Shown: positions 1 to 64,000 of the stretch, piece after piece | How positions within the stretch are numbered: position 1 is the first letter of the stretch | Layout: every line of letters starts with the position of its first letter | Source of the DNA: a virus | Virus record (IMG/VR): IMGVR_UViG_3300042892_002840 | Coordinates: 33,030-97,029 of that record | Length of the DNA: 64,000 nt | Strand: one strand, 5' to 3' | Position numbers and translations under genes: made by a program | The notes under the pieces: model-generated | The model's input: only the letters and a program-made list of their open reading frames with translations | Database searches by the model: none | Told to the model about the DNA's origin: nothing

Positions 1-345
1 GTGATACTTTCTAATGGTTATTTCATCTGGTAAAAAACCAAGGTCTTTATCGACTGACTCAGAGTAATCATTAATGCACATCTGTATTGCATCATGAATA
101 GTTGATATAATCAAAAAAGATTCTTCGTCTACAGAACCATCAAGACCGCTTCTATATGCACCCGCTTTAAACTCTCCGAACACATCATCTGGCCTAGTAC
201 TTGAAACCCATGGTTCCCAATTACTGAGAGTAGGATTGCTTGCCATCTTAAGATTAAGCTCTTCTATTTTTTTAATAAAAGCATTAGGATTTGGAATTAA
301 TTCTTTGTAATAAAAAATCCCATCTGCTAAAACTTCTTTTATCAT
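1..345 (-). CDS. 2OG-Fe(II) oxygenase, 3'-truncated by the window edge
   Basis: Hand-translated MIKEVLADGIFYYKELIPNP...EITIRKYH; ATGA overlap with the preceding gene; N-terminus resembles neighbouring oxygenases. Confidence 0.7.
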   Translation of the reverse strand, partial: MIKEVLADGIFYYKELIPNPNAFIKKIEELNLKMASNPTLSNWEPWVSSTRPDDVFGEFKAGAYRSGLDGSVDEESFLIISTIHDAIQMCINDYSESVDKDLGFLPDEITIRKYH

Positions 346-1040
346 TCTCTACCCTTTGGCATAGATGGCTTTCCTTCTGGAGTTGCCCATTTTTTATAAA
401 GCTCTTCTTGCTCTTCTCTGACTTTCTTTAACTCTTCTGCCCATGCTTGCTTCTGTTCTTCTGTATACACACATCTAGCATCATCCCAAAAGGATCCGAT
501 TGTGTATCTTATTCCGCCTCGAACAGTTGTGACCATGTGCTCTCTTGTATGACCGCCAGCAAAAAATGCTGCTAGGCCAATCTCTGGCTTTACGTCAATG
601 CCATTGTCTTTAAATTTTAAATGACCACCTTCAAAATCATCATTTAAATAAATGAAGACTGCATATTTACTTTTTTCAAAAGCTGTTGGATTTCCATCAT
701 CGTCTGAGTTATCTGAGTGATAGTCAGCAAATGCACCATCAATCCATCTCTGTGCATGGTAGCTGACTTCATTAACCTCAAACCCTAAAAGCTCTTCAGT
801 CTTTGACTTAATTTTTTCTTTAAGTTGACCGAAGAAGTCTGGGTCAAGGCCAAATAACTTAAGCCTATCGTCTGTTGGCCAGTATCCCATGGCTTGTGAT
901 CCGTAAAAAGAGATCTCGTTCCATTTAAGAACCTTATTGTCTACAAGGTAGTCAAAGTATTTAATGACAGCTTCGCAGGTCTCTTTATCTATAAAATTTT
1001 CTACAAGAAAAAATTCATCTCTAATAGGCCTGTCTGTCAT
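342..1040 (-). CDS. Prolyl-4-hydroxylase-like 2OG-Fe(II) oxygenase
   Basis: HSD...YLNDDFEGG...H.V...G.RYT motif set. Confidence 0.9.
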   Translation of the reverse strand: MTDRPIRDEFFLVENFIDKETCEAVIKYFDYLVDNKVLKWNEISFYGSQAMGYWPTDDRLKLFGLDPDFFGQLKEKIKSKTEELLGFEVNEVSYHAQRWIDGAFADYHSDNSDDDGNPTAFEKSKYAVFIYLNDDFEGGHLKFKDNGIDVKPEIGLAAFFAGGHTREHMVTTVRGGIRYTIGSFWDDARCVYTEEQKQAWAEELKKVREEQEELYKKWATPEGKPSMPKGRE

Positions 1041-1825
1041 GATTCATACCCTAAATGTTTTCTTTCTGAGTATTTCATGTTTTTTGGATTTTCTTTTTCA
1101 ATTCTATCCCACTCCATCTTAGCCCATCTGTATGCCCCAATGTGTTTTTGGTTAGCTATCCATTCTGGGGTTCCATCAAAGATATGCTGAATAAAATTAC
1201 GAATAAAGAATTTTTCTCCATTTTTAATTACTCTAACTCCATGGAAATATGGTTCTGTTGAAGGGAATACAAGGATGTCTCCCGCCTTTGGCTTGTATGG
1301 ATAGTATACGTCATCAACAATAAACTCAATATCTCCGCCCTCGTAGTCATCGTTTATGTATGTTGTGCAAGTCAGCAAAAACTTTGGACCTGGCATATCT
1401 CTTTCAGAAATAATATAATCCGTGTGGTATTGCATTGTCATTTCATTTCGCATAGTATCAATGTTTGAATTATATTTTGAAAACGAAGATGTCATCAACT
1501 TTGAGGTTGGTGGCATTTGAACATTGTATCTTTCTACGTAGTCTTCAATTGCAGTATTGTATGCCTCGTAAACTCTATCAGACAAATGCTTTTCTTCATC
1601 ATACATAGGGCCAAACTCTCTAGGCTCATTGTCGTCGTGTTTTTGCTGTGAGTATGTACCAAAAATAGACCATTGGTCCCAAGTTCTTAAGTAGTACTTT
1701 CCTTCTGATGTGCGCTCAGATCTCTTCATTATGTCATAAAGATTATCTGCGTCAGGTAGTAATCCCTGATAAATTCTTACATTTGGCAGTAACTCAAATG
1801 ATGTGTACTCTTGCTTACTTGTCAT
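1037..1825 (-). CDS. Prolyl-4-hydroxylase-like 2OG-Fe(II) oxygenase
   Basis: HTD, YINDDYEGG, FHGV, GEK. Confidence 0.9.
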   Translation of the reverse strand: MTSKQEYTSFELLPNVRIYQGLLPDADNLYDIMKRSERTSEGKYYLRTWDQWSIFGTYSQQKHDDNEPREFGPMYDEEKHLSDRVYEAYNTAIEDYVERYNVQMPPTSKLMTSSFSKYNSNIDTMRNEMTMQYHTDYIISERDMPGPKFLLTCTTYINDDYEGGDIEFIVDDVYYPYKPKAGDILVFPSTEPYFHGVRVIKNGEKFFIRNFIQHIFDGTPEWIANQKHIGAYRWAKMEWDRIEKENPKNMKYSERKHLGYES

Positions 1826-2492
1826 CCTCTAATCCCAACTTTGTTATTGTCCAGAAAAATGGGGCAGTATATCTAGTCCCACTTGTAACCTTTGTCACTC
1901 CATGAATATAGTTCTTGTCCCCAGGGAAAAAGTACGCTGCTCTTGGTTTAGGTTTAAATTTAATATTTTGAAGTGGAAAGAATAGCTCTCCGCCTTCATA
2001 GTCGTCGTTTAAATAAAATACAGTTCCTAAGTCATACCATGGAAATTCATTTGGTGTTCCTGCGTCTGGGCCTTCGTGAAGCTCTTTATCTGCATGTGGA
2101 AACTGCATTGTGCCTACAGGCCACCTTACAATAGCTGCATCAGTCGGCTTTACTTCAACCTGAAACTTTTCTCTAATATAAGGTGTCATTCTTTCAATTA
2201 CACGATCTAAAATTGCTACAACTTCGCCTGTTGGATCTGCTTTCAAAAGAGTATTCATTGTTGCTACTCTGTCTTCCCAAACCCTGTGGTCATATATAAT
2301 GCTTCCATTTTCATTCCATTGGGACTCTGTTACATCCCATACAGTGTTGCTTTTTGCAAAAGTAAGAAGATAGTCTTGCTCTTCTGGTGTCACCATGTCC
2401 TCTAGCTCGACAACATTATCTGGTGAATTGCCAAAGTATCCAGAAGGAGTGATAGTTTCTCTTGCGTATCGTGCTCTTTTAGTATATTCCAT
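1815..2492 (-). CDS. Prolyl-4-hydroxylase-like 2OG-Fe(II) oxygenase
   Basis: HAD, YLNDDYEGGEL, HGVTKVTSGTRY. Confidence 0.92.
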   Translation of the reverse strand: MEYTKRARYARETITPSGYFGNSPDNVVELEDMVTPEEQDYLLTFAKSNTVWDVTESQWNENGSIIYDHRVWEDRVATMNTLLKADPTGEVVAILDRVIERMTPYIREKFQVEVKPTDAAIVRWPVGTMQFPHADKELHEGPDAGTPNEFPWYDLGTVFYLNDDYEGGELFFPLQNIKFKPKPRAAYFFPGDKNYIHGVTKVTSGTRYTAPFFWTITKLGLEDDK

Positions 2493-2499
2493 TTTTTAC

Positions 2500-3228
2500 C
2501 TATTCATATTTCTTTAGAGATCGAACGGTTTGCTTGTATGCACCGCCGTCTTTTGTTCTAAACTTTTTTGCCTGAGCATTGTGTCTTTCTTGCAAAGAAA
2601 CAAGGTCATGAAATTTTGGCTCCATTTTCCACTCTTCTCTTTTATATGGAATTAGCTGAAGGTAAGGAGTTCCTTTTGGAACCTTACCCTCAAAGTCATT
2701 CCTTAAGAAAAACGGTATAAGACCTGGAGTATTCATCTTATCATTATCTATTATAGCAGAGGTGGTTATAAACGGTAAATCAAATCTGTTGATTGGATTT
2801 ACATATAAAACGCTATATCCATCTGGAACCTCTGGTGCCCAATTAGGATACCAGTGGAAGTGTCTGTCTAGGTATCCGTGTGGAACTGGAAACTCATTCA
2901 TAGGGGCTCTTGACCCAACAAAATCTTCGTATCCTGGTTCTGGTATTGCTATCATCTCACCATTTGGCAGTTTGCTAAAAACAATATCGCATGGGGTTAC
3001 ATAAAAATATCCAGTGATAAATATATCAAGTAAACCTGGGCAAGACTTAAAGCTTCTTACTAGTCCACCTTCAGGGTTGGGCCAGTACTCTCCTGTCTGC
3101 TTGTTAAGCTCAAACTTGTCTGCTTTTTTAAACCATTCTGGAGTTAAATTTCTTGCTGGCTTTGGCTGATATTCTTCGCTTATAATGTTGTACAGCCTAT
3201 TAGAATGAAATTTTATTTTATTGCTCAT
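2500..3228 (-). CDS. DUF6065-like hypothetical protein, paralog of 6444-7175
   Basis: PEWF, K.CPG..D, P.NRFDLPF, PKGTPYLQLIP shared with 6444-7175. Confidence 0.6.
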   Translation of the reverse strand: MSNKIKFHSNRLYNIISEEYQPKPARNLTPEWFKKADKFELNKQTGEYWPNPEGGLVRSFKSCPGLLDIFITGYFYVTPCDIVFSKLPNGEMIAIPEPGYEDFVGSRAPMNEFPVPHGYLDRHFHWYPNWAPEVPDGYSVLYVNPINRFDLPFITTSAIIDNDKMNTPGLIPFFLRNDFEGKVPKGTPYLQLIPYKREEWKMEPKFHDLVSLQERHNAQAKKFRTKDGGAYKQTVRSLKKYE

Positions 3229-3916
3229 TTGTTTTTAACCTAATTACCTTTAGCTCGTGTTCACCTATTTTGTTGCCTAGATGATCTGTTGCATTCCTAT
3301 AAAAGCCAGCCCACTTACCCTGCTGATTAATTCTTTCTGCTGTCTCTCCATATTCTCTTCCATCAAATTGAGCACCGACGTAATCCTTACCGTCGTGTAA
3401 ATTAATTTCAGAATTATTTAATTCAGACAAAGTAATTGGGAGTATGGCAGCTACTGGTGTATTTGCTGGTATTGTTATAATCTTTCCTGGGGAAGTTATT
3501 CTCCAAACAACTGGAATCTCGCCTGAAAAAAATGATGTTGTTAATAGCGTAGTAAATGCTTGAGCTCCATCTATAAATTGATTTGGAACTGGCATAATAA
3601 GAGTTGTTGTCTCCAAGTTAGTCTTAAAGGTTAGCCCTGTCCTAAAGCTTATTGTTCCATTTGCTCTATTTGTGTGACAATAATTTTCTCCAGAAAGAAC
3701 CTTTACATGATCTGGGCTGCTATTAGAAATGCCATCCCATATAAAAGAAATATCTTCTGGAAAAGAAATTCCCCATCCTAGTTGATTTGCAAGGCTTACT
3801 GGAAAACAATTGTAGGCGTGTCTATCTACAGTATTTTCCATCCAGTCTCTCTTTACAGAAAGCTGGGATATCTCCCCTGGATTTTTATCAGCCTTATAAA
3901 CCTCTATTTTATGCAT
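3218..3916 (-). CDS. DUF6065 family protein
   Basis: RDWM...HAYNCFPVSLANQLGW motif typical of DUF6065 (recognised from memory). Confidence 0.7.
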   Translation of the reverse strand: MHKIEVYKADKNPGEISQLSVKRDWMENTVDRHAYNCFPVSLANQLGWGISFPEDISFIWDGISNSSPDHVKVLSGENYCHTNRANGTISFRTGLTFKTNLETTTLIMPVPNQFIDGAQAFTTLLTTSFFSGEIPVVWRITSPGKIITIPANTPVAAILPITLSELNNSEINLHDGKDYVGAQFDGREYGETAERINQQGKWAGFYRNATDHLGNKIGEHELKVIRLKTNEQ

Positions 3917-4607
3917 AGCCCTCAGTGTATCTCTTTTCTATTTCCCTATAGTCTGGAGTATGCGGAGCCTCTAAATAGTCTAGCATTGTTACTATTGAAT
4001 ATTTTGTGCCGCTTGTTACTGGAAGCGAAGCGTGAGAAAACAGATAGCTTGAAGGGAAAAGGTACAGGTCTCCTGCTTTAGGCTTAATCTTTAAATTAAA
4101 TTTATCAAAGTAAAGTTCGCCTCCTTCATAGTCATCATTAATATATCCTACCGATGACAGCACACATATATAAGAGTATCCATGATCTGAGTGTACTTGA
4201 AAATGCTGGCCTGGCCCATACTTTACAAAATTAAATGATTCCCAGTACTTGAGTGGAGCAACATTAAAGCGCTGTCTATAATCTTCAACAGGACCTATTT
4301 GCACATCTCTTGAGTCTTCCCAAATTTTTTCTAGCTTTATCTGATCTGGGCTCTTGTTGGAATCATCTGGATTGTTTTTCTTAACTTTAAAATCAAAAGC
4401 ATCTCTATACTTAAGGTCGTTGTTAGCGTATCCCGTTGTAGCCTGCTTCCATTTGTATGTGGAGTGAGGGGAATCAGAATATCCAACCCCTTCTGCATTA
4501 GGGTCTGAAGATAGGCATTCTTCTAACCTATTAATTAGATCCATTTCTTTTGTAAATACATTTCTGTAAACAAGCACACCTGGTGCTAAAATTTCTGGCT
4601 GGTTCAT
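3909..4607 (-). CDS. Prolyl-4-hydroxylase-like 2OG-Fe(II) oxygenase
   Basis: HSD, YINDDYEGGEL, HASLPVTSGTKY; paralog of 7175-7882. Confidence 0.92.
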   Translation of the reverse strand: MNQPEILAPGVLVYRNVFTKEMDLINRLEECLSSDPNAEGVGYSDSPHSTYKWKQATTGYANNDLKYRDAFDFKVKKNNPDDSNKSPDQIKLEKIWEDSRDVQIGPVEDYRQRFNVAPLKYWESFNFVKYGPGQHFQVHSDHGYSYICVLSSVGYINDDYEGGELYFDKFNLKIKPKAGDLYLFPSSYLFSHASLPVTSGTKYSIVTMLDYLEAPHTPDYREIEKRYTEGYA

Positions 4608-4646
4608 TTTGTCTCCCTTATCTATATTATATATAATTCTTGCAGT

Positions 4647-5408
4647 TTAGTCAATCAACTTATCTTTTATAAATCTACCTCTTTTTTTATCTATAGCAAC
4701 AAGACTTGACTTATATAAGTCTTTTGTCCAAAAGCTTGTGTGAGTGTATCTGTTGCCAGAAGTTATCTGTCTGATACCGTGCATTGTATTTATGTCACCA
4801 CTGAATATTAAAAGCATTCCAGCTTTTGGCTTAATTGAAAACTCATTATGTTGAGGAAAGAAAAGCTCTCCTCCTTCAAAATCATCATTAAGATACAGCA
4901 TTGAGGTGTAAAGTTTATTTGTAAATAGCCTTTTATATTCAGTTATATTTTTTTCTTCAAAGAAATATTTGCATTGCTCTGGGACTAAAGATAAATCAAT
5001 AGTGCTTAGGTCAAAGTTTGGATCGATAAAGTCAACATGTGGCTCTTGAAGATGTGGGTAATACCATTTAACTATTTCCCATAACTCGCTGTATATTTCA
5101 AAATCAGGCTTAAAGAAATCTTTTACTTGCTCTTCCATTCTTTCTTGAATTGGAACAACAAATTTAAACAGTTCTTTGTAGTTTTCCATGCCCTCTCTGT
5201 AAAGCTCATTTATCTCTATTCTACGATTATCCCAGTGCTCTGCTGCAGACTTATAGTCTTCTTCTGTCTTAAAAGTTTGTCTTTGTCTATTATGCTTAGA
5301 CCATAATCCAGATTCTTCTGAATATTTAATTAGCCAGTCGCATTCTTCCTTGCTTATAAAATTCTCAACTATTCTACAATGTGGTGATTTTAGGTCTTTT
5401 ATATTCAT
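4647..5408 (-). CDS. Prolyl-4-hydroxylase-like 2OG-Fe(II) oxygenase
   Basis: HVD, YLNDDFEGGEL, HGIRQITSGNRY. Confidence 0.9.
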   Translation of the reverse strand: MNIKDLKSPHCRIVENFISKEECDWLIKYSEESGLWSKHNRQRQTFKTEEDYKSAAEHWDNRRIEINELYREGMENYKELFKFVVPIQERMEEQVKDFFKPDFEIYSELWEIVKWYYPHLQEPHVDFIDPNFDLSTIDLSLVPEQCKYFFEEKNITEYKRLFTNKLYTSMLYLNDDFEGGELFFPQHNEFSIKPKAGMLLIFSGDINTMHGIRQITSGNRYTHTSFWTKDLYKSSLVAIDKKRGRFIKDKLID

Positions 5409-5971
5409 CTCAACCAGCTTGCTATTGCGTATCTGGTTCCAGAGATTACTGGATTAACCTTATGCCTATATGCATATGAAGAAGGAAACATTATAAAATC
5501 TCCTGCCTGTGGCTTATACTTTACATCAAATGAAGGGAACTCTATTTCCCCTCCCTCATAGTTATCATTTAAATAAAATACAGTTGATGCCCTTCTAAAA
5601 GTTGCGCCTGCGTCATCTATGTGTAGATCAAATTTGCCGCCGACATCGTACTTTAGTATCTTGTAGGGCTGATGAACCTTAAATTTAATATAATGGTCTT
5701 CTTCATAATCTTTCTCTATTTCAGAGAATGTTTTATTGAAAAGGCTTGAAAAAAACTTAACATAGTCTTCGTCTTCTTCCCTTGAGTAAGCTGTAATATC
5801 TATTGATTTTGTATCTCTGTAAGAACTGTCTAGTGATTTGTTTCCGTCATTAGCATCAACAACATACTCTGATAGCCATTCGGCATTTGACAAAGATTCT
5901 ATTTCTTTAAAAATTTTTGAGCTATCTATCTTGTAGACAACTATTCCTGGCGCTAGTGTACTTTTAATCAC
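5405..5971 (-). CDS. Prolyl-4-hydroxylase-like 2OG-Fe(II) oxygenase
   Basis: HID, YLNDNYEGGEI, HKVNPVISGTRY. Confidence 0.92.
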   Translation of the reverse strand: MIKSTLAPGIVVYKIDSSKIFKEIESLSNAEWLSEYVVDANDGNKSLDSSYRDTKSIDITAYSREEDEDYVKFFSSLFNKTFSEIEKDYEEDHYIKFKVHQPYKILKYDVGGKFDLHIDDAGATFRRASTVFYLNDNYEGGEIEFPSFDVKYKPQAGDFIMFPSSYAYRHKVNPVISGTRYAIASWLR

Positions 5972-6444
5972 ATAAACATCCTGTAGTAGGGCCTAATAAA
6001 CCATTTTGGAGTAATAGGATTTACATGCATCTTCCATATTATTGCAAATGCATAGGTGTCGTTATTAAAATTATTTAAATATGATTCTCCATTTTTAATA
6101 ACAAATGTGCTGTTTTCATATTCACCATTTAAATATGTTAGAGTCTGACAAAATGTGTCTTCGTCAAACTTAGCATTCTCTATATTTCCATTAATTTTTA
6201 AAATTTGATAATAAAATGGAAACACTTTTTCTGAAACATTATGGTTGTCGTATATTATTTGCTGAACAGATAGCCCAGTCTCTTCGACAATTCTAGCTGA
6301 GTGCCTATGTATTTTATACATCATCTCGCCATCAATTCTATTTTCTGTCCACAGCTTTGGCTGTTTAGAAAGGTTCCATTGATCTAATGATATTAGTACT
6401 TCTTTGTAAGGGTCAAGCAAAGAAGATGGTATGTGTGTGTACAT
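5968..6444 (-). CDS. Hypothetical protein, possibly a degenerate oxygenase fold
   Basis: Translationally coupled within the cluster; TYLNGEYEN echoes YLNDDYEG but there is no HxD motif. Confidence 0.5.
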   Translation of the reverse strand: MYTHIPSSLLDPYKEVLISLDQWNLSKQPKLWTENRIDGEMMYKIHRHSARIVEETGLSVQQIIYDNHNVSEKVFPFYYQILKINGNIENAKFDEDTFCQTLTYLNGEYENSTFVIKNGESYLNNFNNDTYAFAIIWKMHVNPITPKWFIRPYYRMFM

Positions 6445-7175
6445 TACTTATACTCTCTTCTTTCCCAAAACTTATCCTTATATACTCCGCCATCTGGCTT
6501 TCTAAATATCTTTCTTGTTTTTATAATTCTATCATATATATCGCCAGCCTTGTCTATCTGCAATTCTGATTCCCAATTTTCTCTTTTGAATGGTATTATT
6601 TGTGCATATGGGGTGCCAGCTGGTATTACTCCTAGCCAACCTTCAATTAAAAAAAATGGCAAAGATCCTGGCATAGAAACTTTATCTGTATCTATAATCC
6701 CAGATGTGTTGATAAACGGTAAATCAAATCTATTCATTGGCGTTATATACAGAGAGCTATAGCCGTCTGGAGTTTTAATTCCCCAGTCAGACATCCAAGC
6801 AAAGGATTCTTTTCTATATCCTAATGGCGTGGGAAATCCAGAGAGCGGATGCCTTATTTCACAAAAGTCTTCATATTTTGAATCTTCTATTTTTACATCT
6901 ATTTCTAAGTTTTCATTAATAAAAAATTCAATATCACATGGTGTTTTTAATACATATCCTGTTGTAAATGCATCAAGTAAAGCTGGACAACCTTTCCATG
7001 TTGCCATCTTTCCACCATCTGAGTCTAAAACATATTCATTTTTTTCATTTTTAAAAAATCTATCTGCAATACTATACCATTTTGGAATAAATTTAGATGT
7101 TGGCATTGGGCTGCTTATGCTTGACTTATTCAGCCAATGCCTATTAGCAATAAATGTTATTAGGCTTGCTTTCAT
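6444..7175 (-). CDS. DUF6065-like hypothetical protein, paralog of 2500-3228
   Basis: PKWY, KGCPALLD, PMNRFDLPF, PAGTPYAQIIP. Confidence 0.6.
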   Translation of the reverse strand: MKASLITFIANRHWLNKSSISSPMPTSKFIPKWYSIADRFFKNEKNEYVLDSDGGKMATWKGCPALLDAFTTGYVLKTPCDIEFFINENLEIDVKIEDSKYEDFCEIRHPLSGFPTPLGYRKESFAWMSDWGIKTPDGYSSLYITPMNRFDLPFINTSGIIDTDKVSMPGSLPFFLIEGWLGVIPAGTPYAQIIPFKRENWESELQIDKAGDIYDRIIKTRKIFRKPDGGVYKDKFWERREYK

Positions 7176-7882
7176 TACTGTGTCTTAAGAAATGAATTTG
7201 TTTTAGCCCCTTGAGAACTAACAACATGGCCTCTGTCTGTATAATCAAGCATTGTAACTACTGAATACTTGGTTCCGCTTGTTACTGGCATGGCTCTATG
7301 TGGGTACATAAAATTAGATGGGAATACAACAAGGTCCCCCTCTGAAGGATTATACATTATGTCTTGAAGCCTAAAATATAATTCCCCTCCATCATAATCG
7401 TCGTTAATGTATCCTACAAGAGATACAGTGGATGTGTAAGAAAAACCATGGTCCGTGTGCTCTTGGAAATGCTGACCCTCATGATATCTGATAAAATTCA
7501 TTACTTCCCAGTACTGTAACTCGCTTATATTGTACATTAAACAATAATCTTTTACGGCTTCAGACATTACGTCGTAGCATTGTTGCCACATATCTTTTAA
7601 AATTTCAGTTCCTTCATCTGTATTATGAAGGTCATCTTTTCTAAATTTAAAGTCAACACAGTCTCTGTAGTCTGGCTTTTTAAATCCGTATCCTACTGTT
7701 GCTTCTCTCCATTTATATGGGTTAAGCGTTGATCCTAAAACAGACTCTATTTTATTTATAATTCCTATATCTTTTTTTAAAAGATTTTTATAAACAACTA
7801 TACCTGGAGCGAGAATTTCTTTCTCGCTCCAGGTTTTAGTTATAGAGTTAGGATCAATTAATTTAGGTCCTATTGTTGACAA
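7175..7882 (-). CDS. Prolyl-4-hydroxylase-like 2OG-Fe(II) oxygenase
   Basis: HTD, YINDDYDGGEL, HRAMPVTSGTKY. Confidence 0.92.
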   Translation of the reverse strand: MSTIGPKLIDPNSITKTWSEKEILAPGIVVYKNLLKKDIGIINKIESVLGSTLNPYKWREATVGYGFKKPDYRDCVDFKFRKDDLHNTDEGTEILKDMWQQCYDVMSEAVKDYCLMYNISELQYWEVMNFIRYHEGQHFQEHTDHGFSYTSTVSLVGYINDDYDGGELYFRLQDIMYNPSEGDLVVFPSNFMYPHRAMPVTSGTKYSVVTMLDYTDRGHVVSSQGAKTNSFLKTQ

Positions 7883-7905
7883 GCTAATCTCTTTTCTTTT
7901 AAATA

Positions 7906-9225
7906 TTACTTATTATGTATAAGTAATCCGCTGACAAAGAACCAGTCGTATGGTTCGCAAGAAAGTTGATAAACGCTTGTTGGTGCTTCATTTGAATACT
8001 TAATGTCTTCTATAGGGACTTCAGTCATTAGACCGTTTGAGTCTACAACAATTAAGTTTTCTCCAATTTCAGCATAGTAAGATTCTTTAATCTTATACTG
8101 TCCGTCAGATGTTTTAACGAATATAGGCTGAGTAAATGTCATTCTGATGTCAGTGTTTCCATTAAAGTACATAATATCTGACTCTTGAGTTTCAATTATT
8201 TCAGTAATTGTTGTTTCAACAAATTGTCCTAAAGATAATGCATCTGAATTCCATGTCGAGAACTGATATGAATCTGGTGTAGTTGGATCAATTTGATTGA
8301 TCACTACAGACTTAATCTTGTCTCCGACCTGTAAGAACTTAGCTGGTACTTGACCATCCATTGTATCTACAAGTGTGTTTTCTTCTACACAAGGAGGTCC
8401 AAACCAAGGGATGAAGTAAAAGCTTGGAGGTGCAAAGAACCCTGGGGGCGAGAAGAACCCTGGAGGCGAGAAGAACCCTGGAGGTGCGAAGAACCCTGGA
8501 GGTGCGAAGAACCCTGGGGGCGAAAAGAACCCTGGAGGTGCAAAGAACCCTGGGGGCGAGAAGAACCCTGGAGGTGCGAAGAACCCTGGGGGCGAAAAGA
8601 ACCCTGGAGGGCTAAAGAATGAAGGTGGTGAGAAGAAGGTTGTAATGCTATTTGATGGAGATGATGTTTCACCATTACCGTTAGCATTAGCTGCATAGAC
8701 TGTATATGTCTGTGCGGTTCCTTGTTCTTGAGATACAGATACTGATGTAGATGCTGTGCTTCCAGATTTTCCGTCTGATGATGCCCAGTAGTATGCTGTT
8801 ATTGCTGATCCACCATTTGCTGGTGCTGACCAAGACACTACGTCTGTTCCTGCAGATGATGATGATGCTGAAGGAGCACCAACCTGTGCTGGAACCGTTG
8901 TAGGTGTTGTGGCGTTTGATGTGGTTGTAAGACCATTACCAACTGCATTAGATGGAGTTATTGTGAATGTGTATGATGTTCCACCAGCTAGTCCTGTGAA
9001 GGAAAACGAGGTAGAAGATGTTGTTTTTGTTGTTGTTGCTGGACTTGACACTATTGTATATAGTGTTGCTGCTGGTGAATCGGATGGAAGCGTCCAAGCT
9101 AGGTTCGCTGAACCGTTATTGAACGCCCCTCCGTTAACACCAGTGGCAGTAAATCCAGTAACAGCCTTTGGCTCTAGGAAGTTATCCTGAGCTGAAGACT
9201 TAATACCGATTTTCTTATTTGCCAT
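7906..9225 (-). CDS. Fibronectin-III protein with 12 FF(S/A)PP(G/S) repeats and a C-terminal Hint domain
   Basis: Two FnIII-like units (L.W..P...Y; GL.GGTSYTFTI; VSWSAPANGGSAITAY); Hint begins CVEENTLV at 8391 and ends LIHNK. Confidence 0.85.
   Translation of the reverse strand: MANKKIGIKSSAQDNFLEPKAVTGFTATGVNGGAFNNGSANLAWTLPSDSPAATLYTIVSSPATTTKTTSSTSFSFTGLAGGTSYTFTITPSNAVGNGLTTTSNATTPTTVPAQVGAPSASSSSAGTDVVSWSAPANGGSAITAYYWASSDGKSGSTASTSVSVSQEQGTAQTYTVYAANANGNGETSSPSNSITTFFSPPSFFSPPGFFSPPGFFAPPGFFSPPGFFAPPGFFSPPGFFAPPGFFAPPGFFSPPGFFSPPGFFAPPSFYFIPWFGPPCVEENTLVDTMDGQVPAKFLQVGDKIKSVVINQIDPTTPDSYQFSTWNSDALSLGQFVETTITEIIETQESDIMYFNGNTDIRMTFTQPIFVKTSDGQYKIKESYYAEIGENLIVVDSNGLMTEVPIEDIKYSNEAPTSVYQLSCEPYDWFFVSGLLIHNK
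8308..8415. repeat. 108-bp exact direct repeat, copy 1 (copy 2 at 15221-15328)
   Basis: agacttaatc...ccaagggatgaa is identical at both loci. Confidence 0.9.
8422..8637 (-). repeat. 18-bp tandem repeat x12 encoding FF(S/A)PP(G/S)
   Basis: Plus-strand units gaaccctgg(a/g)gg(t/c)g.. counted directly. Confidence 0.95.
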
Positions 9226-9251
9226 TTTTATCTCCTATTTTTTTAATCTAA

Positions 9252-11066
9252 TTAAGCTGAAAGGTCTCCGACAAGCACCCAAGTATTTGCCGCTCTCTTG
9301 ATGAGAGTTGCTGATGACCATTGTGCACGAAGCTTTAATCCTGGAGTTGCATTTACTGTAACTCCACCTGCTGCTGCAACATCTACTGCGCCTGCTCCCA
9401 CTCTCAGAACATCTAGGGATGTACCGATTGGGAATGCAACTGCTGCATCTGTTGGAATTGTTACTGTTGTTGCAGAAGCTGAGTTCATTTCAATCATTGA
9501 GTCTTTTTCATTGACTGATGAAAGAGTGTAGCTTGCTGTCTTCTGTGAAATTGGTGTAGCAGAAGGAACCTTGCCAGCTAACGCTGTTGTTACAGTAGCT
9601 GCGTAGTTTGCGTCATCTCCAAGTGCTGCTGCTAATTCATCAAGTGTGTTTAGCGCTGCTGGTGCTGATGCAATTACTGCATTCACCTGTGCTGTTGCAT
9701 CTGCAATAGCTTCTGACTTAGCTGTTGCAATTGCTGTAGCCTGTGCTGAAGATACTGGCTTATTAGCATCTGATGTATTGTCAACGTTTCCTAGGCCAAG
9801 TGTAGTTGCTGTGACAGCTGCTACTTCTGACTTAAGTGCTAGAAGTGATGTATCTGAAATTCCGTGTACATTTGTTGTATCTGAGTTGTGATCTGATACC
9901 TTTGTGTCAGCAGCTGTTGCTGCTGCTGTAATAGCTTCTGACTTAGCATTTGCTGCCTTTGTTGTAGCATCTGCTGCTGCTGCTGAAACTGCACCATCTG
10001 CTTTAGTTGTAGCGTCTGCTGCTGCTGTAGCTAGTGCAGTTGTAATCGCTGAGTCACGATCTGCAACTGTTGAAATTACAGTCTGGTCAACGCTAAGTGT
10101 TAATAGGTTTCCTGCATCGTCATATACTCTTCCAAGACCGTTTCCAGCAGTAACCTGAATCATTCCTGCTGCTGTATCTTGAATTAGCTCTGCAGCATTT
10201 GCCTGAGAAACGTATGTTGTTGATGCGTTGTTAATTGTTAAATATGTGCTTGCAGCATCTGTCTTTGCAAGGTAGTCGGCATCATTGAGTGCCTTATTCT
10301 GATAGCTTGCTTCTAGAGCTGTTGTTGTGACGTATCCTTCAATTGAAGCACCAGCTGGAATTGTTACTGTTCCAGTAAATGTTGGTGATGCGATTGTTGC
10401 CTTTGTTGCTAAAGCAGATGTTACTGTTGTAGCGTAGTTAGCATCATTAGCTATTGCTGTTGCAAGCTCATTAATTGTATCTAGGGCCTCTGGAGCTCCG
10501 TTTACAAGTGTTTGAAGTGATGCATCTACATATGTGCGTGTAGCAACTGTTGAGTTAATTGCAATTGCACCTGTTGTATTGTCGTATGAAATTCCTGTTC
10601 CGCCTGAGAGCTTTGCTCTAACTGATGCGTCTGAAATTTGATCCGCAAGGACCTTTGCGTTTGCATCAAGTGATGCTACACCAAAAGCTACACCCTTATC
10701 GGCTTCTGGAACATATGTTCCATCAGCTGAGTTAGATAGTGCAGTAACTGCGTTATCTACGTAATCTCTATTTGCCCATACTGTATCACTAATTTCAATA
10801 GTAATTGTATTTGCACCATCGTTGTATGTCTTTGTAAGACCAGTTCCAACTACGAGTGCTGAGTTAATTGCATCTTGTGCAATTTCTGTAACTCCTGGGG
10901 TATCTGATGCGCCGTATGAAAGTGTATTCCATGCTCCTGTACCATTACCAAATTTAAACTTATTACTATCTGTCTCATATCCCATTTCACCTGCGGCTAA
11001 TACTGGGTTTACTGAAGACCAGTCTGCTGCCAGACCTCTTCTTACTTGAATTCTTACTGTTGACAT
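9252..11066 (-). CDS. Tail fibre / virion protein with an Mtd_N (hyaluronidase-N)-like N-terminus
   Basis: RIQVRRG...NPVLAAGEMGYETDSNKFKFGNG; AP.ALDTL.ELA.A fibre motifs. Confidence 0.8.
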   Translation of the reverse strand: MSTVRIQVRRGLAADWSSVNPVLAAGEMGYETDSNKFKFGNGTGAWNTLSYGASDTPGVTEIAQDAINSALVVGTGLTKTYNDGANTITIEISDTVWANRDYVDNAVTALSNSADGTYVPEADKGVAFGVASLDANAKVLADQISDASVRAKLSGGTGISYDNTTGAIAINSTVATRTYVDASLQTLVNGAPEALDTINELATAIANDANYATTVTSALATKATIASPTFTGTVTIPAGASIEGYVTTTALEASYQNKALNDADYLAKTDAASTYLTINNASTTYVSQANAAELIQDTAAGMIQVTAGNGLGRVYDDAGNLLTLSVDQTVISTVADRDSAITTALATAAADATTKADGAVSAAAADATTKAANAKSEAITAAATAADTKVSDHNSDTTNVHGISDTSLLALKSEVAAVTATTLGLGNVDNTSDANKPVSSAQATAIATAKSEAIADATAQVNAVIASAPAALNTLDELAAALGDDANYAATVTTALAGKVPSATPISQKTASYTLSSVNEKDSMIEMNSASATTVTIPTDAAVAFPIGTSLDVLRVGAGAVDVAAAGGVTVNATPGLKLRAQWSSATLIKRAANTWVLVGDLSA

Positions 11067-11122
11067 TTATGCCACCCCTTATTTTATATTATTTGTAAAG
11101 TATACCATTTTTTCAATTACAA

Positions 11123-11482
11123 TTATGCGTTAATTGTGCTTGAGTCAAATGATAGGTCAAACGATGTTGTTGCTGGGGTTCCGCCATCAGCGAATTTAGT
11201 CGCTGTTGTGACAACCCCGTTTGCTTGTACTGTATAAACAGGATTGCCATCATAATCAATAGCCAATCCAATATCCATAAAGCTTATTGCACCTGATGTG
11301 TCTACTACATCTGTTGTATGTGCCAAAGAGACCCAAGTTCCGTTGATCTGAACCTTGAGCCTTCCTGATGTTTCGTCGAATGCTATTGGGGCGGTGCCTA
11401 ATACGATGTCAGAATCAAATGTTGCTGTACCAGCTACATTTAACCCATTCTTTACTCTAAAATTTTTATTTACTGTTGCCAT
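11123..11482 (-). CDS. Putative virion structural protein
   Basis: MATVNKNFRVKNGL N-terminus shared with 11553-12980; lies in the tail module. Confidence 0.6.
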   Translation of the reverse strand: MATVNKNFRVKNGLNVAGTATFDSDIVLGTAPIAFDETSGRLKVQINGTWVSLAHTTDVVDTSGAISFMDIGLAIDYDGNPVYTVQANGVVTTATKFADGGTPATTSFDLSFDSSTINA

Positions 11483-11552
11483 TTAAGTTCACTTATCCCC
11501 TAATTGTTTATTGTGGGGGATTTTTAAGGAATCCCCCGAAACCTTTATTTAA

Positions 11553-12980
11553 TTATTTAAGAAGTGTTCCAGTTACTTTGATTGTTGAATCATTTACTGG
11601 ATCTACTCTTAGCTGAACATTTGCACCAGATACTGATGCTGTTATTGTTCCTCTTGATCCATTAGTTCCGACAATTGCGTATTCTGTAATTGCTACGTTA
11701 TCTGATGAATCTAGTGTTACTAGAATTTCTGATATTTCATTGTTTGTTCCATTGTCAATTTTAACAAGGAACTTACCTGAGCGGAAATCCGCTTTTGCCC
11801 ACTGATAAGCAGTTACTGGAACTGATCCCAATGATGCTGATGTAGCTGCAATATGCTTAGCCTCATCATTTACATTAATTTCTGTGAATGCTGTTGTGCC
11901 GTCTACAAGATTGTCTACAAGGCCATCTGCATGTCCTTCTGCTGCTGTCTGTGCTGCTGAAGCAGATCCTGCTGCATCGTAGTTAGATGCTAGGCTGTCT
12001 GCATATCCTCTTGCTGAGGTATCTGCAGCATTTGCTTTATTTGTAGCATCGGTTGCTGCTGCTGTCTGTGCTGCTGAAGCAGATCCTGCTGCATCGTATG
12101 CTGCTGATGTTGCAGAAAGTGCTGCTGTGTTGAAATCTGAGATATCTGCTGAATCAAGACCAGTTACAGAAATTGTTGATCCTGTAATATCAATGTTTGA
12201 TCCTGCTGTTAATGTATCTTGCTTTCCTGCTGCAATATCCTGAAGATCAGAGATAATGTCTGGATTGTCCTGAAGTGCTGCTGCCAACTCGTTGAGTGTA
12301 TCAAGTGTTGCTGGGGCTGAGTCTACAAGGTTTGCAATTGCGGTGTCTGCATGAAGTTCTGCTGCTGCTTGAGCAAGACCAATTTCTGTGCTTGTCTTGT
12401 ATGCTGACCAGACCTTATCTGAAGCGCTTGAAGCGTCATTGATCTTGTTGTCTGCATAATCTTCTGCTGCAGACTGAGCATTATTTGCAGCTGTTGTAGC
12501 AAATGATTCTGCTGCTGACTGTGCTGCATTTGCCTTATTTGTAGCATCTGTTGATGCTGTAGCTTCTGCGGCTGCCTGAGCATTATTTGCTGCAGTTGTT
12601 GCAAATCCTTCTGCTGCAGTCTGTGCTGCTGCTGCAGCGCCTGCTGCATCGTAATTTGATGCTAAGCTGTTTGAGTATGATTGTGCATCTGCAAGAGCTT
12701 GATTAGCCTTATTAGTTGCATCTGTTGCTGCTGCTGCTTGAGCCGCTGAAGCAGATCCGTATGAATCAAAAGTATTAGCATTTACTGTAAGGTTTCCTGA
12801 ACCATCTACATTAAATACGCTGGTGTCAACGGACTTAACAAGAGTCGCTCCGCCAACAAGGTTGAGGATATAGCTATCTCCACCTGTTTCTGTAAGGATG
12901 TTTTGGCCATTGATTGTACCTGTGGTACCTTCAACTATAAGGCCAGATTTAATTCTAAAGTTTTTAACTACTGTTGCCAT
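11553..12980 (-). CDS. Tail fibre-like protein
   Basis: Ala-rich YDAAGSASAAQ and DATNKAN repeats; APATLDTLNELA motif. Confidence 0.7.
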   Translation of the reverse strand: MATVVKNFRIKSGLIVEGTTGTINGQNILTETGGDSYILNLVGGATLVKSVDTSVFNVDGSGNLTVNANTFDSYGSASAAQAAAATDATNKANQALADAQSYSNSLASNYDAAGAAAAAQTAAEGFATTAANNAQAAAEATASTDATNKANAAQSAAESFATTAANNAQSAAEDYADNKINDASSASDKVWSAYKTSTEIGLAQAAAELHADTAIANLVDSAPATLDTLNELAAALQDNPDIISDLQDIAAGKQDTLTAGSNIDITGSTISVTGLDSADISDFNTAALSATSAAYDAAGSASAAQTAAATDATNKANAADTSARGYADSLASNYDAAGSASAAQTAAEGHADGLVDNLVDGTTAFTEINVNDEAKHIAATSASLGSVPVTAYQWAKADFRSGKFLVKIDNGTNNEISEILVTLDSSDNVAITEYAIVGTNGSRGTITASVSGANVQLRVDPVNDSTIKVTGTLLK

Positions 12981-13007
12981 TTATATGACTCCTCTTGTTG
13001 CTTTTTA

Positions 13008-13559
13008 TTATGCCTTGATTGCTGTTCTAATAAATCTTACTGATATAGAACCGCTCACAGGGGTGACTCTTAGATTAATTATACCTGAAGTTTCTTCAAA
13101 TGTATAAGTAAATAAATTATTATCTGTTGTGGAAATAATGTTAGTCTCTGAGACTAGAACATTTGTTCCATCATGTGTCGTTGAGATGTCAGAAGAATAA
13201 ACATCTGCACCCTTTGTTACCTGTATTTTATAAAATACAGACTTCCAAACACTTTTTGCAAAAGAATCAATTGTTGTTTGATTCTCAATTCCATTTACCT
13301 CTAGGTCATTGTTACCGTCAAGTCCTAGCAGCTCTTCTACGTATCCTGAGTTGTTAGTAAGCCCATCTACTGCTGTAGATAGATTGTTTATCTTGTATGT
13401 TAATGAATTTGAGTCTGCTGAGTTTGTAACTCCTACTACAGTTTCCAAAGCCTCAATAGCGTCGTTTGCATTGGCATGCTGAGCAGCATGTCCTACTAGC
13501 TCGTCTGTTGAATTTGGATTTGTAAGGTTGTCCTTACTTGTTGGGAAAACTGTTGCCAT
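13008..13559 (-). CDS. Putative virion structural protein
   Basis: HAAQHANANDAIEALE; C-terminal domain resembles that of 11553-12980. Confidence 0.6.
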   Translation of the reverse strand: MATVFPTSKDNLTNPNSTDELVGHAAQHANANDAIEALETVVGVTNSADSNSLTYKINNLSTAVDGLTNNSGYVEELLGLDGNNDLEVNGIENQTTIDSFAKSVWKSVFYKIQVTKGADVYSSDISTTHDGTNVLVSETNIISTTDNNLFTYTFEETSGIINLRVTPVSGSISVRFIRTAIKA

Positions 13560-13615
13560 TTATATAAGCCTCCTGGCGGTGGTGCATGTTATCTAATTAT
13601 ATCTTATATATTTTT

Positions 13616-14800
13616 TTAAGACGGAATAAAACCAGAAGGCAGTCCTTTTATTACACGCTCTTCTAATTCACCAGTTGAGAAGTGTATGCCAGAATACCTT
13701 TCAAAATCTTCAAGTGTTCTCTCTGCAAATAAGCCATTTACTGGATCAATCTTGTTTTTAACTATAATCTGCTGAAAGTAAGACTTCGATGCATTATGTC
13801 TTGGATAAAATTCTTCTGGAAAGTCGTCCCAAAACAAGACTCTGTCTGGTCTACCGTATCTATGATACACGAATACTTTTCTTGGAGTTACTAGATTGTA
13901 ACCCGCTGTAAAAAACCTAAGTGCCATAAGTGGCTCTTCCTCAGTAAATGTAACTTCATCTACAAATGGCACAGATTCAATTACTGTTTTTTCAGTAAAG
14001 AAAAAGTGGCCAGACAAATAGGGGGAAAGCACATTTGTTTCTGGGTTAGTGTATTGTGGGGTAAACTGAGGAACAAGAGTAGACTTAAAATGTGCAATGT
14101 TTGACTCTGACATAAAGAATGTTGGATTAGCCTCACATTCCTGAAGTTCGTCATTTCCATTTTCATCTACTGTATATGGTGGTACATATGCTGTAAATAC
14201 AAGTTCATCAAAGTTTTGCTTGGCATAGTTATACTCTTTAATTAATTCTGTATCCCACCCAGATATTGATCTCATGTGGGAGTCCATGTTAAGATAGTAG
14301 TCTTGGTTGTTATAAAACTTGTGAGAATTCTTCCTAGCAGGCTGGCAACCAATAATTGATCCAGGATTTAATGAATCAACTGACACATTTTTTCTTTTTG
14401 ATGCTTCTGCTATATTAAAATCTATGTCATCATCCTGAATAGTTAATCCAAAATACACTCTATCTGGAAACTCAGCATTCTTTAAGAAGTTATCTACTGT
14501 GGTCCAAATCTCTGGGTCTTTATATGATGGAATATTGATAAATATAGTAGCTTCATTCTGTATCATAAGCAATTCCATTTCTTTTTCTGTTACTGGATCT
14601 TCTCCGCCCCATTTATGAATAGGGCATTCTGCTAACTGCAATTTGGTTTTGAATTTCATAAAACAACCACACTTTTTACATTGCTTGGTTGTATTAATAA
14701 ACTCTGGGCATGCCTTGCATATCTCATATCTTGATTTAGCAAGATCTGGAGTGGCATATTGACTATTAGGGTTTAATAGGTCCCATGGCTTTACTGACAT
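13616..14800 (-). CDS. GT60/Gnt1-like polypeptide GlcNAc-transferase with an N-terminal Cys-rich (DUF6171-like) domain
   Basis: IFINIPSYKDPE, YYLNMDSHMR, EE...LRFFTAGY...P...YHRY match the Skp1 hydroxyproline GlcNAc-transferase family; N-terminal CxxC..CxxCGCF..CP..KW. Confidence 0.8.
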   Translation of the reverse strand: MSVKPWDLLNPNSQYATPDLAKSRYEICKACPEFINTTKQCKKCGCFMKFKTKLQLAECPIHKWGGEDPVTEKEMELLMIQNEATIFINIPSYKDPEIWTTVDNFLKNAEFPDRVYFGLTIQDDDIDFNIAEASKRKNVSVDSLNPGSIIGCQPARKNSHKFYNNQDYYLNMDSHMRSISGWDTELIKEYNYAKQNFDELVFTAYVPPYTVDENGNDELQECEANPTFFMSESNIAHFKSTLVPQFTPQYTNPETNVLSPYLSGHFFFTEKTVIESVPFVDEVTFTEEEPLMALRFFTAGYNLVTPRKVFVYHRYGRPDRVLFWDDFPEEFYPRHNASKSYFQQIIVKNKIDPVNGLFAERTLEDFERYSGIHFSTGELEERVIKGLPSGFIPS

Positions 14801-14818
14801 ATATATATGATATCATTT

Positions 14819-17440
14819 TTACTTGTTGTGGACAAGCATGCCATTTACAAAGAACCAGTCATATGGTTCACAAGAGAACTGATATACATTTACAGTCTCG
14901 TTTGCCATAAACTCTATCTTATTAACAATAGTTTCATTAATTGTTCCATCAGAATTAACAGTTATTAAATATTCTCCACGCTCAACATAATATGCCTCTT
15001 TAATCTTATATTTACCGTCTAGGGTTTTAACAAAAACTGGCTGAGTATATGTCATTCTTGTATCAACATCATCGTTAAAATATAATATGTCAGATTCTTG
15101 TGTTTCAATAATATCTGTTATTGTTGTTTCAACAAATTCATTAACGGATAAGTTGTCTGAAGACCATGTTGAGAATTGATAAGAGTCTGGTGTGGACGCA
15201 TCTATTTCATCAATTACTATAGACTTAATCTTGTCTCCGACCTGTAAGAACTTAGCTGGTACTTGACCATCCATTGTATCTACAAGTGTGTTTTCTTCTA
15301 CACAAGGAGGTCCAAACCAAGGGATGAATACAAAGCTTGGGGGTGCGAAGAACCCTGGAGGAGAAAAGAATCCTGGAGGAGAAAAGAACCCTGGAGGTGC
15401 GAAGAACCCTGGAGGGCTAAAGAACCCTGGAGGTGCAAAGAAACTTGGAGGGCCAAATGCTAAAGCTCCTCCACAGCATGACCAGCCTGAAGGAACATTG
15501 TATACATCAGATCCACCAAGACGTGAATAGCCAAGCTCTGAACATGTGTAAGAAGTTGGATTTGTTATTGTTCCAGGACAATCTTGTTTTGTTGGTGTAG
15601 GAGTTGGTGTAGGAGTTGGTGTAGGAGTTGCTGTAGGATTTGGTGGTGTTGGGGTTGCAGTTGGTGTTGGGGTAGGTGTCGGAGTTGGTGTAGGAAGCGC
15701 TCCTCCACAGCATGACCAGCCGCTTGGTACATTGTAAGCATCAGATCCGCCAAGTCTTGTATATCCTAATTCTGAACATGTAGAAGACACTGGATTGGTT
15801 ATAGTTCCAGGGCAGTCTTGTAAAGGTGTTGGGGTGGGCGTTGGAGTTGGAGTAGGTGTTGGAGTTGGGGTTGCAGTTGGTGTTGGGGTAACTGTTGGAT
15901 CACAAGCAGCAGCTGCAGCATCCCGTAATGCAGCCGCATAGGTTGTTCTATAAACTGTTTTTACTGTTCCGTTAACGTTATAAACCGATGTATCTGCAGG
16001 AATTCCTGTTGTATTTGTAGTTGGTCCAGAAGCTGAAGGTGCAGACACATATTCTCCGCTAGTACCCTTGCATGTAGATGTTCCAGTGTAGTAAACATAT
16101 GTTGTTGGGGTTGCAGTTGGTGTTGGGGTAGGTGTAATTGTTGGATCACAAGCGGAGTTTCCTGCATCCACAAGGGCGGCAGAATAAGTCGTTCTATAAA
16201 CTGTTTTAATGCTTACTGTTCCATCAAGTACCTGTGTATCTTGTGGAAGAGTGTTGCCTTCTGCAACAAATGGGCCAGTAACTGAAGGAGATGCGGAATA
16301 AACTCCACTGAATCCATTACATCTAGAGACTCCAGTGTAATAGCTTACTCCAGTTAAAGTAGTGAATTCGACAGTATTCGATGTCCAGGATGTCTCATCA
16401 AAATTTGGTGTTGTTCCAGATGCTACAACTTTATACCTATATGTTTCTCCAGCTGTTAGGAATGTTATTGGAATTGTATTAGTTGTTCCTGAGTCATTTC
16501 CTGCTGGCAAAGAAGATCCATCTGGGTTTACCCAGTAAAGCTGCCAGCCATTTTGAGTAAAGTTAGATGTAGACCATGAAAGTGTTGCTGTGGTTTGTCC
16601 GATATCTGAAACTGATAAAACTACAGTTGGATCAAATGGTTTCATATCTGGGACAACATATTCTTTATAGGCGCCTTGAAGAGGCTGTCCTGTTGCTTGA
16701 AAATAAGGGTTGTTTGTGTTTTGTGAAGCAATATAAACTAACAATGGACCATCTGCTTTACCTAAAAGACTTTCAAATGGAGCTATTGATGAAACTAAAG
16801 ATGTGGTTTCATAAGCAGTTTGATTTTCTACTGAATCAACAATCTTTTCGTTTTGAATTCCTGCTCCTACAAAATAAATTTTAAATTTATTTGCACTTGG
16901 AACCCTTAACCATCTTAAATTAACTTTGCTATTTTCTGGAACAGTAGCATCTATATATATTACATCTTGTGGCTTTACTAAATAGTCATTGAGTCCAGCT
17001 AAAAGGTTATTGCCATTTACGTAAACTGGTTCGCTATCACCAAACTCATTTGTTGCCACAACTTTACACCTAAGAACATATCCTACCATTTGCTTATCAA
17101 TATAAGAAGAATTGTTATTTGAACCAAAATCAATCCATGTTGCATTTGTATAATCATTTGAAATCAAGTATGCAGCTTTTTGCCAAGTATATCTGTAAGA
17201 GGTTGGTGTATTTGTCCATGTGCCGCTTGTAATTGTTACAAACTGATCTGCCATTCGATTATTATTTTGCCAATTAAAAACTGGAGATTCTGTAAGAACT
17301 GGGACAGCAGCCCCAAACTTTTTCCATTCAGTTCCATCGAAAACATAAGATGCCTTTGAATCAACCCATGAAGAACCGTCATGTATCTTGATTTTCTTTA
17401 ATGGCTTCCATTCGGATCCATCAAATATATTTAAAGGCAT
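14819..17440 (-). CDS. Large virion/fibre protein: Ig/FnIII domains, (TP)n linkers, Cys-rich repeats, 6 FFxPPG repeats, C-terminal Hint domain
   Basis: Seen in the translation; Hint CVEENTLV (15304)...LVHNK. Confidence 0.85.
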   Translation of the reverse strand: MPLNIFDGSEWKPLKKIKIHDGSSWVDSKASYVFDGTEWKKFGAAVPVLTESPVFNWQNNNRMADQFVTITSGTWTNTPTSYRYTWQKAAYLISNDYTNATWIDFGSNNNSSYIDKQMVGYVLRCKVVATNEFGDSEPVYVNGNNLLAGLNDYLVKPQDVIYIDATVPENSKVNLRWLRVPSANKFKIYFVGAGIQNEKIVDSVENQTAYETTSLVSSIAPFESLLGKADGPLLVYIASQNTNNPYFQATGQPLQGAYKEYVVPDMKPFDPTVVLSVSDIGQTTATLSWSTSNFTQNGWQLYWVNPDGSSLPAGNDSGTTNTIPITFLTAGETYRYKVVASGTTPNFDETSWTSNTVEFTTLTGVSYYTGVSRCNGFSGVYSASPSVTGPFVAEGNTLPQDTQVLDGTVSIKTVYRTTYSAALVDAGNSACDPTITPTPTPTATPTTYVYYTGTSTCKGTSGEYVSAPSASGPTTNTTGIPADTSVYNVNGTVKTVYRTTYAAALRDAAAAACDPTVTPTPTATPTPTPTPTPTPTPTPLQDCPGTITNPVSSTCSELGYTRLGGSDAYNVPSGWSCCGGALPTPTPTPTPTPTATPTPPNPTATPTPTPTPTPTPTKQDCPGTITNPTSYTCSELGYSRLGGSDVYNVPSGWSCCGGALAFGPPSFFAPPGFFSPPGFFAPPGFFSPPGFFSPPGFFAPPSFVFIPWFGPPCVEENTLVDTMDGQVPAKFLQVGDKIKSIVIDEIDASTPDSYQFSTWSSDNLSVNEFVETTITDIIETQESDILYFNDDVDTRMTYTQPVFVKTLDGKYKIKEAYYVERGEYLITVNSDGTINETIVNKIEFMANETVNVYQFSCEPYDWFFVNGMLVHNK
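15221..15328. repeat. 108-bp exact direct repeat, copy 2
   Basis: Identical to 8308-8415. Confidence 0.9.
15335..15442 (-). repeat. 18-bp tandem repeat x6 encoding FF(S/A)PP(G/S)
   Basis: Counted directly. Confidence 0.95.
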
Positions 17441-17453
17441 TTAATGTCTCCTA

Positions 17454-19163
17454 TTAGTACTGTATGTAAATATCTCCAGCTACTGGTGTAGCTATTGATG
17501 TGTATCCTGTAGCAGATGTGCCATATGCAATCTTATTTGCAATAGATCCATCTGAAGAATTATGGTATCCATATTCTTTTGCGTTATCAATTGTTGCATA
17601 TGTTGTTGATGCCAATAAGGATGTCAGATATAGACTAAAATCAACATCTTCCCAAGAAGAATTTGTTCCGTCTGTTTTTAGATACTTACCCGCATAACCT
17701 AGTTGGTTAGGAAGTGTGGATGGCAGCCCAGATAACGATACGTTAGTAAAATCTATTGATCCAGTAAATACTGGGTTATTAGAATTTGCTTTGTCGTCTA
17801 AAGCTGTTTGTGTAAGTGTAGATATTGGCTTATCTAGATCTGATGTATTGTCTACATTTGCAAGCTCTACCATTGATTTTGTTATCCCAGAAACAGTTCC
17901 TGTAAATGAAGGTGATTCAATCGGTGCTTTTAATGTCAAAATTTCTGTAAGTCCTGCTGTGCTTTCTGCTGACTGTAATAAGGATGCAATTTCTCCGAGA
18001 GTATTTAGTGTTCCTGGAGCAGAATCAACTAATGTATCTATAGCTGCAGTAATTGCAGAGTTTCTGTTTGTAACCTCTGTAGATATTGCTGATGAAATTT
18101 CTGTTGTTACTGCAGATGCTCTTGCAATTGAAGAAGGAATTCTATCTACATTTATTTTAGAAGATGCGTCCAGGCCTGGGAATCCAAAAGCTGCGTCTCT
18201 CTGACCCTCATCAACATACCCATCAAGTGAGTTCTGTAATCCGCTTTGAAGAACATACTTGCTATCTGCATCAGATGTGTTAGTATAGTTATTAAATAAG
18301 TAAGTTGACAAAGAGTCAATATTGCTATTAACGCTAATTACTGTATCTGTAATTGTTGTATTAAGAGCTTCTACTGCTCTTGAATTTGTAAAATAAAGAT
18401 TTTCTGATCCTTCAGCAAGGTCATCAGTTGTTTTGGTTGCAAGACTTATGTCATTTAGCTGTGACTGAACTGCTGATACTGCTCTAGCATTTGTAAAATA
18501 CAAATTTGTGCCTTCGGCAACATCTGAAGTTGTTACTGCAGCAATTGCAATGTTTCTATTTGTAATTTCTGAATTTATAGCATCAGATATAGCTATACTT
18601 CTATTTGAAGATTCTTGATCTATAGCGGAATCTGTATATGAATTTGCTGCCGCTGTAGCAGTAGATATAGCTGTAACATCTTTTAGTTCTGCAGCATTAA
18701 TTGCATTTAATTGCGCTGCTGCAGCTTTATTTGTAGCATCTGTTGTAGAAATTACAACCGCTTGGCTTTTTGCAGATTCGATAGCAGCATTGATTTCAAC
18801 AACTTCCGATGCAATTTCTGAAGCAACTGCTTCAATTGCTCTTTCGTCTGTAAAGTATAGATTTGATCCTTCAACTAATGTGGTTGTTGAAAGAGCTGCA
18901 AAGGCTGCATTAATATCTGCTGTAATAGAAACGGCATCTGGAAGCTGTGAGGATACTAGTTTGCCAGATGAGTTGAGTGTTGCAACTCCATTTGCCTCGC
19001 CAGGCTTAAATGCATAAGATGTAATCTGGTTCCATCTGAGACCATTTCCAATTTTAAACTTAAGTGTATCTGTCTCAATTCCAATTTCACCACTAAGCAA
19101 TGTAGGGTTAATTGATTGCCATTGAGCGGCTGTATCTCTTCTAAGTTGAATTCTTACTGTCAT
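17454..19163 (-). CDS. Tail fibre protein with an Mtd_N-like N-terminus (likely start MTVRIQ at 19163)
   Basis: RIQLRRD...NPTLLSGEIGIETDTLKFKIGNG; EGSNLYFT repeats; GGAG RBS before 19163. Confidence 0.8.
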   Translation of the reverse strand: MTVRIQLRRDTAAQWQSINPTLLSGEIGIETDTLKFKIGNGLRWNQITSYAFKPGEANGVATLNSSGKLVSSQLPDAVSITADINAAFAALSTTTLVEGSNLYFTDERAIEAVASEIASEVVEINAAIESAKSQAVVISTTDATNKAAAAQLNAINAAELKDVTAISTATAAANSYTDSAIDQESSNRSIAISDAINSEITNRNIAIAAVTTSDVAEGTNLYFTNARAVSAVQSQLNDISLATKTTDDLAEGSENLYFTNSRAVEALNTTITDTVISVNSNIDSLSTYLFNNYTNTSDADSKYVLQSGLQNSLDGYVDEGQRDAAFGFPGLDASSKINVDRIPSSIARASAVTTEISSAISTEVTNRNSAITAAIDTLVDSAPGTLNTLGEIASLLQSAESTAGLTEILTLKAPIESPSFTGTVSGITKSMVELANVDNTSDLDKPISTLTQTALDDKANSNNPVFTGSIDFTNVSLSGLPSTLPNQLGYAGKYLKTDGTNSSWEDVDFSLYLTSLLASTTYATIDNAKEYGYHNSSDGSIANKIAYGTSATGYTSIATPVAGDIYIQY

Positions 19164-19164
19164 T

Positions 19165-19626
19165 TTATGCTCCTCCAGCATCTACTATGTTCTCATAGAC
19201 TGATGATGCGTTTCCAATATCATTAATTGTATCATTATTATCTGGCCAATACAGAGAATCTGGTTGACCAGCATCAAATAAGGTTAAGCTTTCCCATGTA
19301 GGGTCTTGTACTGTACTAGATGGGTCTCCGCCATCTACTCCAACCACTTGTGGCAATGTTATTGCGGGAGATGCAACTTCATTGTAATCCGTAAATCTGA
19401 TTGGGTTCTGAATATCAATGCTGTGTACTTCACCGTCAAATGTGTGTGTGTGTCTATAAAATGGAGTTGGGTCATTACTTGGTGGTGTTAGCTCAACCCA
19501 AACCTCGCCATTATATATGCGTAAGTTTTTGCTTAAAACATTAAAATAGACGTCACCAGACTTAGCGTTATCTGGATCTGAAGCCACTGTAAGTAGATTA
19601 AGGGCAACTTTCATTTGACGTGACAT
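19165..19626 (-). CDS. Putative virion protein
   Basis: GDVYFN...IYNGEVW tail-type motif; operon context. Confidence 0.55.
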   Translation of the reverse strand: MSRQMKVALNLLTVASDPDNAKSGDVYFNVLSKNLRIYNGEVWVELTPPSNDPTPFYRHTHTFDGEVHSIDIQNPIRFTDYNEVASPAITLPQVVGVDGGDPSSTVQDPTWESLTLFDAGQPDSLYWPDNNDTINDIGNASSVYENIVDAGGA

Positions 19627-19628
19627 TT

Positions 19629-20597
19629 TTAGCCTACTACTACTACTTTAAATTCTCCAGCTGATGGTGCGACTGCAAAATCAACCTTAATATTATTAGC
19701 ATCATGTAGCTTAATGTCGGCTTCAACTAGTGCGCCTGTTGCGACATCAAAAACTTGAGCAGTGACATCTAATGATCCTAGCTTATGGTTTACTGTGTAT
19801 GATGTAGCTGATGTGCCAAGCGTCGTTACTGATTTTCTAACAATTGCATGATAATCTGTTCCATTATTTGTTAATGTCCAGTTATTTGATGTTTCGTTCC
19901 ATAGAAGCTCTACATCTGCTTCATCTCCACGCTCAACACGAATTCCAGCATCTGTAGTAGGTGTTCCTGTGAAGTTGGTATTAAGGTTTACCTTATTATC
20001 TTCAATGTTAATCTGTGTAGTATTTACAGAGTTAACTGTTCCAATAACATTTAGGTTTCCGCCTACCTGTAAGTTACCAACAATTTCAACATCATCTGGT
20101 AAACCAACTGTGACAGCTGCATTTGAGCCAGAGTTCGGAGATACATCAATTTGGCCTTCTGTACCAACAATAGTTGCTACATAGTCTCCAGTTGTCTGTG
20201 TTGCCAAATCAATGCTAATATTTGCATCGCTAGCATTTGTGAGTCTACCTTGAGCATCGACTGTAAATGTTACTGTCTTTGATGTAGAGCCATATGTTCC
20301 TGCAGATACATCTGTGTCTGCTAAATCTATTGTTGTTGTGCCTGTAGAGTCAGAATATGTAGAAACAATTCCTGTTCCACCTGCTACATATGTACCGATA
20401 GCATCTTGAATTACCTCAAGAGAACCAGATGTAGATATCCACTCTGTACCGTTCCAGAAGTACATAACGTTGTCTTGTGAGTTATAGTAAATCTGACCAG
20501 ATACTGGATTTGAAGGGGCTGACCCTAAGTTTTGAATTCTAGCATTGAGTAATTCATTTTTATTAAGATCAATGCTTACTAAATATTTTTTTGCCAT
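19629..20597 (-). CDS. Tail fibre-like protein
   Basis: GQIYYN...FWNGTEW; AGTYGS...VDAQGRLT; DAGIRVERG. Confidence 0.7.
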
Positions 20598-20611
20598 TTC
20601 TTATCTCCCTT

Positions 20612-21058
20612 TTAAGACAGGTATGCTGTCCCTGAAAATGGTTGTGCCATTGTCAATGTTAATTTATTGTTATTGTTATAGTCTATACCTGTTTCAAGTA
20701 TATCCCCTGCGCTTGATTTAATTGTAACGTTTGGATTAAACCCAAGGTTATGATTTACAACCACTGAATATATTCCATCTACTGGTCCAACTATTTGTGC
20801 CATTTCCCAGGAATAAGAAAAGTTTTCTGGAGTAGATGCAAGCAATATTACATTTGCTCCCGCCCAACTTGAGTCTTCTGGTTTTGGTCCGTAGAAATCT
20901 GATGTGGTACTGTTAAAATAAAAATCTCCAGCGAGACCTAGGTTATTTGATGGGGGCACAGTCCCGCTAAGGATTGTTCGACCTCTTGGACCTTGTGGAC
21001 CTGGAGAAGATATTATTACCTTGTTTTTAGTTTCTGATACTTTTACTGACTCGGCCAT
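20612..21058 (-). CDS. Putative tail protein
   Basis: GPQGPRG; GDFYFN; VNHNLG motif. Confidence 0.6.
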   Translation of the reverse strand: MAESVKVSETKNKVIISSPGPQGPRGRTILSGTVPPSNNLGLAGDFYFNSTTSDFYGPKPEDSSWAGANVILLASTPENFSYSWEMAQIVGPVDGIYSVVVNHNLGFNPNVTIKSSAGDILETGIDYNNNNKLTLTMAQPFSGTAYLS

Positions 21059-21408
21059 TATATAGTCACCGATCTATTAAGAGTCATAAAACCCTCAAGG
21101 AGTTTTATTTTGTTCCCATTAGAATCGATAACCATAACATCGTATGATGACTTAGGATAAAAAAGCTTGTTTGTTTGTGTAGGTGTCATCTTTATATTTA
21201 AAACACCTTCTGGACCGTCAATTGTTATACCACCAGACGGGGATGTAAGTGTTACAGCTAGCTTATTGCCACCTTTTGTATCACGAACTTGCATCTTTGC
21301 AGATGCACCAGTTAGATCAATGGGCGTAGTTTCATCTTCTTCGGTATAAGTAACCTGAAAGCTGAAAGTAGCATTTTGATCTACTTCAAAGTTTTTTTGT
21401 CCTGCCAT
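21058..21408 (-). CDS. Baseplate/tail-associated Ig-like (BppU_N/LtfC-like) protein
   Basis: DQNATF...PIDLTGASAKMQVR...YDV...LLEG. Confidence 0.65.
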   Translation of the reverse strand: MAGQKNFEVDQNATFSFQVTYTEEDETTPIDLTGASAKMQVRDTKGGNKLAVTLTSPSGGITIDGPEGVLNIKMTPTQTNKLFYPKSSYDVMVIDSNGNKIKLLEGFMTLNRSVTI

Positions 21409-21479
21409 TTGCCATAGTCTCCTAAATAGGAATACTCCTGTACTAATTTTAGCACAGGAGTATTTCTAATCGACTATAT

Positions 21480-21719
21480 TTAAGCCTTGTTTGTAAAACC
21501 GAAGTTTTTGTCGTTCGGATTAAGGGCCTTCAAAATTACTGGCGCTACAGCTGCAATGCCACCCATAATCAGGTCATTTGGATCTGTATTCCCAGTCATG
21601 TAAAGAGCAATTGCTGCTGACAAGAATGCTCGCCCGTAAGTTCCTAATGCTGATAGAATCTGTTCCTGCATTGTTACTTTCCCATCTTTGTTTAAATCCG
21701 CTTTATCGAATTTAGCCAT
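21480..21719 (-). CDS. Putative holin / small membrane protein
   Basis: Two hydrophobic segments, ends ALNPNDKNFG. Confidence 0.55.
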   Translation of the reverse strand: MAKFDKADLNKDGKVTMQEQILSALGTYGRAFLSAAIALYMTGNTDPNDLIMGGIAAVAPVILKALNPNDKNFGFTNKA

Positions 21720-21785
21720 TTTATCGTCTCCTCGTGGGCGGGTTGCCCATGAATTTTGGTATTACCCAATACTATAATTCTACCA

Positions 21786-23720
21786 CTATGCTGAGATATC
21801 CACAAGCTCACAATTTCCATCTGAGCTACAAGCAAGTGTAGCTGAAGGAGATGTTCCATCTTCTGTTTCATAAAAAGATAGATCTTCCCATCTAATGTTA
21901 GTTGGCATCTTTGCAACAAGAGCATCATATTCTTCTTTGCTTACCTCTTGGTATGGAGCCTGCTTATATGTATGATCTGAATGCGGAAGGAATGATATTC
22001 CAGAAACCTCGTCAAAGTTTTTATAAACCCAAGCTCCAACCTCCATCCATTCATCTTCTTTTACAGAAACTGTAATTGATGGTTTGTGCTCACACCAAGC
22101 ACGTTGGTATACAAGCCAAATATTAAGGTGATCAATTGCCGTCAAATCGTTTCTTACAATTGCTCCTTCTGGTGCCTTAACTGGAAATGAAAAAACATAT
22201 GTGTCGTTTGGTTTCATAACATCATCTTCTACTGGAATTCCAACTTCCTTTAAAAATGTAGAGATTGGATCTCCCTTTGAGCCACGAACTGTGCGAATGT
22301 AATATGGTGAATGCCATGGGTGCATTCCTGAAGACACTCCTACTAGCTGAGATACTGTTCCAGAAGGCTTTACACATGTGATAGCAGCTGATTCGGGGAT
22401 TCCAATTTTCCCAGATTCTTCTTGATTAATTTCTCTTGCACGATCACGCATTGACATCAAGAATGCCTCTAATGCAATAATATCTTGCTTGCCAGACATG
22501 AACTTGTGTCCAAACTGTCCAGTTAAAGAAACACCTAGCAACCTTTCTTCTTCTGTATTGTCTTTCCAAATTTTGCGAAGGTATTTAAAATCAGTTAGCG
22601 TTGACTGCCATGTTCCAAGAATTGTTGCAAGTTCAACTTTACGCTTAATATCTTCTTTTGTATCATTTTCACGTAATACGACTTCTGAAAGATTACAAAA
22701 CTGGTAAGGACGTAAAATAATTTCTGAGCATGGGTTAGTCCCGTAGTGTATATCTGGATCTCTTCTTCCAAACTTGGCTGCTTGGGCTTGAGCTGCGGCC
22801 ACATTGTATATACCTCGTTCTCCTGACTTGGAGTCATATAAAGATTTCCATTCTGCAATAAACTGCTCCATCTCTGGTTTGCGTGAGTATGCAACAGAGT
22901 TATTTGATAAAGCTCTTTGTGGACTATTTTCCCACCAGTTTCCTGCCTTTGCTTGCGCCATCTCAATATCATTAATGTTAGACAAAGAAATCATTGCTGA
23001 GCGTCGAACTCCTCCAACTACAACAACTTCGCCAATCTTGCACATGATGTCATGGCACTCAATTGGCTTTAGGTTTCTTCCTGCTGCATTCTTAAACTTT
23101 GCAATAGTAAAATCAAAAAGATTAATAAGTGGTTGTGGTCCAGATGATCTTCCGCCCATTGTCTTTAGACGTGCACCTGCTGGTCTTACCTTAGAAACAT
23201 CAATTGCTGGAATATGACCAGTCCATAGGAGGGCAAGTAGCTCACGGTATGCCTTTGCCCAACCTTGCTTTGAATCCTCTACAACAATTACTGTATCTGA
23301 CTTTTCAAGTTTTTCTGGGACGGCAGGAAGCTTATTAATATACTTATACTCAACAGAGAATCCAACTCCAGTTCCACACATCAACACATACATTGTTTCA
23401 TCAAATGAGCGAGGAGAATCAACTGGTAAAAATGCACAATTGTACCCAGCTACATTATCTCTATCCAATGCTGCTCCAGATGTCATAACTGATCTCATGG
23501 ATGGCATAACATTTCGTTCAAAAACAAACTCTTTTAATTCCGCAACTAGCTTTTCATTTGGAATGTAATTATGATTTAACTTTAAATGATTAGTCATAAA
23601 GTCAAAATATCTATCTACTGTTTCTCCCCATGTTTCTCTACGTCCTTCTGATTCTACCCATTTTGCATATCTGGATAAAGCAATAAAGTTCTCATATGGA
23701 TTTTCAATAGTTTGTGACAT
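21786..23720 (-). CDS. nrdJ: Class II (adenosylcobalamin-dependent) ribonucleotide reductase
   Basis: YNCAF, VVGGVRRSA, TNPCSEI, TCVKPSGTVS, C-terminal Cys pair; no beta subunit in the window. Confidence 0.92.
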   Translation of the reverse strand: MSQTIENPYENFIALSRYAKWVESEGRRETWGETVDRYFDFMTNHLKLNHNYIPNEKLVAELKEFVFERNVMPSMRSVMTSGAALDRDNVAGYNCAFLPVDSPRSFDETMYVLMCGTGVGFSVEYKYINKLPAVPEKLEKSDTVIVVEDSKQGWAKAYRELLALLWTGHIPAIDVSKVRPAGARLKTMGGRSSGPQPLINLFDFTIAKFKNAAGRNLKPIECHDIMCKIGEVVVVGGVRRSAMISLSNINDIEMAQAKAGNWWENSPQRALSNNSVAYSRKPEMEQFIAEWKSLYDSKSGERGIYNVAAAQAQAAKFGRRDPDIHYGTNPCSEIILRPYQFCNLSEVVLRENDTKEDIKRKVELATILGTWQSTLTDFKYLRKIWKDNTEEERLLGVSLTGQFGHKFMSGKQDIIALEAFLMSMRDRAREINQEESGKIGIPESAAITCVKPSGTVSQLVGVSSGMHPWHSPYYIRTVRGSKGDPISTFLKEVGIPVEDDVMKPNDTYVFSFPVKAPEGAIVRNDLTAIDHLNIWLVYQRAWCEHKPSITVSVKEDEWMEVGAWVYKNFDEVSGISFLPHSDHTYKQAPYQEVSKEEYDALVAKMPTNIRWEDLSFYETEDGTSPSATLACSSDGNCELVDISA

Positions 23721-23860
23721 TTATTATACGACCTGTTCTCCGCCTTGCGGTGTAATTTTTTAGATGAAGTCCTAGTGTATCAAACTTTTATTTAATGGTC
23801 TAGCGTTAAAAAAACATTTTTAATATATCACATTGTGAGATTTACTTTTGGTTGACTGGC

Positions 23861-23890
23861 TTGACACGGGTTTGCATTTAATGCTATTCT
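23861..23890 (+). promoter_or_regulatory. Sigma-70/SigA-type promoter
   Basis: TTGACA (23861)...TGCTATTCT upstream of 23918 with an AGGAGG RBS. Confidence 0.6.
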
Positions 23891-23917
23891 TATAGTTCGT
23901 TATCTCTATAGGAGGAA

Positions 23918-24469
23918 ATGCCAATGGAGAATATAAAACAGCAGTTTAGCGATTTAGTTCGTGACTGGACGATAATAGCAATGGCAACATTGTTTTTATT
24001 TTCTGGACCACAAGCAAGTGCTTTGACTGTAGTAGAACCTTTAGTGAAAACTGAAGCCCAATTAAAGCAAGAAGTCTTAGATAGTTTTAGTAAAGAGATT
24101 TACAAGCCATCTGAGATGCTTACAGACGAAGAGTTAGTTTTACTACTTGAATCTGTAGGATTCGAAGGGCTAGGCCTTAAAAAAGCTTGGTCAATAGCAA
24201 AGCGTGAATCTAATGGAAGACCGCTTGCATATAACGGGAATAGGAATACAGGAGATAGTTCTTACGGACTGTTTCAGATAAACATGATTGGAAATCTTGG
24301 TCCCACAAGACTTAAGAAATTTGATCTACAGAGTAACAAGGAGTTATTCGACCCAGTAACAAACGCAGAGATAACGTACTATATGACCGAAGGCGGAAGT
24401 GATTGGTCGGCTTGGAAGGGTATGACCCCAAGAGCACAGGAATTTTATTTAAAATTTCCGACAAAGTAA
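23918..24469 (+). CDS. Secreted lysozyme-like / lytic transglycosylase
   Basis: Signal-like N-terminus; IAKRES.G, SYGLFQIN, LFDPVTNA, WSAW. Confidence 0.85.
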   Translation: MPMENIKQQFSDLVRDWTIIAMATLFLFSGPQASALTVVEPLVKTEAQLKQEVLDSFSKEIYKPSEMLTDEELVLLLESVGFEGLGLKKAWSIAKRESNGRPLAYNGNRNTGDSSYGLFQINMIGNLGPTRLKKFDLQSNKELFDPVTNAEITYYMTEGGSDWSAWKGMTPRAQEFYLKFPTK

Positions 24470-24479
24470 AGGAGATGGG

Positions 24480-24695
24480 ATGAGGATACAATATGTATCA
24501 ACTTACATCTCCATGTCAAAAGATGGATTGGTTGAAAAGCTTTTATGCCCAGTAGACCAATCTTTCCTTTTTTGTAATCAAGATTTAGAAGATAACATAT
24601 TCCTATACTGCCTTGAATGCAGTTATAAAAAAGATTTGGGCGTAGCGACTTACGCAAAGCTTGCTTTAGCAGTAGAAGCACAAAATGTGCGATAA
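24480..24695 (+). CDS. Zn-ribbon hypothetical protein
   Basis: CPVD...CLEC; RBS AAGGAG. Confidence 0.65.
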   Translation: MRIQYVSTYISMSKDGLVEKLLCPVDQSFLFCNQDLEDNIFLYCLECSYKKDLGVATYAKLALAVEAQNVR

Positions 24696-24769
24696 CGAAA
24701 ATGCGGTTCAAAATGAATCAGAGCCAATTAGGGTTACTGATGCAATGGGTAGAGAGATGTTTTGGTTAG

Positions 24770-24985
24770 ATGCAGGAAGACCAGACTAAAGAAGACCAGG
24801 TAGAAAACAACTTGGAAGATAATTTGCCTATGGTAAATTATATTATGATGCACAGAGTGTACGACATGCTAACGCTTATAGCCAATAAGGTAGTTGGCAA
24901 CGAAGACACTCAAAAAATGATAGACTATCATGATCAGGGGTATTTATTAGGACCTGCCCCTTCATTTCAACCTAGTGAGGAATAA
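24770..24985 (+). CDS. Hypothetical protein
   Basis: Operon context. Confidence 0.6.
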   Translation: MQEDQTKEDQVENNLEDNLPMVNYIMMHRVYDMLTLIANKVVGNEDTQKMIDYHDQGYLLGPAPSFQPSEE

Positions 24986-24987
24986 AT

Positions 24988-25176
24988 ATGGAAAAAGAAA
25001 AAGTAGTACTACTAATGCTAGAAAAATTGAACAACGATACACGATTTGCTGGAGTTTCTAGCGGTGCAGATATTGCAGATGTAGAACAGCAGATTATCAA
25101 GAACCAGCCATTCTTGCAATGGCAAATGGGAAACATGTACGACCTTCTTCTTGAAAAAGGCGTAATTAAACCTTGA
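24988..25176 (+). CDS. Hypothetical protein
   Basis: RBS GAGG, operon context. Confidence 0.6.
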   Translation: MEKEKVVLLMLEKLNNDTRFAGVSSGADIADVEQQIIKNQPFLQWQMGNMYDLLLEKGVIKP

Positions 25177-25201
25177 CATTGTATTTATAATACCTTATAC
25201 T
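25173..25201 (+). promoter_or_regulatory. Near-consensus SigA promoter
   Basis: TTGACA-N17-TATACT. Confidence 0.75.
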
Positions 25202-25300
25202 TTTAAGGTGTTGGTCGAGTTTTGCTCCCAGTACATAAAGCCCTATTCGGATCCGCCTCTGAATGGGGCTTTATTATTTAGGTGGTATAATTATAATACT

Positions 25301-25459
25301 ATGACAAGAGACCATTTTGCAAAGGCAAATAGGAATTCTAGATATCAAAGTAGCTTCTATAAAAACAGCGAATCTAGAGAGGCTAAGGCTGAGCAAAATA
25401 TAGAAAATTTTTTATCTAAAATGATAAATAAGACTAAAAGAATATTTGGTAGAAAATAA
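25301..25459 (+). CDS. Small basic hypothetical protein (likely start MTRDHF)
   Basis: TGGTATAAT just upstream; coupled to the next gene by TAATG. Confidence 0.55.
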   Translation: MTRDHFAKANRNSRYQSSFYKNSESREAKAEQNIENFLSKMINKTKRIFGRK

Positions 25460-26298
25460 TGTTTACGGATAACGAAAATTTTGAGCAAATAGCAGATCAA
25501 GTTTGGGTCTGGAGAAACTTTGTAACCGAAGAAGAAAATGAGTTAATAACTTCTTTGATGAGAGAGCACGAATCACGATTTGACGACAAAGACGAAGCAT
25601 TTAAATTTGAAGATCAGGCCATCGATTGGTACAAAGACAAGACTGGCCCACTAATGATTGAGCTAAAGCCAATCTGGGACAGAATATCAGCATCTCTATA
25701 TCCTGAGCACTATATCCATCCACAGCTATTCGTTAACGTAATGCGTCCAGGCGATGAGGGAATGTTCGTACACGCAGACAGCCCAGGGATGAACATGGAG
25801 CACGAGTTAACTCAGCTAGACAGATGGAAGACTTGCTGCAGATTAAGCCATGGAATAGTAACATACTTTGGCGACTATACAGATGGACAGATCTTTTATC
25901 CTAACATTGAAAAAGACGGTACTGTAAAAGAAAGACCTGGAGACCCATTTGATTGCCTAGAAGTAGATGTCAGACCTAGAGATCTTGCAATACATGGAGC
26001 AGTTCATCCATGGGAGCACGGTGTAAGAAAGATTACATCTGGAACAAGATATGCTTATTCAAACTTCTGCATGGAAAAAGAGCATGCTCCAGGAACATAT
26101 GAATTATTTGATCCGAACAAGCATCCACACATGACTGATAGAGCAGAGATTATAGAATGGGTTGAAAAGGTTCATCCTGAAACAACATTCTGTAAGAAGA
26201 AGTGTATCTGCGGTCAATCAGGAGATCTTCCTTATTGTGACAACACACACAAGATTATTAATAAGAAGAAACAAGAAGAGGGCAATTCGGACATTTAG
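25459..26298 (+). CDS. 2OG-Fe(II) oxygenase fused to a C-terminal CDGSH-type [2Fe-2S] domain
   Basis: HAD...HGVRKITSGTRY; CICGQSGDLPYCDNTH. Confidence 0.85.
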   Translation: MFTDNENFEQIADQVWVWRNFVTEEENELITSLMREHESRFDDKDEAFKFEDQAIDWYKDKTGPLMIELKPIWDRISASLYPEHYIHPQLFVNVMRPGDEGMFVHADSPGMNMEHELTQLDRWKTCCRLSHGIVTYFGDYTDGQIFYPNIEKDGTVKERPGDPFDCLEVDVRPRDLAIHGAVHPWEHGVRKITSGTRYAYSNFCMEKEHAPGTYELFDPNKHPHMTDRAEIIEWVEKVHPETTFCKKKCICGQSGDLPYCDNTHKIINKKKQEEGNSDI

Positions 26299-26354
26299 TG
26301 CGAAAAGTGCAAAAGTGAAAAAATTGAAGTGCGGCGGCGGAAGAAGAGCCTATT

Positions 26355-26645
26355 TTAATCCCATGGATCATTCTTAGCAAACTCTGCTATATATCGATCA
26401 TCTGAGCTATATTCATATATTAGATTCATTAGTAATAAACAGTCAGAATGGGATTCTAAGTACCATATGTCACATACCCCTGAACTTGCATTCATACAAG
26501 TCTCTAATCGCCTCTTAAGACCTTCTGAGACCCATTCTAGCAAACACTCTGCAATGAATCTGTCAGCTTGGTAGTAGTTGCATTCCTCATATCGACGATT
26601 TTGCAGATATTTAGCTAGTTCGTCTCTTTTGTCCGAATTGTACAT
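26355..26645 (-). CDS. Hypothetical protein
   Basis: ORF only. Confidence 0.5.
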   Translation of the reverse strand: MYNSDKRDELAKYLQNRRYEECNYYQADRFIAECLLEWVSEGLKRRLETCMNASSGVCDIWYLESHSDCLLLMNLIYEYSSDDRYIAEFAKNDPWD

Positions 26646-26835
26646 GTTGTACCCAATCTACGATAGCCAGAGTATTGACCTAGTATGTTTCTTGATCGAT
26701 ATCTTCATTTAGGTCGAAATCAAAGATTTCTACTTGTCCCGCCCAATTTAAAAATTTAGACAATGCAACTCCTGAAAGGATTGCTATCGCAATTAGCATA
26801 ATTAGAGCTAAGATTTTTTTCATTTTTCTCCTTTG

Positions 26836-26910
26836 TAGGGATACTGGGATTTGAACCCAGAGTCGATTGTATATAAGACAATTGCTTTAACCAGATTAAG
26901 CTATATCCCC
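26836..26910 (-). tRNA. tRNA-Ile(UAU)
   Basis: Cloverleaf GGGGATA/TATCCCT; anticodon arm ATTGT-CT TAT AT-ACAAT; GGTTCAAATCC T-arm. Confidence 0.9.
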
Positions 26911-27136
26911 TAGAACATATATATCTGCATTAATATGCCACATATATGAACTAGGATAGCTACGATGCCGATCCAAAGTATTGTCTTCATTTCCCGCCTT
27001 TAATTAATTTCTGAATGCACTCTACACAAAAATTCTCAAGAACTCCTTTAGAGTTAAGTCTTTCTACATATTTTTGATTATCACAAAAGTTACATTTCAT
27101 ATTATTATTATACCATAATCTTAGTCAACTAGAATA

Positions 27137-28018
27137 TTACCTAACTATGAATTTCTTACTTAGGTTTCCTAGGCTTGCAATTTCTTCAACTGAAGTATAA
27201 ATATTAGCCTGATGCGAATAGGTTGCAAAACATTCTTTTCTAGATATATCACGTTTTTCATTTATTTGATCTTGAGTCATAAATTCTGTTTCTTTCTTGT
27301 ACCAATTAGGCATAGGTGATTCAACATACATTCTTATAAATACCTTTTCGCCATTCTTAGTTCCATATACACCATGATAGTGTAATGAAGAGAAGAACAT
27401 TGCATCTCCCGCTTCTGGGAAATACTCTACTGGCTTATCTATTTCATAATATTCTACGCCATTATCTGTAAACTTTCTTTCTGCCGTTTCCATGTCTATA
27501 AATGCTAATCCGCCACCTTCAAAGTCATCGTATGGATATACGTTTAATGTAAATGCATGTGGAGAAGATCCCCAAAATGGAGTTCTGTCTACGTGATATC
27601 CATTAATAAATCCATCATCTCCAAAGCTATCTGAATAGTCTACAAGAAGTATATCTGCAGATCCCCATCCACCTGAATTTACTGCTTCTTCATGTGTTGC
27701 TGGTATATTATAGTTTGGTTCTACATCCAAAGACTTTAGGTAATCCATATCAAGATAATTGTCTTTGTAGTAGTTAATGCATTGAGTATATATACTAGCG
27801 AGCTCTTTGATAATCTCTCCAGGCTCGTTATCCAAGTCTCTAGTTTCATATGGATCTAGTGTAGACTTATATCCTGAGATTCCCCAGTCCATCCAGTCTG
27901 TAAACAACTCATGCTTGTCTACTTGAGATCTCTTTATGATGTCGTATGTTCTTTTGGGATCTTTGAGTACATTCTTGAATACAAGAACACCCTTAGTTAA
28001 TTCGAATGAATCAAACAC
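27137..28018 (-). CDS. 2OG-Fe(II) oxygenase
   Basis: HVD, YPYDDFEGG, YHGV, GEK; paralog of the next gene. Confidence 0.85.
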   Translation of the reverse strand: MFDSFELTKGVLVFKNVLKDPKRTYDIIKRSQVDKHELFTDWMDWGISGYKSTLDPYETRDLDNEPGEIIKELASIYTQCINYYKDNYLDMDYLKSLDVEPNYNIPATHEEAVNSGGWGSADILLVDYSDSFGDDGFINGYHVDRTPFWGSSPHAFTLNVYPYDDFEGGGLAFIDMETAERKFTDNGVEYYEIDKPVEYFPEAGDAMFFSSLHYHGVYGTKNGEKVFIRMYVESPMPNWYKKETEFMTQDQINEKRDISRKECFATYSHQANIYTSVEEIASLGNLSKKFIVR

Positions 28019-28910
28019 CTTTAATCACACAGACTATTTGATTGTTATCTCCACCGTTGCCTATTTCTTCTTTTGAATTGAATACTCTGCACTGCCAGCC
28101 AAACTGCTCAAATCCTTCTTTTTCTTTTTCTTTTAGGAAAGCTTCAAATTCTGATTCAGACATGGATTTTTGCATATTTCTGTATTCTTCTTTAAATGTT
28201 GCAGTTAAAAATTGACGAACATAAAACTTGTTCCCAGTCACTGGAGTTACTGCATGGAAAACATCTGTTCTAAATAGAAGTCCATCCCCAGCTTCCATTT
28301 TGTATCTTACTGGTTCATCAATCATTAGACATTCTTTCTCAACCCCATTAGCATCTGTGTATGTTGACTTTTCTGCATCTTCAGTATTGATAATTAATAT
28401 TTCGCCACCCTCGTAATCGTCATTTGTGTAGATATTGAAATTGAATATATGTGGAGTTCCGCCGAACCAAGGTCTGCGATCCTGATGATATTCCATTGAT
28501 AGATGTAGTGACTCGTCAGTGTTTTCGGACTCAAGTATAACGACATCTGCAGAACAATATGTTGGATGTCTTCTTGCTTCACTCATTGAAGTTGGAATAT
28601 TTGGATCTTCGCCAATTAGCTCAAAATATTTTTGATTAAAATAGTTTTCTTTGTATATCTTGATAGCTTCCCAGAATACATCTAGAAATTCTTTTAAGTG
28701 CTCAGCACCCTCTGAAGTATCATTTACATATTCAGGGTTCTCATATGGATAGGCTTTTGAATATTGACCCCATGGTCTCCAGTCCTGCCAGTCCCCAAAC
28801 CATTTGTCTTTATTAGTTTTTGATCGAATTACAAAGTCTTGAGTTGCAGCTGCGTCTTTCAGTACATTCTTAAAAAGAATTACGTCTTTAGTTAAAAGTT
28901 TATGTTCCAT
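28011..28910 (-). CDS. 2OG-Fe(II) oxygenase (likely start MEHKLL)
   Basis: HQD, YTNDDYEGG, FHAV, GNK; AGGAG RBS before 28910. Confidence 0.85.
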   Translation of the reverse strand: MEHKLLTKDVILFKNVLKDAAATQDFVIRSKTNKDKWFGDWQDWRPWGQYSKAYPYENPEYVNDTSEGAEHLKEFLDVFWEAIKIYKENYFNQKYFELIGEDPNIPTSMSEARRHPTYCSADVVILESENTDESLHLSMEYHQDRRPWFGGTPHIFNFNIYTNDDYEGGEILIINTEDAEKSTYTDANGVEKECLMIDEPVRYKMEAGDGLLFRTDVFHAVTPVTGNKFYVRQFLTATFKEEYRNMQKSMSESEFEAFLKEKEKEGFEQFGWQCRVFNSKEEIGNGGDNNQIVCVIKGV

Positions 28911-29238
28911 ATTGCTCCTAAGCCTAGAATACAATTATATCATCCAGATATCCTAGTTGACTGTAATTTCATATATAGTAGAATGTTAATAAAATATTTT
29001 TTTGGGTTCTATCACTTGATCTTAGGTCTTAGGTCTTACTATATATTTAATATTTATTATTTATTGATTTACTGACCCCCCGACCCCCCTAGAAAAATTA
29101 TACTATTTCTATTTTCGATGTCAACACTTTTGGAATTTATAAAAATGTTAATATAGATTTTTCTTGTATGATACACATATTTAGCAAATTCGGACATTTA
29201 GGATAGTCCGCACATATCAGGCGTGATTAAGTGGTCAA

Positions 29239-29254
29239 TGTGATGCACCTCACA
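29239..29254. promoter_or_regulatory. CRP/GlxR-type site TGTGA-N6-TCACA
   Basis: tgtga tgcacc tcaca (perfect). Confidence 0.75.
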
Positions 29255-29302
29255 AAGTATTTTGGCAAGATGTCCCTAATGTCCGTTTTGCGAGTTGATA
29301 TT

Positions 29303-29324
29303 TGTCAGACCCCCATGTTAAGAT
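29303..29324 (+). promoter_or_regulatory. PafBC/RecA-NDp-type promoter TGTCAG-N10-TAnnnT
   Basis: tgtcag acccccatgt taagat. Confidence 0.75.
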
Positions 29325-29359
29325 TTATATATAAAGAAAAACAAACGAAAGGGGTCAAT

Positions 29360-29515
29360 ATGACTCAACTAACCGAACAACTGTTCAGCACTATCGTGCA
29401 TGACTTCCACAATGGTGGAGTAAAGTCCTCATATGGTTTAGATACCTACACACGCAAGGAAGTCCTTGCCTACCTTATCCGCTCTAAGGGTTGTGAGTGT
29501 ATCAACTGCCTGTGA
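29360..29515 (+). CDS. Small hypothetical early protein (MTQLTE...)
   Basis: AACGAAAGGGG RBS; C-terminal CECINC. Confidence 0.65.
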   Translation: MTQLTEQLFSTIVHDFHNGGVKSSYGLDTYTRKEVLAYLIRSKGCECINCL

Positions 29516-29526
29516 GGTATCTCACA
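29511..29526. promoter_or_regulatory. CRP/GlxR-type site
   Basis: tgtga ggtatc tcaca (perfect). Confidence 0.75.
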
Positions 29527-29554
29527 CGACACGACCCCCTAACCTCCCCCTATT

Positions 29555-29576
29555 TGTCCTACCTATCCGCTACAAT
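29555..29576 (+). promoter_or_regulatory. PafBC-type promoter, variant
   Basis: tgtcct acctatccgc tacaat. Confidence 0.55.
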
Positions 29577-29609
29577 TACAACATAACGAACTAACGAAAG
29601 AAGAAAAAC

Positions 29610-29789
29610 ATGTCCTACGCTTACTCATACGAAACTAACTCTATCTCTAAGTGGGATACAATTCAGGAAGATGTTGCAGACGCTTACTCTTACCTAGATG
29701 AAGAAACCGAACAACCACCCGTTGATGATTTTAATGATGAAGATGATGAACAACTAGCCAAACTATTCGCACTAACATGGGAGAACTAA
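29610..29789 (+). CDS. Small, very acidic protein (59 aa)
   Basis: Hand-translated MSYAYSYE...DDFNDEDDEQLAKLFALTWEN; AACGAAAG leader. Confidence 0.65.
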   Translation: MSYAYSYETNSISKWDTIQEDVADAYSYLDEETEQPPVDDFNDEDDEQLAKLFALTWEN

Positions 29790-29791
29790 TC

Positions 29792-29959
29792 ATGACTATC
29801 ACTTACTCAATTTGGCAAGGTGGGCGCTTGCTTTCTATCGACAACATGGCAAAAGATGTAAAGGAAATCGATACACTAATTAAAACGCTAAACGATAGCG
29901 ACCTAGGAAAACGCACTAAGTTTTCCGCTAACATAATGACTCTAAAGGCTGGTGAATAA
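29792..29959 (+). CDS. Hypothetical protein (MTITYSIW...)
   Basis: GGAG RBS, coupled to the upstream gene. Confidence 0.6.
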   Translation: MTITYSIWQGGRLLSIDNMAKDVKEIDTLIKTLNDSDLGKRTKFSANIMTLKAGE

Positions 29960-30155
29960 TGATAACTCTACAATGTCGCACATGCGACGAAGATGTGTCT
30001 AGCATGTGGCTAGATGAAGATGATGTAGTTACATGTGAGGGGTGTTGGTAATGACTAGACTACTAACCACTATCGTGCAATTAGGTATTGCTATTCCCGC
30101 CCTAATCATGTTGCGCCTTGTAATTAAAGACCTTAGAGAGAATGGATTAAATTAA

Positions 30156-30326
30156 ATGATAACTAGAAAACACTACATAGCCACCGCCGACATACTTGCA
30201 TCTTATAAAGATTTAATCGGAGACGAATTTACTTTCCATGATCTAGTTGATGAATTTGCGGGCATGTTCGCAGAAGATAACCCCGCATTCGATGCGGATA
30301 AATTTATAACCGCTTGCAATAAATAA
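30156..30326 (+). CDS. Hypothetical protein, paralog of 31468-31653
   Basis: MITRKHYIATADIL...FAEDNPAFDADKF versus MMTRKDYVSTAEIL...FAKDNPRFDVVRF. Confidence 0.65.
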   Translation: MITRKHYIATADILASYKDLIGDEFTFHDLVDEFAGMFAEDNPAFDADKFITACNK

Positions 30327-30377
30327 AAATAAATAACGGCGTGTCGGCTTGACAAAATCAAGCTGGCCCGCAAAGGC

Positions 30378-30427
30378 ACGGGGTCGGGCGTGTCGTTACG
30401 GCATTGTTATAAAACCCCTGAAAATTT
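30378..30427 (+). repeat. Tripartite dispersed repeat GAGGG-N13-TTACG-N15/16-(C/G)CCTGAAA, copy 1 of 9
   Basis: Other copies start at 31886, 33143, 35005, 36335, 38616, 40967, 41787 and 41844 with the same GAGGG-to-TTACG spacing. Confidence 0.8.
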
Positions 30428-30465
30428 ACGGCGTGTCGATTTGACAGACAAATCGGACATTTGCA

Positions 30466-30481
30466 TGTGACCTTTATCACA
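30466..30481. promoter_or_regulatory. CRP/GlxR-type site
   Basis: tgtga ccttta tcaca (perfect). Confidence 0.75.
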
Positions 30482-30530
30482 TGACTTGAGCGTCTCACAT
30501 CATGGACTTACTGGCTAGTAGGTAGATAAA

Positions 30531-30552
30531 TGTCAGTCCCCTAATGTATAAT
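30531..30552 (+). promoter_or_regulatory. PafBC-type promoter
   Basis: tgtcag tcccctaatg tataat. Confidence 0.8.
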
Positions 30553-30585
30553 GTCTACTATAACAACAACGAAAGAAGGTCACTC

Positions 30586-30702
30586 ATGAACCTAGATGAA
30601 TTCAAGGCGCACATCACCGCCACCCGTCAAGCAAGCAAGGCAGAAGCCTTGTCAGTGCTATCTGCTACAATTACCAAATCAACAACGAAAGAAGGCAACT
30701 AA
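30586..30702 (+). CDS. Small hypothetical protein (38 aa)
   Basis: MNLDEFKAHI...; AACGAAAGAAGG RBS; TAATG coupling. Confidence 0.55.
   Translation: MNLDEFKAHITATRQASKAEALSVLSATITKSTTKEGN
30650..30671 (+). promoter_or_regulatory. PafBC-type promoter (intragenic)
   Basis: tgtcag tgctatctgc tacaat. Confidence 0.8.
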
Positions 30703-30902
30703 TGTCAGCAAATGTCTATACTGTAGAAAGTCTCCTAGTGGGAAAAATGTATTACTCAAATTCTGTAAAGGGAGAAATTATCTCCGCAGAAAAAAATGAT
30801 GATGTCTGGTATTCCGACTCAGACACTTACAAGGTGCAGGTGCGCCCTCTAAATTCTTTTAAGGATACTTACCGCTATGTAGCGGTGAAGGTCGGTGACT
30901 AA
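30702..30902 (+). CDS. Hypothetical early protein
   Basis: AACGAAAGAAGG RBS. Confidence 0.7.
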   Translation: MSANVYTVESLLVGKMYYSNSVKGEIISAEKNDDVWYSDSDTYKVQVRPLNSFKDTYRYVAVKVGD

Positions 30903-31211
30903 TGACTTTAACAATTTACAAAACTGAATTTTATGAAATCATAGACGAGCAACACTTTTGCTGTGATGAAAGTCAGTTTAAATATTATTGCTTAGAACAC
31001 TCAGAATTTATGGGTTGCTATTTTTGCGGATTTGACTACGAAAAGAATTGCGAGGAACAACACTAATGGGATACATCGAAATTTTTCGCCTTGATGATGA
31101 GGGTGCTGGCTGGGTTGATTTATCCGAGGCTACTCCTGATGAATTATTTAACATAGAACTAGGCTTGCTTAATGAGGGAGCCTTGTTCGATACCCCAGAA
31201 GCAATTTAATT

Positions 31212-31233
31212 TGTCAGACCCCTCTGCTACAAT
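31212..31233 (+). promoter_or_regulatory. PafBC-type promoter
   Basis: tgtcag acccctctgc tacaat. Confidence 0.8.
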
Positions 31234-31264
31234 ACTCTAAACAAACAAACGAAAGGGAAAACCT

Positions 31265-31471
31265 ATGTATCAAATATCTGTTTCATACGATAGCAAGCCT
31301 ATCCATTTTAACAAGAACTATGCAGACGCACTAGAGGCGTTCACCGAATTTAATAAGTTCACCGACTGGGGCTGGGCTAATGAATACGCCACAGTTAATT
31401 TGCAAATGCCAACAGGCAAAATGTATACACGCATTTTTTATCGTGAAGGTCGAAAGGTCGTAACAAAATGA
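31265..31471 (+). CDS. Hypothetical early protein
   Basis: AACGAAAGGG RBS. Confidence 0.7.
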   Translation: MYQISVSYDSKPIHFNKNYADALEAFTEFNKFTDWGWANEYATVNLQMPTGKMYTRIFYREGRKVVTK

Positions 31472-31653
31472 TGACTCGTAAAGATTATGTTTCAACCGCA
31501 GAAATTCTAAAGTATGCAAGCGATAAAACGCACCCCGCTTTATTTTCTAAAATCGTAAATGATTTTGCTGAAATGTTTGCGAAAGATAATCCGCGTTTTG
31601 ATGTTGTGCGATTTCACGAAGCAAGTAATTACAAAGTAAAGGTGGGAAAATAA
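31468..31653 (+). CDS. Hypothetical protein, paralog of 30156-30326
   Basis: ATGA overlap; DNPRFD motif. Confidence 0.7.
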   Translation: MMTRKDYVSTAEILKYASDKTHPALFSKIVNDFAEMFAKDNPRFDVVRFHEASNYKVKVGK

Positions 31654-31954
31654 ATGCAACTAGTTGAAATGTTTGTGTGTGATAGTTGTGAGGATTTTGG
31701 TGCGGTCTACATTGAAGGAGATGTGTTAAGTGTTAAGAAATGCAAATGTGTTGAATAGAATTAAGCGTGTTCAGGAGTTGCGGAGATCAAATGCCGCAAC
31801 CCCTGTTCGCAATAAGAAAAAATACACACGCAAGCGCAAGCATAAAAATTCAGAGCTTTGAATATTTATGCAGGCCCCCTCTTTTGTGGGGGCTTGATGT
31901 GAATTACGACACATTTTAAAAACGCCTGAAAATTTGGGCGTGTCGATTAGTAAA

Positions 31955-31976
31955 TGTCAGTCCATTCTGCTATACT
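31955..31976 (+). promoter_or_regulatory. PafBC-type promoter
   Basis: tgtcag tccattctgc tatact. Confidence 0.8.
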
Positions 31977-32005
31977 TGCCATTCAACCAACGAAAGAGGT
32001 CCATC

Positions 32006-32209
32006 ATGGAACTATTTACAGTATCTTGCTTAAACTATGAAATTTGTGGCGACCAAGCAACCTTTGATTCCGTTGAGGAATATGAAATTTATGGCGATGA
32101 CTATATGTGTGCAGAATGCTACGATTCTGAAGAAATGTCATTCTTTGGCTGGGATATGGATAGCGATGCTCTTGCCTCTGCTGGCCATGGAATGGATGAG
32201 GATTACTAA
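32006..32209 (+). CDS. Small acidic Cys-containing protein (MELFTVSC...)
   Basis: AACGAAAGAGG RBS; ends ALASAGHGMDEDY. Confidence 0.7.
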   Translation: MELFTVSCLNYEICGDQATFDSVEEYEIYGDDYMCAECYDSEEMSFFGWDMDSDALASAGHGMDEDY

Positions 32210-32211
32210 TA

Positions 32212-32233
32212 TGTCAGAGGTCCAAGATATAAT
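32212..32233 (+). promoter_or_regulatory. PafBC-type promoter, leaderless to 32241
   Basis: tgtcag aggtccaaga tataat; ATG follows after 7 nt. Confidence 0.8.
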
Positions 32234-32240
32234 TACCCCC

Positions 32241-32960
32241 ATGAAACTAAAACGCTCTAATGATAGAAAGGTGGCTAACCTTGTCACAAAAAATGGAAAG
32301 CAAGCCGCAATTGCCAATACATTCGGATTACCTGCAGGAAAGGCTTATTCATGTCCTGGCGCTACGTCTATCTGCGAAAGTGTTTGCTATGCAGGCAAAT
32401 TGGAAAAGCTCTTCCCTGGAGTAAAAACTAATCTATTGCACAACTGGGAATTGCTACGCAATGCCGATATGGAAACTATGTTCTCTCTTCTTAATGAAAT
32501 GATCATAGAATTCAAAAATGACTGCGATAAGAAAGACGCTCCTAAGTTATTCCGTATCCACTGGGACGGAGATTTCTTTAATGATTTCTATACATATGCC
32601 TGGAAGAATGTAATCAATGAGCACACCGATGTTCAATTCTGGGTTTATACACGTGTAAAGTCTGCAGCGCTTATTCTTAAGGATGTATCTAATCTATCTC
32701 TTTACTATTCTACCGACGACGAGAATAAAGAAATAGCATTCGATTTAAAAACTAATTCCAAGGTCCGCCTTGCTTATCTAGGCAAGACATTCGCCTCAAC
32801 CGAAGACACAATGAAAGAATTAACGGGAAAGCCTGGCGCTAAGTGTCCTGAGAATATGAAATCAATTCCACTTATTAGCAATGCAGGGTCCGCATGTGTA
32901 TCTTGTGGCCTATGTGTCTACGGTAAAGCGGATATTAGATTTTCTGCGAGTAAAAAATGA
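32241..32960 (+). CDS. GP88-family (radical-SAM-like) phage protein
   Basis: FGLPAG..CPGA...C...CYA; FRIHWDGDF; FWVYTR; CVSCGLC. Confidence 0.8.
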   Translation: MKLKRSNDRKVANLVTKNGKQAAIANTFGLPAGKAYSCPGATSICESVCYAGKLEKLFPGVKTNLLHNWELLRNADMETMFSLLNEMIIEFKNDCDKKDAPKLFRIHWDGDFFNDFYTYAWKNVINEHTDVQFWVYTRVKSAALILKDVSNLSLYYSTDDENKEIAFDLKTNSKVRLAYLGKTFASTEDTMKELTGKPGAKCPENMKSIPLISNAGSACVSCGLCVYGKADIRFSASKK

Positions 32961-33148
32961 TAGATGTAATTGGAGCCGTGATTGCAATTATATTAATTTT
33001 ATTTTTGTGCTCACCAATTGTACTGGCCGTGTACATGTGGAATGCAGCTAAGATAGATATCGATAATGACGGAGTAGAAGATCTCCCTAACCGTTGGTGA
33101 CGGCGTGTCGAGTTGACAATTGTCAGCTCGGCCCGCATATGTGAGGGG

Positions 33149-33178
33149 TTATCCACAGGCTTACGACAGTTATCCACA
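33149..33178 (+). promoter_or_regulatory. Two DnaA-box consensus 9-mers
   Basis: TTATCCACA at 33149 and 33170. Confidence 0.55.
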
Positions 33179-33191
33179 AGCCCTGAAAATT

Positions 33192-33207
33192 TGTGATTAA
33201 TCTCACA
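33192..33207. promoter_or_regulatory. CRP/GlxR-type site
   Basis: tgtga ttaatc tcaca (perfect). Confidence 0.75.
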
Positions 33208-33240
33208 AAAGCTGCGACACGCCGATAGCATCCCACAAAA

Positions 33241-33262
33241 TGTCAGTGGCAACCGCTATAAT
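33241..33262 (+). promoter_or_regulatory. PafBC-type promoter
   Basis: tgtcag tggcaaccgc tataat. Confidence 0.8.
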
Positions 33263-33291
33263 ACTCACATACCAACAACGAAAGGCTACAA

Positions 33292-33498
33292 ATGACCAAA
33301 GTAGAACACTCTCTCAAATTCGTTACAGAGTTTGATGAAACACATCCAACCGCTCAACGATTTTTACAATTAGAAGCGGATGCACAAATTGCTATGCTAG
33401 AGTCAATGCTTAAGGACTTGCTAGTAGATGCAATTCAACCAGTAATTGACCACATTAACGAAGGTGGCTCTTACGCAATTCTAAAGGTGGCTAACTAA
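33292..33498 (+). CDS. Hypothetical early protein
   Basis: AACGAAAGG RBS. Confidence 0.7.
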   Translation: MTKVEHSLKFVTEFDETHPTAQRFLQLEADAQIAMLESMLKDLLVDAIQPVIDHINEGGSYAILKVAN

Positions 33499-33767
33499 TG
33501 GGATACACGACAGCACTATCTCTTGCAGATGATTTATCATTAGAGGCAGGACTTGCTTATCACTTACAGGGTAATCATTACCCACCCGTTCCCGTCTCTA
33601 TGGTGCAACCTTGCATAGATGCTATTGATGCGTTTTATGATGAGGAGTATAGCCGAGAGATTAATCTACCTGAAGGTATTTCATGGCGTGGGCAGAACTC
33701 TTGCCCTGCGTCTGCAATAGTAGATGCTCACCACTTAGAGGCTTGGCTACCTCAATACGAGGATTAG
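33498..33767 (+). CDS. Hypothetical phage protein
   Basis: HLQGNHYPPVP...HHLEAW; TAATG coupling. Confidence 0.75.
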   Translation: MGYTTALSLADDLSLEAGLAYHLQGNHYPPVPVSMVQPCIDAIDAFYDEEYSREINLPEGISWRGQNSCPASAIVDAHHLEAWLPQYED

Positions 33768-33783
33768 GGATCAAAACCAGGCG

Positions 33784-33799
33784 TGTGAGTTTAATCACA
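33784..33799. promoter_or_regulatory. CRP/GlxR-type site
   Basis: tgtga gtttaa tcaca (perfect). Confidence 0.75.
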
Positions 33800-33837
33800 C
33801 GCTTGGTATCTCAAATAATAAGATAGGGCTTGATAAA

Positions 33838-33859
33838 TGTCAGACCCAAATGCTACAAT
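33838..33859 (+). promoter_or_regulatory. PafBC-type promoter
   Basis: tgtcag acccaaatgc tacaat. Confidence 0.8.
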
Positions 33860-33886
33860 ACTACCCTACACAGAAAAGAGGCAAAA

Positions 33887-34069
33887 ATGACAATAGATAA
33901 TCATCTCTATAAGGTTGGCGATTTATTCACCACCCTAAAGTCAAAAAAGACAGGTGTGATTAAAGAAATCCACCCACAAGCATCTGGCTCGGTGCGTGTG
34001 CTACTGGAAATGCCAACAAAGGAAACTCGTTGGACTTCAGTATCGGCTAAGACCCTTCTAGGCGCATAA
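33887..34069 (+). CDS. Small SH3-like hypothetical protein (MTIDNHLY...)
   Basis: YKVGD...TGVIKEI; GAGG RBS. Confidence 0.65.
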   Translation: MTIDNHLYKVGDLFTTLKSKKTGVIKEIHPQASGSVRVLLEMPTKETRWTSVSAKTLLGA

Positions 34070-34147
34070 CCTAGAACGAAACAGGGACAGTTTAAGAGAG
34101 TGTTCTCGTCCAATGTCGTAAGTAAGAACTCTCTCCCTTCGGGGAAA

Positions 34148-34169
34148 TGTCAGACCCCCCTGCTATACT
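34148..34169 (+). promoter_or_regulatory. PafBC-type promoter
   Basis: tgtcag acccccctgc tatact. Confidence 0.8.
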
Positions 34170-34204
34170 ATCCATAACAACAACCAACCAACGAAAGGTA
34201 ACAA

Positions 34205-34621
34205 ATGTCCCGTCAAATCACAGTAAAGGTAGCAACAAGCAAAGTAATCAAGGCACTAGAAGGCACTCTTGCTAAACTAGAGAAGGATTACGCTTCACAG
34301 GAAGCAAACGAAGCAAAGTATCAGAAGGCGCAAGAAGCGTGGAAAAAGGAAATTGGAGATTGGGCTATCAAGAACTTCTCTAAGGCAACTAATCTCCGCA
34401 CATCTTATCGCTCTTGGAACAACACTCTCAATGTTGATTTTGACATTGTAACAAAAGAGTCAGCGTTCCCCGTAGAACCTGAAAAGGACTTTGAGGTAAT
34501 TCATCAGCACAGTTATCGTGAGATGAAAGAGGACATTACAAATGCTCTCACTATCTTAAAGATGACAGATGAGGAAACAGTAAATGCTTCTACAATGAAG
34601 CAGATTGCTAAGTATCTCTAA
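34205..34621 (+). CDS. Hypothetical early protein
   Basis: AACGAAAGG RBS; helical composition. Confidence 0.75.
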   Translation: MSRQITVKVATSKVIKALEGTLAKLEKDYASQEANEAKYQKAQEAWKKEIGDWAIKNFSKATNLRTSYRSWNNTLNVDFDIVTKESAFPVEPEKDFEVIHQHSYREMKEDITNALTILKMTDEETVNASTMKQIAKYL

Positions 34622-34658
34622 ATAATTTGGGGGGCAGAACTAAAGTCCTGAACCCAAA

Positions 34659-34685
34659 CGACCTGAGTAAGTCGCCAAACTGCTC
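34659..34685 (+). ncRNA. Candidate H-type pseudoknot RNA element, copy 1 of 3
   Basis: cgac-CTGAGTAA-gtcg-ccaaac-TGCTC. Confidence 0.5.
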
Positions 34686-34720
34686 TCCCTTCGGGGACAA
34701 CTACTAACAAAGGTAATACA

Positions 34721-34981
34721 ATGGCAAATCGTTTCAGAGTAGAAATCTACGATGCAAACAAACTTAATGACATCACGATTTATTCGGATCAAGGTGTCGA
34801 TAAAGAATATCTAACTGAATTAGTATTCAGTAATATCAGAAACTTTAGCGGAAAAATAAATGCTTATGTTTTTGATAATGTAAAGAAAAAGAAAACAACT
34901 GCAATGTTTCTTGATGAACGCACAGTTGAATTTAATAAAAATATAATTCGGAATGCAACTAAGGTAGAGTTGGGGAGTTAA
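34721..34981 (+). CDS. Hypothetical protein
   Basis: AAAGG RBS. Confidence 0.7.
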   Translation: MANRFRVEIYDANKLNDITIYSDQGVDKEYLTELVFSNIRNFSGKINAYVFDNVKKKKTTAMFLDERTVEFNKNIIRNATKVELGS

Positions 34982-35053
34982 TCCCCAGCTCGGCCCCTGC
35001 TTTTGAGGGGTTATCCACAGCGTTACGATCACCTGTGGAAAACCCTGAAATTT

Positions 35054-35069
35054 TGTGAGATTACTCACA
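35054..35069. promoter_or_regulatory. CRP/GlxR-type site
   Basis: tgtga gattac tcaca (perfect). Confidence 0.75.
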
Positions 35070-35107
35070 TGGATCAATTCGGACATATTTCTAATAAGAT
35101 AGACAAA

Positions 35108-35129
35108 TGTCAGTGGGGTCTGTTATACT
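35108..35129 (+). promoter_or_regulatory. PafBC-type promoter
   Basis: tgtcag tggggtctgt tatact. Confidence 0.8.
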
Positions 35130-35162
35130 TACCAAATCAAACAAACGAAAGGTAAAAAATAT

Positions 35163-36167
35163 ATGGCTCACAATCTCGAAATGGAAAATGGCGAAGTTGC
35201 TTTCGCTCTCCGTGGCGCACCTGCTTGGCACAACCTTGCAAATCGTATCTTCACAAAAGATGAGGAAGTTACAACTGCCTCAATGCTTAGCGAAGCAAAG
35301 TTAGCAAATTGGAATGTTCGTTTATCTCCAATCACTGACCATATCTCAGAATCTTGGAATGATGTATCTAACGCATCTCTTGTGATTCGTGACAACCCAT
35401 TCAATGGTGGAACTGATGTTCTCGCAACTGTTGGCAAGCGTTACAAGCCTGTTCAGAATGAAGAACTATTTGCATTTGCTGATGCAATTCACGATGCCAA
35501 TGCTGATTGCCGTTGGGAATCTGCGGGTTCTCTTAAGAAGGGCAAAGTTGTATTCGGCACTGTAGATATTCCTCGCACAATGGTTCTTGACCCACAAGGC
35601 GCCAATGATGAGACAAAGTTATATCTAATCGTATGGACTTCACACGATGGTTCTGTTGCTGTTCAGGCAGCCGTTACACCTGTTCGTGTTGTATGCCAAA
35701 ACACTCTTAACCTTGCAATGAAGAATGCTAAGCAATCTTTCAAGATTCGCCACACGCAATCTGTTGAAGGTCGTATTCAAGTTGCTCGTGAAACTCTTGG
35801 GCTTGCTCTTGGCTATTTCGATGAATTCGAAACCGAAGCACAAGCACTATTTTCTCAAGCAATTACCGATGCTGAATTTTCTAAGTTGATTCAGACAATT
35901 TATCCAAAGCCAGAAAAAGATGCTAAGGGTGCAATTAAAAAGTGGGAGAACAAAGTTGTTCTGCTTGATGATTTGTATCATAACTCGCCGACTAACGCTA
36001 ATATCAAGGGAACAAAGTGGGGCGCATTCAATGCGCTTACTGAGCGCCTTGATTACTATCGTTCAGGTCGTGGCAATGGTGAAACTCTTATGGCGGGTGC
36101 ATCAGGATTTGACCCTGTTCTAACTGCTGAGAAAAACAAAATCAAGAAATTGGTTTCTGCTTTCTAA
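35163..36167 (+). CDS. DUF932 (TIGR03299 phage/plasmid-like) protein
   Basis: MAHNLE...PAWH.L; Y.PVQN; ESAGSL..G; SHDGS; TPVRVVCQNTL; WGAFNA.TE. Confidence 0.88.
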   Translation: MAHNLEMENGEVAFALRGAPAWHNLANRIFTKDEEVTTASMLSEAKLANWNVRLSPITDHISESWNDVSNASLVIRDNPFNGGTDVLATVGKRYKPVQNEELFAFADAIHDANADCRWESAGSLKKGKVVFGTVDIPRTMVLDPQGANDETKLYLIVWTSHDGSVAVQAAVTPVRVVCQNTLNLAMKNAKQSFKIRHTQSVEGRIQVARETLGLALGYFDEFETEAQALFSQAITDAEFSKLIQTIYPKPEKDAKGAIKKWENKVVLLDDLYHNSPTNANIKGTKWGAFNALTERLDYYRSGRGNGETLMAGASGFDPVLTAEKNKIKKLVSAF

Positions 36168-36174
36168 ATAAAAA

Positions 36175-36202
36175 AAATCCTGAGCAAGATTTAAAACTGC
36201 TC
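36175..36202 (+). ncRNA. Candidate H-type pseudoknot RNA element, copy 2
   Basis: aaatc-CTGAGCAA-gattt-aaaac-TGCTC. Confidence 0.5.
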
Positions 36203-36209
36203 ACCATTA

Positions 36210-36283
36210 GGTCCATTAGCTCAGTTGGTTAGAGCGCTACCCTGTCACGGTAGAGGTCGACGGTTCAAGTCCGTTATGGATCG
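36210..36283 (+). tRNA. tRNA-Asp(GUC)
   Basis: Cloverleaf; anticodon arm CTACC-CT GTC AC-GGTAG. Confidence 0.92.
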
Positions 36284-36392
36284 CAAATAATATTTATGCA
36301 TTTCATTGTATAAATATGCACTGCCCCCAATACTGAGGGTGTGATTCTTATCATACGAGGATCATAAAAAATCCCTGAAAATATCTTCCATT

Positions 36393-36414
36393 TGTCAGTG
36401 GTAAGCGCTATAAT
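36393..36414 (+). promoter_or_regulatory. PafBC-type promoter
   Basis: tgtcag tggtaagcgc tataat; 1-mismatch CRP site at 36340-36355. Confidence 0.8.
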
Positions 36415-36439
36415 ACTCCTATACAACGAAAGGAATACA

Positions 36440-36874
36440 ATGGACCGCAGAGAATCAAGAAGCAACGGATATATTGGAACAATTGTAGATGGCGAAAAGC
36501 TTGCTGAAATTGCAAATGGAATTTACAACCTGCAGTACAGTAGCGACTTCTCTAAATGTACAGTAGATTCATTACTGTTTATTGAACTAGAAGAGAAGAA
36601 TGTTTACGGGGACCCTAAATATGCCTTGGTATGCTCAGAGGGTGTTGGATGGGAGCAGGACACATATGGTTGCCTAGAAGTTCCGACCAACATTGGTCAA
36701 ATGGGACTATGGAATGGAAGAGTATTTATTTCAGTAGACACTGTTAAAGCTTGTTTGACTGATCGTACAGAAGACATTGCAGATTACATTAGAATCTTTG
36801 GGGACCGCCTTGACCGCAACTGCTACTTGTGGCAGTCAAAAATGTCAGTGGTACCTGCTACAATACTCGCATGA
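36440..36874 (+). CDS. Hypothetical early protein (MDRRES...)
   Basis: AACGAAAGGA RBS. Confidence 0.7.
   Translation: MDRRESRSNGYIGTIVDGEKLAEIANGIYNLQYSSDFSKCTVDSLLFIELEEKNVYGDPKYALVCSEGVGWEQDTYGCLEVPTNIGQMGLWNGRVFISVDTVKACLTDRTEDIADYIRIFGDRLDRNCYLWQSKMSVVPATILA
36843..36864 (+). promoter_or_regulatory. PafBC-type promoter (intragenic; leaderless to 36871)
   Basis: tgtcag tggtacctgc tacaat. Confidence 0.8.
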
Positions 36875-37536
36875 CCAACGCACTAGTATCAAGTAAGTAT
36901 ACATTTGCCTGCGACCCAGATGAATGTGATGTCTTAATTGAATTAACTTCATCAGACGGGTTTGGATTCCCGTCGGGTGTGGTACAAATCACATGTCCAT
37001 GTGGCCGTAAGCCAATCTTATTGTCAGTGGAGCATGCTACAATTGCACCTTCAACAACAACGAAAGAGGATAAAATGGAAACAACAACAATCGGTTCAGA
37101 TGCATTCCACTCACCTGCAGTAGAATACAATCCTGATTTACTAGTTACATATAAAGTAATCAAGGGTTACTCTGACCCTGAATTTACAACATCAAAGGTA
37201 ACAAGTCTTGAGTGGGACCTACATAATGGTCGTCAATCTCAAAAGCGTGTAGGTCTTCTTGAATCAAACATCAATACAGTTAAAAATATAATCTCTGAGG
37301 CATATGCTGATTCAGATGACCAAGATACACTTCGTTCAATTGCTGAAGCGCTTAGCATTGAACTAACACGAACTGTAGAATTTACTGCAACTATCGAGGT
37401 TAGCGGAACAATTGACCTTAACCTTCTTGAGGACTATGACTTTGAAACAGAAATCACAGACAATCTTTATGTTGATTCACAGAGTGGCAACATTGAGATT
37501 GGCGATACTGAAATCTGTTATGTGAGGGAAGCATAA
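36871..37536 (+). CDS. Hypothetical protein with an N-terminal Cys motif and an in-frame internal start at 37075
   Basis: CDPDEC...CPCG; second promoter and RBS precede METTTI. Confidence 0.65.
   Translation: MTNALVSSKYTFACDPDECDVLIELTSSDGFGFPSGVVQITCPCGRKPILLSVEHATIAPSTTTKEDKMETTTIGSDAFHSPAVEYNPDLLVTYKVIKGYSDPEFTTSKVTSLEWDLHNGRQSQKRVGLLESNINTVKNIISEAYADSDDQDTLRSIAEALSIELTRTVEFTATIEVSGTIDLNLLEDYDFETEITDNLYVDSQSGNIEIGDTEICYVREA
37022..37043 (+). promoter_or_regulatory. PafBC-type promoter (intragenic)
   Basis: tgtcag tggagcatgc tacaat. Confidence 0.8.
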
Positions 37537-37748
37537 TGTATTTTGAATTAACTGCTCCATCTCAAGTGGCCTTTGCGAGGGCCACTTGGGAAGCGGAGAT
37601 GATTGGGCTGGACCCAATGACAATTGCACCGTTGACTTTCAACATCGGAACTGGTAGTATTGAGAAAGTATCACGGATTCGTGATAAGTATAATCTAGTA
37701 GAGAGTTATACATCAGACTACGAGCCAACAGGTTACACAGGGAGATAA
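37536..37748 (+). CDS. Hypothetical protein
   Basis: TAATG coupling. Confidence 0.65.
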   Translation: MYFELTAPSQVAFARATWEAEMIGLDPMTIAPLTFNIGTGSIEKVSRIRDKYNLVESYTSDYEPTGYTGR

Positions 37749-38074
37749 TATGTCAGACTACAAAGATGGTTTTCAAGATGGATATAAGTTTGCTCGTGAG
37801 GAACTTATGGAAAGACTTGCTGAGATTGATATCGCTGATATCGATTCTTGGATTCTTGACCGTCTTTCAGAGATGATCGAAGGTAACCAACTTTGATGGC
37901 TGAATGGCTTAAGTGTGACCAATGTGCGGCGCAAGCAATGTGGGAAGCAAAGAAAGACACAATGTCTCTTTATTTTTGCGGACACCATAAAAATGAACAG
38001 GGCGAGCCACTTGTGGACTGGGCCCAAGAAATGATACAATTACTCAACTACGAAAAAGAAATGGCGGAATAAAA

Positions 38075-38443
38075 ATGGGCGACAGAGCAAACTTTGGTTT
38101 CAGAGATTCCAAGGAAGACATCATCTTTCTATACGGGCACTGGGCTGGACATCGAATGCTAGAAAATTTAGCGGATGCTGTACAGGCTGCAGAGCCACGC
38201 TGGAATGATGAATCATATGCAACACGTATAGCAATTAGCAGACTCATTGGCGATGAATGGACCAGCGAAACTGGATGGGGCATTAGCGTAAATGCATTAG
38301 CAGATAATGAGCACAAGGTACCTATCATCGATTGGAAGAATAAAACATTCACTCTAATGGAAGAGGACCTTGTCACTGAAGTATTTACCATGGACCTTCA
38401 AAAGTTCGTGGCCAAGTATTCTAGTCAACTCGTTATGGTATAA
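38075..38443 (+). CDS. Hypothetical phage protein
   Basis: MGDRANF...LYGHWAG...RWND.SYATRI. Confidence 0.75.
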   Translation: MGDRANFGFRDSKEDIIFLYGHWAGHRMLENLADAVQAAEPRWNDESYATRIAISRLIGDEWTSETGWGISVNALADNEHKVPIIDWKNKTFTLMEEDLVTEVFTMDLQKFVAKYSSQLVMV

Positions 38444-38565
38444 TTATACTAGGACTTTGGTCCTGGTTTTAATAGGAAATGAAATGGTGCATCTATTAGT
38501 CTGCGGGCCAGGTGCTAAGTAAAGCGGTTTATTTCTTTCGTTGGAAATCAGCAGCCATATTCATA

Positions 38566-38600
38566 ACCCCTCCAGCTTGATCTGGAGGGGTTTCTATTTT
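38566..38600 (+). terminator. Intrinsic terminator
   Basis: cccctccag-cttgat-ctggagggg followed by tttctatttt. Confidence 0.75.
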
Positions 38601-38725
38601 GCCCACAAAAGATATGAGGGTAGCATATGTCTTTTACGAGTGTCAAGTAAATTCCCTGAAAATTTCACAATATGAGACGAGATTTGATCAATGTGGTGTG
38701 ATTCACACACCAAAAGGATTCCATT

Positions 38726-38747
38726 TGTCAGTGCCCTAGTATATAAT
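38726..38747 (+). promoter_or_regulatory. PafBC-type promoter
   Basis: tgtcag tgccctagta tataat; 1-mismatch CRP site at 38692-38707. Confidence 0.8.
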
Positions 38748-38774
38748 TATCACATATCAACGAAAGGATATAAT

Positions 38775-39551
38775 ATGCCAAACTGGGTGTATAACACATT
38801 AACTATCCAAGGACCTAAGTCTGAGGTAGATATGATTAAAGATAGATTGAATAAGCCTTTTACATTAGCACAAGAGACTTATGGTATGGGTGATATTTCA
38901 TCTATGGGTTTCCCCACCAAATTTGAGCAGGTAAGTTATTCTAATCCTGTCTTTGCTTTCTTCAACATTCATTCATATAAGGATGACGGCATTACTGATG
39001 AGGAATATGCTTGCCAGCCTTCTCGTGGAGATATAGATATGAAGAATGACCCTGATTGGTTCCGCAAATCTGTTGAGTTTGCTAAGACTCAAAAGGATTG
39101 GTATTCATGGAACAACTCTAATTGGGGAACTAAATGGGATGTTGCTGTTCGTGATGGTGATGAATATCCAAATACAGAACTACTTGAATATAAGTCTGAA
39201 GGTGATGACAATTGGGTTGTCTACAAATATGAAACTGCTTGGTCACCTGCTGTAACTATTCTAACTAAACTAAGTAATCTTGTTCCGAACTGCCTGCTCA
39301 CATTAGAGTATGAAGAAGAGACAGGTTGGGGTGGGGAATATGAGATTGTCCGTGGTGATGTAAAAGAATTGGCTGAATGGGAGAATCGTTGCTATGCATG
39401 CCAGTCTTTTGACACAATGAGTTATTGTGAAGATGACTGCGGTGAATTCTGCTCAGAATGTGGTCAAGGCTCTTGGCAAGATGAAGAGGCAATGAAGAAA
39501 TGTCAGACCCATAGTGTATTATTGGAATCTACAGAAAAGGCGGAAGCATAA
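38775..39551 (+). CDS. DUF1281/Api92-like (YubB ferredoxin-like) protein
   Basis: MPNWVYN.L.I.G; WY.WN..NWGTKWD; ETAWSP; C-terminal Cys cluster. Confidence 0.8.
   Translation: MPNWVYNTLTIQGPKSEVDMIKDRLNKPFTLAQETYGMGDISSMGFPTKFEQVSYSNPVFAFFNIHSYKDDGITDEEYACQPSRGDIDMKNDPDWFRKSVEFAKTQKDWYSWNNSNWGTKWDVAVRDGDEYPNTELLEYKSEGDDNWVVYKYETAWSPAVTILTKLSNLVPNCLLTLEYEEETGWGGEYEIVRGDVKELAEWENRCYACQSFDTMSYCEDDCGEFCSECGQGSWQDEEAMKKCQTHSVLLESTEKAEA
39501..39522 (+). promoter_or_regulatory. PafBC-type promoter (intragenic)
   Basis: tgtcag acccatagtg tattat. Confidence 0.7.
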
Positions 39552-39766
39552 TGGCTGAACTATTTATAGATACATTAGCAGAGCACATTACAGGTGCTAT
39601 GCAACAAGAAATTGGTGAAGCGCTATTTGACCAATGGTCTTATAATAATTTAGAGGAAGGAGAGGCATATGCTGAATTTAGATTTATGGAATATGCTTCT
39701 CGTGAATTAAAGCAACAATATAACGAATACTATGGCTATATTGAGGGAGATGAGTTTCTACTATGA
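39551..39766 (+). CDS. Acidic hypothetical protein
   Basis: TAATG coupling. Confidence 0.65.
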   Translation: MAELFIDTLAEHITGAMQQEIGEALFDQWSYNNLEEGEAYAEFRFMEYASRELKQQYNEYYGYIEGDEFLL

Positions 39767-40031
39767 TGTTAGGTTATACACAAAGAGATTTAGCAGATAT
39801 GACCTATGGGGTCTATCAAGCTGACCTGCTGGTCAATGCTGACGAGAATCCTGCAATTCATAATTATCTAGTAATGGCTCATGATTTCTTACAGGGCCTA
39901 TGGGCAGAAGGGTATTTTGATCATGCATAAACATCATTGGGAATGCACAGATACACCAGGAGTATTTATGTGCCATGCAGAGGGAACTACTGGATACTTC
40001 AATAGTTTAACTAAAGAGATTGTAGTAGATA

Positions 40032-40223
40032 ATGACTAAATCATCTTATTTCCTAGAGTATATGAAGTTACATGAGATTAGTTTAATGCAAGACCTAGAG
40101 AAGATTGATTATGTAAATGAACATCACTTCTACAGGTGCAAGGAAGCAGAAATTTACAATACCAGGCATTTGTTGTCAGTGGCTACTGATATAATGAATT
40201 CCTCTAACGAAAGGTATGAATAA
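40032..40223 (+). CDS. Hypothetical protein
   Basis: TAATG coupling. Confidence 0.6.
   Translation: MTKSSYFLEYMKLHEISLMQDLEKIDYVNEHHFYRCKEAEIYNTRHLLSVATDIMNSSNERYE
40174..40195 (+). promoter_or_regulatory. PafBC-type promoter (intragenic)
   Basis: tgtcag tggctactga tataat. Confidence 0.8.
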
Positions 40224-40495
40224 TGAATAATGAAGATATTGGGCTCCCGCCCCATTTGCAACGTATGGTCAATGCAGGAGTATCAGGCCTTGACATTATG
40301 CACGGAGAACTAAAAAATCTAATGCTCATTGCTGAGCAGGAACTAGCAGAGGCTCAGGCCATTGAAGATGAATCAGAAGAGGCAATGGACTCTATGGACC
40401 GCACAAGATGTGAAGGTGCCCTTGATACATTAGTATCACTATATAATCTAACATATCAACTATCATTTGCGATTGGAGAAAAGAATGACAACTGA
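40223..40495 (+). CDS. Hypothetical protein
   Basis: AACGAAAGG RBS. Confidence 0.7.
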   Translation: MNNEDIGLPPHLQRMVNAGVSGLDIMHGELKNLMLIAEQELAEAQAIEDESEEAMDSMDRTRCEGALDTLVSLYNLTYQLSFAIGEKNDN

Positions 40496-40835
40496 AATGG
40501 ACCTACAAGAAAAGACCCGCATGCAGGACACTTATGTCAAGATTGAATCTATTGTTGATAGCATTGGAGAACTAGGGGTCTTCCCTCCCTTGGTTTGGGT
40601 TTGGTCTTGGGATGTAGCAAAGACCATGTGGACCTCTTACATGGAGGGCGAGGACGAAGATTACTGTACAGCAATGGACCTAGACGAGGTCTGGGAGCGC
40701 TTCTGGGTAGACGCAGGCAAGAACGGGTTCACCCTTGAATACGGGGTAGAAGACCTAGATGACGCAATTCGTGACTGGCTAATGGAGATTGGCGCTGTCG
40801 AACTAGCAGAGGAGGAAGAAGATGAAGATGAGTGA
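40485..40835 (+). CDS. Very acidic hypothetical protein
   Basis: GGAG RBS; D/E-rich C-terminus. Confidence 0.7.
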   Translation: MTTEMDLQEKTRMQDTYVKIESIVDSIGELGVFPPLVWVWSWDVAKTMWTSYMEGEDEDYCTAMDLDEVWERFWVDAGKNGFTLEYGVEDLDDAIRDWLMEIGAVELAEEEEDEDE

Positions 40836-41062
40836 TGAGTACATCAATGATCAATTAAACAAAGCACAAAAACTTTTGTGGGGTGGGTCCGAAACTGAAA
40901 ACATCGAAGCCCATAACATCATTGCTAAATTAATTAAAGATCGTATTGAACAAACCAATTTGATCTGAGGGCAAAAAAAATTCGTTACGAGGGTATTTAC
41001 AAAATCGTGGATATCCTATATAATAAATATAACAACTATATCTCTTGAAAGGGGATTATCAA

Positions 41063-41212
41063 ATGGCAACAAAGCGTGAATATCTAAAGCAGCAAGGCAT
41101 TACCGTAGGTGTACGTGGTCGCTTCTCAGGAGCAGCCAAGGTAGCTCTAGCTGAGGCGGAAGCCAAGGGCATTAAGTTTACAGCAGAAGCACCAACAAGC
41201 AAGGCAAAGTAA
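41063..41212 (+). CDS. Stand-alone Lsr2-like DNA-binding domain (49 aa)
   Basis: Hand-translated MATKREYLKQQGITVGVRGRFSGAAKVALAEAEAKG...; matches the Lsr2 C-terminal REWA..NG..V..RGR pattern; GAAAGGGG RBS. Confidence 0.75.
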   Translation: MATKREYLKQQGITVGVRGRFSGAAKVALAEAEAKGIKFTAEAPTSKAK

Positions 41213-41221
41213 TCCAGGGAC

Positions 41222-41264
41222 GGGGTCAGGGCTTCGTTGGTCCTTGACCCCCTCTCTTATTTTT
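41222..41264 (+). terminator. Intrinsic terminator after the Lsr2-like gene
   Basis: ggggtcagggc...gtccttgacccc followed by a T-rich tail. Confidence 0.6.
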
Positions 41265-41297
41265 GGTATAATCGACAGTTAGGCGGAAGGCGGACAT

Positions 41298-41672
41298 ATG
41301 AGTAAATCACCTGAAATCAAAGTAGCAGAATCATTAACTAATCTAATGGATGACCATTGGTTTAATCCAACGGTCTTTGGTAGATATTTGGCGGAACAGC
41401 CATTGCATACCATTGACCGAGTTATGGAAATGATTGTGTCAGTTATATCAGAGCAAGCAAAAATGTATAATGTATATCTAAATAGAAATGAAACAACCGA
41501 AGGTCTATCTCTTGCTAATGAACTTAATGAATGTATTAAGGCTTACCAAGAAGATAACAACTTAGTTAATCTTAAGTTGCCTTCCCGTTCTTTTCAAGTC
41601 CCAAAGCGGGAGGAATCAAAAACTCAATACAAATTTGGATGGCGGAGTGAAGAACTAGATCCATTCAATTAA
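41298..41672 (+). CDS. Hypothetical protein
   Basis: TGGTATAAT promoter upstream. Confidence 0.7.
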   Translation: MSKSPEIKVAESLTNLMDDHWFNPTVFGRYLAEQPLHTIDRVMEMIVSVISEQAKMYNVYLNRNETTEGLSLANELNECIKAYQEDNNLVNLKLPSRSFQVPKREESKTQYKFGWRSEELDPFN

Positions 41673-42213
41673 CTATAGGCATACATACAATGAGAGAAGA
41701 ATGCCTGGTTAGATAGATAAACATATCTAGCCCAAATTATCCACAGGGTTATCCACATCCTGTGGATTTTTTGTATGTGTGGGCATGAGGGCAAAATTTT
41801 CTATTTACGACCAGCTATTTCAAACGCCTGAAATTTCTAGAACATGGGCCAAATTTTCTATTTACGAAGGCCTTGACAAAATCCCTGAAATTTGCTACAG
41901 AATATGTCTAATTAGATATATAATCATTATAGAATGTCGACAAATCTGTAGAGAATATAGCAAAATAGATCAAAATTCCTTGCATAATCTATTGACAAAT
42001 ATGGATCAATATGCTGCAAATTTAGGCTATTGACATTACGTTAAGGATATGGCATGCTCAATTACACATGTATATTAATCTAGATATATCTATAGTATAT
42101 TGAACCTAATCTAGAGTATAAATTCTCCACAATGCTCCACTTTACTCCACATATAAAGCCTTCCAGAGGCTCTTAGAGAGGAGATAAATGGGAGGGGGAT
42201 ATAGGAGTTAGAT

Positions 42214-42489
42214 CTACTTGCCAAGGATTTGCTTGACAAGCTCTATTGGCTTGATTGGATCTTCTTCTGGCAATGAGCCATACTTGTGTAATAGTTTAAG
42301 TAATATACCTGCTATGAATATATCATCGCTAAATGCCATCCAGGGAAATAGAATGTCAAATAGGTCTATTGGTATTACTATGTATATTAGACACATCATT
42401 GCCACCGCCCTTACCCATAGAGGTGATCTATGGAATTGGGCCCTATATGGCTTGATTGATTCTTGAAATCTAAGTTTAATTCTAGTCAA
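42214..42489 (-). CDS. DUF1232 (YkvA-like) membrane protein
   Basis: YIVIPIDL...SDD motif. Confidence 0.7.
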   Translation of the reverse strand: MTRIKLRFQESIKPYRAQFHRSPLWVRAVAMMCLIYIVIPIDLFDILFPWMAFSDDIFIAGILLKLLHKYGSLPEEDPIKPIELVKQILGK

Positions 42490-42696
42490 CTAACAATTAT
42501 GTGTATAGCCACAATCTGGACATTTCTCTCCAGGATTTGAGTTACAGTCATCGCACCAATCTGGTGCATCTTTCCAAGATGGATCAAGATTTTCTTTATC
42601 CAGACAATCTTGGCATACAGTTTCTTTAAATGTCTTTACAGATAGATTCTCATCTTCTAATTCTATATATGCTTCTAGGTTATCTAATATACCCAT
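42490..42696 (-). CDS. Small Cys-rich hypothetical protein
   Basis: Three CxxC motifs. Confidence 0.6.
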   Translation of the reverse strand: MGILDNLEAYIELEDENLSVKTFKETVCQDCLDKENLDPSWKDAPDWCDDCNSNPGEKCPDCGYTHNC

Positions 42697-42932
42697 TAGT
42701 CTACCTTTGGTCTAAATACGCCATTCCAAGAAGTCTCTGGCTCTTCTGGTAGTCCCGTCGCTTTATTGATAGGTACGCAATTAGGGACTCTTTTGCCACC
42801 CTTATCTTTCATTCCAACCTGCTTATATCCACGCCAGCAAGCTTTCTCAAAGTTGTTCCATTTGTCGACATGCTCATCATCTGAGACATATGACTTGGTG
42901 ATCTCTTCATCTGTAAATTCTATGTTATCCAT
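42696..42932 (-). CDS. Hypothetical phage protein
   Basis: ACWRGYKQVGMKDKGGKRVPNCVP motif; leaderless-type start after GGTATAAT. Confidence 0.65.
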   Translation of the reverse strand: MDNIEFTDEEITKSYVSDDEHVDKWNNFEKACWRGYKQVGMKDKGGKRVPNCVPINKATGLPEEPETSWNGVFRPKVD

Positions 42933-42946
42933 ACGACTATTATACC

Positions 42947-43489
42947 CTATGCCTTGACATCGAAGAATAGGATAATATTTCCTCTTTCCCCGCCCAAAAC
43001 CTTATTGACTGAATGAGGATGATGCTCATCACCCTTAAAATAGACTAATGTTCCAAGCCCTGGTTTATACTCAGTTGGAGTATTTCCATCATAGAAACAT
43101 ATCTCTCCGCCATCATAATCATTAGTTAAATAAAGTAATGCTGAATATCCTATGACACCATATCCATCCACACCGCCATATGCATCTGTGTGATAGCCAA
43201 GCTCGTCACCCTCTTTGAGTACCTGATATAGGACTCTGTTGATCGAGATTTGATCATCTGGGAAGCCAAACTCTTTTTGAATCCTAGTTACAATAGACTT
43301 AATAATTGAGTACATTTCGATATCAGGATCATAATTAAACTGTTCAAATGGGTATAGTTGTTTGCTTAGTAGACCCATAGGGTTAACCAATGCCTTTGAT
43401 CTTAGGAAGACATTTAGCTCTTCAGCCAATGTTTCCTGAATAAAGTTATCTACTACTGTAGGTTGCATTCTATTCTCCATATCTGTCAA
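42947..43489 (-). CDS. 2OG-Fe(II) oxygenase
   Basis: HTD, YLTNDYDGGEI, HSV...GER. Confidence 0.88.
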   Translation of the reverse strand: MTDMENRMQPTVVDNFIQETLAEELNVFLRSKALVNPMGLLSKQLYPFEQFNYDPDIEMYSIIKSIVTRIQKEFGFPDDQISINRVLYQVLKEGDELGYHTDAYGGVDGYGVIGYSALLYLTNDYDGGEICFYDGNTPTEYKPGLGTLVYFKGDEHHPHSVNKVLGGERGNIILFFDVKA

Positions 43490-43538
43490 CGTAGTTGACT
43501 AAATTCTCTCTACCGCCGCCGATTTCACTAATTGCGAC

Positions 43539-43769
43539 CTATATATGTAATTTGTTGATAGGTTCTTTAGACCAGTGTATATAAGATCTAATATAAACTA
43601 TTCCATATGCAACTGCTGCAAATATAAATCCGTACTGCTCTGTTGTTATAGCGTATATAGTCCATAGGCATTCATTTACAAGCAATATAAGCCAAGCCCA
43701 TATCACTCTGCGTCCTACAAAAAATGTTCCTGTTACGCCAATGGCTGCCAATACATACGACCACATCAT
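43539..43769 (-). CDS. Small PnuC-like membrane protein
   Basis: Three hydrophobic segments; W..W...W pattern. Confidence 0.55.
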   Translation of the reverse strand: MMWSYVLAAIGVTGTFFVGRRVIWAWLILLVNECLWTIYAITTEQYGFIFAAVAYGIVYIRSYIHWSKEPINKLHI

Positions 43770-43954
43770 TTTATCTTACTCTTTCCAATTTTGGATGCCA
43801 TATCTAGAACCTTTTGGTGCTCTTCTATTGTATGGCTAATTGTATCTTGAAACGACTTGCACATCTTACATAAATCTAACATATCTGGATATTTTGCCCA
43901 AGCTTCTTTATTTGTTTGTATAGAGCATGTATCGCATACTGGTCTTTCAGACAT
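43766..43954 (-). CDS. Hypothetical protein with two CxxC motifs
   Basis: GAAAG RBS; ATGA overlap. Confidence 0.6.
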   Translation of the reverse strand: MSERPVCDTCSIQTNKEAWAKYPDMLDLCKMCKSFQDTISHTIEEHQKVLDMASKIGKSKIK

Positions 43955-43988
43955 AATGGTATTCTTTCTAGTAGAATACTATTATACA

Positions 43989-44264
43989 CTATAGTTGACT
44001 AGAATTAGACTCTCTAGCCCATTGATCTTCCCATAAGCCCATCAGTGATTCGTTACCAATATCATCGAAGTAATAACGCTTAGAATTAGGATTGTAAGTC
44101 CATCCATACCATCTATCTCCTTCCGACCAAGCCAGATTAGTTGGGCCTGATTTTTCATATTCCCACATTGATCTATCTATAGACTGATACATTCTTACTT
44201 CATCGAATACAGCTTTTCTTAATGGATCCCATCTAAATATACGATTAACTAACCATTCAATCAT
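43989..44264 (-). CDS. Hypothetical protein
   Basis: Trp-rich ORF in a minus-strand run. Confidence 0.6.
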   Translation of the reverse strand: MIEWLVNRIFRWDPLRKAVFDEVRMYQSIDRSMWEYEKSGPTNLAWSEGDRWYGWTYNPNSKRYYFDDIGNESLMGLWEDQWARESNSSQL

Positions 44265-44545
44265 TGTCTATGTCTTTTCTTATTTCCGTATCTGGCTTTA
44301 ACTTCCGCCTTTGCTTTATCTACAATAGATTGAGCAATAACCTCTACATTAAATTCATCATCAAACTGCTGTTCGTTCATCTGGATCCTTTTCCCATGTA
44401 AGTTTTCCATCTTTATATACAGGCCAATATCCCAATGGACGCCAGTCCATTTTCATAATCTTAGGCTCTTTCATTTGTTTAGTATACTATATAGGACGGG
44501 TACCGTCAATACCCTCTACCGCCGCACTTTTCGCACTTTAGGGTC

Positions 44546-44734
44546 TTATTGATTATTGTCGTCTAAAGATTCTATTTGTTTAATAGCCCAATCTTCAAAC
44601 ATCTTTACTAAGTTTACGTTATACTCTTTAATCTCATCTGCCACAGACATACAATCTTTACAAAGAATAAAAAGATCATTATAGTTATTAGTATAAAGAT
44701 ACATTTTGCCTCTGTAGTGGCAGATATAACACAT
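44546..44734 (-). CDS. Hypothetical Zn-finger-like protein
   Basis: CxxC...CxxC. Confidence 0.5.
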   Translation of the reverse strand: MCYICHYRGKMYLYTNNYNDLFILCKDCMSVADEIKEYNVNLVKMFEDWAIKQIESLDDNNQ

Positions 44735-44860
44735 GGTTAGCTTACATAATAATTATGCATATGCTTCTTGCATACGGTTATTATTGTTGCTCCTACTTGG
44801 TCCCAATGGGTTCCTATTTCGTTGCAGTAATGACATTTTTCACTACTTGGCTTATTAACA

Positions 44861-45079
44861 TCAATGTTCATATCTATCTTTTATCCTTCGCCATCTGCCC
44901 CACTGTGTTGGAACATCAAGGCCTATATACTCTTGTCCAGTTTCTAGGTCTATCAGTAACCACTTACCTGGTGCTTTTGTATGTATAGTTAAATTTACTG
45001 CCTCTTCAAACTCAACCACCTCTGCGCCCTGATACATTTTGGGTAAAAAGTTGTATACGTTGTTAAGAAGTTTTCTCAT
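44861..45079 (-). CDS. Hypothetical protein (likely start MRKLL)
   Basis: TATAAT upstream of 45079. Confidence 0.55.
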   Translation of the reverse strand: MRKLLNNVYNFLPKMYQGAEVVEFEEAVNLTIHTKAPGKWLLIDLETGQEYIGLDVPTQWGRWRRIKDRYEH

Positions 45080-45382
45080 AATAATACTATTATATCGTAT
45101 TAAATTGCTAAATCTCTGGGGATCATTGTACCGCAATCTTTGCAGTAATCATACGTAGAGCCAGTGTAAGGGCATTGCCCTGCTAAATCCAAATCGTGTC
45201 CCTTAAAGTAACACTTAATCTTATAAAATAAATACTTAATTAGACTATCCTTTTAATTTCATAAAAACATTCAGGGCATTCACCCACATGCAACCACTTA
45301 CCAGATTCTTTTACTATTAATTCTTTAAGCTTACCTTTTACATTTTTCTTACAAATAATACAATATGCTTCAAGATGTATTG

Positions 45383-45535
45383 TCATCTCTTCCAGGAGCC
45401 GCTTGCTTTAGGGTCTGGGTCTGAACTTTGCTCTGTTGTAATTGGTTCAGGGGCAGGTCTTCCATGTGATCCATCGCATACTGGATATGATAAAGACCTG
45501 CCACACTGACAACCGACTGGGTATTTAGTTGGCAT
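45383..45535 (-). CDS. Stand-alone CDGSH iron-sulfur domain protein (50 aa)
   Basis: Hand-translated MPTKYPVGCQCGRSLSYPVCDGSHG... Confidence 0.8.
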   Translation of the reverse strand: MPTKYPVGCQCGRSLSYPVCDGSHGRPAPEPITTEQSSDPDPKASGSWKR

Positions 45536-45653
45536 TGTCTACCGCACAAACAAATAAGAATTTCATATTACTACGCTATCCAATACTGTGTCTACACCAT
45601 CATCCATTGTTGGTTGATGTTCCTTAGAGCAATTGCCGCACTGTTTACACAAG

Positions 45654-45860
45654 TTAAACTTTCTTTCTGCCTGATTTCTTTGGTGGCTTTGGGACTAAAC
45701 TTGTTTCTCTTCTAATACCGTGCTTGTTTCTGTCTATCTTAAGGCCTTGCCTTGGGTACCTCTTTGGAGTGCTTGTGCTTGTTACGGCACCTGCTGGGGC
45801 ACCTGCACCCGCAGGTGGAGTCATTCCTGTACCATCATCCTTTTGAAATGAATTAGTCAT
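45654..45860 (-). CDS. Basic low-complexity hypothetical protein
   Basis: Overlap coupling. Confidence 0.55.
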   Translation of the reverse strand: MTNSFQKDDGTGMTPPAGAGAPAGAVTSTSTPKRYPRQGLKIDRNKHGIRRETSLVPKPPKKSGRKKV

Positions 45861-46041
45861 TGTCGTCTTCTACTTCTCCGCTTGGGTTATAAGTAGATTC
45901 AGAGTCTCTGTCATCCATTCCGCTTCCATCAAGTCTATCTATGTCTCCGCCAAACATGTTTCCGATGGTTAGCATAGGTGAGTCTGGGGACTTAATGTCA
46001 CCAGAATTACCAGCTTCACCACAACCACACATTATGCACAT
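45853..46041 (-). CDS. Hypothetical protein (MCIMCGC...)
   Basis: Metal-binding N-terminus. Confidence 0.55.
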   Translation of the reverse strand: MCIMCGCGEAGNSGDIKSPDSPMLTIGNMFGGDIDRLDGSGMDDRDSESTYNPSGEVEDDND

Positions 46042-46275
46042 TGATTACTTACCGTTGTTTCCTACGCCAGCGCCATCCTGAGTTGACTTATCAGTTGCAG
46101 CAAATGCTGATCCTGGGTTGTCTGAGTAATGTGCGTTAATTGAATTTGTTGCTCCTGGCTTGGTCTCATTGAAACCTGTCAAGTTATTTCCGTCTGTCAT
46201 TTTATTTCTCCTATAGGTCTGTTATTTAGATAGGTCTAGAAATCTATCTATCCCTTTATTATAGCATTTAGTTGA

Positions 46276-46521
46276 TTAAAACTCTTTTTCTTGTTCCCAT
46301 GGAGTAGCTTTATGCATCCCTGAGTATTTACAGGGGCAAGCTATTCTAAACGGATGATCGAAAGGCAATCTAGTCCTTATTGTGACCTCTGTTAAACAAT
46401 CTGGGCAAATAAATACTGCAGATTTCCATGGCCCAGCTATGGGGTTGTTTGCTTCAATTTCTGCAAGATGCCTTAGATTTTGTTCAACAGCAAGCTTTCT
46501 TTGCTGCTCCATCTCGTTCAT
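46276..46521 (-). CDS. Zn-ribbon hypothetical protein
   Basis: CPDC...CPC. Confidence 0.55.
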   Translation of the reverse strand: MNEMEQQRKLAVEQNLRHLAEIEANNPIAGPWKSAVFICPDCLTEVTIRTRLPFDHPFRIACPCKYSGMHKATPWEQEKEF

Positions 46522-46633
46522 AGCTTATACTTTTCGTTCCAATGATCGTTACAAATTTCAATGTACTTGGTCTCGTTAGAAGTTAGATGCGTTGCTTTAT
46601 TCTGGCAGCTATCTATTTCACACTTATTGCTCA

Positions 46634-46852
46634 CTATTTAACCTTATGTCCAAACTTAGCCCACATTCTTTCGTGAGTAAAATAAAAAATCATTTCTAGA
46701 GAGACGTATGAAATGCCGTATAGTCCGACATACTCCCACTCTGCTTCTCCAGTAAAATACCTTAAAGTAAAGTATATAATGCCAGCCACAAAAGTAAAAT
46801 GAACTAGGGGCCAGCTTAAGGTTTTAAAAATACTTCTTTTTGTTGATTCCAT
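46634..46852 (-). CDS. DUF2061 membrane protein
   Basis: ESTKRSIFKTLSW...YFTHERMW. Confidence 0.8.
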   Translation of the reverse strand: MESTKRSIFKTLSWPLVHFTFVAGIIYFTLRYFTGEAEWEYVGLYGISYVSLEMIFYFTHERMWAKFGHKVK

Positions 46853-46872
46853 ATACCTATTCTACCATTCTT

Positions 46873-47481
46873 TTAATTGAAAGAGAAGTCTATCTCTGGG
46901 ATATTATATTTAAACTGTATTGCTGCTCTTGGGCCATTTGTATGTACATCATGGATCATTCCTCTAGGGATATAAACAACATCGCCCTCTGAGACATCAA
47001 ATTCTACGTACCCGCCTGATTTATCATTAATATTAGATCCGTCAAATGATCTTTTCTGAGATGTATAAAATTTCCATTTAGTATTTCCTATACATTGCCA
47101 ATAAAAGTTATCTGTCTCATCAAAATGTGGGTCAGATGGATCTTCTTTTGCAAAGTTTATATATGCAGATACAGCCATACCTCTGTATGGTATTGCAGAG
47201 CTAAATATAGAAAAGAAATTATCAATCTGTGGGTACCACTCTGGCTTTGGCTCTACTACATTTAAATAAAGAGGGCTTTTGAATAGCACACCTCTAATAA
47301 ATCTTTCTCTGTATGGATTACTTGGAACAACAGCAATTCTTTTATTCCAGTACTGATCGTTGACATGATTAATAAAGTTGTCCCACGCAGGAGTTTCTGT
47401 GCAAATTGATTTAAATAAATATGGCTTATTGTTTTCTTTGCAATCCTGCAAAATTATTTTTATTTGATCTATTGTATACAT
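46873..47481 (-). CDS. JmjC/cupin-4-like 2OG oxygenase
   Basis: HFD..DNFYWQC.G..KW; GDVVYIPRG..HDV. Confidence 0.8.
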   Translation of the reverse strand: MYTIDQIKIILQDCKENNKPYLFKSICTETPAWDNFINHVNDQYWNKRIAVVPSNPYRERFIRGVLFKSPLYLNVVEPKPEWYPQIDNFFSIFSSAIPYRGMAVSAYINFAKEDPSDPHFDETDNFYWQCIGNTKWKFYTSQKRSFDGSNINDKSGGYVEFDVSEGDVVYIPRGMIHDVHTNGPRAAIQFKYNIPEIDFSFN

Positions 47482-47487
47482 AGTAAA

Positions 47488-47513
47488 ATGGCTGGGGATT
47501 TCTCCCCAGCCAT
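47488..47513 (-). terminator. Intrinsic terminator
   Basis: atggctgggga/tccccagccat hairpin immediately after the 47519 stop, then TTTT on the minus strand. Confidence 0.75.
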
Positions 47514-47518
47514 CCTGA

Positions 47519-48619
47519 TTACTTCTTTAATGCAATCTTCAACTTAGGGAACTTCTTGTTCCACTTAGTTGCAAGAGCGTTATATTCCGCCTTGTACTTT
47601 GCTGCTGCTGTTGCAAGAGCAAGGTCTGATGCTGCCTTTGCAGTAACTGTTGCTGAGTCTGATGCTGCTTTTGCATCTGCAAGTGACTTATCTGCTGCAA
47701 CCTTGTCTGCTGCACGACCAGCCTTCTCTGCTGCAAGAACATTTGCTGCTGCTTGTGCATCAAGTGCACGACCAGCCTTCTCTGCTGCAAGCTGTGCAGT
47801 AAGAGTCGCTACTGTTCCATTAAGGTCAGATACTGTAAATGCTGCCTGTGCTGCCTTTGTTGGTGCTGTCAAACCAGCAACTGTTGTTGCTGATGTTGCA
47901 CCTGTGACTACAACTGTAACTGTTCCAGCTACGCCGACTGCAAGTGATGCAGTCTTTGAGCCAGCAACTAGGGTTGTGTCTGCTGTTGCTTCTGCTGTTG
48001 TAGAAGTAACGAGTGTCTTTGTGATGGTTCCATCTGAGAATGTTGAACCAAGAACTGTTGCAGTGATTGTTTCACCTGTAAGAATTGGGTTACCGAACAC
48101 GTCTGTAGCAGATACAGTTACTGTTGGAATTGTTCCAACTGCTGATGCTGCTGGTACTGCAACTGCAACATTTGATGCTGCTCCTGCCGTTCCCTTGATG
48201 TATACGACTGTTGAATATCCGCCGTTTGTAATTGTTACAGTTCCAACCTTTACACTTGTTGTGTATGCGTAAACTGTGATTGCTGAACCTGCTGATGTAA
48301 CAGACAGTGTTGATACACCTGACGCAATTGTCTTAGGTGCATCTGTTGTGTGCAAAGCAGTTACAAGCTTAATTGTATCTGATGCAACAAATGACACGAC
48401 TGTTGCTGTGTCTGCAGTTGCTGCTAGTGCTACAGAAGTTCCAGATGTGATCTGGTTTGCTGATGGCACTGCTACTGTTGCAGGCGCTGCAGATGTTGTA
48501 GCGTTATTTACTGTTGCTACCGTAACGGCTAATGGTGCTGCCGAAGATGGTGCTACAGAGACGCTGATGATTGCTAGAGCTGCAGCAGTAACAATCGATA
48601 GTTTCTTAAATGACTTCAT
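47519..48619 (-). CDS. Secreted Ala/Thr/Val-rich surface protein (Ig-like + coiled coil)
   Basis: Signal peptide MKSFKK...SSA; basic C-terminus; strong RBS. Confidence 0.7.
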   Translation of the reverse strand: MKSFKKLSIVTAAALAIISVSVAPSSAAPLAVTVATVNNATTSAAPATVAVPSANQITSGTSVALAATADTATVVSFVASDTIKLVTALHTTDAPKTIASGVSTLSVTSAGSAITVYAYTTSVKVGTVTITNGGYSTVVYIKGTAGAASNVAVAVPAASAVGTIPTVTVSATDVFGNPILTGETITATVLGSTFSDGTITKTLVTSTTAEATADTTLVAGSKTASLAVGVAGTVTVVVTGATSATTVAGLTAPTKAAQAAFTVSDLNGTVATLTAQLAAEKAGRALDAQAAANVLAAEKAGRAADKVAADKSLADAKAASDSATVTAKAASDLALATAAAKYKAEYNALATKWNKKFPKLKIALKK

Positions 48620-48666
48620 TTAATTTATTCTCCTTATTTCCTCTGTACCTTGAATAGCACAGAAAT

Positions 48667-48855
48667 TTAGTTTAAGTGATTTACTCTTACTTGAAAAGAA
48701 CACGGATCTCCGCCTTCATCCCATTCTTGCATTTCTTCTTCTGTCATAGGTGGCCCATCATGTGTATTACAAAATACATCTGAAACCCAACCTCTGTCAT
48801 AGCCGTTCTTGAGCCATATTTCAAACTCTAAAAAATCTGAATCTTCTAGATCCAT
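48667..48855 (-). CDS. Hypothetical phage protein
   Basis: CNTHDG...GDPC. Confidence 0.65.
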   Translation of the reverse strand: MDLEDSDFLEFEIWLKNGYDRGWVSDVFCNTHDGPPMTEEEMQEWDEGGDPCSFQVRVNHLN

Positions 48856-49148
48856 TCGGATAGCTCCTTTAGCATTACATGCTTAGGTTTTGCACCAGTA
48901 ATAGTCTTTACTGGTTGACCAGACTTAAATAGTACCATATAAGGGATAGAAGTAACAGAGTATTCTGCTGATTTTACTGGATTCTCATCAACATTTAACT
49001 TTCCAACCCATAACCCACGCTCTTCAGATATCTCATCTAGGATAGGGGATACCTTTTTACATGGTCCACACCAAGGAGCCCAGAAATCAATCAGAACTAA
49101 ATCGTGTGCTTCTAATGTAGAGTTGAAGGATTGATCTGTTACTATCAT
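48846..49148 (-). CDS. trxA: Thioredoxin
   Basis: DFWAPWCGPCK; SIP. Confidence 0.95.
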   Translation of the reverse strand: MIVTDQSFNSTLEAHDLVLIDFWAPWCGPCKKVSPILDEISEERGLWVGKLNVDENPVKSAEYSVTSIPYMVLFKSGQPVKTITGAKPKHVMLKELSEWI

Positions 49149-49354
49149 TCTCCCTTTAACTCCTCCGCTGCTGCATTAAACTTATTCATAAATGTTTGAA
49201 TAACAAATAATGTAGTCTCGTGTGCATTCTTTGACATAGCGCTGAATGCTTGTTGGTTTCTTTCATCTTCAGGTAGTGCAGATGACCATTTTGTGTAAAG
49301 ATCTTCTGCTACCTCTCCAATAATTTCTTCCATTACTGTTTGCTGATTACCCAT
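49145..49354 (-). CDS. Hypothetical protein
   Basis: Coupled on both sides. Confidence 0.65.
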   Translation of the reverse strand: MGNQQTVMEEIIGEVAEDLYTKWSSALPEDERNQQAFSAMSKNAHETTLFVIQTFMNKFNAAAEELKGE

Positions 49355-50462
49355 TTAATTTTGCCAACCATACAGACTTTGTTGCAGCAAGCTTATCCTG
49401 TGCAGCTTTTAATTCAATTTGGTACTGCGCTTCTGCTGCTAAAATAGCTGCATCAACTTGCGCTTTAAGAACAGCTTTTGCTGCTTCTTTTTCTGCTAAA
49501 ATCTTTGCAGTGTTATCTACAACGGATGAAGGCTGATACAATAGTGCTGCATTGAAATCAATAAGCTTTTTAAATGTTCCTGGCTTTCCTGTAACATTGA
49601 CTAATGTCGATTTAAAAGCATTAAGAATATCATTCATGCTTGCAGAAGGCTTCTTTGATTTCATCTCAAGCCATTTAGCAGCAACTACTTGTGTTGCAGC
49701 AGATGATCCTGCAATATTCTTTACAACATTGCCTACTGATGGAACAGTAACATATCCAGTTGCAAACATGTCGGTCTTTGAGTCATCATAGTTTGTATTT
49801 CCTGCAATAAATGGTGACCTATCTACAGCACCAACAGACACTGAAACATCTAGACATGCAGGCCAGTCGATTCGCTTATAGTCTCCGCCGTTACCTACTG
49901 GAAAGAATACTGGGATATCCATAGCAGCAAGGTCTTTGATAGACTGTTCTGTGATTGGTGTCTTTGGGCAGTAATCTGTTCCTGCTGGACCTAGATTGTG
50001 ATGTCCTTGAGACATTGTCACTGCCTGAATATTGTACTTGGATGCATTCTGCTTAACCCATCGCAATGCATTGTATACTGCTGCTTCTCCTGCAGATTGT
50101 CTTGCACCAGTTGCTGAGTTTCCGATGACCTTGATAAACACGACATCCACATTTGGATTATTTGTGATAAAGGTAGAAACCATTTGAGTTCCATGATCAA
50201 ATCCATTTTTAGATATTAGTGATGCAGGCATAGATGCTGCTCCAGGACCCTCCATAAAAGATGTACCATTTGGACATGTTGTCCACTCAATCAAACAAAC
50301 TTCTTGAATAATTTTACCGTTAAATAGTGGCAGTGATGTGTCAATTGCCGTATCTAAAATTGCAACTGATGGTCGAGCCGTTTGGTTCTTCAGAGCTGCA
50401 TGAGCTGTTGTAGGGACAATGAGTGATAGTGCTACTAGAGCAGTTATTAGTTTTTTATTCAT
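49347..50462 (-). CDS. Secreted subtilisin-like (S8) peptidase
   Basis: Signal peptide; ILDTAID, HGTQM, GN, GSSAAT. Confidence 0.85.
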   Translation of the reverse strand: MNKKLITALVALSLIVPTTAHAALKNQTARPSVAILDTAIDTSLPLFNGKIIQEVCLIEWTTCPNGTSFMEGPGAASMPASLISKNGFDHGTQMVSTFITNNPNVDVVFIKVIGNSATGARQSAGEAAVYNALRWVKQNASKYNIQAVTMSQGHHNLGPAGTDYCPKTPITEQSIKDLAAMDIPVFFPVGNGGDYKRIDWPACLDVSVSVGAVDRSPFIAGNTNYDDSKTDMFATGYVTVPSVGNVVKNIAGSSAATQVVAAKWLEMKSKKPSASMNDILNAFKSTLVNVTGKPGTFKKLIDFNAALLYQPSSVVDNTAKILAEKEAAKAVLKAQVDAAILAAEAQYQIELKAAQDKLAATKSVWLAKLNG

Positions 50463-50492
50463 GCCTTAATTCTACTAAATAATATCAGAATG

Positions 50493-50690
50493 TCAAGGGG
50501 TTTCTTTAATGTTTTTGTACCATTTCCCAGAGTCAAGGTTGGATCTAAGTGCTTCCTGTACCTTATTTTCTTCTATAGCCATCTCTTGTGACTCCATAAG
50601 GTTATTTAGTGCAAGTGTAAGTAATTCAAGAGTCATTTCCATTTTTACTACTGTAAGTTCAAGCTGCCTTAGTCTTTCAGACTTTCTCAT
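50493..50690 (-). CDS. Hypothetical coiled-coil protein
   Basis: ATGA overlap. Confidence 0.6.
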   Translation of the reverse strand: MRKSERLRQLELTVVKMEMTLELLTLALNNLMESQEMAIEENKVQEALRSNLDSGKWYKNIKETP

Positions 50691-51052
50691 TCCATCTTCT
50701 CTCTATCTAGTAGGGTTGGTGCTGTTGCCATACTTCCACAATTAGCGCATTCCATGTCTAGAAAATAGGTTGCAATCTCAAAGTCCTCAAACATTACTTT
50801 TACATTCCATATGTTGCATCCGCATGGACAAAGATGTGTTGGGGTACCTCTAAGATCTATAGCATGATCGTAGTTTTCTGGTCTTAAATCGTTGATGTCT
50901 AATATTGGTCCTCTAGTTTTATTGAGGTCATCAGACTCTTCTTCTTTATCTATATAGTATATGCCGTAGTCGTACTTGGAATTAAAATCTTTCCACAGCG
51001 TAAAAATCTTTTTAGCTGATAGCAGAGACAACAAACCTAATATATAGTTCAT
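50687..51052 (-). CDS. Hypothetical Zn-binding phage protein
   Basis: DLRGTPTHLCPCG...CANCGS. Confidence 0.7.
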   Translation of the reverse strand: MNYILGLLSLLSAKKIFTLWKDFNSKYDYGIYYIDKEEESDDLNKTRGPILDINDLRPENYDHAIDLRGTPTHLCPCGCNIWNVKVMFEDFEIATYFLDMECANCGSMATAPTLLDREKME

Positions 51053-51066
51053 ACATTAATTATACA

Positions 51067-51624
51067 CTATACCTGAATGTATGTAAATGGTGGTGCTACA
51101 GACATGTTAAACTCCGCTGCCGCTTCTAAAGCCGCTTTTAATCTAAGCTTAGGATTTTTTTGATTTTTTGTTGCATATAAGGCTCCTAGAGCAATCATTC
51201 CACCGCTGCCTTCTGCCATATAGTTAACAACATTCTCTCCAACATGAAAGTCTTCATCTATAGTAAAAATTCTACCTTCAATGCCAACTATAAATATGCC
51301 ACCAGTGTCTTCTTCTGATGATGAGCCTATGCTTCCATATCCATTATCTTTAAATGCCTGCTTAACTGAATCAATAAACTTGGTTCTCATAAACTTATCA
51401 AGACCTGAATTTGTTTTAGTTGGTGTGTATTTGGGTGGTGTCCACATGTACTGTAAGATCTGGCCCATTCGAAATGAATCAGTAAATGCAACAGCATACT
51501 GACCAACCTTAAAACACTTTGGTTCTTTTCGTGAAAGAATCCATCCAGTCTTATCGTCAGATGCTGCGTGGTCTGATCCCATATAAACAACCCCGTTTTG
51601 GGCTATAGCTACTATACATGTCAT
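51067..51624 (-). CDS. HslV/proteasome-beta-like Ntn protease
   Basis: N-terminal M-T-C-I-V-A, GSD, K, GSG...ALGAL. Confidence 0.8.
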   Translation of the reverse strand: MTCIVAIAQNGVVYMGSDHAASDDKTGWILSRKEPKCFKVGQYAVAFTDSFRMGQILQYMWTPPKYTPTKTNSGLDKFMRTKFIDSVKQAFKDNGYGSIGSSSEEDTGGIFIVGIEGRIFTIDEDFHVGENVVNYMAEGSGGMIALGALYATKNQKNPKLRLKAALEAAAEFNMSVAPPFTYIQV

Positions 51625-51656
51625 AATTCTAGTATACTATTTATAAATTCGAAGTG

Positions 51657-51959
51657 CTAGTCCTCATTATGTAATTCAACATGGCTTAATTTAAGCATAG
51701 TTCCTTCAAGCTCAGATTTAACCTGAATTAGTTCTTGTAGGGCTTCAAAATACTTTTCTTTCCATTCACTGAGGTCTTTTTCTAGCTTATACAGCTTAAT
51801 TTGCAAATCCTTAATTTCTATTATAAGTAGGTCATGTGCTCTTTCTGACTCTCTTACTTCTCTTTCAACCCGATTTTTTCGAGCAGAAATTAAGGCTGCT
51901 ATTAAACCGCTAAATGCAGAAGCCAATATAGTTAGTAGTATTTGTGTATAAACATTCAT
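51657..51959 (-). CDS. Membrane-anchored coiled-coil protein
   Basis: N-terminal TM helix plus heptads. Confidence 0.65.
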   Translation of the reverse strand: MNVYTQILLTILASAFSGLIAALISARKNRVEREVRESERAHDLLIIEIKDLQIKLYKLEKDLSEWKEKYFEALQELIQVKSELEGTMLKLSHVELHNED

Positions 51960-51988
51960 TGTACACTAATTATACCCTATAATGTTTG

Positions 51989-52225
51989 TTAAATTAATAA
52001 TTCAGACGCTGTTATTTCGCTTCCCATATATCTTTTTTTGCCTATATAATCTTTAACATAATCTGCACCATGCTGTCTTCCAGCAAGTATTACAACCCAC
52101 CTCGGCTCAAATTTGTTGTCTGAACATGTTTGACACAAAAGCAGGTTTATTGCAAGTAAATTAGACTTCTTTGCAGATAGCTGATTCTTGCTCTTATTGC
52201 ATGAGTAACATAAAACTTTTTCCAT
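51989..52225 (-). CDS. Zn-finger hypothetical protein
   Basis: CYSC...CQTC; EPRW. Confidence 0.65.
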   Translation of the reverse strand: MEKVLCYSCNKSKNQLSAKKSNLLAINLLLCQTCSDNKFEPRWVVILAGRQHGADYVKDYIGKKRYMGSEITASELLI

Positions 52226-52227
52226 TA

Positions 52228-52980
52228 TTAGTTTACCTTAATCCATTTCATATATTTATTTCTTTCTACTCTTTGTCTCAATTGTTCTTTCTCTTTCCAT
52301 TCCTGCTCATCCCACTTTGATTTCTCTAATAGATAATCAGGGTCGCCATCGTGCCTGTAATGCCAAAAGGATCTTATTATATACTTATCTCCATCTATTA
52401 CATTTTTTACTCCATGATAATAAGGAGCACCCGAAGGGAAAACAATTATGTCTCCCGCTTTTGCCTTGTAAGATATAATTTCTTCGCTTGGCTCAATCTG
52501 AAACATAACTTCCCCACCCTCGTAGCTGTCATTTATATACAAGTTTGCGGTTATGCCATGCTTAATTCCAGGCATTCGTGATCTTTCTTGCTGATAGTCT
52601 GTATGAAATGGCAATATCAGTCCTGTATACTTTACCTTTTTAGGGAAATATTTACAAAGCTGTGGATCTGATGAGTGCCAGTTTGGTAGAGAAACGCTAT
52701 TTCTTTTTATATAGTCAGATGTTATATCTTTAAAAATTTTACCAAACTGTGTGCTGATGTATGCCTTGTTTGGATCAGTTTCTTCTGTTTCTGTATTAAA
52801 TTCATGAGGGTCACCAGAATAAGATTTTGTTATTAGTGTTGCATAATGTCCAAATCCTCCCCACGGTTTCCACAAATCTTCTTTTACTGATAAAACATTT
52901 TGCATAAATTCTGAATAATTTGGTATTACATTATGATACACATCTATCTTATCATGCAATGTTGTTATATCAAATTTCAT
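52228..52980 (-). CDS. 2OG-Fe(II) oxygenase
   Basis: HTD, YINDSYEGG, YHGV, GDK; resembles 1037-1825. Confidence 0.88.
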   Translation of the reverse strand: MKFDITTLHDKIDVYHNVIPNYSEFMQNVLSVKEDLWKPWGGFGHYATLITKSYSGDPHEFNTETEETDPNKAYISTQFGKIFKDITSDYIKRNSVSLPNWHSSDPQLCKYFPKKVKYTGLILPFHTDYQQERSRMPGIKHGITANLYINDSYEGGEVMFQIEPSEEIISYKAKAGDIIVFPSGAPYYHGVKNVIDGDKYIIRSFWHYRHDGDPDYLLEKSKWDEQEWKEKEQLRQRVERNKYMKWIKVN

Positions 52981-53294
52981 TTTCTATTACCTCCAGGCTT
53001 TCCTTCAAGCTCAACTCTAACGCCATAAGACTCTAGTATGTTTTTAACCATCTCTACATACTCTATAACCTGCATCCTAATAGACCCATCATACTGTGCA
53101 AAGTTATCTTCGTACAATCTAATTGCTAAAAATTCTGGATACTTAATTATATCCATTTGTAGGTTATGCGCTGGTTTTTTAAGCTCACGTATTTTAGTTG
53201 CCATTTGTTTGTTATAAAACACTGGCTTATTTGGCTCACCAGTCCACTGATTTATACCATTAGCAAAATGATTTTTGTTCTTATCAATAAACAT
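52977..53294 (-). CDS. Hypothetical protein
   Basis: Coupled to whiB. Confidence 0.65.
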   Translation of the reverse strand: MFIDKNKNHFANGINQWTGEPNKPVFYNKQMATKIRELKKPAHNLQMDIIKYPEFLAIRLYEDNFAQYDGSIRMQVIEYVEMVKNILESYGVRVELEGKPGGNRK

Positions 53295-53595
53295 GTTTTT
53301 CCTTTATCTGCTTCCAAACATCTTTTGTTTTATGTGCATTTCTTGATTTGTCTGGTAATCCTGCGCTTAAATAAACTCCGCCCCAAACACCGTAATCGCT
53401 ATTAAACTTTCCTTCATCATGACAAATTTTAATTACTGGGCATGACAGACATGCCTGATCAATATTTTTTGCAATATTGATATCGGATTCATATTTATCA
53501 AAAAAGAGATTGGTGTCCATGCCAAGGCATAGAGCAAGGTCATACCAGCTAGCGTTATCTTTATCTATTCCTAGACTATTTAAAATATCTGACAT
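53284..53595 (-). CDS. whiB: WhiB-family transcription factor (likely start MSDILN)
   Basis: W...ALC...LFF...C..CPV...C...GVWGG. Confidence 0.9.
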   Translation of the reverse strand: MSDILNSLGIDKDNASWYDLALCLGMDTNLFFDKYESDINIAKNIDQACLSCPVIKICHDEGKFNSDYGVWGGVYLSAGLPDKSRNAHKTKDVWKQIKEKHVY

Positions 53596-53809
53596 ATTTT
53601 TTCGGCAGTTCCCAGATTCCTTCACGGCTGACAGAAATCTTTTCTGCCTTACCCCAAGCATCTTTCCTATACATTCCTTTTTTGTCAGTATAGCCGCCAC
53701 TATCTTTTTTCCAAATTACAAGATCGTAGTTATTCCAAAATGATTCTTGTATATTTGTTTGAGATCTTTTTATAAAAATCTCAACTCCTTGCTCTGTTAA
53801 GTGCAACAA
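53576..53809 (-). CDS. Hypothetical protein (likely TTG start; the longer listed ORF runs through tRNAs)
   Basis: AAAGG RBS before 53809. Confidence 0.6.
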   Translation of the reverse strand: MLHLTEQGVEIFIKRSQTNIQESFWNNYDLVIWKKDSGGYTDKKGMYRKDAWGKAEKISVSREGIWELPKKYVRYFK

Positions 53810-53829
53810 ATTGCTTTTACCTTTTCTAG

Positions 53830-53911
53830 TACCCGAAGTCGGAATTGAACCGACATGCTGTGAAGCAACAAATTTTAAGTCTGTCGTGTATACCGATTCC
53901 ACCATTCGGGC
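53830..53911 (-). tRNA. tRNA-Leu(UAA)
   Basis: Cloverleaf with a long variable arm; ACAGA-CT TAA AA-TTTGT. Confidence 0.9.
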
Positions 53912-53916
53912 ATATG

Positions 53917-53989
53917 CTGGTCCACCAGGTCTCGATCCTGGGACATCCAAATTAACAGTTTGGCGCTCTACCAACTGAGCTATGGACCA
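53917..53989 (-). tRNA. tRNA-Asn(GUU)
   Basis: CCAAA-CT GTT AA-TTTGG; atypical T-loop ATCGAGA. Confidence 0.85.
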
Positions 53990-54212
53990 ATATGCACAAA
54001 ACCACTGTACATATGTAATTATACATTGTGAACAGCGGTTTTGTCAACGACTATTTCTGTAATATCTTTAAAATATTAATCTTTTTAATTTCATCGTCTA
54101 TATTAAATATGTCATGAATATACTCTGATGCATCCTCTGGATTAAAGGCGTCTACTTCTACCTCAACCTCTAATTTAATGCGATATTTATTCATGATATA
54201 AGTATATCATTA

Positions 54213-54524
54213 TTAGGCTTTATTTGCATTTGCTTTAGCTGAAATTCTACGATTTTCAACCTCTACATCTGCAACTGTTTGAGCAGACTTATCTACTGTT
54301 GAAAAAGCTGCATTAATTTCATCTACTGTTAGCTTACCATCGTCCATAAATGCACGAGCAAGCTTTTCTACAACTGCTGCTACTGCGGTTAAACCAGCTA
54401 CTGTGATTGCTTTTGCTGTTGAAATTCCAGCAATCGCACCTGCACCGATCACGGCTAATCCGTTTGCTGCAAATACAGCAACTATTCTCATAATTATATT
54501 TTTAATATTTTTTACGCTTTCCAT
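54213..54524 (-). CDS. Small membrane protein (holin-like)
   Basis: Two TM helices; DDGKLTVDEIN. Confidence 0.6.
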   Translation of the reverse strand: MESVKNIKNIIMRIVAVFAANGLAVIGAGAIAGISTAKAITVAGLTAVAAVVEKLARAFMDDGKLTVDEINAAFSTVDKSAQTVADVEVENRRISAKANANKA

Positions 54525-54700
54525 TTTTTAATCCTCTCTGTTTCTGATCGGACTTGTAATAATCCAAAGAGCAGTGGTAGCTATAATTCCATAGCCAACT
54601 ATAGTCTTTGCACTTCCGTCCAGAACAACCCAAGCAATAAACATACCAAGAAGGGTCCATGCCTGGTCTATCATATCCTTTAAGATATTTTTTACTATTC

Positions 54701-57091
54701 TTACCATTTTCTTCCTCCTCGTGAACCTGGTGAATTTGCTCCTGAAGAGCCTCCACCAGAACTTCCTCCGCCTCCTGTGCCACTTCCAGTGGCTCCCCCT
54801 GTGGCAACTGCTGCTGCGTTAATTGCTGCACCTGCTGCTACAACTGTAGCAACAACCATATCTGTTGCTTCTTCTCTTTCCTCATCTGACATGTCCGCAC
54901 CTATGCTTCCAAATGCAGCTAGCGCTGCTGCTGGATTTGTAAATAGCTCTTCTACTAATGCTCCTGGATCTTGTAGTAATTCTACTTGAGCAGCGACTGC
55001 TGCAGTAATTACAACAGCATTTCCATTTTCATCAGTACGAACATCTACTGGAGTTGCAGCTGGCAAATCAGAATATGATACGCCTGCTGCTTTTATATCT
55101 GCAGAAGAAACTGTTTCTCCAGGCTTAATAGATTCAAGAAGTTTTTCTACAACAATTTCCTTTTGCTCTTCAGTTAGCTTACCTTCTTCGGCTGCTTTCT
55201 TTAATTCTTCTGCTTCCGACTTTGCCGCTTCTAATTCTGCAGCTTTTGCTTCAGCTTTTGCTTTTGCATCTGCCGCTTCTTGTGCTTTAGCTTCCGCTTC
55301 TGCTTTAGCATTTGCTTCTTCTTGAGCCTTTGCTTCTGCTTCAGCCTTAGCATCTGCCTCTGCTTGTGCTGCCGCTTCAGCCTCTGCCTCTAACCTATCC
55401 GCTTCCGCTTTTGCATCTGCTTCAGCTTGTTCTTTAGCTTCTTGTTCTGCTTTCGCTGCTGCTTCTTCTGCTGCTATACGATCAGCCTCTGCTTTAGCAG
55501 CGGCTTCCTCTGCGGCTACACGGTCTGCTTCAGCTTTAGCAGCGGCTTCCTCTGCGGCTTTAGCTTCTGCTTCTGCCTTTGCTGCAGCTTCCGCTGCTGC
55601 TTTGGCGGCTGCTTCTGCTGCTGCTGCTTGTGCAGCTGCTCTTTGTGCTGCAGCTTCCGCTGCTGCTGCTTCTTGTGCTGCTTGTGCTGCTGCAGCCTCT
55701 GCTGCGGCATTTGCAGCGGCTTGTGCTGCTGCTTGTTGCTCTGCATAATAATTAACTGTAACCTGTGCTGCATTTGTCATTGCAGTTACTGCTTCATTTA
55801 CCTTTGTTGTTGCTGTATTAGCAAGGGTGTCTGCTGTTTGAACTGTTACTGTAGCAGTTTCTGTAAGCTGATTCAGTGTAGCAACTTCTGCTGCTTTGAT
55901 CTCTGTTTTATCTACAACTACTGCTTCTGCTGCAGTCTTTTGTGTAGTAAGAGTATTAAGCACTGCAGTGTCTGTATTAAGAGTTGTTTGTGCTGCATTA
56001 ACAGCTGCAACCAGCTCTGGATCCTTTGTTACTATTGTAGTTGCAAATGCTGTTTGATTTGGAGTAGTAAAATATCCGCTTCCATCCTGTTTCATGATTA
56101 ACCAGCCAAGTATAACTTGTGATCCACCACCATTTTCATAATACCAAATAGTAAAGTCCTGCTGCTTGTCTGTAGTTGTATTATAAGTTGGAGAGTATTG
56201 ACTCCATCCTCCGCCTTTATCAATCCACTCATTTATTGCAAGTTGTCCGTCAACATACATCTTTGCCCCATCGTCAGAATGGATTGCATATTTTACCGTT
56301 ACTGCTTCTTCTGGAACAGTAATAGTTCCTTCAAATTTTACAATTACATTGTCTACCCGCCCAGAATTAAATACCTGTCCGCTCCCAAATTGGTGAGCGA
56401 TGTAAGGAACTGTTGTGGTTGAAAGTGGTGTTGCATTTTCTGCTGGAAGCGGAGGCTGCTGTCCACCAGGAGATGCATATGTTGTTACTTCAATTCCATT
56501 AGTTGTAGTTTCTACGGCTGAAGCATCTGCAGCAGCCTGGGCTGCAGCAAGGCTCGTGGTGTCTATAGCAACTACAGCAGTTTGAGATTCAACTTGTTGT
56601 GTTACTGTATTCAAATTTGCTTGAGCATTGTTTAAATTTGTTGTTGCTGTGGCAACTACTGCAGTTTGTGATTCAACCGCTACTTGGGCTGTTGCTGCAA
56701 TTGTGACTGCTGTCTCAGCAGACTGTATTGCAGTATTAGCCTCTTGAACCTTAACTGTTGCTGATTCAACTGCTGCTTTAATTGGCTCTTGAGTTGTAGC
56801 AATTTGAGTAGCAGTCTGAGTATCTGTATTTGGCACATTTGCTTGAATTGTTGATATGATCGCATTGCCTTGTGTCTGTGCTGCTGCTTGTAATGTATCT
56901 GCTGCCGCTTCCACTTTATCTGCAACTATCTCAACTGTAACAGGAGTGGTTGCTGTTGCGGTGTCTGAAGATGGATTAGCTGGTGTTACTTGAACTGTAA
57001 CTTCATCAGCACTTGCTACGCTAGGTCCAAAAAGAAAGAGCCAGCCGATTATAAAAAGGCTGGTTAAAAAATACTGTAACTTTCTAGTCAA
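54701..57091 (-). CDS. Large secreted/membrane protein with a PA14 domain and an Ala/Glu coiled coil
   Basis: Signal peptide; SDDGAKMYVDG..INEW, YYENGGG; AEA repeats; C-terminal hydrophobic segment. Confidence 0.8.
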   Translation of the reverse strand: MTRKLQYFLTSLFIIGWLFLFGPSVASADEVTVQVTPANPSSDTATATTPVTVEIVADKVEAAADTLQAAAQTQGNAIISTIQANVPNTDTQTATQIATTQEPIKAAVESATVKVQEANTAIQSAETAVTIAATAQVAVESQTAVVATATTNLNNAQANLNTVTQQVESQTAVVAIDTTSLAAAQAAADASAVETTTNGIEVTTYASPGGQQPPLPAENATPLSTTTVPYIAHQFGSGQVFNSGRVDNVIVKFEGTITVPEEAVTVKYAIHSDDGAKMYVDGQLAINEWIDKGGGWSQYSPTYNTTTDKQQDFTIWYYENGGGSQVILGWLIMKQDGSGYFTTPNQTAFATTIVTKDPELVAAVNAAQTTLNTDTAVLNTLTTQKTAAEAVVVDKTEIKAAEVATLNQLTETATVTVQTADTLANTATTKVNEAVTAMTNAAQVTVNYYAEQQAAAQAAANAAAEAAAAQAAQEAAAAEAAAQRAAAQAAAAEAAAKAAAEAAAKAEAEAKAAEEAAAKAEADRVAAEEAAAKAEADRIAAEEAAAKAEQEAKEQAEADAKAEADRLEAEAEAAAQAEADAKAEAEAKAQEEANAKAEAEAKAQEAADAKAKAEAKAAELEAAKSEAEELKKAAEEGKLTEEQKEIVVEKLLESIKPGETVSSADIKAAGVSYSDLPAATPVDVRTDENGNAVVITAAVAAQVELLQDPGALVEELFTNPAAALAAFGSIGADMSDEEREEATDMVVATVVAAGAAINAAAVATGGATGSGTGGGGSSGGGSSGANSPGSRGGRKW

Positions 57092-57158
57092 CTAGGTATC
57101 TCCTAAGTAATGCAATATTTTTGCTTACTTAGTAATTATAGCAGAATGTTAGTTTAAA

Positions 57159-57341
57159 CTACTTAGGATTATCTGTTTTATAAAAGCCATTACCCTTAAA
57201 CTGAACTCCAGTCGGAGTGTAGTGTCTTTGCATATCCTTACCACAATCATCGCATGTCTGGTTCGGCTGATAATCTTTTATTGACATAGTGACTGGGACA
57301 ACCTTGTCGTTACATTCACACTTGTATTCGTATACTGGCAT
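57159..57341 (-). CDS. FmdB-family zinc-ribbon protein
   Basis: MPVYEYKC..C...CxxCG..M.R...FKGNGFY.TD. Confidence 0.88.
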   Translation of the reverse strand: MPVYEYKCECNDKVVPVTMSIKDYQPNQTCDDCGKDMQRHYTPTGVQFKGNGFYKTDNPK

Positions 57342-57361
57342 TTTAATCTTTCTGTTATAGT

Positions 57362-57387
57362 GAGCAGTTTAAGGACATGCTCAGGTC
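57362..57387 (-). ncRNA. Candidate H-type pseudoknot RNA element, copy 3
   Basis: Minus strand gac-CTGAGCAT-gtc-cttaaac-TGCTC. Confidence 0.5.
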
Positions 57388-57395
57388 TCATTTTG

Positions 57396-57812
57396 TTACT
57401 TGATCTTTAGAATTTTAGGCTGTTTTTCCTTTGGAATGTTTCTTACTACATTAATGTGTAGCATTCCATCCTTTAGCTCAACATTAGAAACTTCCATATA
57501 TTCACTAAGTTCAAAGATTCTTGTAAACTTACGTGCAGCTATTCCTTTATGGACAACTTCTGCATCTAATATCTCTTTGATTTCACCCGTAATCCATAGA
57601 CTTCCGTCCTCAATAGATACAGTTAGATCATCTTTTGTGAATCCCGCAACTGCCAGTGACAGCTGATAGTTATCTTCATCAAGCTTTAGCAAATCATACG
57701 GCGGAAACGCTGTATTGTTTACCTTACTTAAACTATTAAAACGTTCCAACTCTCGGTTGAAACCAATAAAAAATGGATCCTTGAAAAGATCCATGGCGAA
57801 ATTTGTTACCAT
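57396..57812 (-). CDS. Small heat-shock protein Hsp20 (IbpA-like)
   Basis: FPPYD...LAVAGF...GIAARKF.R.F.L...DGML. Confidence 0.92.
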   Translation of the reverse strand: MVTNFAMDLFKDPFFIGFNRELERFNSLSKVNNTAFPPYDLLKLDEDNYQLSLAVAGFTKDDLTVSIEDGSLWITGEIKEILDAEVVHKGIAARKFTRIFELSEYMEVSNVELKDGMLHINVVRNIPKEKQPKILKIK

Positions 57813-57884
57813 TTTATGCTCCTTTTAAGCGAGTTAAATTAGTACCCCCTAGCGGCAGGTACTACTATATTGTACAATAGAAGT

Positions 57885-58472
57885 ATGGAAAAAGTCAATG
57901 TAGATAAATATGTAATTATGATTAAAGACATAATTGATCAAGACGAAGCAGACTTCTTAATCAATATGGCTAAAGGTGCCTCTGATGAAGAGTGGGATGC
58001 ATACAGGAAAAGCCTTGGTAAAGATGCTGACTATGTAAATGCCGCCTATGGTGACTGGACAAAGCAGATGCTATGGCTTGAGCTAAATCCCAGCCTATTT
58101 GAAAAAGCAAAAGATCTTGTACAGTCTATCAACAGAAGATGCATTCATCTAATAAATGATCATTATCAAACTGATTATATTCTAGATCCACTTTATAACA
58201 TCTACAAGTTTAGAGAAGGAGATTTTATGAAAGAGCACCATGATTCAGGTCTATCTTCAGATATTAAGCTGGGAGTTGTATTATACTTAAACGATGATTT
58301 TGATGGTGGGGAAATATACTATCCAAAAGCTAACTTAGAAATAAAGCCAGTTGCGAGATCCTTAGTGGTTCACCCTGCTGGAATGATATATAGACATGGA
58401 GTTAAAGCAGTAAGTAATGGTGAAAGATTTAGTTTGGCTGGATTTGCAAGAATAAATCATTCCCAATCGTAA
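57885..58472 (+). CDS. 2OG-Fe(II) oxygenase (likely start MEKVNV)
   Basis: HHD, YLNDDFDGGEI, HGV...GER. Confidence 0.88.
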   Translation: MEKVNVDKYVIMIKDIIDQDEADFLINMAKGASDEEWDAYRKSLGKDADYVNAAYGDWTKQMLWLELNPSLFEKAKDLVQSINRRCIHLINDHYQTDYILDPLYNIYKFREGDFMKEHHDSGLSSDIKLGVVLYLNDDFDGGEIYYPKANLEIKPVARSLVVHPAGMIYRHGVKAVSNGERFSLAGFARINHSQS

Positions 58473-59128
58473 TTGTCTGGCATTACAAATGGCCTCTTTA
58501 AATGCTTACCTGTTTCATTTAGCTCTTTAGGTCTATAAATACTGTCTTCGCTATCTTTAAACTGATAAGACAAAACGATTCCCGCCCTTGGACCACTGTA
58601 GTTTACGGCATGCTGTACCCCAGTAGGAATAACTATGACATCTCCAGGCTCCATTTTATAAACTTGAGATGGAGATTCATCGGAGGAGTTTGTTCTTGTC
58701 TCCCAAACTGTAGTACCCTGACACTGCCAGTGTACGTTGACCCAATCATCTGCGTGTGTCGGCACATTAGGCTCTCCAGAAGAAAAGTTTATAAATGAGG
58801 TTCCTCCCCATGCATTTTCTTCATAGACTATGTCAAAAAAGTTTTTAAAGTTAAAAACTTCTGGAAAGAAATTTTTTGCCTTATTGGGTTCGTTGATAAC
58901 ATCACGAGTTTGATAATAGAAGTTATGCTTTCTTAGCACTCCATTAAAAACTGTATACTTTGGATCTGAGTTCATAAGCTTAATCTCTGGACCTTTATTT
59001 AGCTGGTAGTCCATATGATTTAAAAATTGATCCCATGATGGAACTGAGCAAAAAAGACCTTTAAAGAATGCTGGTGTTTTATTTTCAGTAGCATCCTCTA
59101 TGATCTTTTTTGCTTCAGTTAACTTCAT
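58457..59128 (-). CDS. JmjC/cupin-4-like 2OG oxygenase
   Basis: HAD...HWQCQG...W; PGDVIVIP.G..HAV; paralog of 46873-47481. Confidence 0.8.
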   Translation of the reverse strand: MKLTEAKKIIEDATENKTPAFFKGLFCSVPSWDQFLNHMDYQLNKGPEIKLMNSDPKYTVFNGVLRKHNFYYQTRDVINEPNKAKNFFPEVFNFKNFFDIVYEENAWGGTSFINFSSGEPNVPTHADDWVNVHWQCQGTTVWETRTNSSDESPSQVYKMEPGDVIVIPTGVQHAVNYSGPRAGIVLSYQFKDSEDSIYRPKELNETGKHLKRPFVMPDNYDWE

Positions 59129-59530
59129 CTACTTCTTAGCCCTAATCTTAGCCAATGCATTAAAATCTTTAACTTTGGTATCCCCTAGGTATCCCCAAGC
59201 GTATCCCTCGTCTATCATCTTTTGATTGATTGATTTGTCTGAACCATCCAAGAAGACCCAACCTAAGATTCGGCCATATTTTTCTGAGCTATCCATTTTT
59301 TCAGTCTTTATGACAACTGATTTAGCATTATCTATTGCATGCTTAAGATAAGCTTTTGATTCTAGACCCAGAGCTTTTTCCATCTTATCGGAAGTTCTAG
59401 ACTCTGGAGTATCAATTCCAGCAAGTCTTACTCTTGAGCTGAATGATATGTCGAAGCCTAAGTCTATGTCAACATCAATAGTATCTCCGTCAACAACCTT
59501 ACTTACCTTCTTTACATAGTACTCGAACAT
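59129..59530 (-). CDS. Thermonuclease (SNase-like)
   Basis: VVDGDT; RLAGIDTPE; KYGRIL. Confidence 0.92.
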   Translation of the reverse strand: MFEYYVKKVSKVVDGDTIDVDIDLGFDISFSSRVRLAGIDTPESRTSDKMEKALGLESKAYLKHAIDNAKSVVIKTEKMDSSEKYGRILGWVFLDGSDKSINQKMIDEGYAWGYLGDTKVKDFNALAKIRAKK

Positions 59531-60129
59531 TACTTGTCCTTTTTAACCGCTGCCTTTTTAGCTGGAGCAGCTTTTTTTGCCACTGGCTTATCAGCTTTTG
59601 GCTTAACTGCCTGACCAAAAGCTGGTCTTCCAAATCCTACAATGAAAACTGGCTGGCTCTTACGAAGCTTTGACCCATTCTTCTTTTTGTATGCACGATT
59701 CTTAAGGCAAGCTTCTCCGCCATTGCGTTGATCTCCCTTTTTATCCGCTGAAGTATTTCCTTCTGCAACATCGACTGTTCCATCGGCATTAACTGCAACA
59801 ACAATTCCTACATGAGAAATTCTATCGACGCCATCATTTGGAAAATCAAAATAACAAATATCTCCAACAGCTGGTGATGCTGTTTCTACTGGCTGCCATG
59901 TTCCTGCCTTTATAAATGCCTGTGCTCCAGCTGGTGTATATACTGTATTTGGAACCTTTACGCCTGCCTCATTTGCACACCACATAACAAAGCTTCCGCA
60001 CCATGGCTGAAAGTTTGATTTTGTAAACTTACCATACTTTGTTTCGTTATCCTTTGGACCTTCGATGTATCCAATTTCTGCTAATGCTACTTCTACCAAT
60101 CTTGCTGCTGATCCTTGTACTGCTGTCAT
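59530..60129 (-). CDS. CHAP-domain amidase (endolysin-like)
   Basis: PWCGSFV.W; GD...FD; HVGIV; EGNT. Confidence 0.85.
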   Translation of the reverse strand: MTAVQGSAARLVEVALAEIGYIEGPKDNETKYGKFTKSNFQPWCGSFVMWCANEAGVKVPNTVYTPAGAQAFIKAGTWQPVETASPAVGDICYFDFPNDGVDRISHVGIVVAVNADGTVDVAEGNTSADKKGDQRNGGEACLKNRAYKKKNGSKLRKSQPVFIVGFGRPAFGQAVKPKADKPVAKKAAPAKKAAVKKDK

Positions 60130-60140
60130 TTTTTCTCCCT

Positions 60141-60815
60141 TTATCTGTTTAAATTATTTACATGCATTATAGAAAGGCTCTCTACGTTAACATGTTTTGG
60201 AACCATTATTGACCATCTTATGGCCTCTGCTACATCTTCTGCCTCTAAAGAGTTTCCAGCGTCTCTGTCACCTCTGCTGTTAATATTGCCTGGAGCTATC
60301 TCAGTCACTCTTATATTGTGTTGAAACAGCTCAAGTCGTAATATTTTAGCTAGGGCTACTTCTGCATGCTTTGCTACAGTATAACTGCTTCCTCCACGAT
60401 AAACATCTTTGCCTGCCATTGATGTAATAAGAACTACATTTCCTCCACCATTTTCTACCATGATAGGGGCAATAACTTTTGTGACATGTGCTGTTCCCGT
60501 TACATTTAAGTCAAAAGATTTTTTCCAATTTTCAATATCATCATCAAGGATGCTATTTGGAAGATTAAATCCTCCTCCTGCATTATTAATCAAAGCAACA
60601 ATATTTTTGCCAAGCATGGATCTTCCAAAAGATTCAACTTGATCTTTTTTTGTAATGTCAACTTCATAAACCTGAATGTCTTCGCTAGCAATTTTATTTA
60701 GCTCTTCGATATTTCTTGCAATTGCAACAACATTAAAACCACTTGAAGCAAGCAATTGTGCAGTTGCTTTCCCTACTCCAAAGGAGGCGCCTGTGACTAC
60801 TACTGTTTCTTTCAT
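60141..60815 (-). CDS. Short-chain dehydrogenase/reductase (YdfG-like)
   Basis: TGASFGVG; NNAG; S..YTVAK. Confidence 0.92.
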   Translation of the reverse strand: MKETVVVTGASFGVGKATAQLLASSGFNVVAIARNIEELNKIASEDIQVYEVDITKKDQVESFGRSMLGKNIVALINNAGGGFNLPNSILDDDIENWKKSFDLNVTGTAHVTKVIAPIMVENGGGNVVLITSMAGKDVYRGGSSYTVAKHAEVALAKILRLELFQHNIRVTEIAPGNINSRGDRDAGNSLEAEDVAEAIRWSIMVPKHVNVESLSIMHVNNLNR

Positions 60816-60897
60816 TATTCTCTATCCTGTAAAATGATATAGGCTGGATATTTGTCCAACCTTTGCTATTAATCCTAGTATACCATTTTTTATTTTG

Positions 60898-60970
60898 TGT
60901 CCCCAGATGGTCTCGAACCATCGACCCGCAGATTAAAAGTCTGCTGCTCTACCAACTGAGCTATAGGAAC
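60898..60970 (-). tRNA. tRNA-Lys(UUU)
   Basis: GCAGA-CT TTT AA-TCTGC cloverleaf. Confidence 0.92.
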
Positions 60971-61105
60971 AAGTGATTAATGGGTCTACGAGCAGACTAA
61001 CCCATTAATCTAATACGGTGAGGATTTACTATCGCCCGTTGTCCTCCAGTTGTCCCCGTCGGGAGTCAGCCTAACTTGCCTGCCACGCAACCTTCGTATT
61101 AATTC

Positions 61106-61618
61106 TTATGCTGAAAGGATCTTGGATAAAGCATTAATTGTTGCTGCAATTCTTCCGATATCACGCAACTGCTCTACTGAATATCCTTCTTCTTTTAGGG
61201 TTTCATAATGCGCTTTAACGCAAAAATGACATTTGCCTATAATGGATGACGCCAATGAGTAGGCCTCAAACTTTGCCTTTGTTGTCCCGCCGTGGGATGC
61301 AACGGCATTCATTCTAAGCTGTGCTGGTAAGCCCTTTAGGTTAGGGTCATCAGCCATCTCAATAAATGGATACCAAACATTGTTTTGCGCCATGATTGAG
61401 CCTGCTGTCAAGGCTGCATTCTTTTCTACCTCATCTGTTGCGCTTGCAACAATAAAAGTTAAAAGCTTAGCATTACCAGTTGCAAATGCAGCAGCAATAG
61501 AGAGGTATGTAGCATGCTCAGGATCAATAGTTGATCTATTAATAACTGCATCAAGATTTAGCTTGATATCCTTGGCATACTCTGGAAGAGAATCTTTAAG
61601 CTGGTCTACCCATGTCAT
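61106..61618 (-). CDS. ahpD: Alkyl hydroperoxide reductase AhpD
   Basis: LPEYAKDIKLNL; MAQNNVWY; E...AS.I.KCHFCVKAH. Confidence 0.93.
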   Translation of the reverse strand: MTWVDQLKDSLPEYAKDIKLNLDAVINRSTIDPEHATYLSIAAAFATGNAKLLTFIVASATDEVEKNAALTAGSIMAQNNVWYPFIEMADDPNLKGLPAQLRMNAVASHGGTTKAKFEAYSLASSIIGKCHFCVKAHYETLKEEGYSVEQLRDIGRIAATINALSKILSA

Positions 61619-62154
61619 TAAAGAGTTTCTCCACCCAAAGATCTATTACATGCACATAGTTCACCTGTTTGGAGTGCATCAAGTACACGTAGTGTTTCAT
61701 CTGGATTTCTGCCTACATCTAGATTATTTACTGTTACATGCTGAATAATGTTATCTGGATCAACAATAAATGTTGCACGATATGTAACACCAGATGAGTG
61801 GTGCACACCTAGGTCGCTAGCAAGCTGGTGACCTGTATCAGCAAATGACCATGAGTTGGTCTTCTTCAAATCTTCATGTGCATTTCGCCATGCAATCTTA
61901 CAGAACTCATTATCTACTGAGCCTACCATAAGCACGGCATCACGATCATTGAAATCATTTACTAATGCATCATAAGCAACGATTTCTGTTGGACATACAA
62001 ATGTAAAGTCCTTTGGGTAAAACGCAATAATTTTCCATTTGCCTGGAAAAGAATCTTGATTAATTAGTTCAAAAGAGGAATCGTCATAAGACAACGCCCC
62101 AGGCTTAACTCCAGTAACGGCAAAGCTACCGAGTTTATCTCCTACTGTTTTCAT
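61618..62154 (-). CDS. ahpC: Peroxiredoxin AhpC
   Basis: FYPKDFTFVCPTEI; GRNPDE.LR.LDALQ..ELCACN (actinobacterial type). Confidence 0.95.
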   Translation of the reverse strand: MKTVGDKLGSFAVTGVKPGALSYDDSSFELINQDSFPGKWKIIAFYPKDFTFVCPTEIVAYDALVNDFNDRDAVLMVGSVDNEFCKIAWRNAHEDLKKTNSWSFADTGHQLASDLGVHHSSGVTYRATFIVDPDNIIQHVTVNNLDVGRNPDETLRVLDALQTGELCACNRSLGGETL

Positions 62155-62187
62155 TTTTTCTCCTTATATATAAGTGGGAAAATCCCG

Positions 62188-62261
62188 TGCTTCATGTAAG
62201 ACTCGAACTTACAACATCATGATCCTAAATCATGCGCCTCTACCAATTGGACTAATGAAGC
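62188..62261 (-). tRNA. tRNA-Leu(UAG) with a short variable loop
   Basis: GCTTCAT/ATGAAGC; CATGA-TT TAG GA-TCATG. Confidence 0.8.
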
Positions 62262-62265
62262 CTTG

Positions 62266-62336
62266 CTCTTCCACCTGGATTCGAACCAAGATTACCTGTG
62301 CCAGAAACAGGAGTCCTGCCGTTGGACGAAGGAAGA
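62266..62336 (-). tRNA. tRNA-Gln(CUG)
   Basis: CCTGT-TT CTG GC-ACAGG. Confidence 0.88.
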
Positions 62337-62475
62337 ATATGTCGGGTCAGTTTATAGATTCCACACTGTAAGGCCTTTAACCGCATGCCCCGACGACATG
62401 GTGCAGTAGACTCCTAGTTGCCCCTGCATCTTGCCGTAAACAGTAACCAACGACTGCGATAGCAAGAGTTTCCCG

Positions 62476-62546
62476 CAGAGTCTCTAGGAGTCGAACCTAG
62501 GCTTACCGCTTTGGAGACGGTAGTGCTTCCGTAACACTTAGACCCT
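62476..62546 (-). tRNA. tRNA-Trp(CCA)
   Basis: ACCGT-CT CCA AA-GCGGT. Confidence 0.88.
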
Positions 62547-62716
62547 AAATGCCAGCCACGGCTTTGGTTCTTAACCTAAACCACCTGCTGGCTGTTATAC
62601 CTAGTCACGACCACAGAGCAATCTCCATCAGCCTGAACGCCTTCGTATGATGCAGGTGACAGCGTAAGGTTCAGTATAACCATCTTTGCATAGATTGTTC
62701 AGATCTATACTCCGAG

Positions 62717-62788
62717 CACCCCTGGCTGGAATCGAACCAGCGACCAACAGATTAGAAGTCTGTTGCTCTTCCGCTGAGCTACAGAGGT
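62717..62788 (-). tRNA. tRNA-Arg(UCU)
   Basis: ACAGA-CT TCT AA-TCTGT. Confidence 0.92.
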
Positions 62789-62822
62789 ATTAGGTAATTA
62801 TAGTATTAAAATTCAAATATGT

Positions 62823-63728
62823 CTATACTATTTTTAATAAATCTAAATAATGTGCGTGTGCATGTGACCCCATATGCTCTTGAGGATCATCGCCTACATT
62901 AAAAAATCTTGGGTCTAAGCTTTTGATTTCTTGATGACAGTTTAAATAATCAATAGCATTGTCTGCCACGCTACACACATAGTTATCAAAGCCATAATCG
63001 TACCTTTTAAAATGAGAGTTTAATTCATTATGCCACGTAGCCCATTTAAAATCTATACCTGCCGCATTACAGTATGCTTCCATGTGCTTGATTGCAATTA
63101 GGTTAGACCTGAAAGACATTGCTGTAGGCATAATTTTTTCTACAGCTACTGGCATCTTTTCAAACTTAAGCATTGATCTGTCTGGATCGGATACCGTATT
63201 TATAAAATCTCCTACATTGCCTCTTGAGTTTTGAATAAAAACATTTTCATTAGAAGCTTTTATAAACTTAAATCTCAAGAAATCTGGTACTAAAAACCTA
63301 ATATATTTTGGATGACCAAACAAATCAAAATACTTAAATGCATCTTCCACCATAGCTATAGTGCTGTTACCAGGATATGCTAGATTGGCGTATGACATAT
63401 TATTTTTGCTTGCTAGCATGCTTGGCCAAGAGAGGTGCTCTGGGACTCCTATACCGAATGTCTGTGAGCACCCAGAAACCAGTAGGTCAGCTTTATCAGT
63501 CTCTGGGCCACGATATCCCAAAGAGTTAACAGCATAGTCAACATTAAATTTGCTCTTATAAGTAAATTTCTTTTGTCTAACTCCCAAAGAAAGCTCTTCG
63601 ACCATGCTTTGCTTTCTATGCTGATCATTAATTAAATTGTCATAAAGAAAGCTTTCTCCGTTGTCACCAGTAACAACTCCAAAAAAATCAAGAGGGTGCT
63701 CTGACTTGTTCCACACTAGTCTTTTCAT
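62823..63728 (-). CDS. SGNH/GDSL-like hypothetical protein
   Basis: NSLGYRG; GCSQTFG; NLA.PG; D..H. Confidence 0.7.
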   Translation of the reverse strand: MKRLVWNKSEHPLDFFGVVTGDNGESFLYDNLINDQHRKQSMVEELSLGVRQKKFTYKSKFNVDYAVNSLGYRGPETDKADLLVSGCSQTFGIGVPEHLSWPSMLASKNNMSYANLAYPGNSTIAMVEDAFKYFDLFGHPKYIRFLVPDFLRFKFIKASNENVFIQNSRGNVGDFINTVSDPDRSMLKFEKMPVAVEKIMPTAMSFRSNLIAIKHMEAYCNAAGIDFKWATWHNELNSHFKRYDYGFDNYVCSVADNAIDYLNCHQEIKSLDPRFFNVGDDPQEHMGSHAHAHYLDLLKIV

Positions 63729-63741
63729 ATCTGCTCCATTG

Positions 63742-63815
63742 TGCGACAGCTCGGACTTGAACCGAGGATTACCGAATTATGAGTTCGGGGCTTTAACCAA
63801 CTAAGCTACTGTCGC
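63742..63815 (-). tRNA. tRNA with CAU anticodon (elongator Met or Ile2)
   Basis: GCGACAG/CTGTCGC; CCGAA-CT CAT AA-TTCGG. Confidence 0.88.
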
Positions 63816-64000
63816 CTAGTTAGTATTATATCTATATCAATCGGAAACGTCAATAGATAAATCATTAGCAAGATAATTAACGATTGGCTCGTAATACTCT
63901 TGCTTCATGTGATCATTAAGCAAAATGTTTATTGGCTTCTTAGGCTGTTTATATGGCTCTATCATATCGTCACCTAGTATCTCTCTAGTATTGATTGGCT

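What the first reader, a model, noticed from the sequence alone, without database searches (positions are those of the whole stretch)
1..17440. Candidate phage hydroxyproline-glycoprotein system: P4H cluster + Hyp-GlcNAc transferase + Pro-repeat Hint proteins
Seen: eight co-oriented P4H-like oxygenases and three DUF6065-like genes lie directly downstream of a gene encoding (FF[S/A]PPG)12 plus a Hint domain. A GT60/Gnt1-like transferase (13616-14800) lies directly downstream of a second gene with (TP)n linkers, (FFxPPG)6 and a Hint domain. All sit among tail-fibre genes. Established: Gnt1 of Dictyostelium/Toxoplasma adds GlcNAc to hydroxyproline made by a prolyl 4-hydroxylase, and X-Pro-Gly and Ser/Ala/Thr-Pro repeats are typical P4H substrates. 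Inference: the phage hydroxylates and glycosylates its own fibre proteins, like an extensin or collagen coat. An alternative is that the repeats are RiPP-like core peptides matured by the oxygenases.
Basis: partly seen in the sequence, partly recalled or inferred. Interest (0 to 1): 0.88.

Follow-up and report, generated by a model that had tools for sequence, protein, structure and literature searches.

The report
Phage fibre proteins with tailoring enzymes
An uncultured lake phage, probably of actinobacteria, encodes two fibre-region proteins with greasy Phe/Pro repeats capped by a self-cutting-type (Hint) domain, beside a GT60 protein sugar-transferase and a block of proline-hydroxylase-type enzymes; comparison with related phages suggests that the enzymes decorate these proteins, but no chemistry has been tested.

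Summary
On the minus strand of window 1-17440 lie eight intact P4H-superfamily 2OG oxygenases (one runs off the window start) and three DUF6065-type genes. There are also two modular proteins ending in (FF[S/A]PPG)12 or (FF[S/A]PPG)6 plus an intein-like Hint domain, and a GT60 transferase, all among fibre genes.

New points:
- The Hint is a BIL-type domain with Cys1 and an HN-K-stop end, but Gln replaces the block B His.
- More than 500 protein clusters share the layout "Ig/fn3, aromatic/Pro repeat, C-terminal Hint".
- The repeat is not conserved as X-Pro-Gly. Relatives carry PPFF or FGFTP.
- In about 40 more distant phages the GT60 sits in a cassette: a large P/T- and Cys-rich protein, a Zn-ribbon, a P4H-like oxygenase, sometimes a radical-SAM/SPASM enzyme, then GT60. 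That is a protein-tailoring cluster.
- DUF6065 proteins have a dUTPase fold, and their homologues stand alone next to RNR in other viruses.

Verdict: GT60 tailoring of the neighbouring P/T-rich protein is well supported by gene context. Hydroxyproline as the acceptor, and the oxygenase array acting on the Phe/Pro repeats, are plausible but unshown.

This scan has already noted the same system in several related phage genomes. I found no paper describing it.

The parts
1..345 (-). C-terminal part of a 203-aa 2OG-Fe(II) oxygenase, the last gene of the array (full gene L002:14764-15375)
   Evidence: PF13640 E 5e-11; HxD..H kept
342..2492 (-). Three 2OG-Fe(II) oxygenases (342-1040, 1037-1825, 1815-2492)
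   Evidence: PF13640 E 2e-9 to 2e-7; nearest solved is P3H1 or B. anthracis P4H
2500..3228 (-). DUF6065-related paralogue ('dufB')
   Evidence: hhalign against its paralogue 6444-7175 E 7e-61; that paralogue aligns with the DUF6065 group at probability 86%, E 5e-6
3218..3916 (-). DUF6065 protein with a dUTPase-like fold
   Evidence: PF19541 E 4e-27; AF2 pLDDT 71; dUTPases at Z 8-11 and Foldseek E 2e-4
3909..5971 (-). Three 2OG-Fe(II) oxygenases (3909-4607, 4647-5408, 5405-5971); 5405-5971 is the closest to the oxygenase of the GT60 cassettes in relatives
   Evidence: PF13640 E 5e-13, 1e-8, 2e-17; PiuC or P4H nearest solved; cassette oxygenases score best against the 5405 or 4647 groups
5968..6444 (-). 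Conserved 158-aa array member of unknown family
   Evidence: No Pfam or PHROG hit; orthologues in relatives
6444..7175 (-). DUF6065-related paralogue ('dufB'), phrog_7084
   Evidence: homologues in haloarchaeal HF1/HF2-type viruses and cyanophage S-RIM4
7175..7882 (-). 2OG-Fe(II) oxygenase, first gene after the Hint protein
   Evidence: PF13640 E 5e-14; nearest solved is lysyl hydroxylase LH3 or mimivirus L230
7906..9225 (-). 439-aa protein: fn3 domains, (FF[S/A]PPG)12, IPWFGPP junction, C-terminal Hint domain ending HNK
   Evidence: exact-match contigs in an RNA library
9252..13559 (-). Fibre genes (9252-11066 with Mtd_N, 11123-11482, 11553-12980, 13008-13559)
   Evidence: order conserved in relatives
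13616..14800 (-). GT60 glycosyltransferase fused to an N-terminal DUF6171-like Cys ribbon
   Evidence: PF11397 E 7e-41; D173-x-H175, H313 and E288-E289 conserved in 38 homologues
14819..17440 (-). 873-aa protein: fn3-like domains, Cys-containing modules separated by (TP)n linkers, (FF[S/A]PPG)6, Hint domain ending HNK
17454..21058 (-). Further fibre-type genes upstream (17454-19181 with Mtd_N, 19165-19626, 19629-20597, 20612-21058)

Best explanation
Window 1-21 kb is an enlarged fibre/adhesin module of an uncultured freshwater siphovirus, probably of actinobacteria. It sits between the RNR gene and the portal gene.

The module encodes two modular surface proteins. Each has fn3/Ig-like domains (the larger also has Cys-containing modules joined by (TP)n linkers), then a hydrophobic Phe/Pro repeat, and ends in a BIL-type Hint domain.

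Inferred steps:
(1) The Hint domain forms a thioester at the GPP|C junction and removes itself, leaving the repeat as the C-terminal tail.
(2) The GT60 enzyme O-glycosylates the P/T-rich linkers of the protein encoded just upstream. It does so either directly on Thr or on hydroxyproline made by one of the P4H-type oxygenases.
(3) At least some of the eight diverged oxygenases hydroxylate the Pro-rich and aromatic repeats and perhaps the fibres.

The outcome would be a mucin- or extensin-like, protease-resistant glycoprotein appendage.

Shown here: the families, the catalytic motifs and the conserved gene order. Not shown: any modification, its site, or Hint cleavage.
For: - Families and intact active sites.
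- The nearest solved relatives of the oxygenases are all protein Pro/Lys hydroxylases or PKHD hydroxylases.
- Hint: the profile hits a BIL domain at E 7e-5. Cys1 and the terminal HN are invariant and widely kept. Of the best 150 clusters, 135 of 140 carry the Hint at the C-terminus and 111 keep HN.
- Conserved order 'Hint protein then oxygenases', and 'large Hint protein then GT60', across the 38 related loci, wherever a locus reaches that far.
- In more distant phages (GT60 about 30% identical), 29 of 39 loci have a P/T-rich protein upstream of the GT60 and 19 of 39 an adjacent P4H-like oxygenase. Eight have a radical-SAM/SPASM enzyme directly before the GT60. SPASM enzymes are classic peptide/protein maturases (established knowledge).
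- In the FGFTP lineage the Hint protein is followed by three paralogues that the Atlas places near 2OG-FeII_Oxy_5 (a lead only). GT25-type and other glycosyltransferase genes lie in the same module.
- The Hint protein and fibre genes appear as exact contigs in a freshwater RNA library.
- Host and habitat: portal 55% identical to Streptomyces phages, WhiB present, lake metagenomes from about 10 studies.
Against: - No chemistry is known.
- The gene-order evidence comes from one broad phage lineage that shares the whole fibre module, so the loci are not fully independent.
- Half of the GT60 loci have no oxygenase nearby, which fits direct Thr glycosylation.
- The repeat sequence is not conserved as a P4H consensus.
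- The number of oxygenases varies from about 2 to 13 beside similar Hint proteins.
- Three more oxygenases lie elsewhere in the genome.
- The DUF6065 members have a nucleotide-enzyme fold and occur alone beside RNR in other viruses.
- The Hint has Pro at -1 and Gln in place of the block B His. Both usually slow the N-S acyl shift (established knowledge for inteins), so cleavage is not assured.
Confidence: 0.5

Rival explanations
1. Only the GT60 acts on the phage protein, adding sugar directly to Thr in the (TP)n or poly-Thr linkers as the trypanosomatid GT60 enzymes do. The oxygenase/DUF6065 array is a separate accessory block in a hyperplastic region. It would act on host proteins, small molecules or nucleotides, like the unexplained 2OG oxygenase sets of cyanophages.
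For: - 20 of 39 GT60 loci have no oxygenase nearby, including those with pure poly-Thr linkers.
- DUF6065 has a dUTPase fold.
- dufB homologues stand alone next to RNR in HF2 and S-RIM4, with no oxygenase within 6 kb.
- Three further oxygenases are scattered in the genome.
- Array size varies widely.
Against: - The array always starts directly after the Hint-repeat gene in the loci that carry it.
- A P4H-like oxygenase is wedged between the Zn-ribbon and the GT60 in many cassettes.
- The nearest characterised relatives are protein hydroxylases.
- DUF6065 does not visibly keep the dUTPase motifs (by eye).
Confidence: 0.27
2. The repeats are multicore RiPP-like precursors. The oxygenases, and SPASM enzymes in relatives, mature the hexapeptide units. 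These are then released as small Phe/Pro peptides, with the Hint supplying a C-terminal thioester for release or cyclisation.
For: - Strict peptide phase of the 18-bp repeat.
- Tailoring-type enzymes next door.
- Radical-SAM/SPASM in relatives.
Against: - The repeats sit behind 200-700 residues of folded fn3/Ig and Cys modules typical of virion appendages.
- No protease, cyclase or exporter is in the block.
- A Hint cuts only once, after the last unit.
- Repeat units drift freely between relatives.
- The window's genome has no radical-SAM gene.
Confidence: 0.05
3. The Hint domains and repeats are structural only. The Hint would be a non-cleaving folding or assembly cap, and the enzymes do not touch these proteins at all. 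Adjacency reflects shared late transcription.
For: Atypical active site: -1 Pro, block B Gln, no +1 nucleophile.
Against: - Cys1 and HN are conserved over hundreds of 50%-identity clusters, which argues for selected chemistry.
- The enzyme cassettes are non-randomly placed.
Confidence: 0.12

Closest known systems
Skp1 hydroxyproline glycosylation pathway of Dictyostelium and Toxoplasma (PhyA prolyl 4-hydroxylase, then Gnt1, CAZy GT60)
   Same: A P4H-superfamily oxygenase and a GT60 (PF11397) enzyme with a DxH motif are encoded together. In many relatives they are adjacent.
   Different: There is no Skp1-like acceptor. The likely acceptors are long P/T-rich linkers and Phe/Pro repeats of phage appendage proteins. 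There are many oxygenases instead of one, and a fused or free Cys ribbon. The acceptor residue is unknown.
Trypanosomatid GT60 polypeptide alpha-GlcNAc transferases that start mucin O-glycans on Thr
   Same: The same GT family, and Thr-rich mucin-like acceptors ((TP)n, poly-Thr).
   Different: Phage-encoded and cytoplasmic, and often paired with an oxygenase.
Mycobacteriophage virion O-glycosylation by phage-encoded glycosyltransferases (Freeman et al. 2023; from my own knowledge, cited in the papers found)
   Same: Actinobacterial phages sugar-coat their own virion proteins with their own glycosyltransferases.
   Different: Other GT families act on capsid and tail-tube C-termini. No hydroxylases, Hint domains or aromatic/Pro repeats are involved.
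Giant-virus protein hydroxylases: PBCV-1 prolyl 4-hydroxylase and mimivirus L230 lysyl hydroxylase/glycosyltransferase (6ax6)
   Same: Virus-encoded P4H-superfamily enzymes thought to modify the virus's own Pro-rich or collagen-like proteins. L230 is among the weak PDB hits.
   Different: Those are eukaryotic viruses with collagen or PAPK repeats. Here it is a tailed phage, the repeats are not collagen-like, and there is an array of eight paralogues.
Bacterial intein-like (BIL) domains and Hedgehog C-terminal autoprocessing domains
   Same: A Hint domain with Cys1 at the end of a secreted or surface-type protein, expected to make a thioester and cut itself off. The best solved match is BIL 2lwy.
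   Different: Gln replaces the block B His, Pro is at -1, the end is HN-Lys-stop, and an aromatic/Pro repeat always lies upstream. No sterol-recognition region is present.

Membership tests
CAZy GT60 / Pfam PF11397 (GlcNAc) | Profile match above the curated cut-off | tested here: met
   141 bits against a cut-off of 21, E 7e-41
CAZy GT60 / Pfam PF11397 (GlcNAc) | GT-A metal site with a DxH motif and a distal His | tested here: met
   D173, H175 and H313 conserved in 92-100% of 38 homologues
CAZy GT60 / Pfam PF11397 (GlcNAc) | Transfers GlcNAc from UDP-GlcNAc to Hyp or Thr of a protein | not testable with these tools
   Only gene context: a P/T-rich protein upstream in 29 of 39 loci
Prolyl 4-hydroxylase-type 2OG oxygenases (PF13640) | Profile match above the cut-off | tested here: met
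   Eight genes, 32-65 bits against a cut-off of 27
Prolyl 4-hydroxylase-type 2OG oxygenases (PF13640) | HxD...H iron triad and a basic 2OG-binding residue | tested here: met
   Present in all eight
Prolyl 4-hydroxylase-type 2OG oxygenases (PF13640) | Peptidyl-proline as substrate | not testable with these tools
   The nearest solved relatives are P4H, P3H1, LH3 and PiuC at E 1e-4 to 3e-7. That is too distant to assign a substrate.
Hint superfamily (inteins, BIL, Hedgehog) | Significant sequence similarity to known Hint domains | tested here: met
   Profile against PDB: BIL 2lwy E 7e-5, CDC21 intein E 4e-4
Hint superfamily (inteins, BIL, Hedgehog) | N-terminal Cys/Ser nucleophile (block A) | tested here: met
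   Invariant Cys in 14 of 14 sequences. A Cys at the aligned position in most of the 96 cluster representatives printed (by eye, not counted).
Hint superfamily (inteins, BIL, Hedgehog) | Block B TxxH | tested here: not met
   Invariant T-F/Y-T-Q-P. Gln aligns with the His of 2lwy.
Hint superfamily (inteins, BIL, Hedgehog) | Hint fold | tested here: inconclusive
   The AF2 model has pLDDT 53 and was not used
Splicing inteins | C-extein with a +1 Cys/Ser/Thr, and ligation of exteins | tested here: not met
   The domain ends HN-Lys-stop
Pfam DUF6065 (PF19541) | Profile match | tested here: met
   3218-3916 at E 4e-27. The other two genes match only by hhalign (probability 86%).
Trimeric dUTPase / dCTP deaminase superfamily | Fold | tested here: met
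   Z 8.1-11.2 for 14 dUTPase chains; Foldseek E 2e-4
Trimeric dUTPase / dCTP deaminase superfamily | The five conserved dUTPase motifs | tested here: inconclusive
   Invariant residues are C37, G47, N112 and P160. No dUTPase motif was recognised by eye, and no formal motif alignment was made.
Collagen-like proteins | Gly at every third residue | tested here: not met
   Gly comes every sixth residue at most and is absent in relatives
RiPP gene clusters | A short precursor with leader and core, plus a dedicated protease or exporter | tested here: not met
   The precursors are 439 and 873 aa with folded domains. No protease or exporter is in the block. SPASM enzymes occur only in relatives.

The most novel reading that the evidence does not exclude
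The C-terminal Hint domain does more than cut itself off. Like Hedgehog, it would use its thioester to ligate the hydroxylated or glycosylated aromatic/Pro tail covalently to another molecule: a lysine of a virion protein, a cell-envelope component, or its own conserved terminal Lys. Together with P4H-type, SPASM and GT60 enzymes this would be a phage-encoded pathway that builds a covalently anchored, extensin- or mucin-like glycoprotein appendage. That pathway has been described in no prokaryotic virus.
Probability: 0.12. Interest if true: 0.9.

Novelty: new variant of a known kind. Interest (0 to 1): 0.68.

Why it matters
If correct, tailed phages of abundant freshwater actinobacteria build eukaryote-style hydroxylated and O-glycosylated, mucin/extensin-like appendages with their own enzymes. 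They would finish these appendages with an intein-type self-processing step.

That would add protein hydroxylation and Hint-mediated processing to the short list of known phage virion modifications. It would give a function to some of the many unexplained 2OG oxygenases in aquatic phages. It would also define a large undescribed protein family (more than 500 clusters) with an 'aromatic/Pro repeat plus C-terminal Hint' layout.

It is directly testable by co-expression and mass spectrometry.

Tried and rejected
- Near-identical and protein searches of cultured phages with the whole block, the Hint protein and DUF6065 gave nothing.
- The AF2 model of the Hint domain was too poor to use (pLDDT 53).
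- Alignments A2 and A3 were too diverse for locus scans. P0009 gave no locus.
- GT60 has no solved relative by sequence.
- The three ORFs after the Hint gene in the FGFTP lineage have no Pfam, PHROG or PDB match (the WD40 hits are spurious). Only an Atlas lead points to 2OG-FeII_Oxy_5.
- ORF 5968-6444 matched nothing.
- Papers on glycosylated DNA bases do not involve these families. Literature searches for GT60, P4H or BIL in phages found no description of this system.
- RNA-library contigs did not cover the oxygenase array or the GT60. That is not evidence of silence.
- Complex prediction was not used: enzyme-substrate pairs are outside what it tests well.
- A collagen reading was rejected because Gly is not at every third residue.


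Full report
WHAT IS THERE

The window is the right-hand 64 kb of a 97-kb IMG/VR viral contig. All genes of the finding are on the minus strand. In transcription order they are:
- RNR (21786-23720)
- fibre-type genes
- an 873-aa protein (14819-17440)
- a GT60 transferase (13616-14800)
- four fibre genes
- a 439-aa protein (7906-9225)
- a 13-gene array (7882 down past the window start)
- outside the window: a fibre with a Peptidase_S74 chaperone, a LamG protein, portal, protease and capsid

Streptomyces phages of the Stanwilliamsviridae have the nearest portal (55% identity). In them the order is RNR, LysM protein, one large ORF, a small ORF, portal. The roughly 22-kb fibre/enzyme block is therefore an expansion at that position.

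A WhiB gene and near-identical DNA in lake and freshwater metagenomes from about ten studies point to a freshwater actinobacterial host. That is an inference.

CHECK OF THE OBSERVATION

- Eight genes match 2OG-FeII_Oxy_3 above its cut-off. All keep HxD...H and a basic 2OG-binding residue. They are only 17-45% identical to each other. Each has its own orthologues in related phages. They are therefore old, individually maintained paralogues.
- One gene is DUF6065 by Pfam. Two more are remote paralogues of it (hhalign probability 86%; Atlas lead). One 158-aa member is unclassified.
- The repeats are exactly as described: 12 and 6 hexapeptide units, with an 18-bp DNA period.
- GT60 membership is solid (E 7e-41). 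D173-x-H175, H313 and E288-E289 are conserved in 38 homologues.

THE HINT DOMAIN

Single-sequence hits are weak. A profile of 14 orthologues hits the solved Clostridium BIL domain 2lwy (E 7e-5) and a Pyrococcus intein (E 4e-4).

Blocks A (C-V-E-E-N-T-L-V), F and G (...HN) align as in mini-inteins. Three features are atypical and invariant:
- Gln replaces the block B His.
- Pro is at position -1 (IPWFGPP|C).
- The protein ends HN-Lys-stop, so there is no extein to splice.

A search of 1.84 billion representatives found 507 clusters at E<=1e-3. Among the best 150:
- 135 of 140 carry the domain within 20 residues of the C-terminus.
- 111 keep HN, and 64 have Lys after it.
- Of 96 with enough upstream sequence, 59 have at least 20% Phe/Tyr/Trp in the 40 residues before Cys1, and 57 have at least 20% Pro.

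The repeats differ widely: FFPP, FGFTP, YFPWFP, poly-Pro, YYAPP. The conserved trait is therefore 'aromatic/Pro-rich low-complexity tail directly before a C-terminal Hint', not an X-Pro-Gly motif. Within the window's own lineage, clade A has FF[S/A]PPG. Clade B, with a Hint 55-65% identical, has PPFF or PYFP without Gly.

THE GT60 CASSETTE

Scanning IMG/VR with the GT60 gave about 47 loci with a GT domain, many only about 30% identical. Of the 39 loci with at least 1.5 kb upstream:
- 29 have a P/T-rich protein upstream, with (TP)n, (APTP)n, PPPxT, poly-Thr, PPFF or YYAPPV. These often also carry Cys-rich modules.
- 19 have a P4H-like oxygenase within a few kb.
- The Cys ribbon (DUF6171-like) is either free-standing or fused to the GT60.

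In eight loci the ORF directly before the GT60 is a radical-SAM/SPASM enzyme with CxxxCxxC. A ninth case is L026, another stretch of the contig already counted as L103. SPASM enzymes are known peptide/protein maturases (established knowledge).

This makes the cassette a protein-tailoring cluster aimed, most simply, at the large protein encoded just upstream. Only some of these upstream proteins have a Hint (6 of 39), so GT60 tailoring and Hint capping are separable.

The window has the minimal form: large Hint protein, then ribbon-GT60. It has no radical-SAM gene, and its oxygenases are gathered in the separate array.

THE OXYGENASE ARRAY

The nearest solved proteins are PiuC, Bacillus anthracis P4H, P3H1, LH3 and mimivirus L230. 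All are protein or PKHD-type hydroxylases, but they are too distant to assign a substrate.

The array follows the 439-aa-type Hint gene in every related locus that reaches that far, and in L165/L166. In the FGFTP lineage (L154-L164) the same fibre module and Hint protein are followed instead by three paralogous ORFs with no Pfam, PHROG or PDB match. The Atlas places one of them near 2OG-FeII_Oxy_5 clusters (score 0.96). They share invariant His, His, His and Arg positions. This is a lead that a different oxygenase type fills the same position, not a finding.

That lineage also has only two P4H-type oxygenases nearby, plus a GT25 and another GT-like gene.

DUF6065

A model built on 21 sequences (pLDDT 71) matches trimeric dUTPases in three searches:
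- Foldseek against PDB: all 39 hits at E<=1e-3 listed are dUTPases.
- Foldseek against BFVD.
- VIA-align, independent of Foldseek: Z 8.1-11.2 for 14 dUTPase chains and Z 6-7 for dCTP deaminases.

I did not recognise the dUTPase motifs among the conserved residues. Homologues of the dufB paralogues occur singly next to RNR in haloarchaeal HF1/HF2-type viruses and in cyanophage S-RIM4, with no oxygenase within 6 kb. This is the main reason to keep open a reading in which part of the array has nothing to do with the repeat proteins.

EXPRESSION HINT

In one freshwater metatranscriptome, contigs identical to the window cover the 439-aa gene, including its Hint part, and the neighbouring fibre genes. 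These are contigs from an RNA library and cannot give levels or strands.

VERDICT

A phage-encoded protein-tailoring module around P/T-rich, Hint-capped appendage proteins is the best reading (confidence about 0.5).

Three things remain untested: the acceptor residue (Hyp or Thr), the role of most array oxygenases and of the dUTPase-fold proteins, and whether the atypical Hint actually cleaves.

Earlier follow-ups of this scan reached similar readings on related phage genomes. I found no publication describing the system. The closest published precedents are:
- Skp1 PhyA/Gnt1
- trypanosomatid GT60 mucin enzymes
- mycobacteriophage virion glycosylation
- PBCV-1 P4H and mimivirus L230
- BIL and Hedgehog Hint domains

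Noticed in passing
L104:5078-6013, L103:4994-5998, L113:5024-5995, L096:578-1615 (also L100, L105, L106, L118, L026): A radical-SAM/SPASM enzyme sits directly before the GT60 in related phage cassettes (after the oxygenase where one is present). The upstream proteins there end in Cys-rich knots. This suggests thioether-type cross-linking of a phage structural protein.
   Followed up: partly
window 3218-3916 (also 2500-3228, 6444-7175): DUF6065 proteins have a dUTPase/dCTP-deaminase-like fold (Z up to 11). Homologues stand alone beside RNR in haloarchaeal HF1/HF2-type viruses and cyanophage S-RIM4.
   Followed up: partly
window 42947-43489 (-), 52228-52980 (-), 57870-58472 (+): Three further 2OG-FeII_Oxy_3 matches lie outside the fibre block, so the contig has 11 such genes in all.
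   Followed up: no
window about 53374-53547 (-): A WhiB-family gene (PF02467, E 1e-10), a marker of actinobacterial phages.
   Followed up: no
L157:10330-12325: Three paralogous 215-236-aa ORFs follow the Hint gene in the FGFTP-repeat lineage. They have no family match but share an invariant H-D-H...H...R pattern, and the Atlas gives a lead to 2OG-FeII_Oxy_5. The same locus has a GT25 (PF01755) and a Phage_cement_2 gene upstream.
   Followed up: partly
L079:285-3074: A GT60-cassette protein with Thr/Ile/Asn repeats ends in a canonical Hint (block B with His, LVHN followed by a longer tail). Typical and atypical Hints therefore both occur in this module.
   Followed up: no
window 13616-13810 (N-terminal 64 aa of the GT60): The Cys ribbon (DUF6171-like, phrog_13558) occurs as a small free-standing gene in many unrelated phages, including Stenotrophomonas, Xanthomonas and Synechococcus phages. 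Its role is unknown.
   Followed up: no
P0160, P0164, P0195, P0198: Some GT60 homologues are fused to an HtrL_YibB domain (PF09612), giving about 600-aa two-domain enzymes.
   Followed up: no
L001 and L002, G000:12390-20543 (-): A 2717-aa ORF in the tail region, presumably the tape measure. I did not examine it.
   Followed up: no

What the first reader, a model, noticed from the sequence alone, without database searches (positions are those of the whole stretch)
29303..40195. Early region wired to the host PafBC DNA-damage promoter: 16 exact TGTCAG-N10-TAnnnT copies
Seen: TGTCAG-N10-TAnnnT starts at 29303, 30531, 30650, 31212, 31955, 32212, 33241, 33838, 34148, 35108, 36393, 36843, 37022, 38726, 39501 and 40174, with a variant at 29555. 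All are on the plus strand with an invariant 10-nt spacer. Each is followed by an A/C-rich leader (usually AACGAAAG) and an ATG, or by a leaderless ATG (32241, 36871). I noticed none outside 29-40 kb. Established: the actinobacterial LexA-independent DNA-damage promoter (RecA-NDp, TGTCRg-N10-TAnnnT) is the site where the WYL activator PafBC, switched on by single-stranded nucleic acid, redirects SigA-RNAP to a -26 element. Inference: the phage uses the host damage/ssDNA sensor as its early-gene activator, possibly triggered by the infection itself. A phage-encoded mimic is the alternative. I am not aware of this being described.
Basis: partly seen in the sequence, partly recalled or inferred. 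Interest (0 to 1): 0.92.

Follow-up and report, generated by a model that had tools for sequence, protein, structure and literature searches.

The report
Phage promoters copying host PafBC boxes
An uncultured lake phage of actinobacteria drives one 11-kb block of small genes from 17 promoters built like the DNA-damage promoters (recA and others) that its likely hosts switch on through PafBC, their single-stranded-DNA alarm protein; it probably borrows that switch, but nothing has been tested at the bench.

Summary
TGTCAG-N10-TAnnnT occurs 16 times as a promoter on the + strand between 29303 and 40195, against 0.84 expected by chance. There is also a TGTCCT variant at 29555. Two further exact matches are chance 'ATGTCAG' gene starts.

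The motif has no -35 box and often an extended -10. An SD-bearing leader or a leaderless ATG follows it. All 80 close relatives and five complete 112-120 kb relatives keep 7-19 copies in one block on one strand.

The window is 38% G+C. The phage carries whiB and is a distant relative of Streptomyces Stanwilliamsviridae, whose homologous arm uses ordinary -35/-10 promoters.

Small (1.3-1.5 Mb) actinobacterial genomes keep pafB-pafC and carry TGTCAGTGGCGCCTGCTACCTT upstream of recA. A matrix built only from phage sites ranks RmuC, CarD, recA, an AdnAB-like helicase-nuclease and two more LexA-boxed genes as its top six hits in one such genome.

No WYL, sigma or HTH gene was found in the phage or its complete relatives. 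Borrowing of host PafBC is therefore the best reading (about 0.6). The host, the transcription start sites and PafBC dependence are untested.

This scan has noted the same thing in at least 51 other lake-phage genomes. I found no paper describing it.

The parts
29303..42030 (+). Block of about 38 small + strand genes flanked by minus-strand blocks. It includes GP88-family, DUF932, Api92-like and Lsr2-like genes and a tRNA-Asp. It is a presumed early / host-takeover module.
   Evidence: ORFs. Pfam and PHROGs. Homologous to the small-gene arm (terminal-repeat region) of Streptomyces BE-cluster phages.
29303..29324 (+). PafBC-type promoter TGTCAGACCCCCATGTTAAGAT; leader, then ATG at 29360
29555..29576 (+). 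Variant promoter TGTCCT-N10-TACAAT (GTC kept); leader, then ATG at 29610; CRP-like box 44 nt upstream
30531..30552 (+). PafBC-type promoter TGTCAGTCCCCTAATGTATAAT; ATG at 30586
30650..30671 (+). PafBC-type promoter TGTCAGTGCTATCTGCTACAAT; ATG at 30702
31212..31233 (+). PafBC-type promoter TGTCAGACCCCTCTGCTACAAT; ATG at 31265
31955..31976 (+). PafBC-type promoter TGTCAGTCCATTCTGCTATACT; ATG at 32006
32212..32233 (+). PafBC-type promoter TGTCAGAGGTCCAAGATATAAT; leaderless ATG at 32241 (GP88-family protein)
   Evidence: The Pfam domain begins at that ATG.
33241..33262 (+). PafBC-type promoter TGTCAGTGGCAACCGCTATAAT; ATG at 33292
33838..33859 (+). PafBC-type promoter TGTCAGACCCAAATGCTACAAT; ATG at 33887
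34148..34169 (+). PafBC-type promoter TGTCAGACCCCCCTGCTATACT; ATG at 34205
35108..35129 (+). PafBC-type promoter TGTCAGTGGGGTCTGTTATACT; ATG at 35163 (DUF932 protein)
   Evidence: Footprint over 44 distinct orthologous upstream regions: -26 and -10 invariant, spacer variable.
36393..36414 (+). PafBC-type promoter TGTCAGTGGTAAGCGCTATAAT; ATG at 36440
36843..36864 (+). PafBC-type promoter TGTCAGTGGTACCTGCTACAAT; leaderless ATG at 36871
37022..37043 (+). PafBC-type promoter TGTCAGTGGAGCATGCTACAAT inside the 36871 frame; SD and in-frame ATG at 37075
38726..38747 (+). PafBC-type promoter TGTCAGTGCCCTAGTATATAAT; ATG at 38775 (Api92-like, DUF1281_C)
39501..39522 (+). PafBC-type promoter TGTCAGACCCATAGTGTATTAT; ATG at 39551
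40174..40195 (+). PafBC-type promoter TGTCAGTGGCTACTGATATAAT; ATG at 40223
40996..41024 (+). Ordinary promoter TTTACA-17-TATAAT before the 49-aa Lsr2-like gene (41063). This is a second promoter class in the same block.
41244..41272 (+). Ordinary promoter TTGACC-17-(TG)TATAAT before a 124-aa protein of unknown function (41298-41669). Conserved in relatives.

Best explanation
The 17 sites are promoters of the PafBC / RecA-NDp class, read by the host's own machinery.

Proposed mechanism:
1. Host RNA polymerase with the housekeeping sigma factor reads the (often extended) -10.
2. The host heterodimer PafBC, once it has bound single-stranded DNA, reads the TGTCAG element at -28 to -23 and takes the place of the missing -35 contact ('sigma adaptation').
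3. The phage has thereby put nearly every transcription unit of one 11-kb block of small, probably early or host-takeover genes under the host's ssDNA / DNA-damage alarm. The block would fire when ssDNA appears in the infected cell, from entry, nuclease attack or replication.

Shown:
- the motif, its over-representation, its strand and position before genes, and its conservation;
- its identity with the damage-regulon promoter of host-like genomes;
- pafBC present in those genomes;
- no recognisable phage WYL or sigma gene.

Inferred:
- PafBC binding and dependence;
- the ssDNA trigger;
- the timing;
- the host.
For: 1. Geometry equals the published PafBC consensus tGTCgg(N10)tA(N3)T. That consensus has a strictly conserved GTC triplet, its -26 element lies at -23 to -28, and the promoters lack a -35 (PMC8635444).

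2. The logo of 875 distinct site contexts from the window and 80 relatives reads aAA-TGTCAG-(T/A)(G/C)(C/G)c..(c/a)TGc-TAtAAT. Where a -35 would lie there is no more than about 0.2 bit of information.

3. Conservation:
- 80 of 80 related loci carry 7-18 copies on the gene strand and 0-1 on the other.
- Five 100%-complete relatives carry 14-19, all in one 9-11 kb block.
- In 44 distinct orthologous DUF932 upstream regions, ATGTCAGTG and TGTTATAcT are invariant while the spacer varies.

4. Host-like genomes:
- 299 of 301 sampled genomes of the class have WYL genes.
- G200 (1.35 Mb) has pafB-pafC-tatC-helY synteny.
- Its PafB aligns to M. smegmatis PafB in 7p5x (E 8e-34) and keeps the DNA-reading R46 and R50.

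5. recA of most 1.3-1.4 Mb genomes is preceded by TGTCAG(T/A/C)(G/C)(G/C)..CCTGCTACCTT plus a LexA box. This matches the phage consensus at 18 of 22 positions, TGG and CTG included.

6. Cross-validation: a matrix made only from phage sites was scanned over the whole 1.34-Mb genome G273. Its top six hits lie before these genes:
- RmuC (leaderless);
- CarD;
- recA;
- a UvrD-helicase / PD-(D/E)XK AdnAB-like gene (leaderless);
- a LysM (ChiZ-like) gene;
- a DUF6504 gene.
Three of the about four genuine LexA boxes of that genome sit 0-7 nt after such a motif.

7. Host motifs are mostly 6-7 nt before an ATG, marking leaderless genes. Two phage sites are the same, which fixes the expected transcription start.

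8. No WYL, sigma70_r4 or HTH family was found in any ORF of this record, and no WYL in five complete relatives.

9. The same block holds ordinary -35/-10 promoters, and the Streptomyces relative Genie2 uses TTGCAT/TTGACA-N17-TAGACT for the homologous arm. The -35-less class is therefore a distinct, lineage-specific choice.
Against: - No binding, transcription-start or expression-timing data exist. The RNA runs available are assembled contigs, which cannot show 5' ends.
- The host is unknown. The best-studied host-like genome is 48.6% G+C against 38% for the phage, and shares only tRNA-level similarity with it.
- Most sites have a TGn extended -10, which can work without any -35 or activator. 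PafBC might therefore be dispensable.
- An early programme that waits for an ssDNA signal is risky for a lytic phage.
- About 30 of the block's small proteins, and many elsewhere, have no family. A novel phage factor cannot be excluded.
- This record is only 86% complete. The five complete relatives were checked for WYL only.
Confidence: 0.6

Rival explanations
1. A phage-encoded or virion-delivered factor, with no recognisable family, reads TGTCAG and recruits host RNA polymerase. This would be a MotA/AsiA-like 'sigma appropriation' or a PafBC mimic. The likeness to host PafBC promoters would then be convergence or mimicry of the site only.
For: The block also has ordinary -35/-10 promoters, before an Lsr2-like 49-aa gene and a conserved 124-aa all-helical protein of unknown function. 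These could be made first and switch on the rest. Most small proteins in the block have no family. T4 middle promoters are a precedent for replacing the -35 with a box at about -30 (PMC8635444).
Against: No WYL, HTH or sigma family was detected in any ORF here, and no WYL in five complete relatives. The motif matches the host damage-regulon motif beyond the hexamer: TGG/SS, CTG, the spacing and leaderless use. A private phage factor would not need that.
Confidence: 0.15
2. The promoters are factor-independent extended -10 promoters. On this reading TGTCAG is not an activator site. It could be an operator for shut-off by a host or phage repressor. It could instead be a decoy that titrates PafBC away from host repair and defence genes once the genome is replicated.
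For: TG at -15/-14 is present in about 79% of site contexts, and extended -10 promoters need no -35 (established knowledge). Sixteen sites per genome copy outnumber the roughly 6-10 good sites of a whole host-like genome. Host PafBC-type promoters also precede defence-island genes.
Against: The host recA promoters carry the same CTG-n-TA extended -10 and are the textbook PafBC-dependent case. The fixed 10-nt spacing to the -10 is what an activator that bridges to sigma needs; a decoy or operator would not need it. Titration and activation are not exclusive.
Confidence: 0.2
3. Chance or compositional artefact, or a repeat spread by duplication without function.
For: None beyond two chance 'ATGTCAG' matches.
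Against: There are 18 matches against 0.84 expected. All real sites are intergenic, co-oriented, and at a fixed distance before an SD and ATG. The motif is conserved while spacers and flanks vary.
Confidence: 0.01

Closest known systems
PafBC-dependent (RecA-NDp, recA P1-type) promoters of Mycobacterium and other Actinobacteria, read by 'sigma adaptation' (Mueller et al., Sci Adv 2021, PMC8635444; ssDNA trigger, Sci Adv 2025, PMC11804915)
   Same: Same 22-nt bipartite motif: a GTC-containing hexamer at -28 to -23, a 10-nt spacer, and TAnnnT. Neither has a -35. The phage sites have the same sub-variant as the recA promoters of small actinobacterial genomes.
   Different: These sites are on a lytic-type phage genome, 17 in 11 kb, before small genes of unknown function rather than repair genes. 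The A variant TGTCAG makes up 95% of sites. Most have an extended -10, and many have a CRP-like box upstream. PafBC dependence is untested.
T4 middle promoters (MotA box at -30 plus AsiA; sigma appropriation)
   Same: A phage gene class whose promoters keep the -10 and replace the -35 with another box nearer the -10, read through an adaptor on sigma region 4.
   Different: In T4 the adaptor and activator are phage-coded. Here no such gene is recognisable, and the box is that of a host activator.
Phage genes tied to the host SOS response (LexA or RecA-controlled prophage induction, e.g. lambda CI cleavage, LexA-repressed phage antirepressors)
   Same: The phage ties its programme to the host's DNA-damage sensing.
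   Different: Those act through a repressor and mostly in temperate phages. Here an activator-type promoter drives a whole block. No integrase or repressor family turned up in the Pfam or PHROGs scans.
Early small-gene arm of Streptomyces Stanwilliamsviridae (BE/BK-cluster phages, e.g. Genie2 MK359332); multi-promoter host-takeover modules of SPO1 and T5
   Same: Homologous genes (DUF932 52% identical, Lsr2-like), the same layout of many short units each with its own promoter, and portal 54-57% identical.
   Different: Genie2 uses ordinary TTGCAT/TTGACA-N17-TAGACT promoters and has no TGTC -26 element in the first 50 kb of its record, which contains that arm.

Membership tests
PafBC-dependent (RecA-NDp) promoter | Hexamer tGTCgg with an invariant GTC at about -28 to -23 | tested here: met
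   TGTCAG in 16 sites and TGTCCT in one. Among relatives, 1118 TGTCAG and 61 TGTCGG.
PafBC-dependent (RecA-NDp) promoter | Exactly 10 nt between the hexamer and a TAnnnT -10 | tested here: met
   Invariant in all sites. Consensus from PMC8635444.
PafBC-dependent (RecA-NDp) promoter | No -35 element | tested here: met
   No more than about 0.2 bit per position where a -35 would lie, over 875 contexts. Only 4 of 16 sites have a 4/6 TTGACA-like hexamer at 18-nt spacing.
PafBC-dependent (RecA-NDp) promoter | Transcription starts about 7 nt after the -10 | tested here: inconclusive
   Two phage sites and most host sites have an ATG 6-7 nt after the -10, marking leaderless genes. The Pfam domain starts at 32241. 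RNA runs were contigs only, so no 5' ends could be seen.
PafBC-dependent (RecA-NDp) promoter | Host encodes PafB/PafC with the DNA-reading arginines | tested here: inconclusive
   Met in host-like genomes: tandem WYL genes in pafB-pafC-tatC-helY synteny, with R46 and R50 kept, and WYL genes in 299 of 301 genomes of the class. The phage's real host is not identified.
PafBC-dependent (RecA-NDp) promoter | The same motif marks the host's DNA-damage regulon | tested here: met
   The phage-derived matrix ranks RmuC, CarD, recA, AdnAB-like, LysM/ChiZ-like and DUF6504 genes as the top six hits of G273. Three of these have LexA boxes.
PafBC-dependent (RecA-NDp) promoter | Bound and activated by PafBC with ssDNA; induced by DNA damage; silent in a pafBC mutant | not testable with these tools
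   Needs in vitro transcription, EMSA or reporter assays.
Phage-coded sigma appropriation (MotA/AsiA type) | A phage-encoded activator or adaptor that reads the box | tested here: inconclusive
   No WYL, sigma or HTH family in any ORF. Many ORFs have no family. The model of the 124-aa candidate was too poor to use (pLDDT 55).

The most novel reading that the evidence does not exclude
A lytic phage lineage has swapped the ordinary early promoters of its relatives for the host's ssDNA-alarm promoters.

On this reading, the cell's detection of ssDNA is the very signal that switches on the phage's takeover and anti-defence genes. That ssDNA could include the product of nuclease attack on the incoming genome.

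Once the genome is replicated, its 17 sites per copy would also soak up PafBC. That would starve host repair and defence-island genes that use the same promoter.

Upstream CRP-like boxes would add a second host input (cAMP).
Probability: 0.3. Interest if true: 0.85.

Novelty: new variant of a known kind. Interest (0 to 1): 0.72.

Why it matters
PafBC is known only as a regulator of cellular DNA repair. WYL-domain regulators are otherwise linked to anti-phage defence.

A widespread, abundant clade of lake phages that wires a whole gene block to PafBC-type promoters would be the first case of a phage exploiting this activator. It would be a natural counterpart to T4's phage-coded sigma appropriation.

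It would also give a simple, testable link between host ssDNA sensing, phage takeover and defence-island expression in the most abundant freshwater bacteria.

It offers compact, strong, PafBC-responsive promoter parts for actinobacterial genetics.

The motif is conserved across Actinobacteria, so the idea can be tested now in M. smegmatis, Corynebacterium or Streptomyces strains with and without pafBC.

Tried and rejected
- Megablast of the block against 50,697 phage records found no match. One 'distant' query was over the size limit.
- A class-level genome search gave no taxon names, so host-like genomes are described only by size and G+C. That 299/301 tally includes the unpublished genomes G009, G024, G029, G032, G038, G243 and G281. 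No other claim rests on them.
- The whiB query in genome contigs returned mostly mis-binned phage contigs, not hosts.
- blastn and tblastx of the phage against host-like G273 gave only tRNA-level matches (80-88%) and weak protein matches, so there is no host link.
- The first 50 kb of Streptomyces phage Genie2 holds no cluster of the motif. The other 81 kb was not scanned.
- A 57-kb phage-like contig in the Aquiluna MAG has no motif cluster.
- One-mismatch variants are at chance level.
- Metatranscriptomes: four freshwater RNA runs from four studies hold contigs, mostly 90-99% alike, over the + block. They are assembled contigs. They show no starts, ends or strand (table 6 was empty), and the runs were chosen with the block as bait. 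The much thinner cover of the flanking minus-strand genes therefore cannot be used as evidence.
- The 124-aa protein behind an ordinary promoter had no usable Atlas hit. It has 417 homologues, all from this phage clade and unnamed. The AlphaFold model was too poor for a fold search (pLDDT 55).
- Literature searches for PafBC with phage, prophage, bacteriophage, sigma adaptation and RecA-NDp found no paper on phage promoters of this class.
- The cultured Planktophila phages are unrelated 39-kb genomes.

Full report
**Observation**

TGTCAG-N10-TAnnnT occurs 18 times in the 64-kb window, where shuffles give a mean of 0.84 and a maximum of 4.

The seventeenth (30703) and the single minus-strand match (53573) are both 'ATG TCA G' at the start of a coding frame. 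53573 is the start of the phage's whiB gene. 30703 scores 2.8 bits on the site matrix, against 22.9-33.0 for the others. I count both as chance.

The variant at 29555 is TGTCCT-N10-TACAAT. It keeps the GTC triplet and precedes a leader and an ATG. One-mismatch variants are no commoner than chance. The remaining 33 kb of the 97-kb record have no match.

Each site is followed by one of two things:
- a 25-43 nt A/C-rich leader ending in (A)ACGAAAGG and an ATG, or
- a leaderless ATG 6-7 nt after the -10 (32241, 36871).

The Pfam GP88 domain begins exactly at the leaderless ATG 32241.

**What the genome is**

The window is about 38% G+C. It is part of a 97-kb IMG/VR virus record rated 86% complete.

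It encodes one WhiB. It also has structural genes and a class II ribonucleotide reductase whose nearest cultured relatives are the 127-135 kb Streptomyces phages of the Stanwilliamsviridae. Identities are 54-57% for the portal, 65% for RNR and 52% for DUF932. It is therefore an actinophage, but not a mycobacteriophage.

Its close relatives are hundreds of lake-metagenome contigs of up to 120 kb.

The + strand block from 29.3 to 42.0 kb holds about 38 small genes. Among them are GP88-family, DUF932, Api92-like (DUF1281_C) and Lsr2-like genes. In the Streptomyces relatives the DUF932 homologue lies in the small-gene arm at the genome end and is present twice per record. This fits an early or host-takeover module, but the timing is inferred.

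**Anatomy and conservation of the motif**

All 80 related loci carry 7-18 copies on the gene strand and 0-1 on the other. TGTCAG outnumbers TGTCGG by 1118 to 61.

Five 100%-complete relatives (112-120 kb) have 14-19 copies, all in one 9-11 kb block on one strand.

The logo from 875 distinct contexts is aAA-TGTCAG-(T/A)(G/C)(C/G)c..(c/a)TGc-TAtAAT. It shows a frequent TGn extended -10, essentially no information where a -35 would lie, and an A/C-rich leader.

In 44 distinct versions of the orthologous DUF932 upstream region, ATGTCAGTG and TGTTATAcT never change while the spacer between them does. This is a footprint of selection on the two elements.

**Comparison with the known promoter class**

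The published in vivo PafBC motif is tGTCgg(N10)tA(N3)T (PMC8635444). In that motif:
- the hexamer lies at -23 to -28;
- the GTC triplet is strictly conserved across actinobacteria and is read by PafB R46 and R50;
- there is no -35;
- PafBC sits between the DNA and sigma region 4 ('sigma adaptation').

The phage sites meet every sequence criterion.

**Host side**

I could not identify the host. The whiB query found only mis-binned phage contigs and a few MAGs.

Starting from an Aquiluna MAG, I sampled 301 genomes of its class, and 299 have WYL genes. That tally includes seven unpublished genomes. The 1.3-1.5 Mb genomes each have a tandem pair of these genes.

In G200 the pair lies in the classical pafB-pafC-tatC-helY arrangement, although pafA and the proteasome genes are gone. 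Its PafB aligns with M. smegmatis PafB of the RNAP complex 7p5x (E 8e-34) and keeps R46 and R50.

Upstream of recA, most 1.3-1.4 Mb genomes have TGTCAG(T/A/C)(G/C)(G/C)..CCTGCTACCTT followed directly by a LexA box. A 1.5-Mb group and higher-G+C genomes have TGTCGG. The phage consensus TGTCAGTGGcaCCTGcTAtAAT matches the commonest recA version at 18 of 22 positions.

**Cross-validation**

I fetched the whole 1.34-Mb genome G273 (48.6% G+C). I scanned it with a matrix built only from phage sites.

The six best of 2.7 million positions lie before these genes:
1. RmuC (leaderless).
2. CarD.
3. recA.
4. A 1022-aa UvrD-helicase / PD-(D/E)XK AdnAB-like gene (leaderless).
5. A LysM (ChiZ-like) gene.
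6. A DUF6504 gene.

The genome has about four genuine LexA boxes, and three of them sit 0-7 nt after such a motif. The phage motif is therefore the DNA-damage promoter of such genomes.

These genomes have only some 6-10 good sites in all. The phage packs 17 into 11 kb.

**Phage-coded factor?**

No WYL, sigma70 region 4 or HTH family was found in this record. No WYL was found in five complete relatives. The only recognisable DNA-binding proteins are WhiB and an Lsr2-like 49-aa protein.

Most of the small proteins have no family, so a new factor cannot be excluded.

The end of the block has two ordinary -35/-10 promoters. They lie at 40996-41024, before the Lsr2-like gene, and at 41244-41272, before a conserved 124-aa protein. 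These show two things:
- The host polymerase reads ordinary -35 boxes, so the TGTCAG class is a separate regulatory class.
- There is a possible 'first' gene set, which the rival explanation needs.

The 124-aa protein gave only a low-confidence all-helical model.

The Streptomyces relative Genie2 drives its homologous arm from TTGCAT/TTGACA-N17-TAGACT promoters and has no TGTC element. The -26 element was therefore acquired within the lake lineage.

**Expression**

Four freshwater metatranscriptome runs hold contigs over the block. They are assemblies and were found with the block as bait. They show neither starts nor relative levels.

**Verdict**

The best explanation (about 0.6) is that host PafBC with SigA-RNAP reads these promoters, so that the block responds to ssDNA in the infected cell.

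Rivals:
- an unrecognised phage-coded reader of the box (0.15);
- factor-independent extended -10 promoters in which TGTCAG serves as an operator or PafBC decoy (0.2), which is not exclusive of activation.

**Novelty**

I found no paper describing phage promoters of this class.

Earlier AI notes of this scan report the same motif in at least 51 other lake-phage genomes with the same reading. These agree with mine but are not independent evidence.

I rate this a new variant of a known kind, with interest 0.72.

Noticed in passing
window 29239, 29511, 30466, 31898, 33192, 33784, 35054, 36340, 36978, 38692 (16-nt boxes): CRP/GlxR-like boxes TGTGA-N6-TCACA. Twelve in the window have at most 1 mismatch (2.1 expected by mononucleotide shuffles), and ten of these lie in the block. 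The box start lies 34-65 nt upstream of a TGTCAG (TGTCCT at 29555 for the 29511 box), often in about 10-bp steps. The box before the DUF932 promoter is conserved in relatives.
   Followed up: partly
window 33149, 33170, 35011, 41737, 41749: Five exact TTATCCACA (E. coli-type DnaA box), all on the + strand of the block. The last two form the arms of the terminator-like hairpin at 41739-41767, downstream of the 124-aa gene.
   Followed up: no
window 36871-37533: One reading frame has two starts, each with its own PafBC-type promoter: a leaderless ATG at 36871 (promoter 36843) and an SD-led in-frame ATG at 37075 (promoter 37022). Two nested protein forms are possible.
   Followed up: no
window 35163-36164 and 38775-39548: DUF932 and Api92-like (DUF1281_C) genes are, as I recall, typical of the leading (first-entering) regions of conjugative elements, which are themselves expressed from single-stranded DNA. 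Here they sit behind ssDNA-alarm-type promoters.
   Followed up: no
L109 (G245:C1:418500-432500) and L110 (G273:C1:420000-432000): In host-like genomes several PafBC-type promoters, mostly leaderless, cluster in a lower-G+C island. They lie before a type II DNA methylase, a trypsin-like peptidase and a CAAX/Abi-like protease. A further TGTCAG site inside the preceding ORF lies upstream of an HATPase_c_3 gene that follows a PbeA-like helicase. The host alarm regulon may therefore include defence genes.
   Followed up: partly
L123 (G200:C1:615500-626500): A streamlined 1.35-Mb genome keeps pafB-pafC-tatC-helY directly after trmI. No pafA, pup or proteasome genes lie between them. PafBC is retained although the Pup-proteasome locus is lost.
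   Followed up: partly
L124 (Streptomyces phage Genie2, MK359332, 900-11500, minus strand): Nearly every small early gene is preceded by a terminator hairpin, a conserved GCCGCCCCGG element and AAAAGATCT, then a TTGCAT/TTGACA-N17-TAGACT promoter. This is an unexplained conserved upstream element in the cultured relatives.
   Followed up: no
G309 (MAG filed as Bacteroidia; contigs C6, C57, C106, C174, C213, C215) and G001:C2: Public MAGs contain mis-binned contigs of this phage clade, with clusters of the motif. A 57-kb phage-like contig with whiB and a RecA-like gene sits in an Aquiluna MAG. Host labels taken from these bins would mislead.
   Followed up: partly
window 36210-36284: A tRNA-Asp gene lies inside the + strand block. 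Nine more tRNA genes lie elsewhere in the window on the minus strand.
   Followed up: no
window 24442-24463 (-) and 53573-53594 (-): Two similar stretches, ATGTC(G/A)GA(A/T)ATTTTAAATA. One is the start of whiB (MSDILN...). The other is conserved in relatives and may start a second, similar small gene.
   Followed up: no

What the first reader, a model, noticed from the sequence alone, without database searches (positions are those of the whole stretch)
30378..41890. Unexplained 9-copy fixed-spacing element GAGGG-N13-TTACG-N15/16-(C/G)CCTGAAA dividing the early region into cassettes
Seen: copies start at 30378, 31886, 33143, 35005, 36335, 38616, 40967 (third box degenerate), 41787 and 41844. 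(T/A)TACG is always exactly 18 nt after the start although spacer sequences differ. The first six copies have GCCC shortly upstream. All are intergenic, and most are 1.3-2.4 kb apart. AGGG can pair with CCCT, and several spacers are self-complementary around TTACG (35011-35042, 36340-36366). Inference, three options: a minus-strand promoter for an ECF-like phage sigma (TTTCAGGG-N15-CGTAA) making antisense RNA; a hairpin recombination site for shuffling early-gene cassettes; or a DNA-injection/ssDNA signal.
Basis: partly seen in the sequence, partly recalled or inferred. Interest (0 to 1): 0.72.

Follow-up and report, generated by a model that had tools for sequence, protein, structure and literature searches.

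The report
Three-box signal between phage early operons
An uncultured lake phage of actinobacteria, and hundreds of related contigs, separate their early gene units with a conserved, one-directional three-box DNA signal that matches no described promoter or operator and has no counterpart in likely host genomes; it is most likely a phage-private promoter-type site whose reader is unknown.

Summary
The 97-kb phage record has exactly nine copies of TGnGGG-N13-TTACG-N16/17-CCTGRAA. All lie on the gene-sense strand inside the 12-kb early block. In 80 related loci there are 638 sense copies, 1 antisense and 0 in a reversed control.

The boxes are nearly invariant. The two "slots" between them vary, and often hold host-type DnaA boxes or CRP-type boxes at fixed registers.

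There is no shared hairpin or RNA fold. Gene-content breakpoints are only mildly enriched at the element, less than at the neighbouring PafBC-type promoters.

Each copy follows a stable hairpin that ends the previous unit. Six copies precede a PafBC-type promoter and one a SigA-type promoter. The first unit has none, and two tandem copies close the block.

Related lineages changed the same box position in up to nine copies in parallel, so one trans-acting reader is implied. Sampled actinobacterial genomes show no use of the motif.

Best reading (about 0.4): a sense promoter-type signal for RNA polymerase with an unknown phage-specific factor. Main rival (about 0.3): a polar boundary or operator site. 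The antisense ECF promoter, recombination hairpin and injection-signal readings are disfavoured.

This scan had already noted the same kind of element in a related genome.

The parts
30378..30427 (+). Copy A. Slot 1 holds a CGGGCGTGTCG word.
   Evidence: orthologues
31886..31935 (+). Copy B. A CRP-like TGTGA-N6-ACACA spans TTACG.
33143..33192 (+). Copy C. Both slots hold a direct DnaA box TTATCCACA (33149, 33170). A CRP-type box follows at 33192-33207.
35005..35054 (+). Copy D. It has a DnaA box at 35011 and an inverted DnaA-like box in slot 2. A CRP-type box follows at 35054-35069.
36335..36384 (+). Copy E (box 2 reads ATACG). It lies after tRNA-Asp and a hairpin, 12 nt before the PafBC-type box at 36393.
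38616..38665 (+). Copy F. It lies directly after the intrinsic terminator at 38565-38600.
40967..41016 (+). Copy G, with a degenerate box 3. It starts at the stop codon of the upstream ORF and overlaps a SigA-type promoter, TTTACA-17-TATAAT, at 40996-41024.
41787..41837 (+). Copy H, the first of the tandem pair after the terminator at 41739-41775 at the end of the + block.
41844..41894 (+). Copy I, the second of the tandem pair. Slot 2 holds TTGACA. No ORF and no conserved RNA fold lie downstream.
30531..38747 (+). PafBC-type promoters (TGTCAG-N10-TAnnnT) that follow copies A-F, at 30531, 31955, 33241, 35108, 36393 and 38726. They start 19-114 nt after the start of box 3.

Best explanation
The element is a cis-acting transcription signal private to this phage lineage. 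It is read on double-stranded DNA by one trans-acting factor. It most likely acts as a sense-strand promoter of a second class, placed in tandem upstream of the PafBC-type promoter that heads most early units.

Shown:
- The element is strictly polar and occurs only in the early block.
- Three short boxes are invariant while the slots vary.
- The TTACG-to-CCTGRAA distance switches between 16 and 17 bp within orthologous copies. This gives a centre-to-centre distance of about 23 bp, as between the -35 and -10 elements of sigma-70-family promoters.
- DnaA and CRP-type boxes sit at fixed registers inside the element or immediately after it.
- Related lineages changed the same box position in many copies in parallel.

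Inferred:
- RNA polymerase carrying an unrecognised phage-specified factor binds TTACG as a -35-like element and CCTGRAAWTT as a -10-like element, with the upstream TGnGGG as an extra contact.
- Host DnaA and a CRP/GlxR-type protein act as operators, because the CRP-type box would cover the predicted start site.
- The first unit, which lacks the element, would be immediate-early.
- The tandem pair at the end of the block would transcribe into the conserved AT-rich, iteron-bearing non-coding region, as tandem phage promoters do at the T7 primary origin (recalled from memory).
For: Polarity and restriction to the early block: 9 sense and 0 antisense copies in this genome. All matches lie on one strand and in one cluster in five related genomes. 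In 80 loci there are 638 sense copies, 1 antisense and 0 in the reversed control.

Box conservation with free slots.

Spacing: 16 bp in 278 copies and 17 bp in 332, and it switches within orthologous copies.

Host-factor boxes: DnaA boxes occur at fixed slot registers in 104 of 378 unique cores. A CRP-type box starts 8-12 nt after the start of box 3 in several different copy types.

Position: 55 nt upstream folds at -15.1 kcal/mol against -8.4 when shuffled, and copies lie upstream of + strand units.

No common fold, so a DNA-protein signal is likely.

Concerted change: some lineages have CCTGAAA in all copies, others have CCTGGAA in 7-9 of 9, and a sublineage has TTAAG in the left 4-5 copies. 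None of 2000 permutations reached the observed variance.

No host counterpart: 34 matches against 45 in the control across 151 genomes of the likely host order. The PafBC-type positive control gave roughly 240 against 45 in 61 genomes. No genome in a phylum-wide sample of 251 had more than 5 loose matches.
Against: - The -10-like box has no TAnnnT, so it is not a standard actinobacterial SigA promoter.
- No sigma factor or single-subunit RNA polymerase was found in five genomes.
- The element is never the only promoter of a protein gene. Copies A-F are always followed by a PafBC-type promoter and copy G by a SigA-type promoter.
- The first unit lacks it, and two copies sit at the end of the block with no gene and no conserved RNA fold downstream. 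A boundary or insulator function explains this more directly.
- There are no transcription data.
Confidence: 0.4

Rival explanations
1. Polar boundary or operator site. A phage DNA-binding protein occupies the three boxes. It either stops read-through from the previous unit (a roadblock or insulator, loosely like stoperators) or regulates the promoter that follows, for example by shutting off early units.
For: The element is absent before the first unit, present between co-directional units and doubled at the end of the block in all six genomes mapped. It always lies just after a stable hairpin and is always followed by another promoter. In copy G, the three-box element overlaps or abuts a SigA-type promoter in two different arrangements, as an operator would. 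Concerted box changes fit a phage-encoded binder.
Against: Box 2 and box 3 are unlike each other, and the 16/17-bp gap switches freely. That is typical of sigma recognition and unusual for a rigid DNA-binding protein. Host DnaA and CRP boxes placed inside the slots at fixed registers have no obvious role in a roadblock. The distance to the next promoter varies from 19 to 114 nt with no helical phasing. No DNA-binding domain was recognised in 30 early-block proteins, and no early-block protein tracks the box variants.
Confidence: 0.3
2. Minus-strand promoter (TTYCAGG-N16/17-CGTAA) for an ECF-like sigma factor, making short antisense RNAs.
For: The 16/17-bp spacing and a CGTA-type -10 element resemble ECF promoters such as Bacillus SigW (recalled from memory). 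The boxes are conserved.
Against: The -35 element has no AAC core. No sigma gene is found in the phages, and no host regulon carries the motif. Transcripts would run at once into the hairpin that ends the upstream unit. The conserved GGG would fall at about +6 to +8. A CRP-type box about 14 bp upstream of the -35 element fits no usual activation position. Nine antisense promoters placed only at unit heads have no evident logic.
Confidence: 0.07
3. DNA-level polar signal unrelated to transcription. Candidates are a replication-fork barrier or origin-associated sites next to the AT-rich iteron region at 41.9-42.2 kb, or a stepwise DNA-entry signal.
For: The element is strictly polar. The tandem pair abuts a conserved non-coding region with CTCCAC repeats at 10-bp intervals, AATCTA repeats and DnaA boxes. 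Some slots hold DnaA boxes.
Against: The copies sit exactly at transcription-unit borders over 12 kb and are not clustered at one site. CRP-type boxes and promoters are tied to them. There is no ssDNA hairpin in most copies. Nothing links them to the genome ends, which are unknown: the direct terminal repeat flagged for related records appears to be an assembly overlap of about 127 bp.
Confidence: 0.08
4. Hairpin recombination site that shuffles early-gene cassettes.
For: One relative (L027) lacks exactly the segment between copies B and C. Breakpoint density is 1.8-fold higher at elements than elsewhere.
Against: There is no common hairpin. Breakpoints are more frequent at PafBC-type promoter and leader zones, 49 per kb against 27.6 per kb. 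That is what ordinary homologous exchange at any short conserved repeat would give. No recombinase is associated with the element.
Confidence: 0.02

Closest known systems
Tandem early and middle promoters of T4-type phages (middle promoters read through MotA/AsiA sigma appropriation); recalled from memory
   Same: Two promoter classes lie in tandem before the same early units. One class replaces the -35 element with an activator box, as the PafBC-type TGTCAG box does here at about -30. The other class lies further upstream. The signals are phage-specific and occur only in the early region.
   Different: No MotA or AsiA homologue was identified. The sequence is unrelated. Here the upstream class lacks a SigA-type -10 element, whereas T4 early promoters are strong sigma-70 promoters.
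ECF (group 4) sigma promoters, e.g. E. coli RpoE (GGAACTT-N16-TCTGA/TCAAA) and Mycobacterium SigD (GTAACG-N16/17-CGAT); consensus sequences recalled from memory
   Same: Two unlike boxes lie 16-17 bp apart. Box 3, CCTGA, resembles the older RpoE -10 consensus TCTGA. Box 2, TTACG, is one base away from the SigD -35 core.
   Different: There is no AAC in the -35-like box. No ECF sigma gene was found in the phages. No matching regulon was found in sampled actinobacteria. The element has an extra invariant GGG box 13 bp upstream.
Stoperators of Cluster A mycobacteriophages (L5 gp71 type)
   Same: Both are asymmetric sites in one orientation relative to transcription, repeated between genes, and lineage-specific in spelling.
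   Different: Stoperators are single 13-14-bp sites, number in the dozens across the whole genome, and belong to temperate phages with an immunity repressor. This element is a 45-bp three-box signal with 9-10 copies in the early block only, and no repressor was identified.
PafBC-dependent (RecA-NDp) promoters of actinobacteria (PMC8635444)
   Same: They share the same intergenic regions. Each of copies A-F is followed by one. Both are tied to CRP-type boxes.
   Different: The three-box element holds neither TGTCRGTG nor TAnnnT. PafBC-type boxes are common in the likely host genomes, whereas the three-box element is not.
Lambda nutR boxB (GCCCTGAAAAAGGGC); recalled from memory
   Same: Box 3, CCCTGAAAA, is identical to the 5' arm plus loop of boxB.
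   Different: No 3' arm follows, so no boxB hairpin can form. No boxA is present. The match is judged to be chance.

Membership tests
Actinobacterial SigA (housekeeping) promoters | -10 hexamer TAnnnT, often with an upstream TGn | tested here: not met
   No TAnnnT occurs in any register within or after box 3. The conserved string is CCTGRAAWTT. By contrast, the neighbouring PafBC-type and SigA-type promoters have perfect TAnnnT.
Actinobacterial SigA (housekeeping) promoters | -35 element like TTGACA, 16-19 bp upstream of the -10 element | tested here: inconclusive
   TTACGA matches TTGACA at 3 of 6 positions. The spacer to GRAAWT would be 18-19 bp.
ECF sigma promoters | Two-part motif with 16-17 bp spacing | tested here: met
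   The spacing is 16 bp in 278 copies and 17 bp in 332.
ECF sigma promoters | AAC core in the -35 element | tested here: not met
   Neither TTACG (+ strand) nor TTYCAGG (- strand) holds AAC.
ECF sigma promoters | A cognate sigma gene in the phage or host, usually with its own promoter carrying the motif | tested here: not met
   Sigma70_r2, r4, r4_2 and TIGR02937 gave no match over cut-off in G000-G004. The motif is not enriched in 151 genomes of the likely host order.
PafBC-dependent (RecA-NDp) promoters | TGTCRGTG-N8-TAnnnT | tested here: not met
   This motif is absent from the element and lies 19-114 nt downstream of it.
Cluster A stoperators | Single asymmetric 13-14-bp site, many copies genome-wide, one orientation relative to transcription | tested here: not met
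   The orientation criterion is met. However, the signal has three parts spread over 45 bp and is confined to the early block.
T7-type single-subunit RNA polymerase promoters | A phage-encoded T7-like RNA polymerase and a contiguous promoter of about 23 bp | tested here: inconclusive
   PF00940 was not found in five genomes, but that search also rang in none of its 14 control genomes. The element is not a contiguous conserved block.
Intrinsic terminators | GC-rich hairpin followed by a U tract | tested here: not met
   The element itself has no common hairpin. Hairpins lie upstream of it, and true terminators lie at 38565-38600 and 41739-41775.
Rfam RNA families | Match to any covariance model | tested here: not met
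   Only tRNA-Asp matched in 28000-44000 at E<=0.1.
Polar replication-fork barriers (Ter/Tus type) | Orientation-dependent fork arrest by a bound protein | not testable with these tools
   Only the polarity is shown.

The most novel reading that the evidence does not exclude
The three boxes form a rigid docking frame for a phage-specified factor that retargets host RNA polymerase. Candidates are the phage WhiB-like protein, which in this protein family binds SigA region 4, or the 48-residue region-4-like HTH protein seen in complete relatives. The two slots would be plug-in positions where host DnaA or CRP/GlxR compete with that factor. Each early operon would then read host replication and cAMP status through a promoter class private to the phage, layered on promoters borrowed from the host DNA-damage activator PafBC. 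A still more unusual variant is that the same sites act as polar barriers keeping transcription and replication apart next to an origin at 42 kb.
Probability: 0.15. Interest if true: 0.8.

Novelty: new variant of a known kind. Interest (0 to 1): 0.55.

Why it matters
These phages are abundant in lakes: the neighbouring DUF932 protein has more than 5000 database relatives. Their likely hosts, streamlined low-GC actinobacteria, are among the commonest freshwater bacteria and are hard to culture.

The element is a clean, testable handle on how such a phage times its early genes. It has a 45-bp signal with three invariant boxes, natural specificity variants (CCTGAAA or CCTGGAA; TTACG or TTAAG) and built-in sites for host DnaA and CRP-type regulators.

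Finding its reader would reveal one of two things: a new way of redirecting actinobacterial RNA polymerase, or a new kind of polar boundary element. It would also supply orthogonal control parts for actinobacteria.

If it turns out to be an ordinary phage promoter, the result is a useful annotation but not a surprise.

Tried and rejected
- **Phage collections.** A nucleotide search of the phage collection gave no match. By portal protein, the nearest cultured relatives are Streptomyces phages of Stanwilliamsviridae at about 55% identity. Their gene order differs, so I did not pursue them.
- **Rfam.** Only a tRNA matched.
- **Common RNA or DNA fold.** RNAalifold on 42 copies gave only a 3-bp GGG:CCC pairing at -0.7 kcal/mol on the + strand and nothing on the - strand.
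- **Exact-pattern scans of public collections.** Most hits were chance matches in unrelated taxa. The one actinobacterial genome hit (L136) was also a chance match, and I used it only as a handle to the likely host order.
- **Sigma factor or RNA polymerase genes.** None was found. The only hit is a sub-threshold region-4-like HTH of 48 residues.
- **Domain and structure searches of early-block proteins.** They returned DUF932, GP88, DUF1281_C and DUF7455, and no DNA-binding domain. Sequence searches against solved structures gave nothing significant; the lethal-factor rows at E 0.2-0.6 are noise.
- **Association scan.** I looked for an early-block protein that tracks the CCTGGAA variant. The signal was diffuse and phylogenetic, with no clear candidate.
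- **Structured RNA downstream of the tandem pair.** The structure conservation index was at most 0.55 and similar on both strands.
- **Lambda boxB resemblance.** Rejected because the 3' arm is absent.
- **Anti-leader small RNA.** I checked whether the element drives it. It does not: that RNA has its own SigA-like promoter upstream of copy F.


Full report
**What the window is.** The window is bases 33030-97029 of a 97,029-bp IMG/VR virus record, estimated 86% complete. The phage is a large siphovirus-type phage: it has portal, protease, capsid and a 2717-residue tape-measure ORF, plus ten tRNA genes. Its nearest cultured relatives by portal protein are Streptomyces phages of Stanwilliamsviridae, at about 55% identity. 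It encodes a WhiB-like protein, which points to an actinobacterial host. Earlier notes of this scan reached the same host call. Bases 29.3-41.7 kb form a block of about 40 small + strand genes between minus-strand blocks.

**Observation.**
- With up to three mismatches allowed, the whole record holds these nine copies only, all on the + strand. Other hits are at the level of the reversed control.
- The refined consensus, from 452 unique copies in relatives, is ccc-N8-TGnGGG-N13-TTACGr-N(about 10)-AAAnC-CCTGRAA-wTT.
- The gap from GGG to TTACG is always 13 nt. The gap from TTACG to CCTGRAA is 16 nt (278 copies) or 17 nt (332 copies), and it switches between orthologous copies.

**Conservation and polarity.**
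- An exact-pattern scan of IMG/VR picked up related contigs.
- In five related records, four of them 94-100% complete, every match lies on one strand and in one cluster of about 12 kb.
- In 80 loci fetched through the neighbouring DUF932 gene (1.14 Mb), there are 638 copies on the gene-sense strand, one on the other strand and none in a reversed control.
- The early block is collinear with relatives at about 80% identity, yet the boxes are nearly invariant while the slots diverge.

**No shared structure.**
- RNAalifold on 42 copies finds only a 3-bp GGG:CCC pairing.
- Excess folding energy is confined to copies whose slots hold inverted DnaA boxes or CRP-like palindromes. The 204 unique cores without them fold no better than slot-shuffled controls, a difference of -0.15 kcal/mol.
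- Rfam finds nothing but tRNA-Asp.
- The hairpin-based readings (recombination site, ssDNA signal, RNA element) therefore lose their basis.

**Not a special recombination site.** Across the 80 loci, homology breakpoints occur at 27.6 per kb in element zones, 49 per kb in PafBC-type promoter and leader zones, and 15.5 per kb elsewhere. One relative lacks exactly the segment between copies B and C. The overall pattern is what ordinary exchange at any short conserved intergenic repeat would give.

**Context.** I first saw a box at about -30 followed by TATAAT downstream of each copy. A note from this scan identified it as the actinobacterial PafBC (RecA-NDp) promoter type (literature: PMC8635444, PMC11804915).
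- The block has 17 such motifs, all on the + strand.
- In all six genomes mapped, the order is: one or two PafBC-type promoters with no element; then repeated units of element, PafBC-type promoter and genes; then a copy G tied to a SigA-type promoter; then two tandem copies after a terminator at the end of the block.
- Of 595 copies, 443 are followed by an exact PafBC-type motif before the next ribosome-binding leader. The rest are mostly copy types G, H and I.
- The distance from box 3 to the TGTCAG box runs from 19 to 114 nt in this window, with no helical phasing.
- The 55 nt upstream of the element are strongly structured: -15.1 kcal/mol against -8.4 when shuffled. Promoters without an element give -11.4 against -9.3. 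Two of the upstream hairpins are full intrinsic terminators.
- The element therefore marks the border between transcription units.

**Slots.** Of 378 unique cores, 104 hold DnaA boxes (TTATCCACA, at most one mismatch) at fixed registers: offset 4 in slot 1, and offsets 25 or 27 in slot 2. Three of the five perfect DnaA boxes in the whole record sit in slots. A CRP-type box (TGTGA-N6-TCACA) starts 8-12 nt after the start of box 3 in about 40% of unique copies, across several copy types. In types B and E it instead spans TTACG.

**One trans-acting reader.** Box 3 position 5 is A in every copy of some genomes (this window, L298, L303) and G in 7-9 of 9 copies in others (L305, L312, L323, L330). 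A sublineage also has TTAAG in its left four or five copies. The between-genome variance of the G fraction exceeds all 2000 within-type permutations. Shared descent inflates this test. Even so, at least one lineage must have changed the same position in up to nine copies that have unrelated slots. That points to selection by a common reader rather than to gene conversion.

**Not a host regulon.**
- TTACG-N16/17-CCTGAAA gives 34 matches against 45 in the control in 151 genomes (1.1-2.2 Mb) of the order of an uncultured freshwater actinobacterium. The tool does not name the order; it is probably Nanopelagicales.
- The PafBC-type pattern, used as a positive control, gives roughly 240 matches against 45 in 61 of those genomes.
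- A looser three-box pattern in 251 genomes across the phylum gives at most 5 hits per genome. All are GC-rich and look like coding sequence. That tally includes five unpublished genomes (G157, G204, G276, G330, G382), each with a single match at chance level.

**Who reads it?** No sigma-70 region 2, 4 or 4_2 match and no ECF model match passes its threshold in five genomes. T7-type polymerase was also not found, but that search rang in none of its control genomes.
- The only sigma-like hit is a 48-residue region-4-like HTH ORF beside a RuvC-like gene in the four near-complete relatives. It lies beyond the end of this record.
- Thirty early-block proteins show no DNA-binding domain.
- No early-block protein cleanly tracks the box variants.

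**Weighing the readings.**
- For a sense promoter: the two-part geometry with one base of play (about 23 bp centre to centre), host operator boxes inside and just after the core, and its place after terminators and before genes. The tandem pair in front of an AT-rich, iteron-bearing conserved region also fits, recalling the tandem promoters at the T7 primary origin (recalled from memory).
- Against a sense promoter: there is no TAnnnT, no identified factor, and the element is never the sole promoter of a gene. The distribution (none before the first unit, two at the end of the block, no RNA fold downstream) is explained as well or better by a polar boundary or operator site.
- I put the sense promoter-type reading at about 0.4 and the boundary or operator reading at about 0.3.
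- The more general statement has about 0.85 support: the element is a phage-private, protein-read transcription signal, not a hairpin and not a recombination site.

**Known or new.** I found no paper describing this element. This scan had already recorded the same kind of three-box element in a related genome and reached a similar verdict. The finding is therefore not new to the scan. The new points here are the 80-locus statistics, the concerted box variants, the host-genome controls, the breakpoint test and the unit-order argument.

Noticed in passing
window 38422-38600 (+): A candidate small RNA of about 150 nt. It has its own SigA-like promoter (38422-38450) and an intrinsic terminator (38565-38600). 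It holds CTTTCGTTG at 38535, the complement of the CAACGAAAGG leader shared by at least 13 early genes. Earlier scan notes describe the same RNA in relatives.
   Followed up: partly
window 41895-42200: A conserved AT-rich non-coding region between the convergent blocks. It has CTCCAC at 42125, 42135 and 42145 (10-bp period), several AATCTA repeats, a GTCGAC-centred word, and a conserved TTGACA-N17-CATGCT promoter-like site (42030-42058) that itself holds TTACG. DnaA boxes lie just upstream at 41737 and 41749. It may be a replication origin or a packaging region.
   Followed up: partly
window 29303-40195 (+): The PafBC-type boxes come in two spellings. TGTCAGTG/TGTCAGTC always follows the three-box element. 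TGTCAGACCC(C) occurs only at internal promoters without the element, often with a TACAAT -10 element.
   Followed up: no
window 30337, 30429, 33101 (+) and 33215 (-): Another repeated word, (A)CGGCGTGTCG, flanks copies A-C, often followed by TTGACA. A near copy fills slot 1 of copy A in all relatives. No reader is known.
   Followed up: no
window 32212-32960 (+): The GP88-family gene (Pfam PF17338, shared with mycobacteriophages and Streptomyces phages) appears to start at ATG 32241, only about 7 nt after the TATAAT of a PafBC-type promoter. It is probably a leaderless mRNA.
   Followed up: no
window 53284-53700 (-): A WhiB-like protein gene (PF02467, E 1.4e-10) with a basic C-terminal tail. 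Proteins of this family bind SigA region 4, so it is a candidate partner for non-standard phage promoters.
   Followed up: partly
L334:547-693 (-), L336:533-679 (+); relatives G001-G004, beyond the end of this record: A 48-residue ORF with a sub-threshold sigma-70 region-4-like HTH (E about 1e-4 to 2e-3). It is conserved beside a 160-residue RuvC-like gene.
   Followed up: partly
window 36210-36284 (+): A tRNA-Asp gene sits inside the early block, between the DUF932 gene and copy E. The other nine tRNA genes are on the minus strand elsewhere.
   Followed up: no
L305, L312, L309 (related loci): In one sublineage the left four or five element copies read TTAAG or TTATG while the right four keep TTACG. 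This hints that the left copies (with the GCCC word upstream) and the right copies (slot 1 of the GGGC(C)AAATTT type) are two subclasses.
   Followed up: partly
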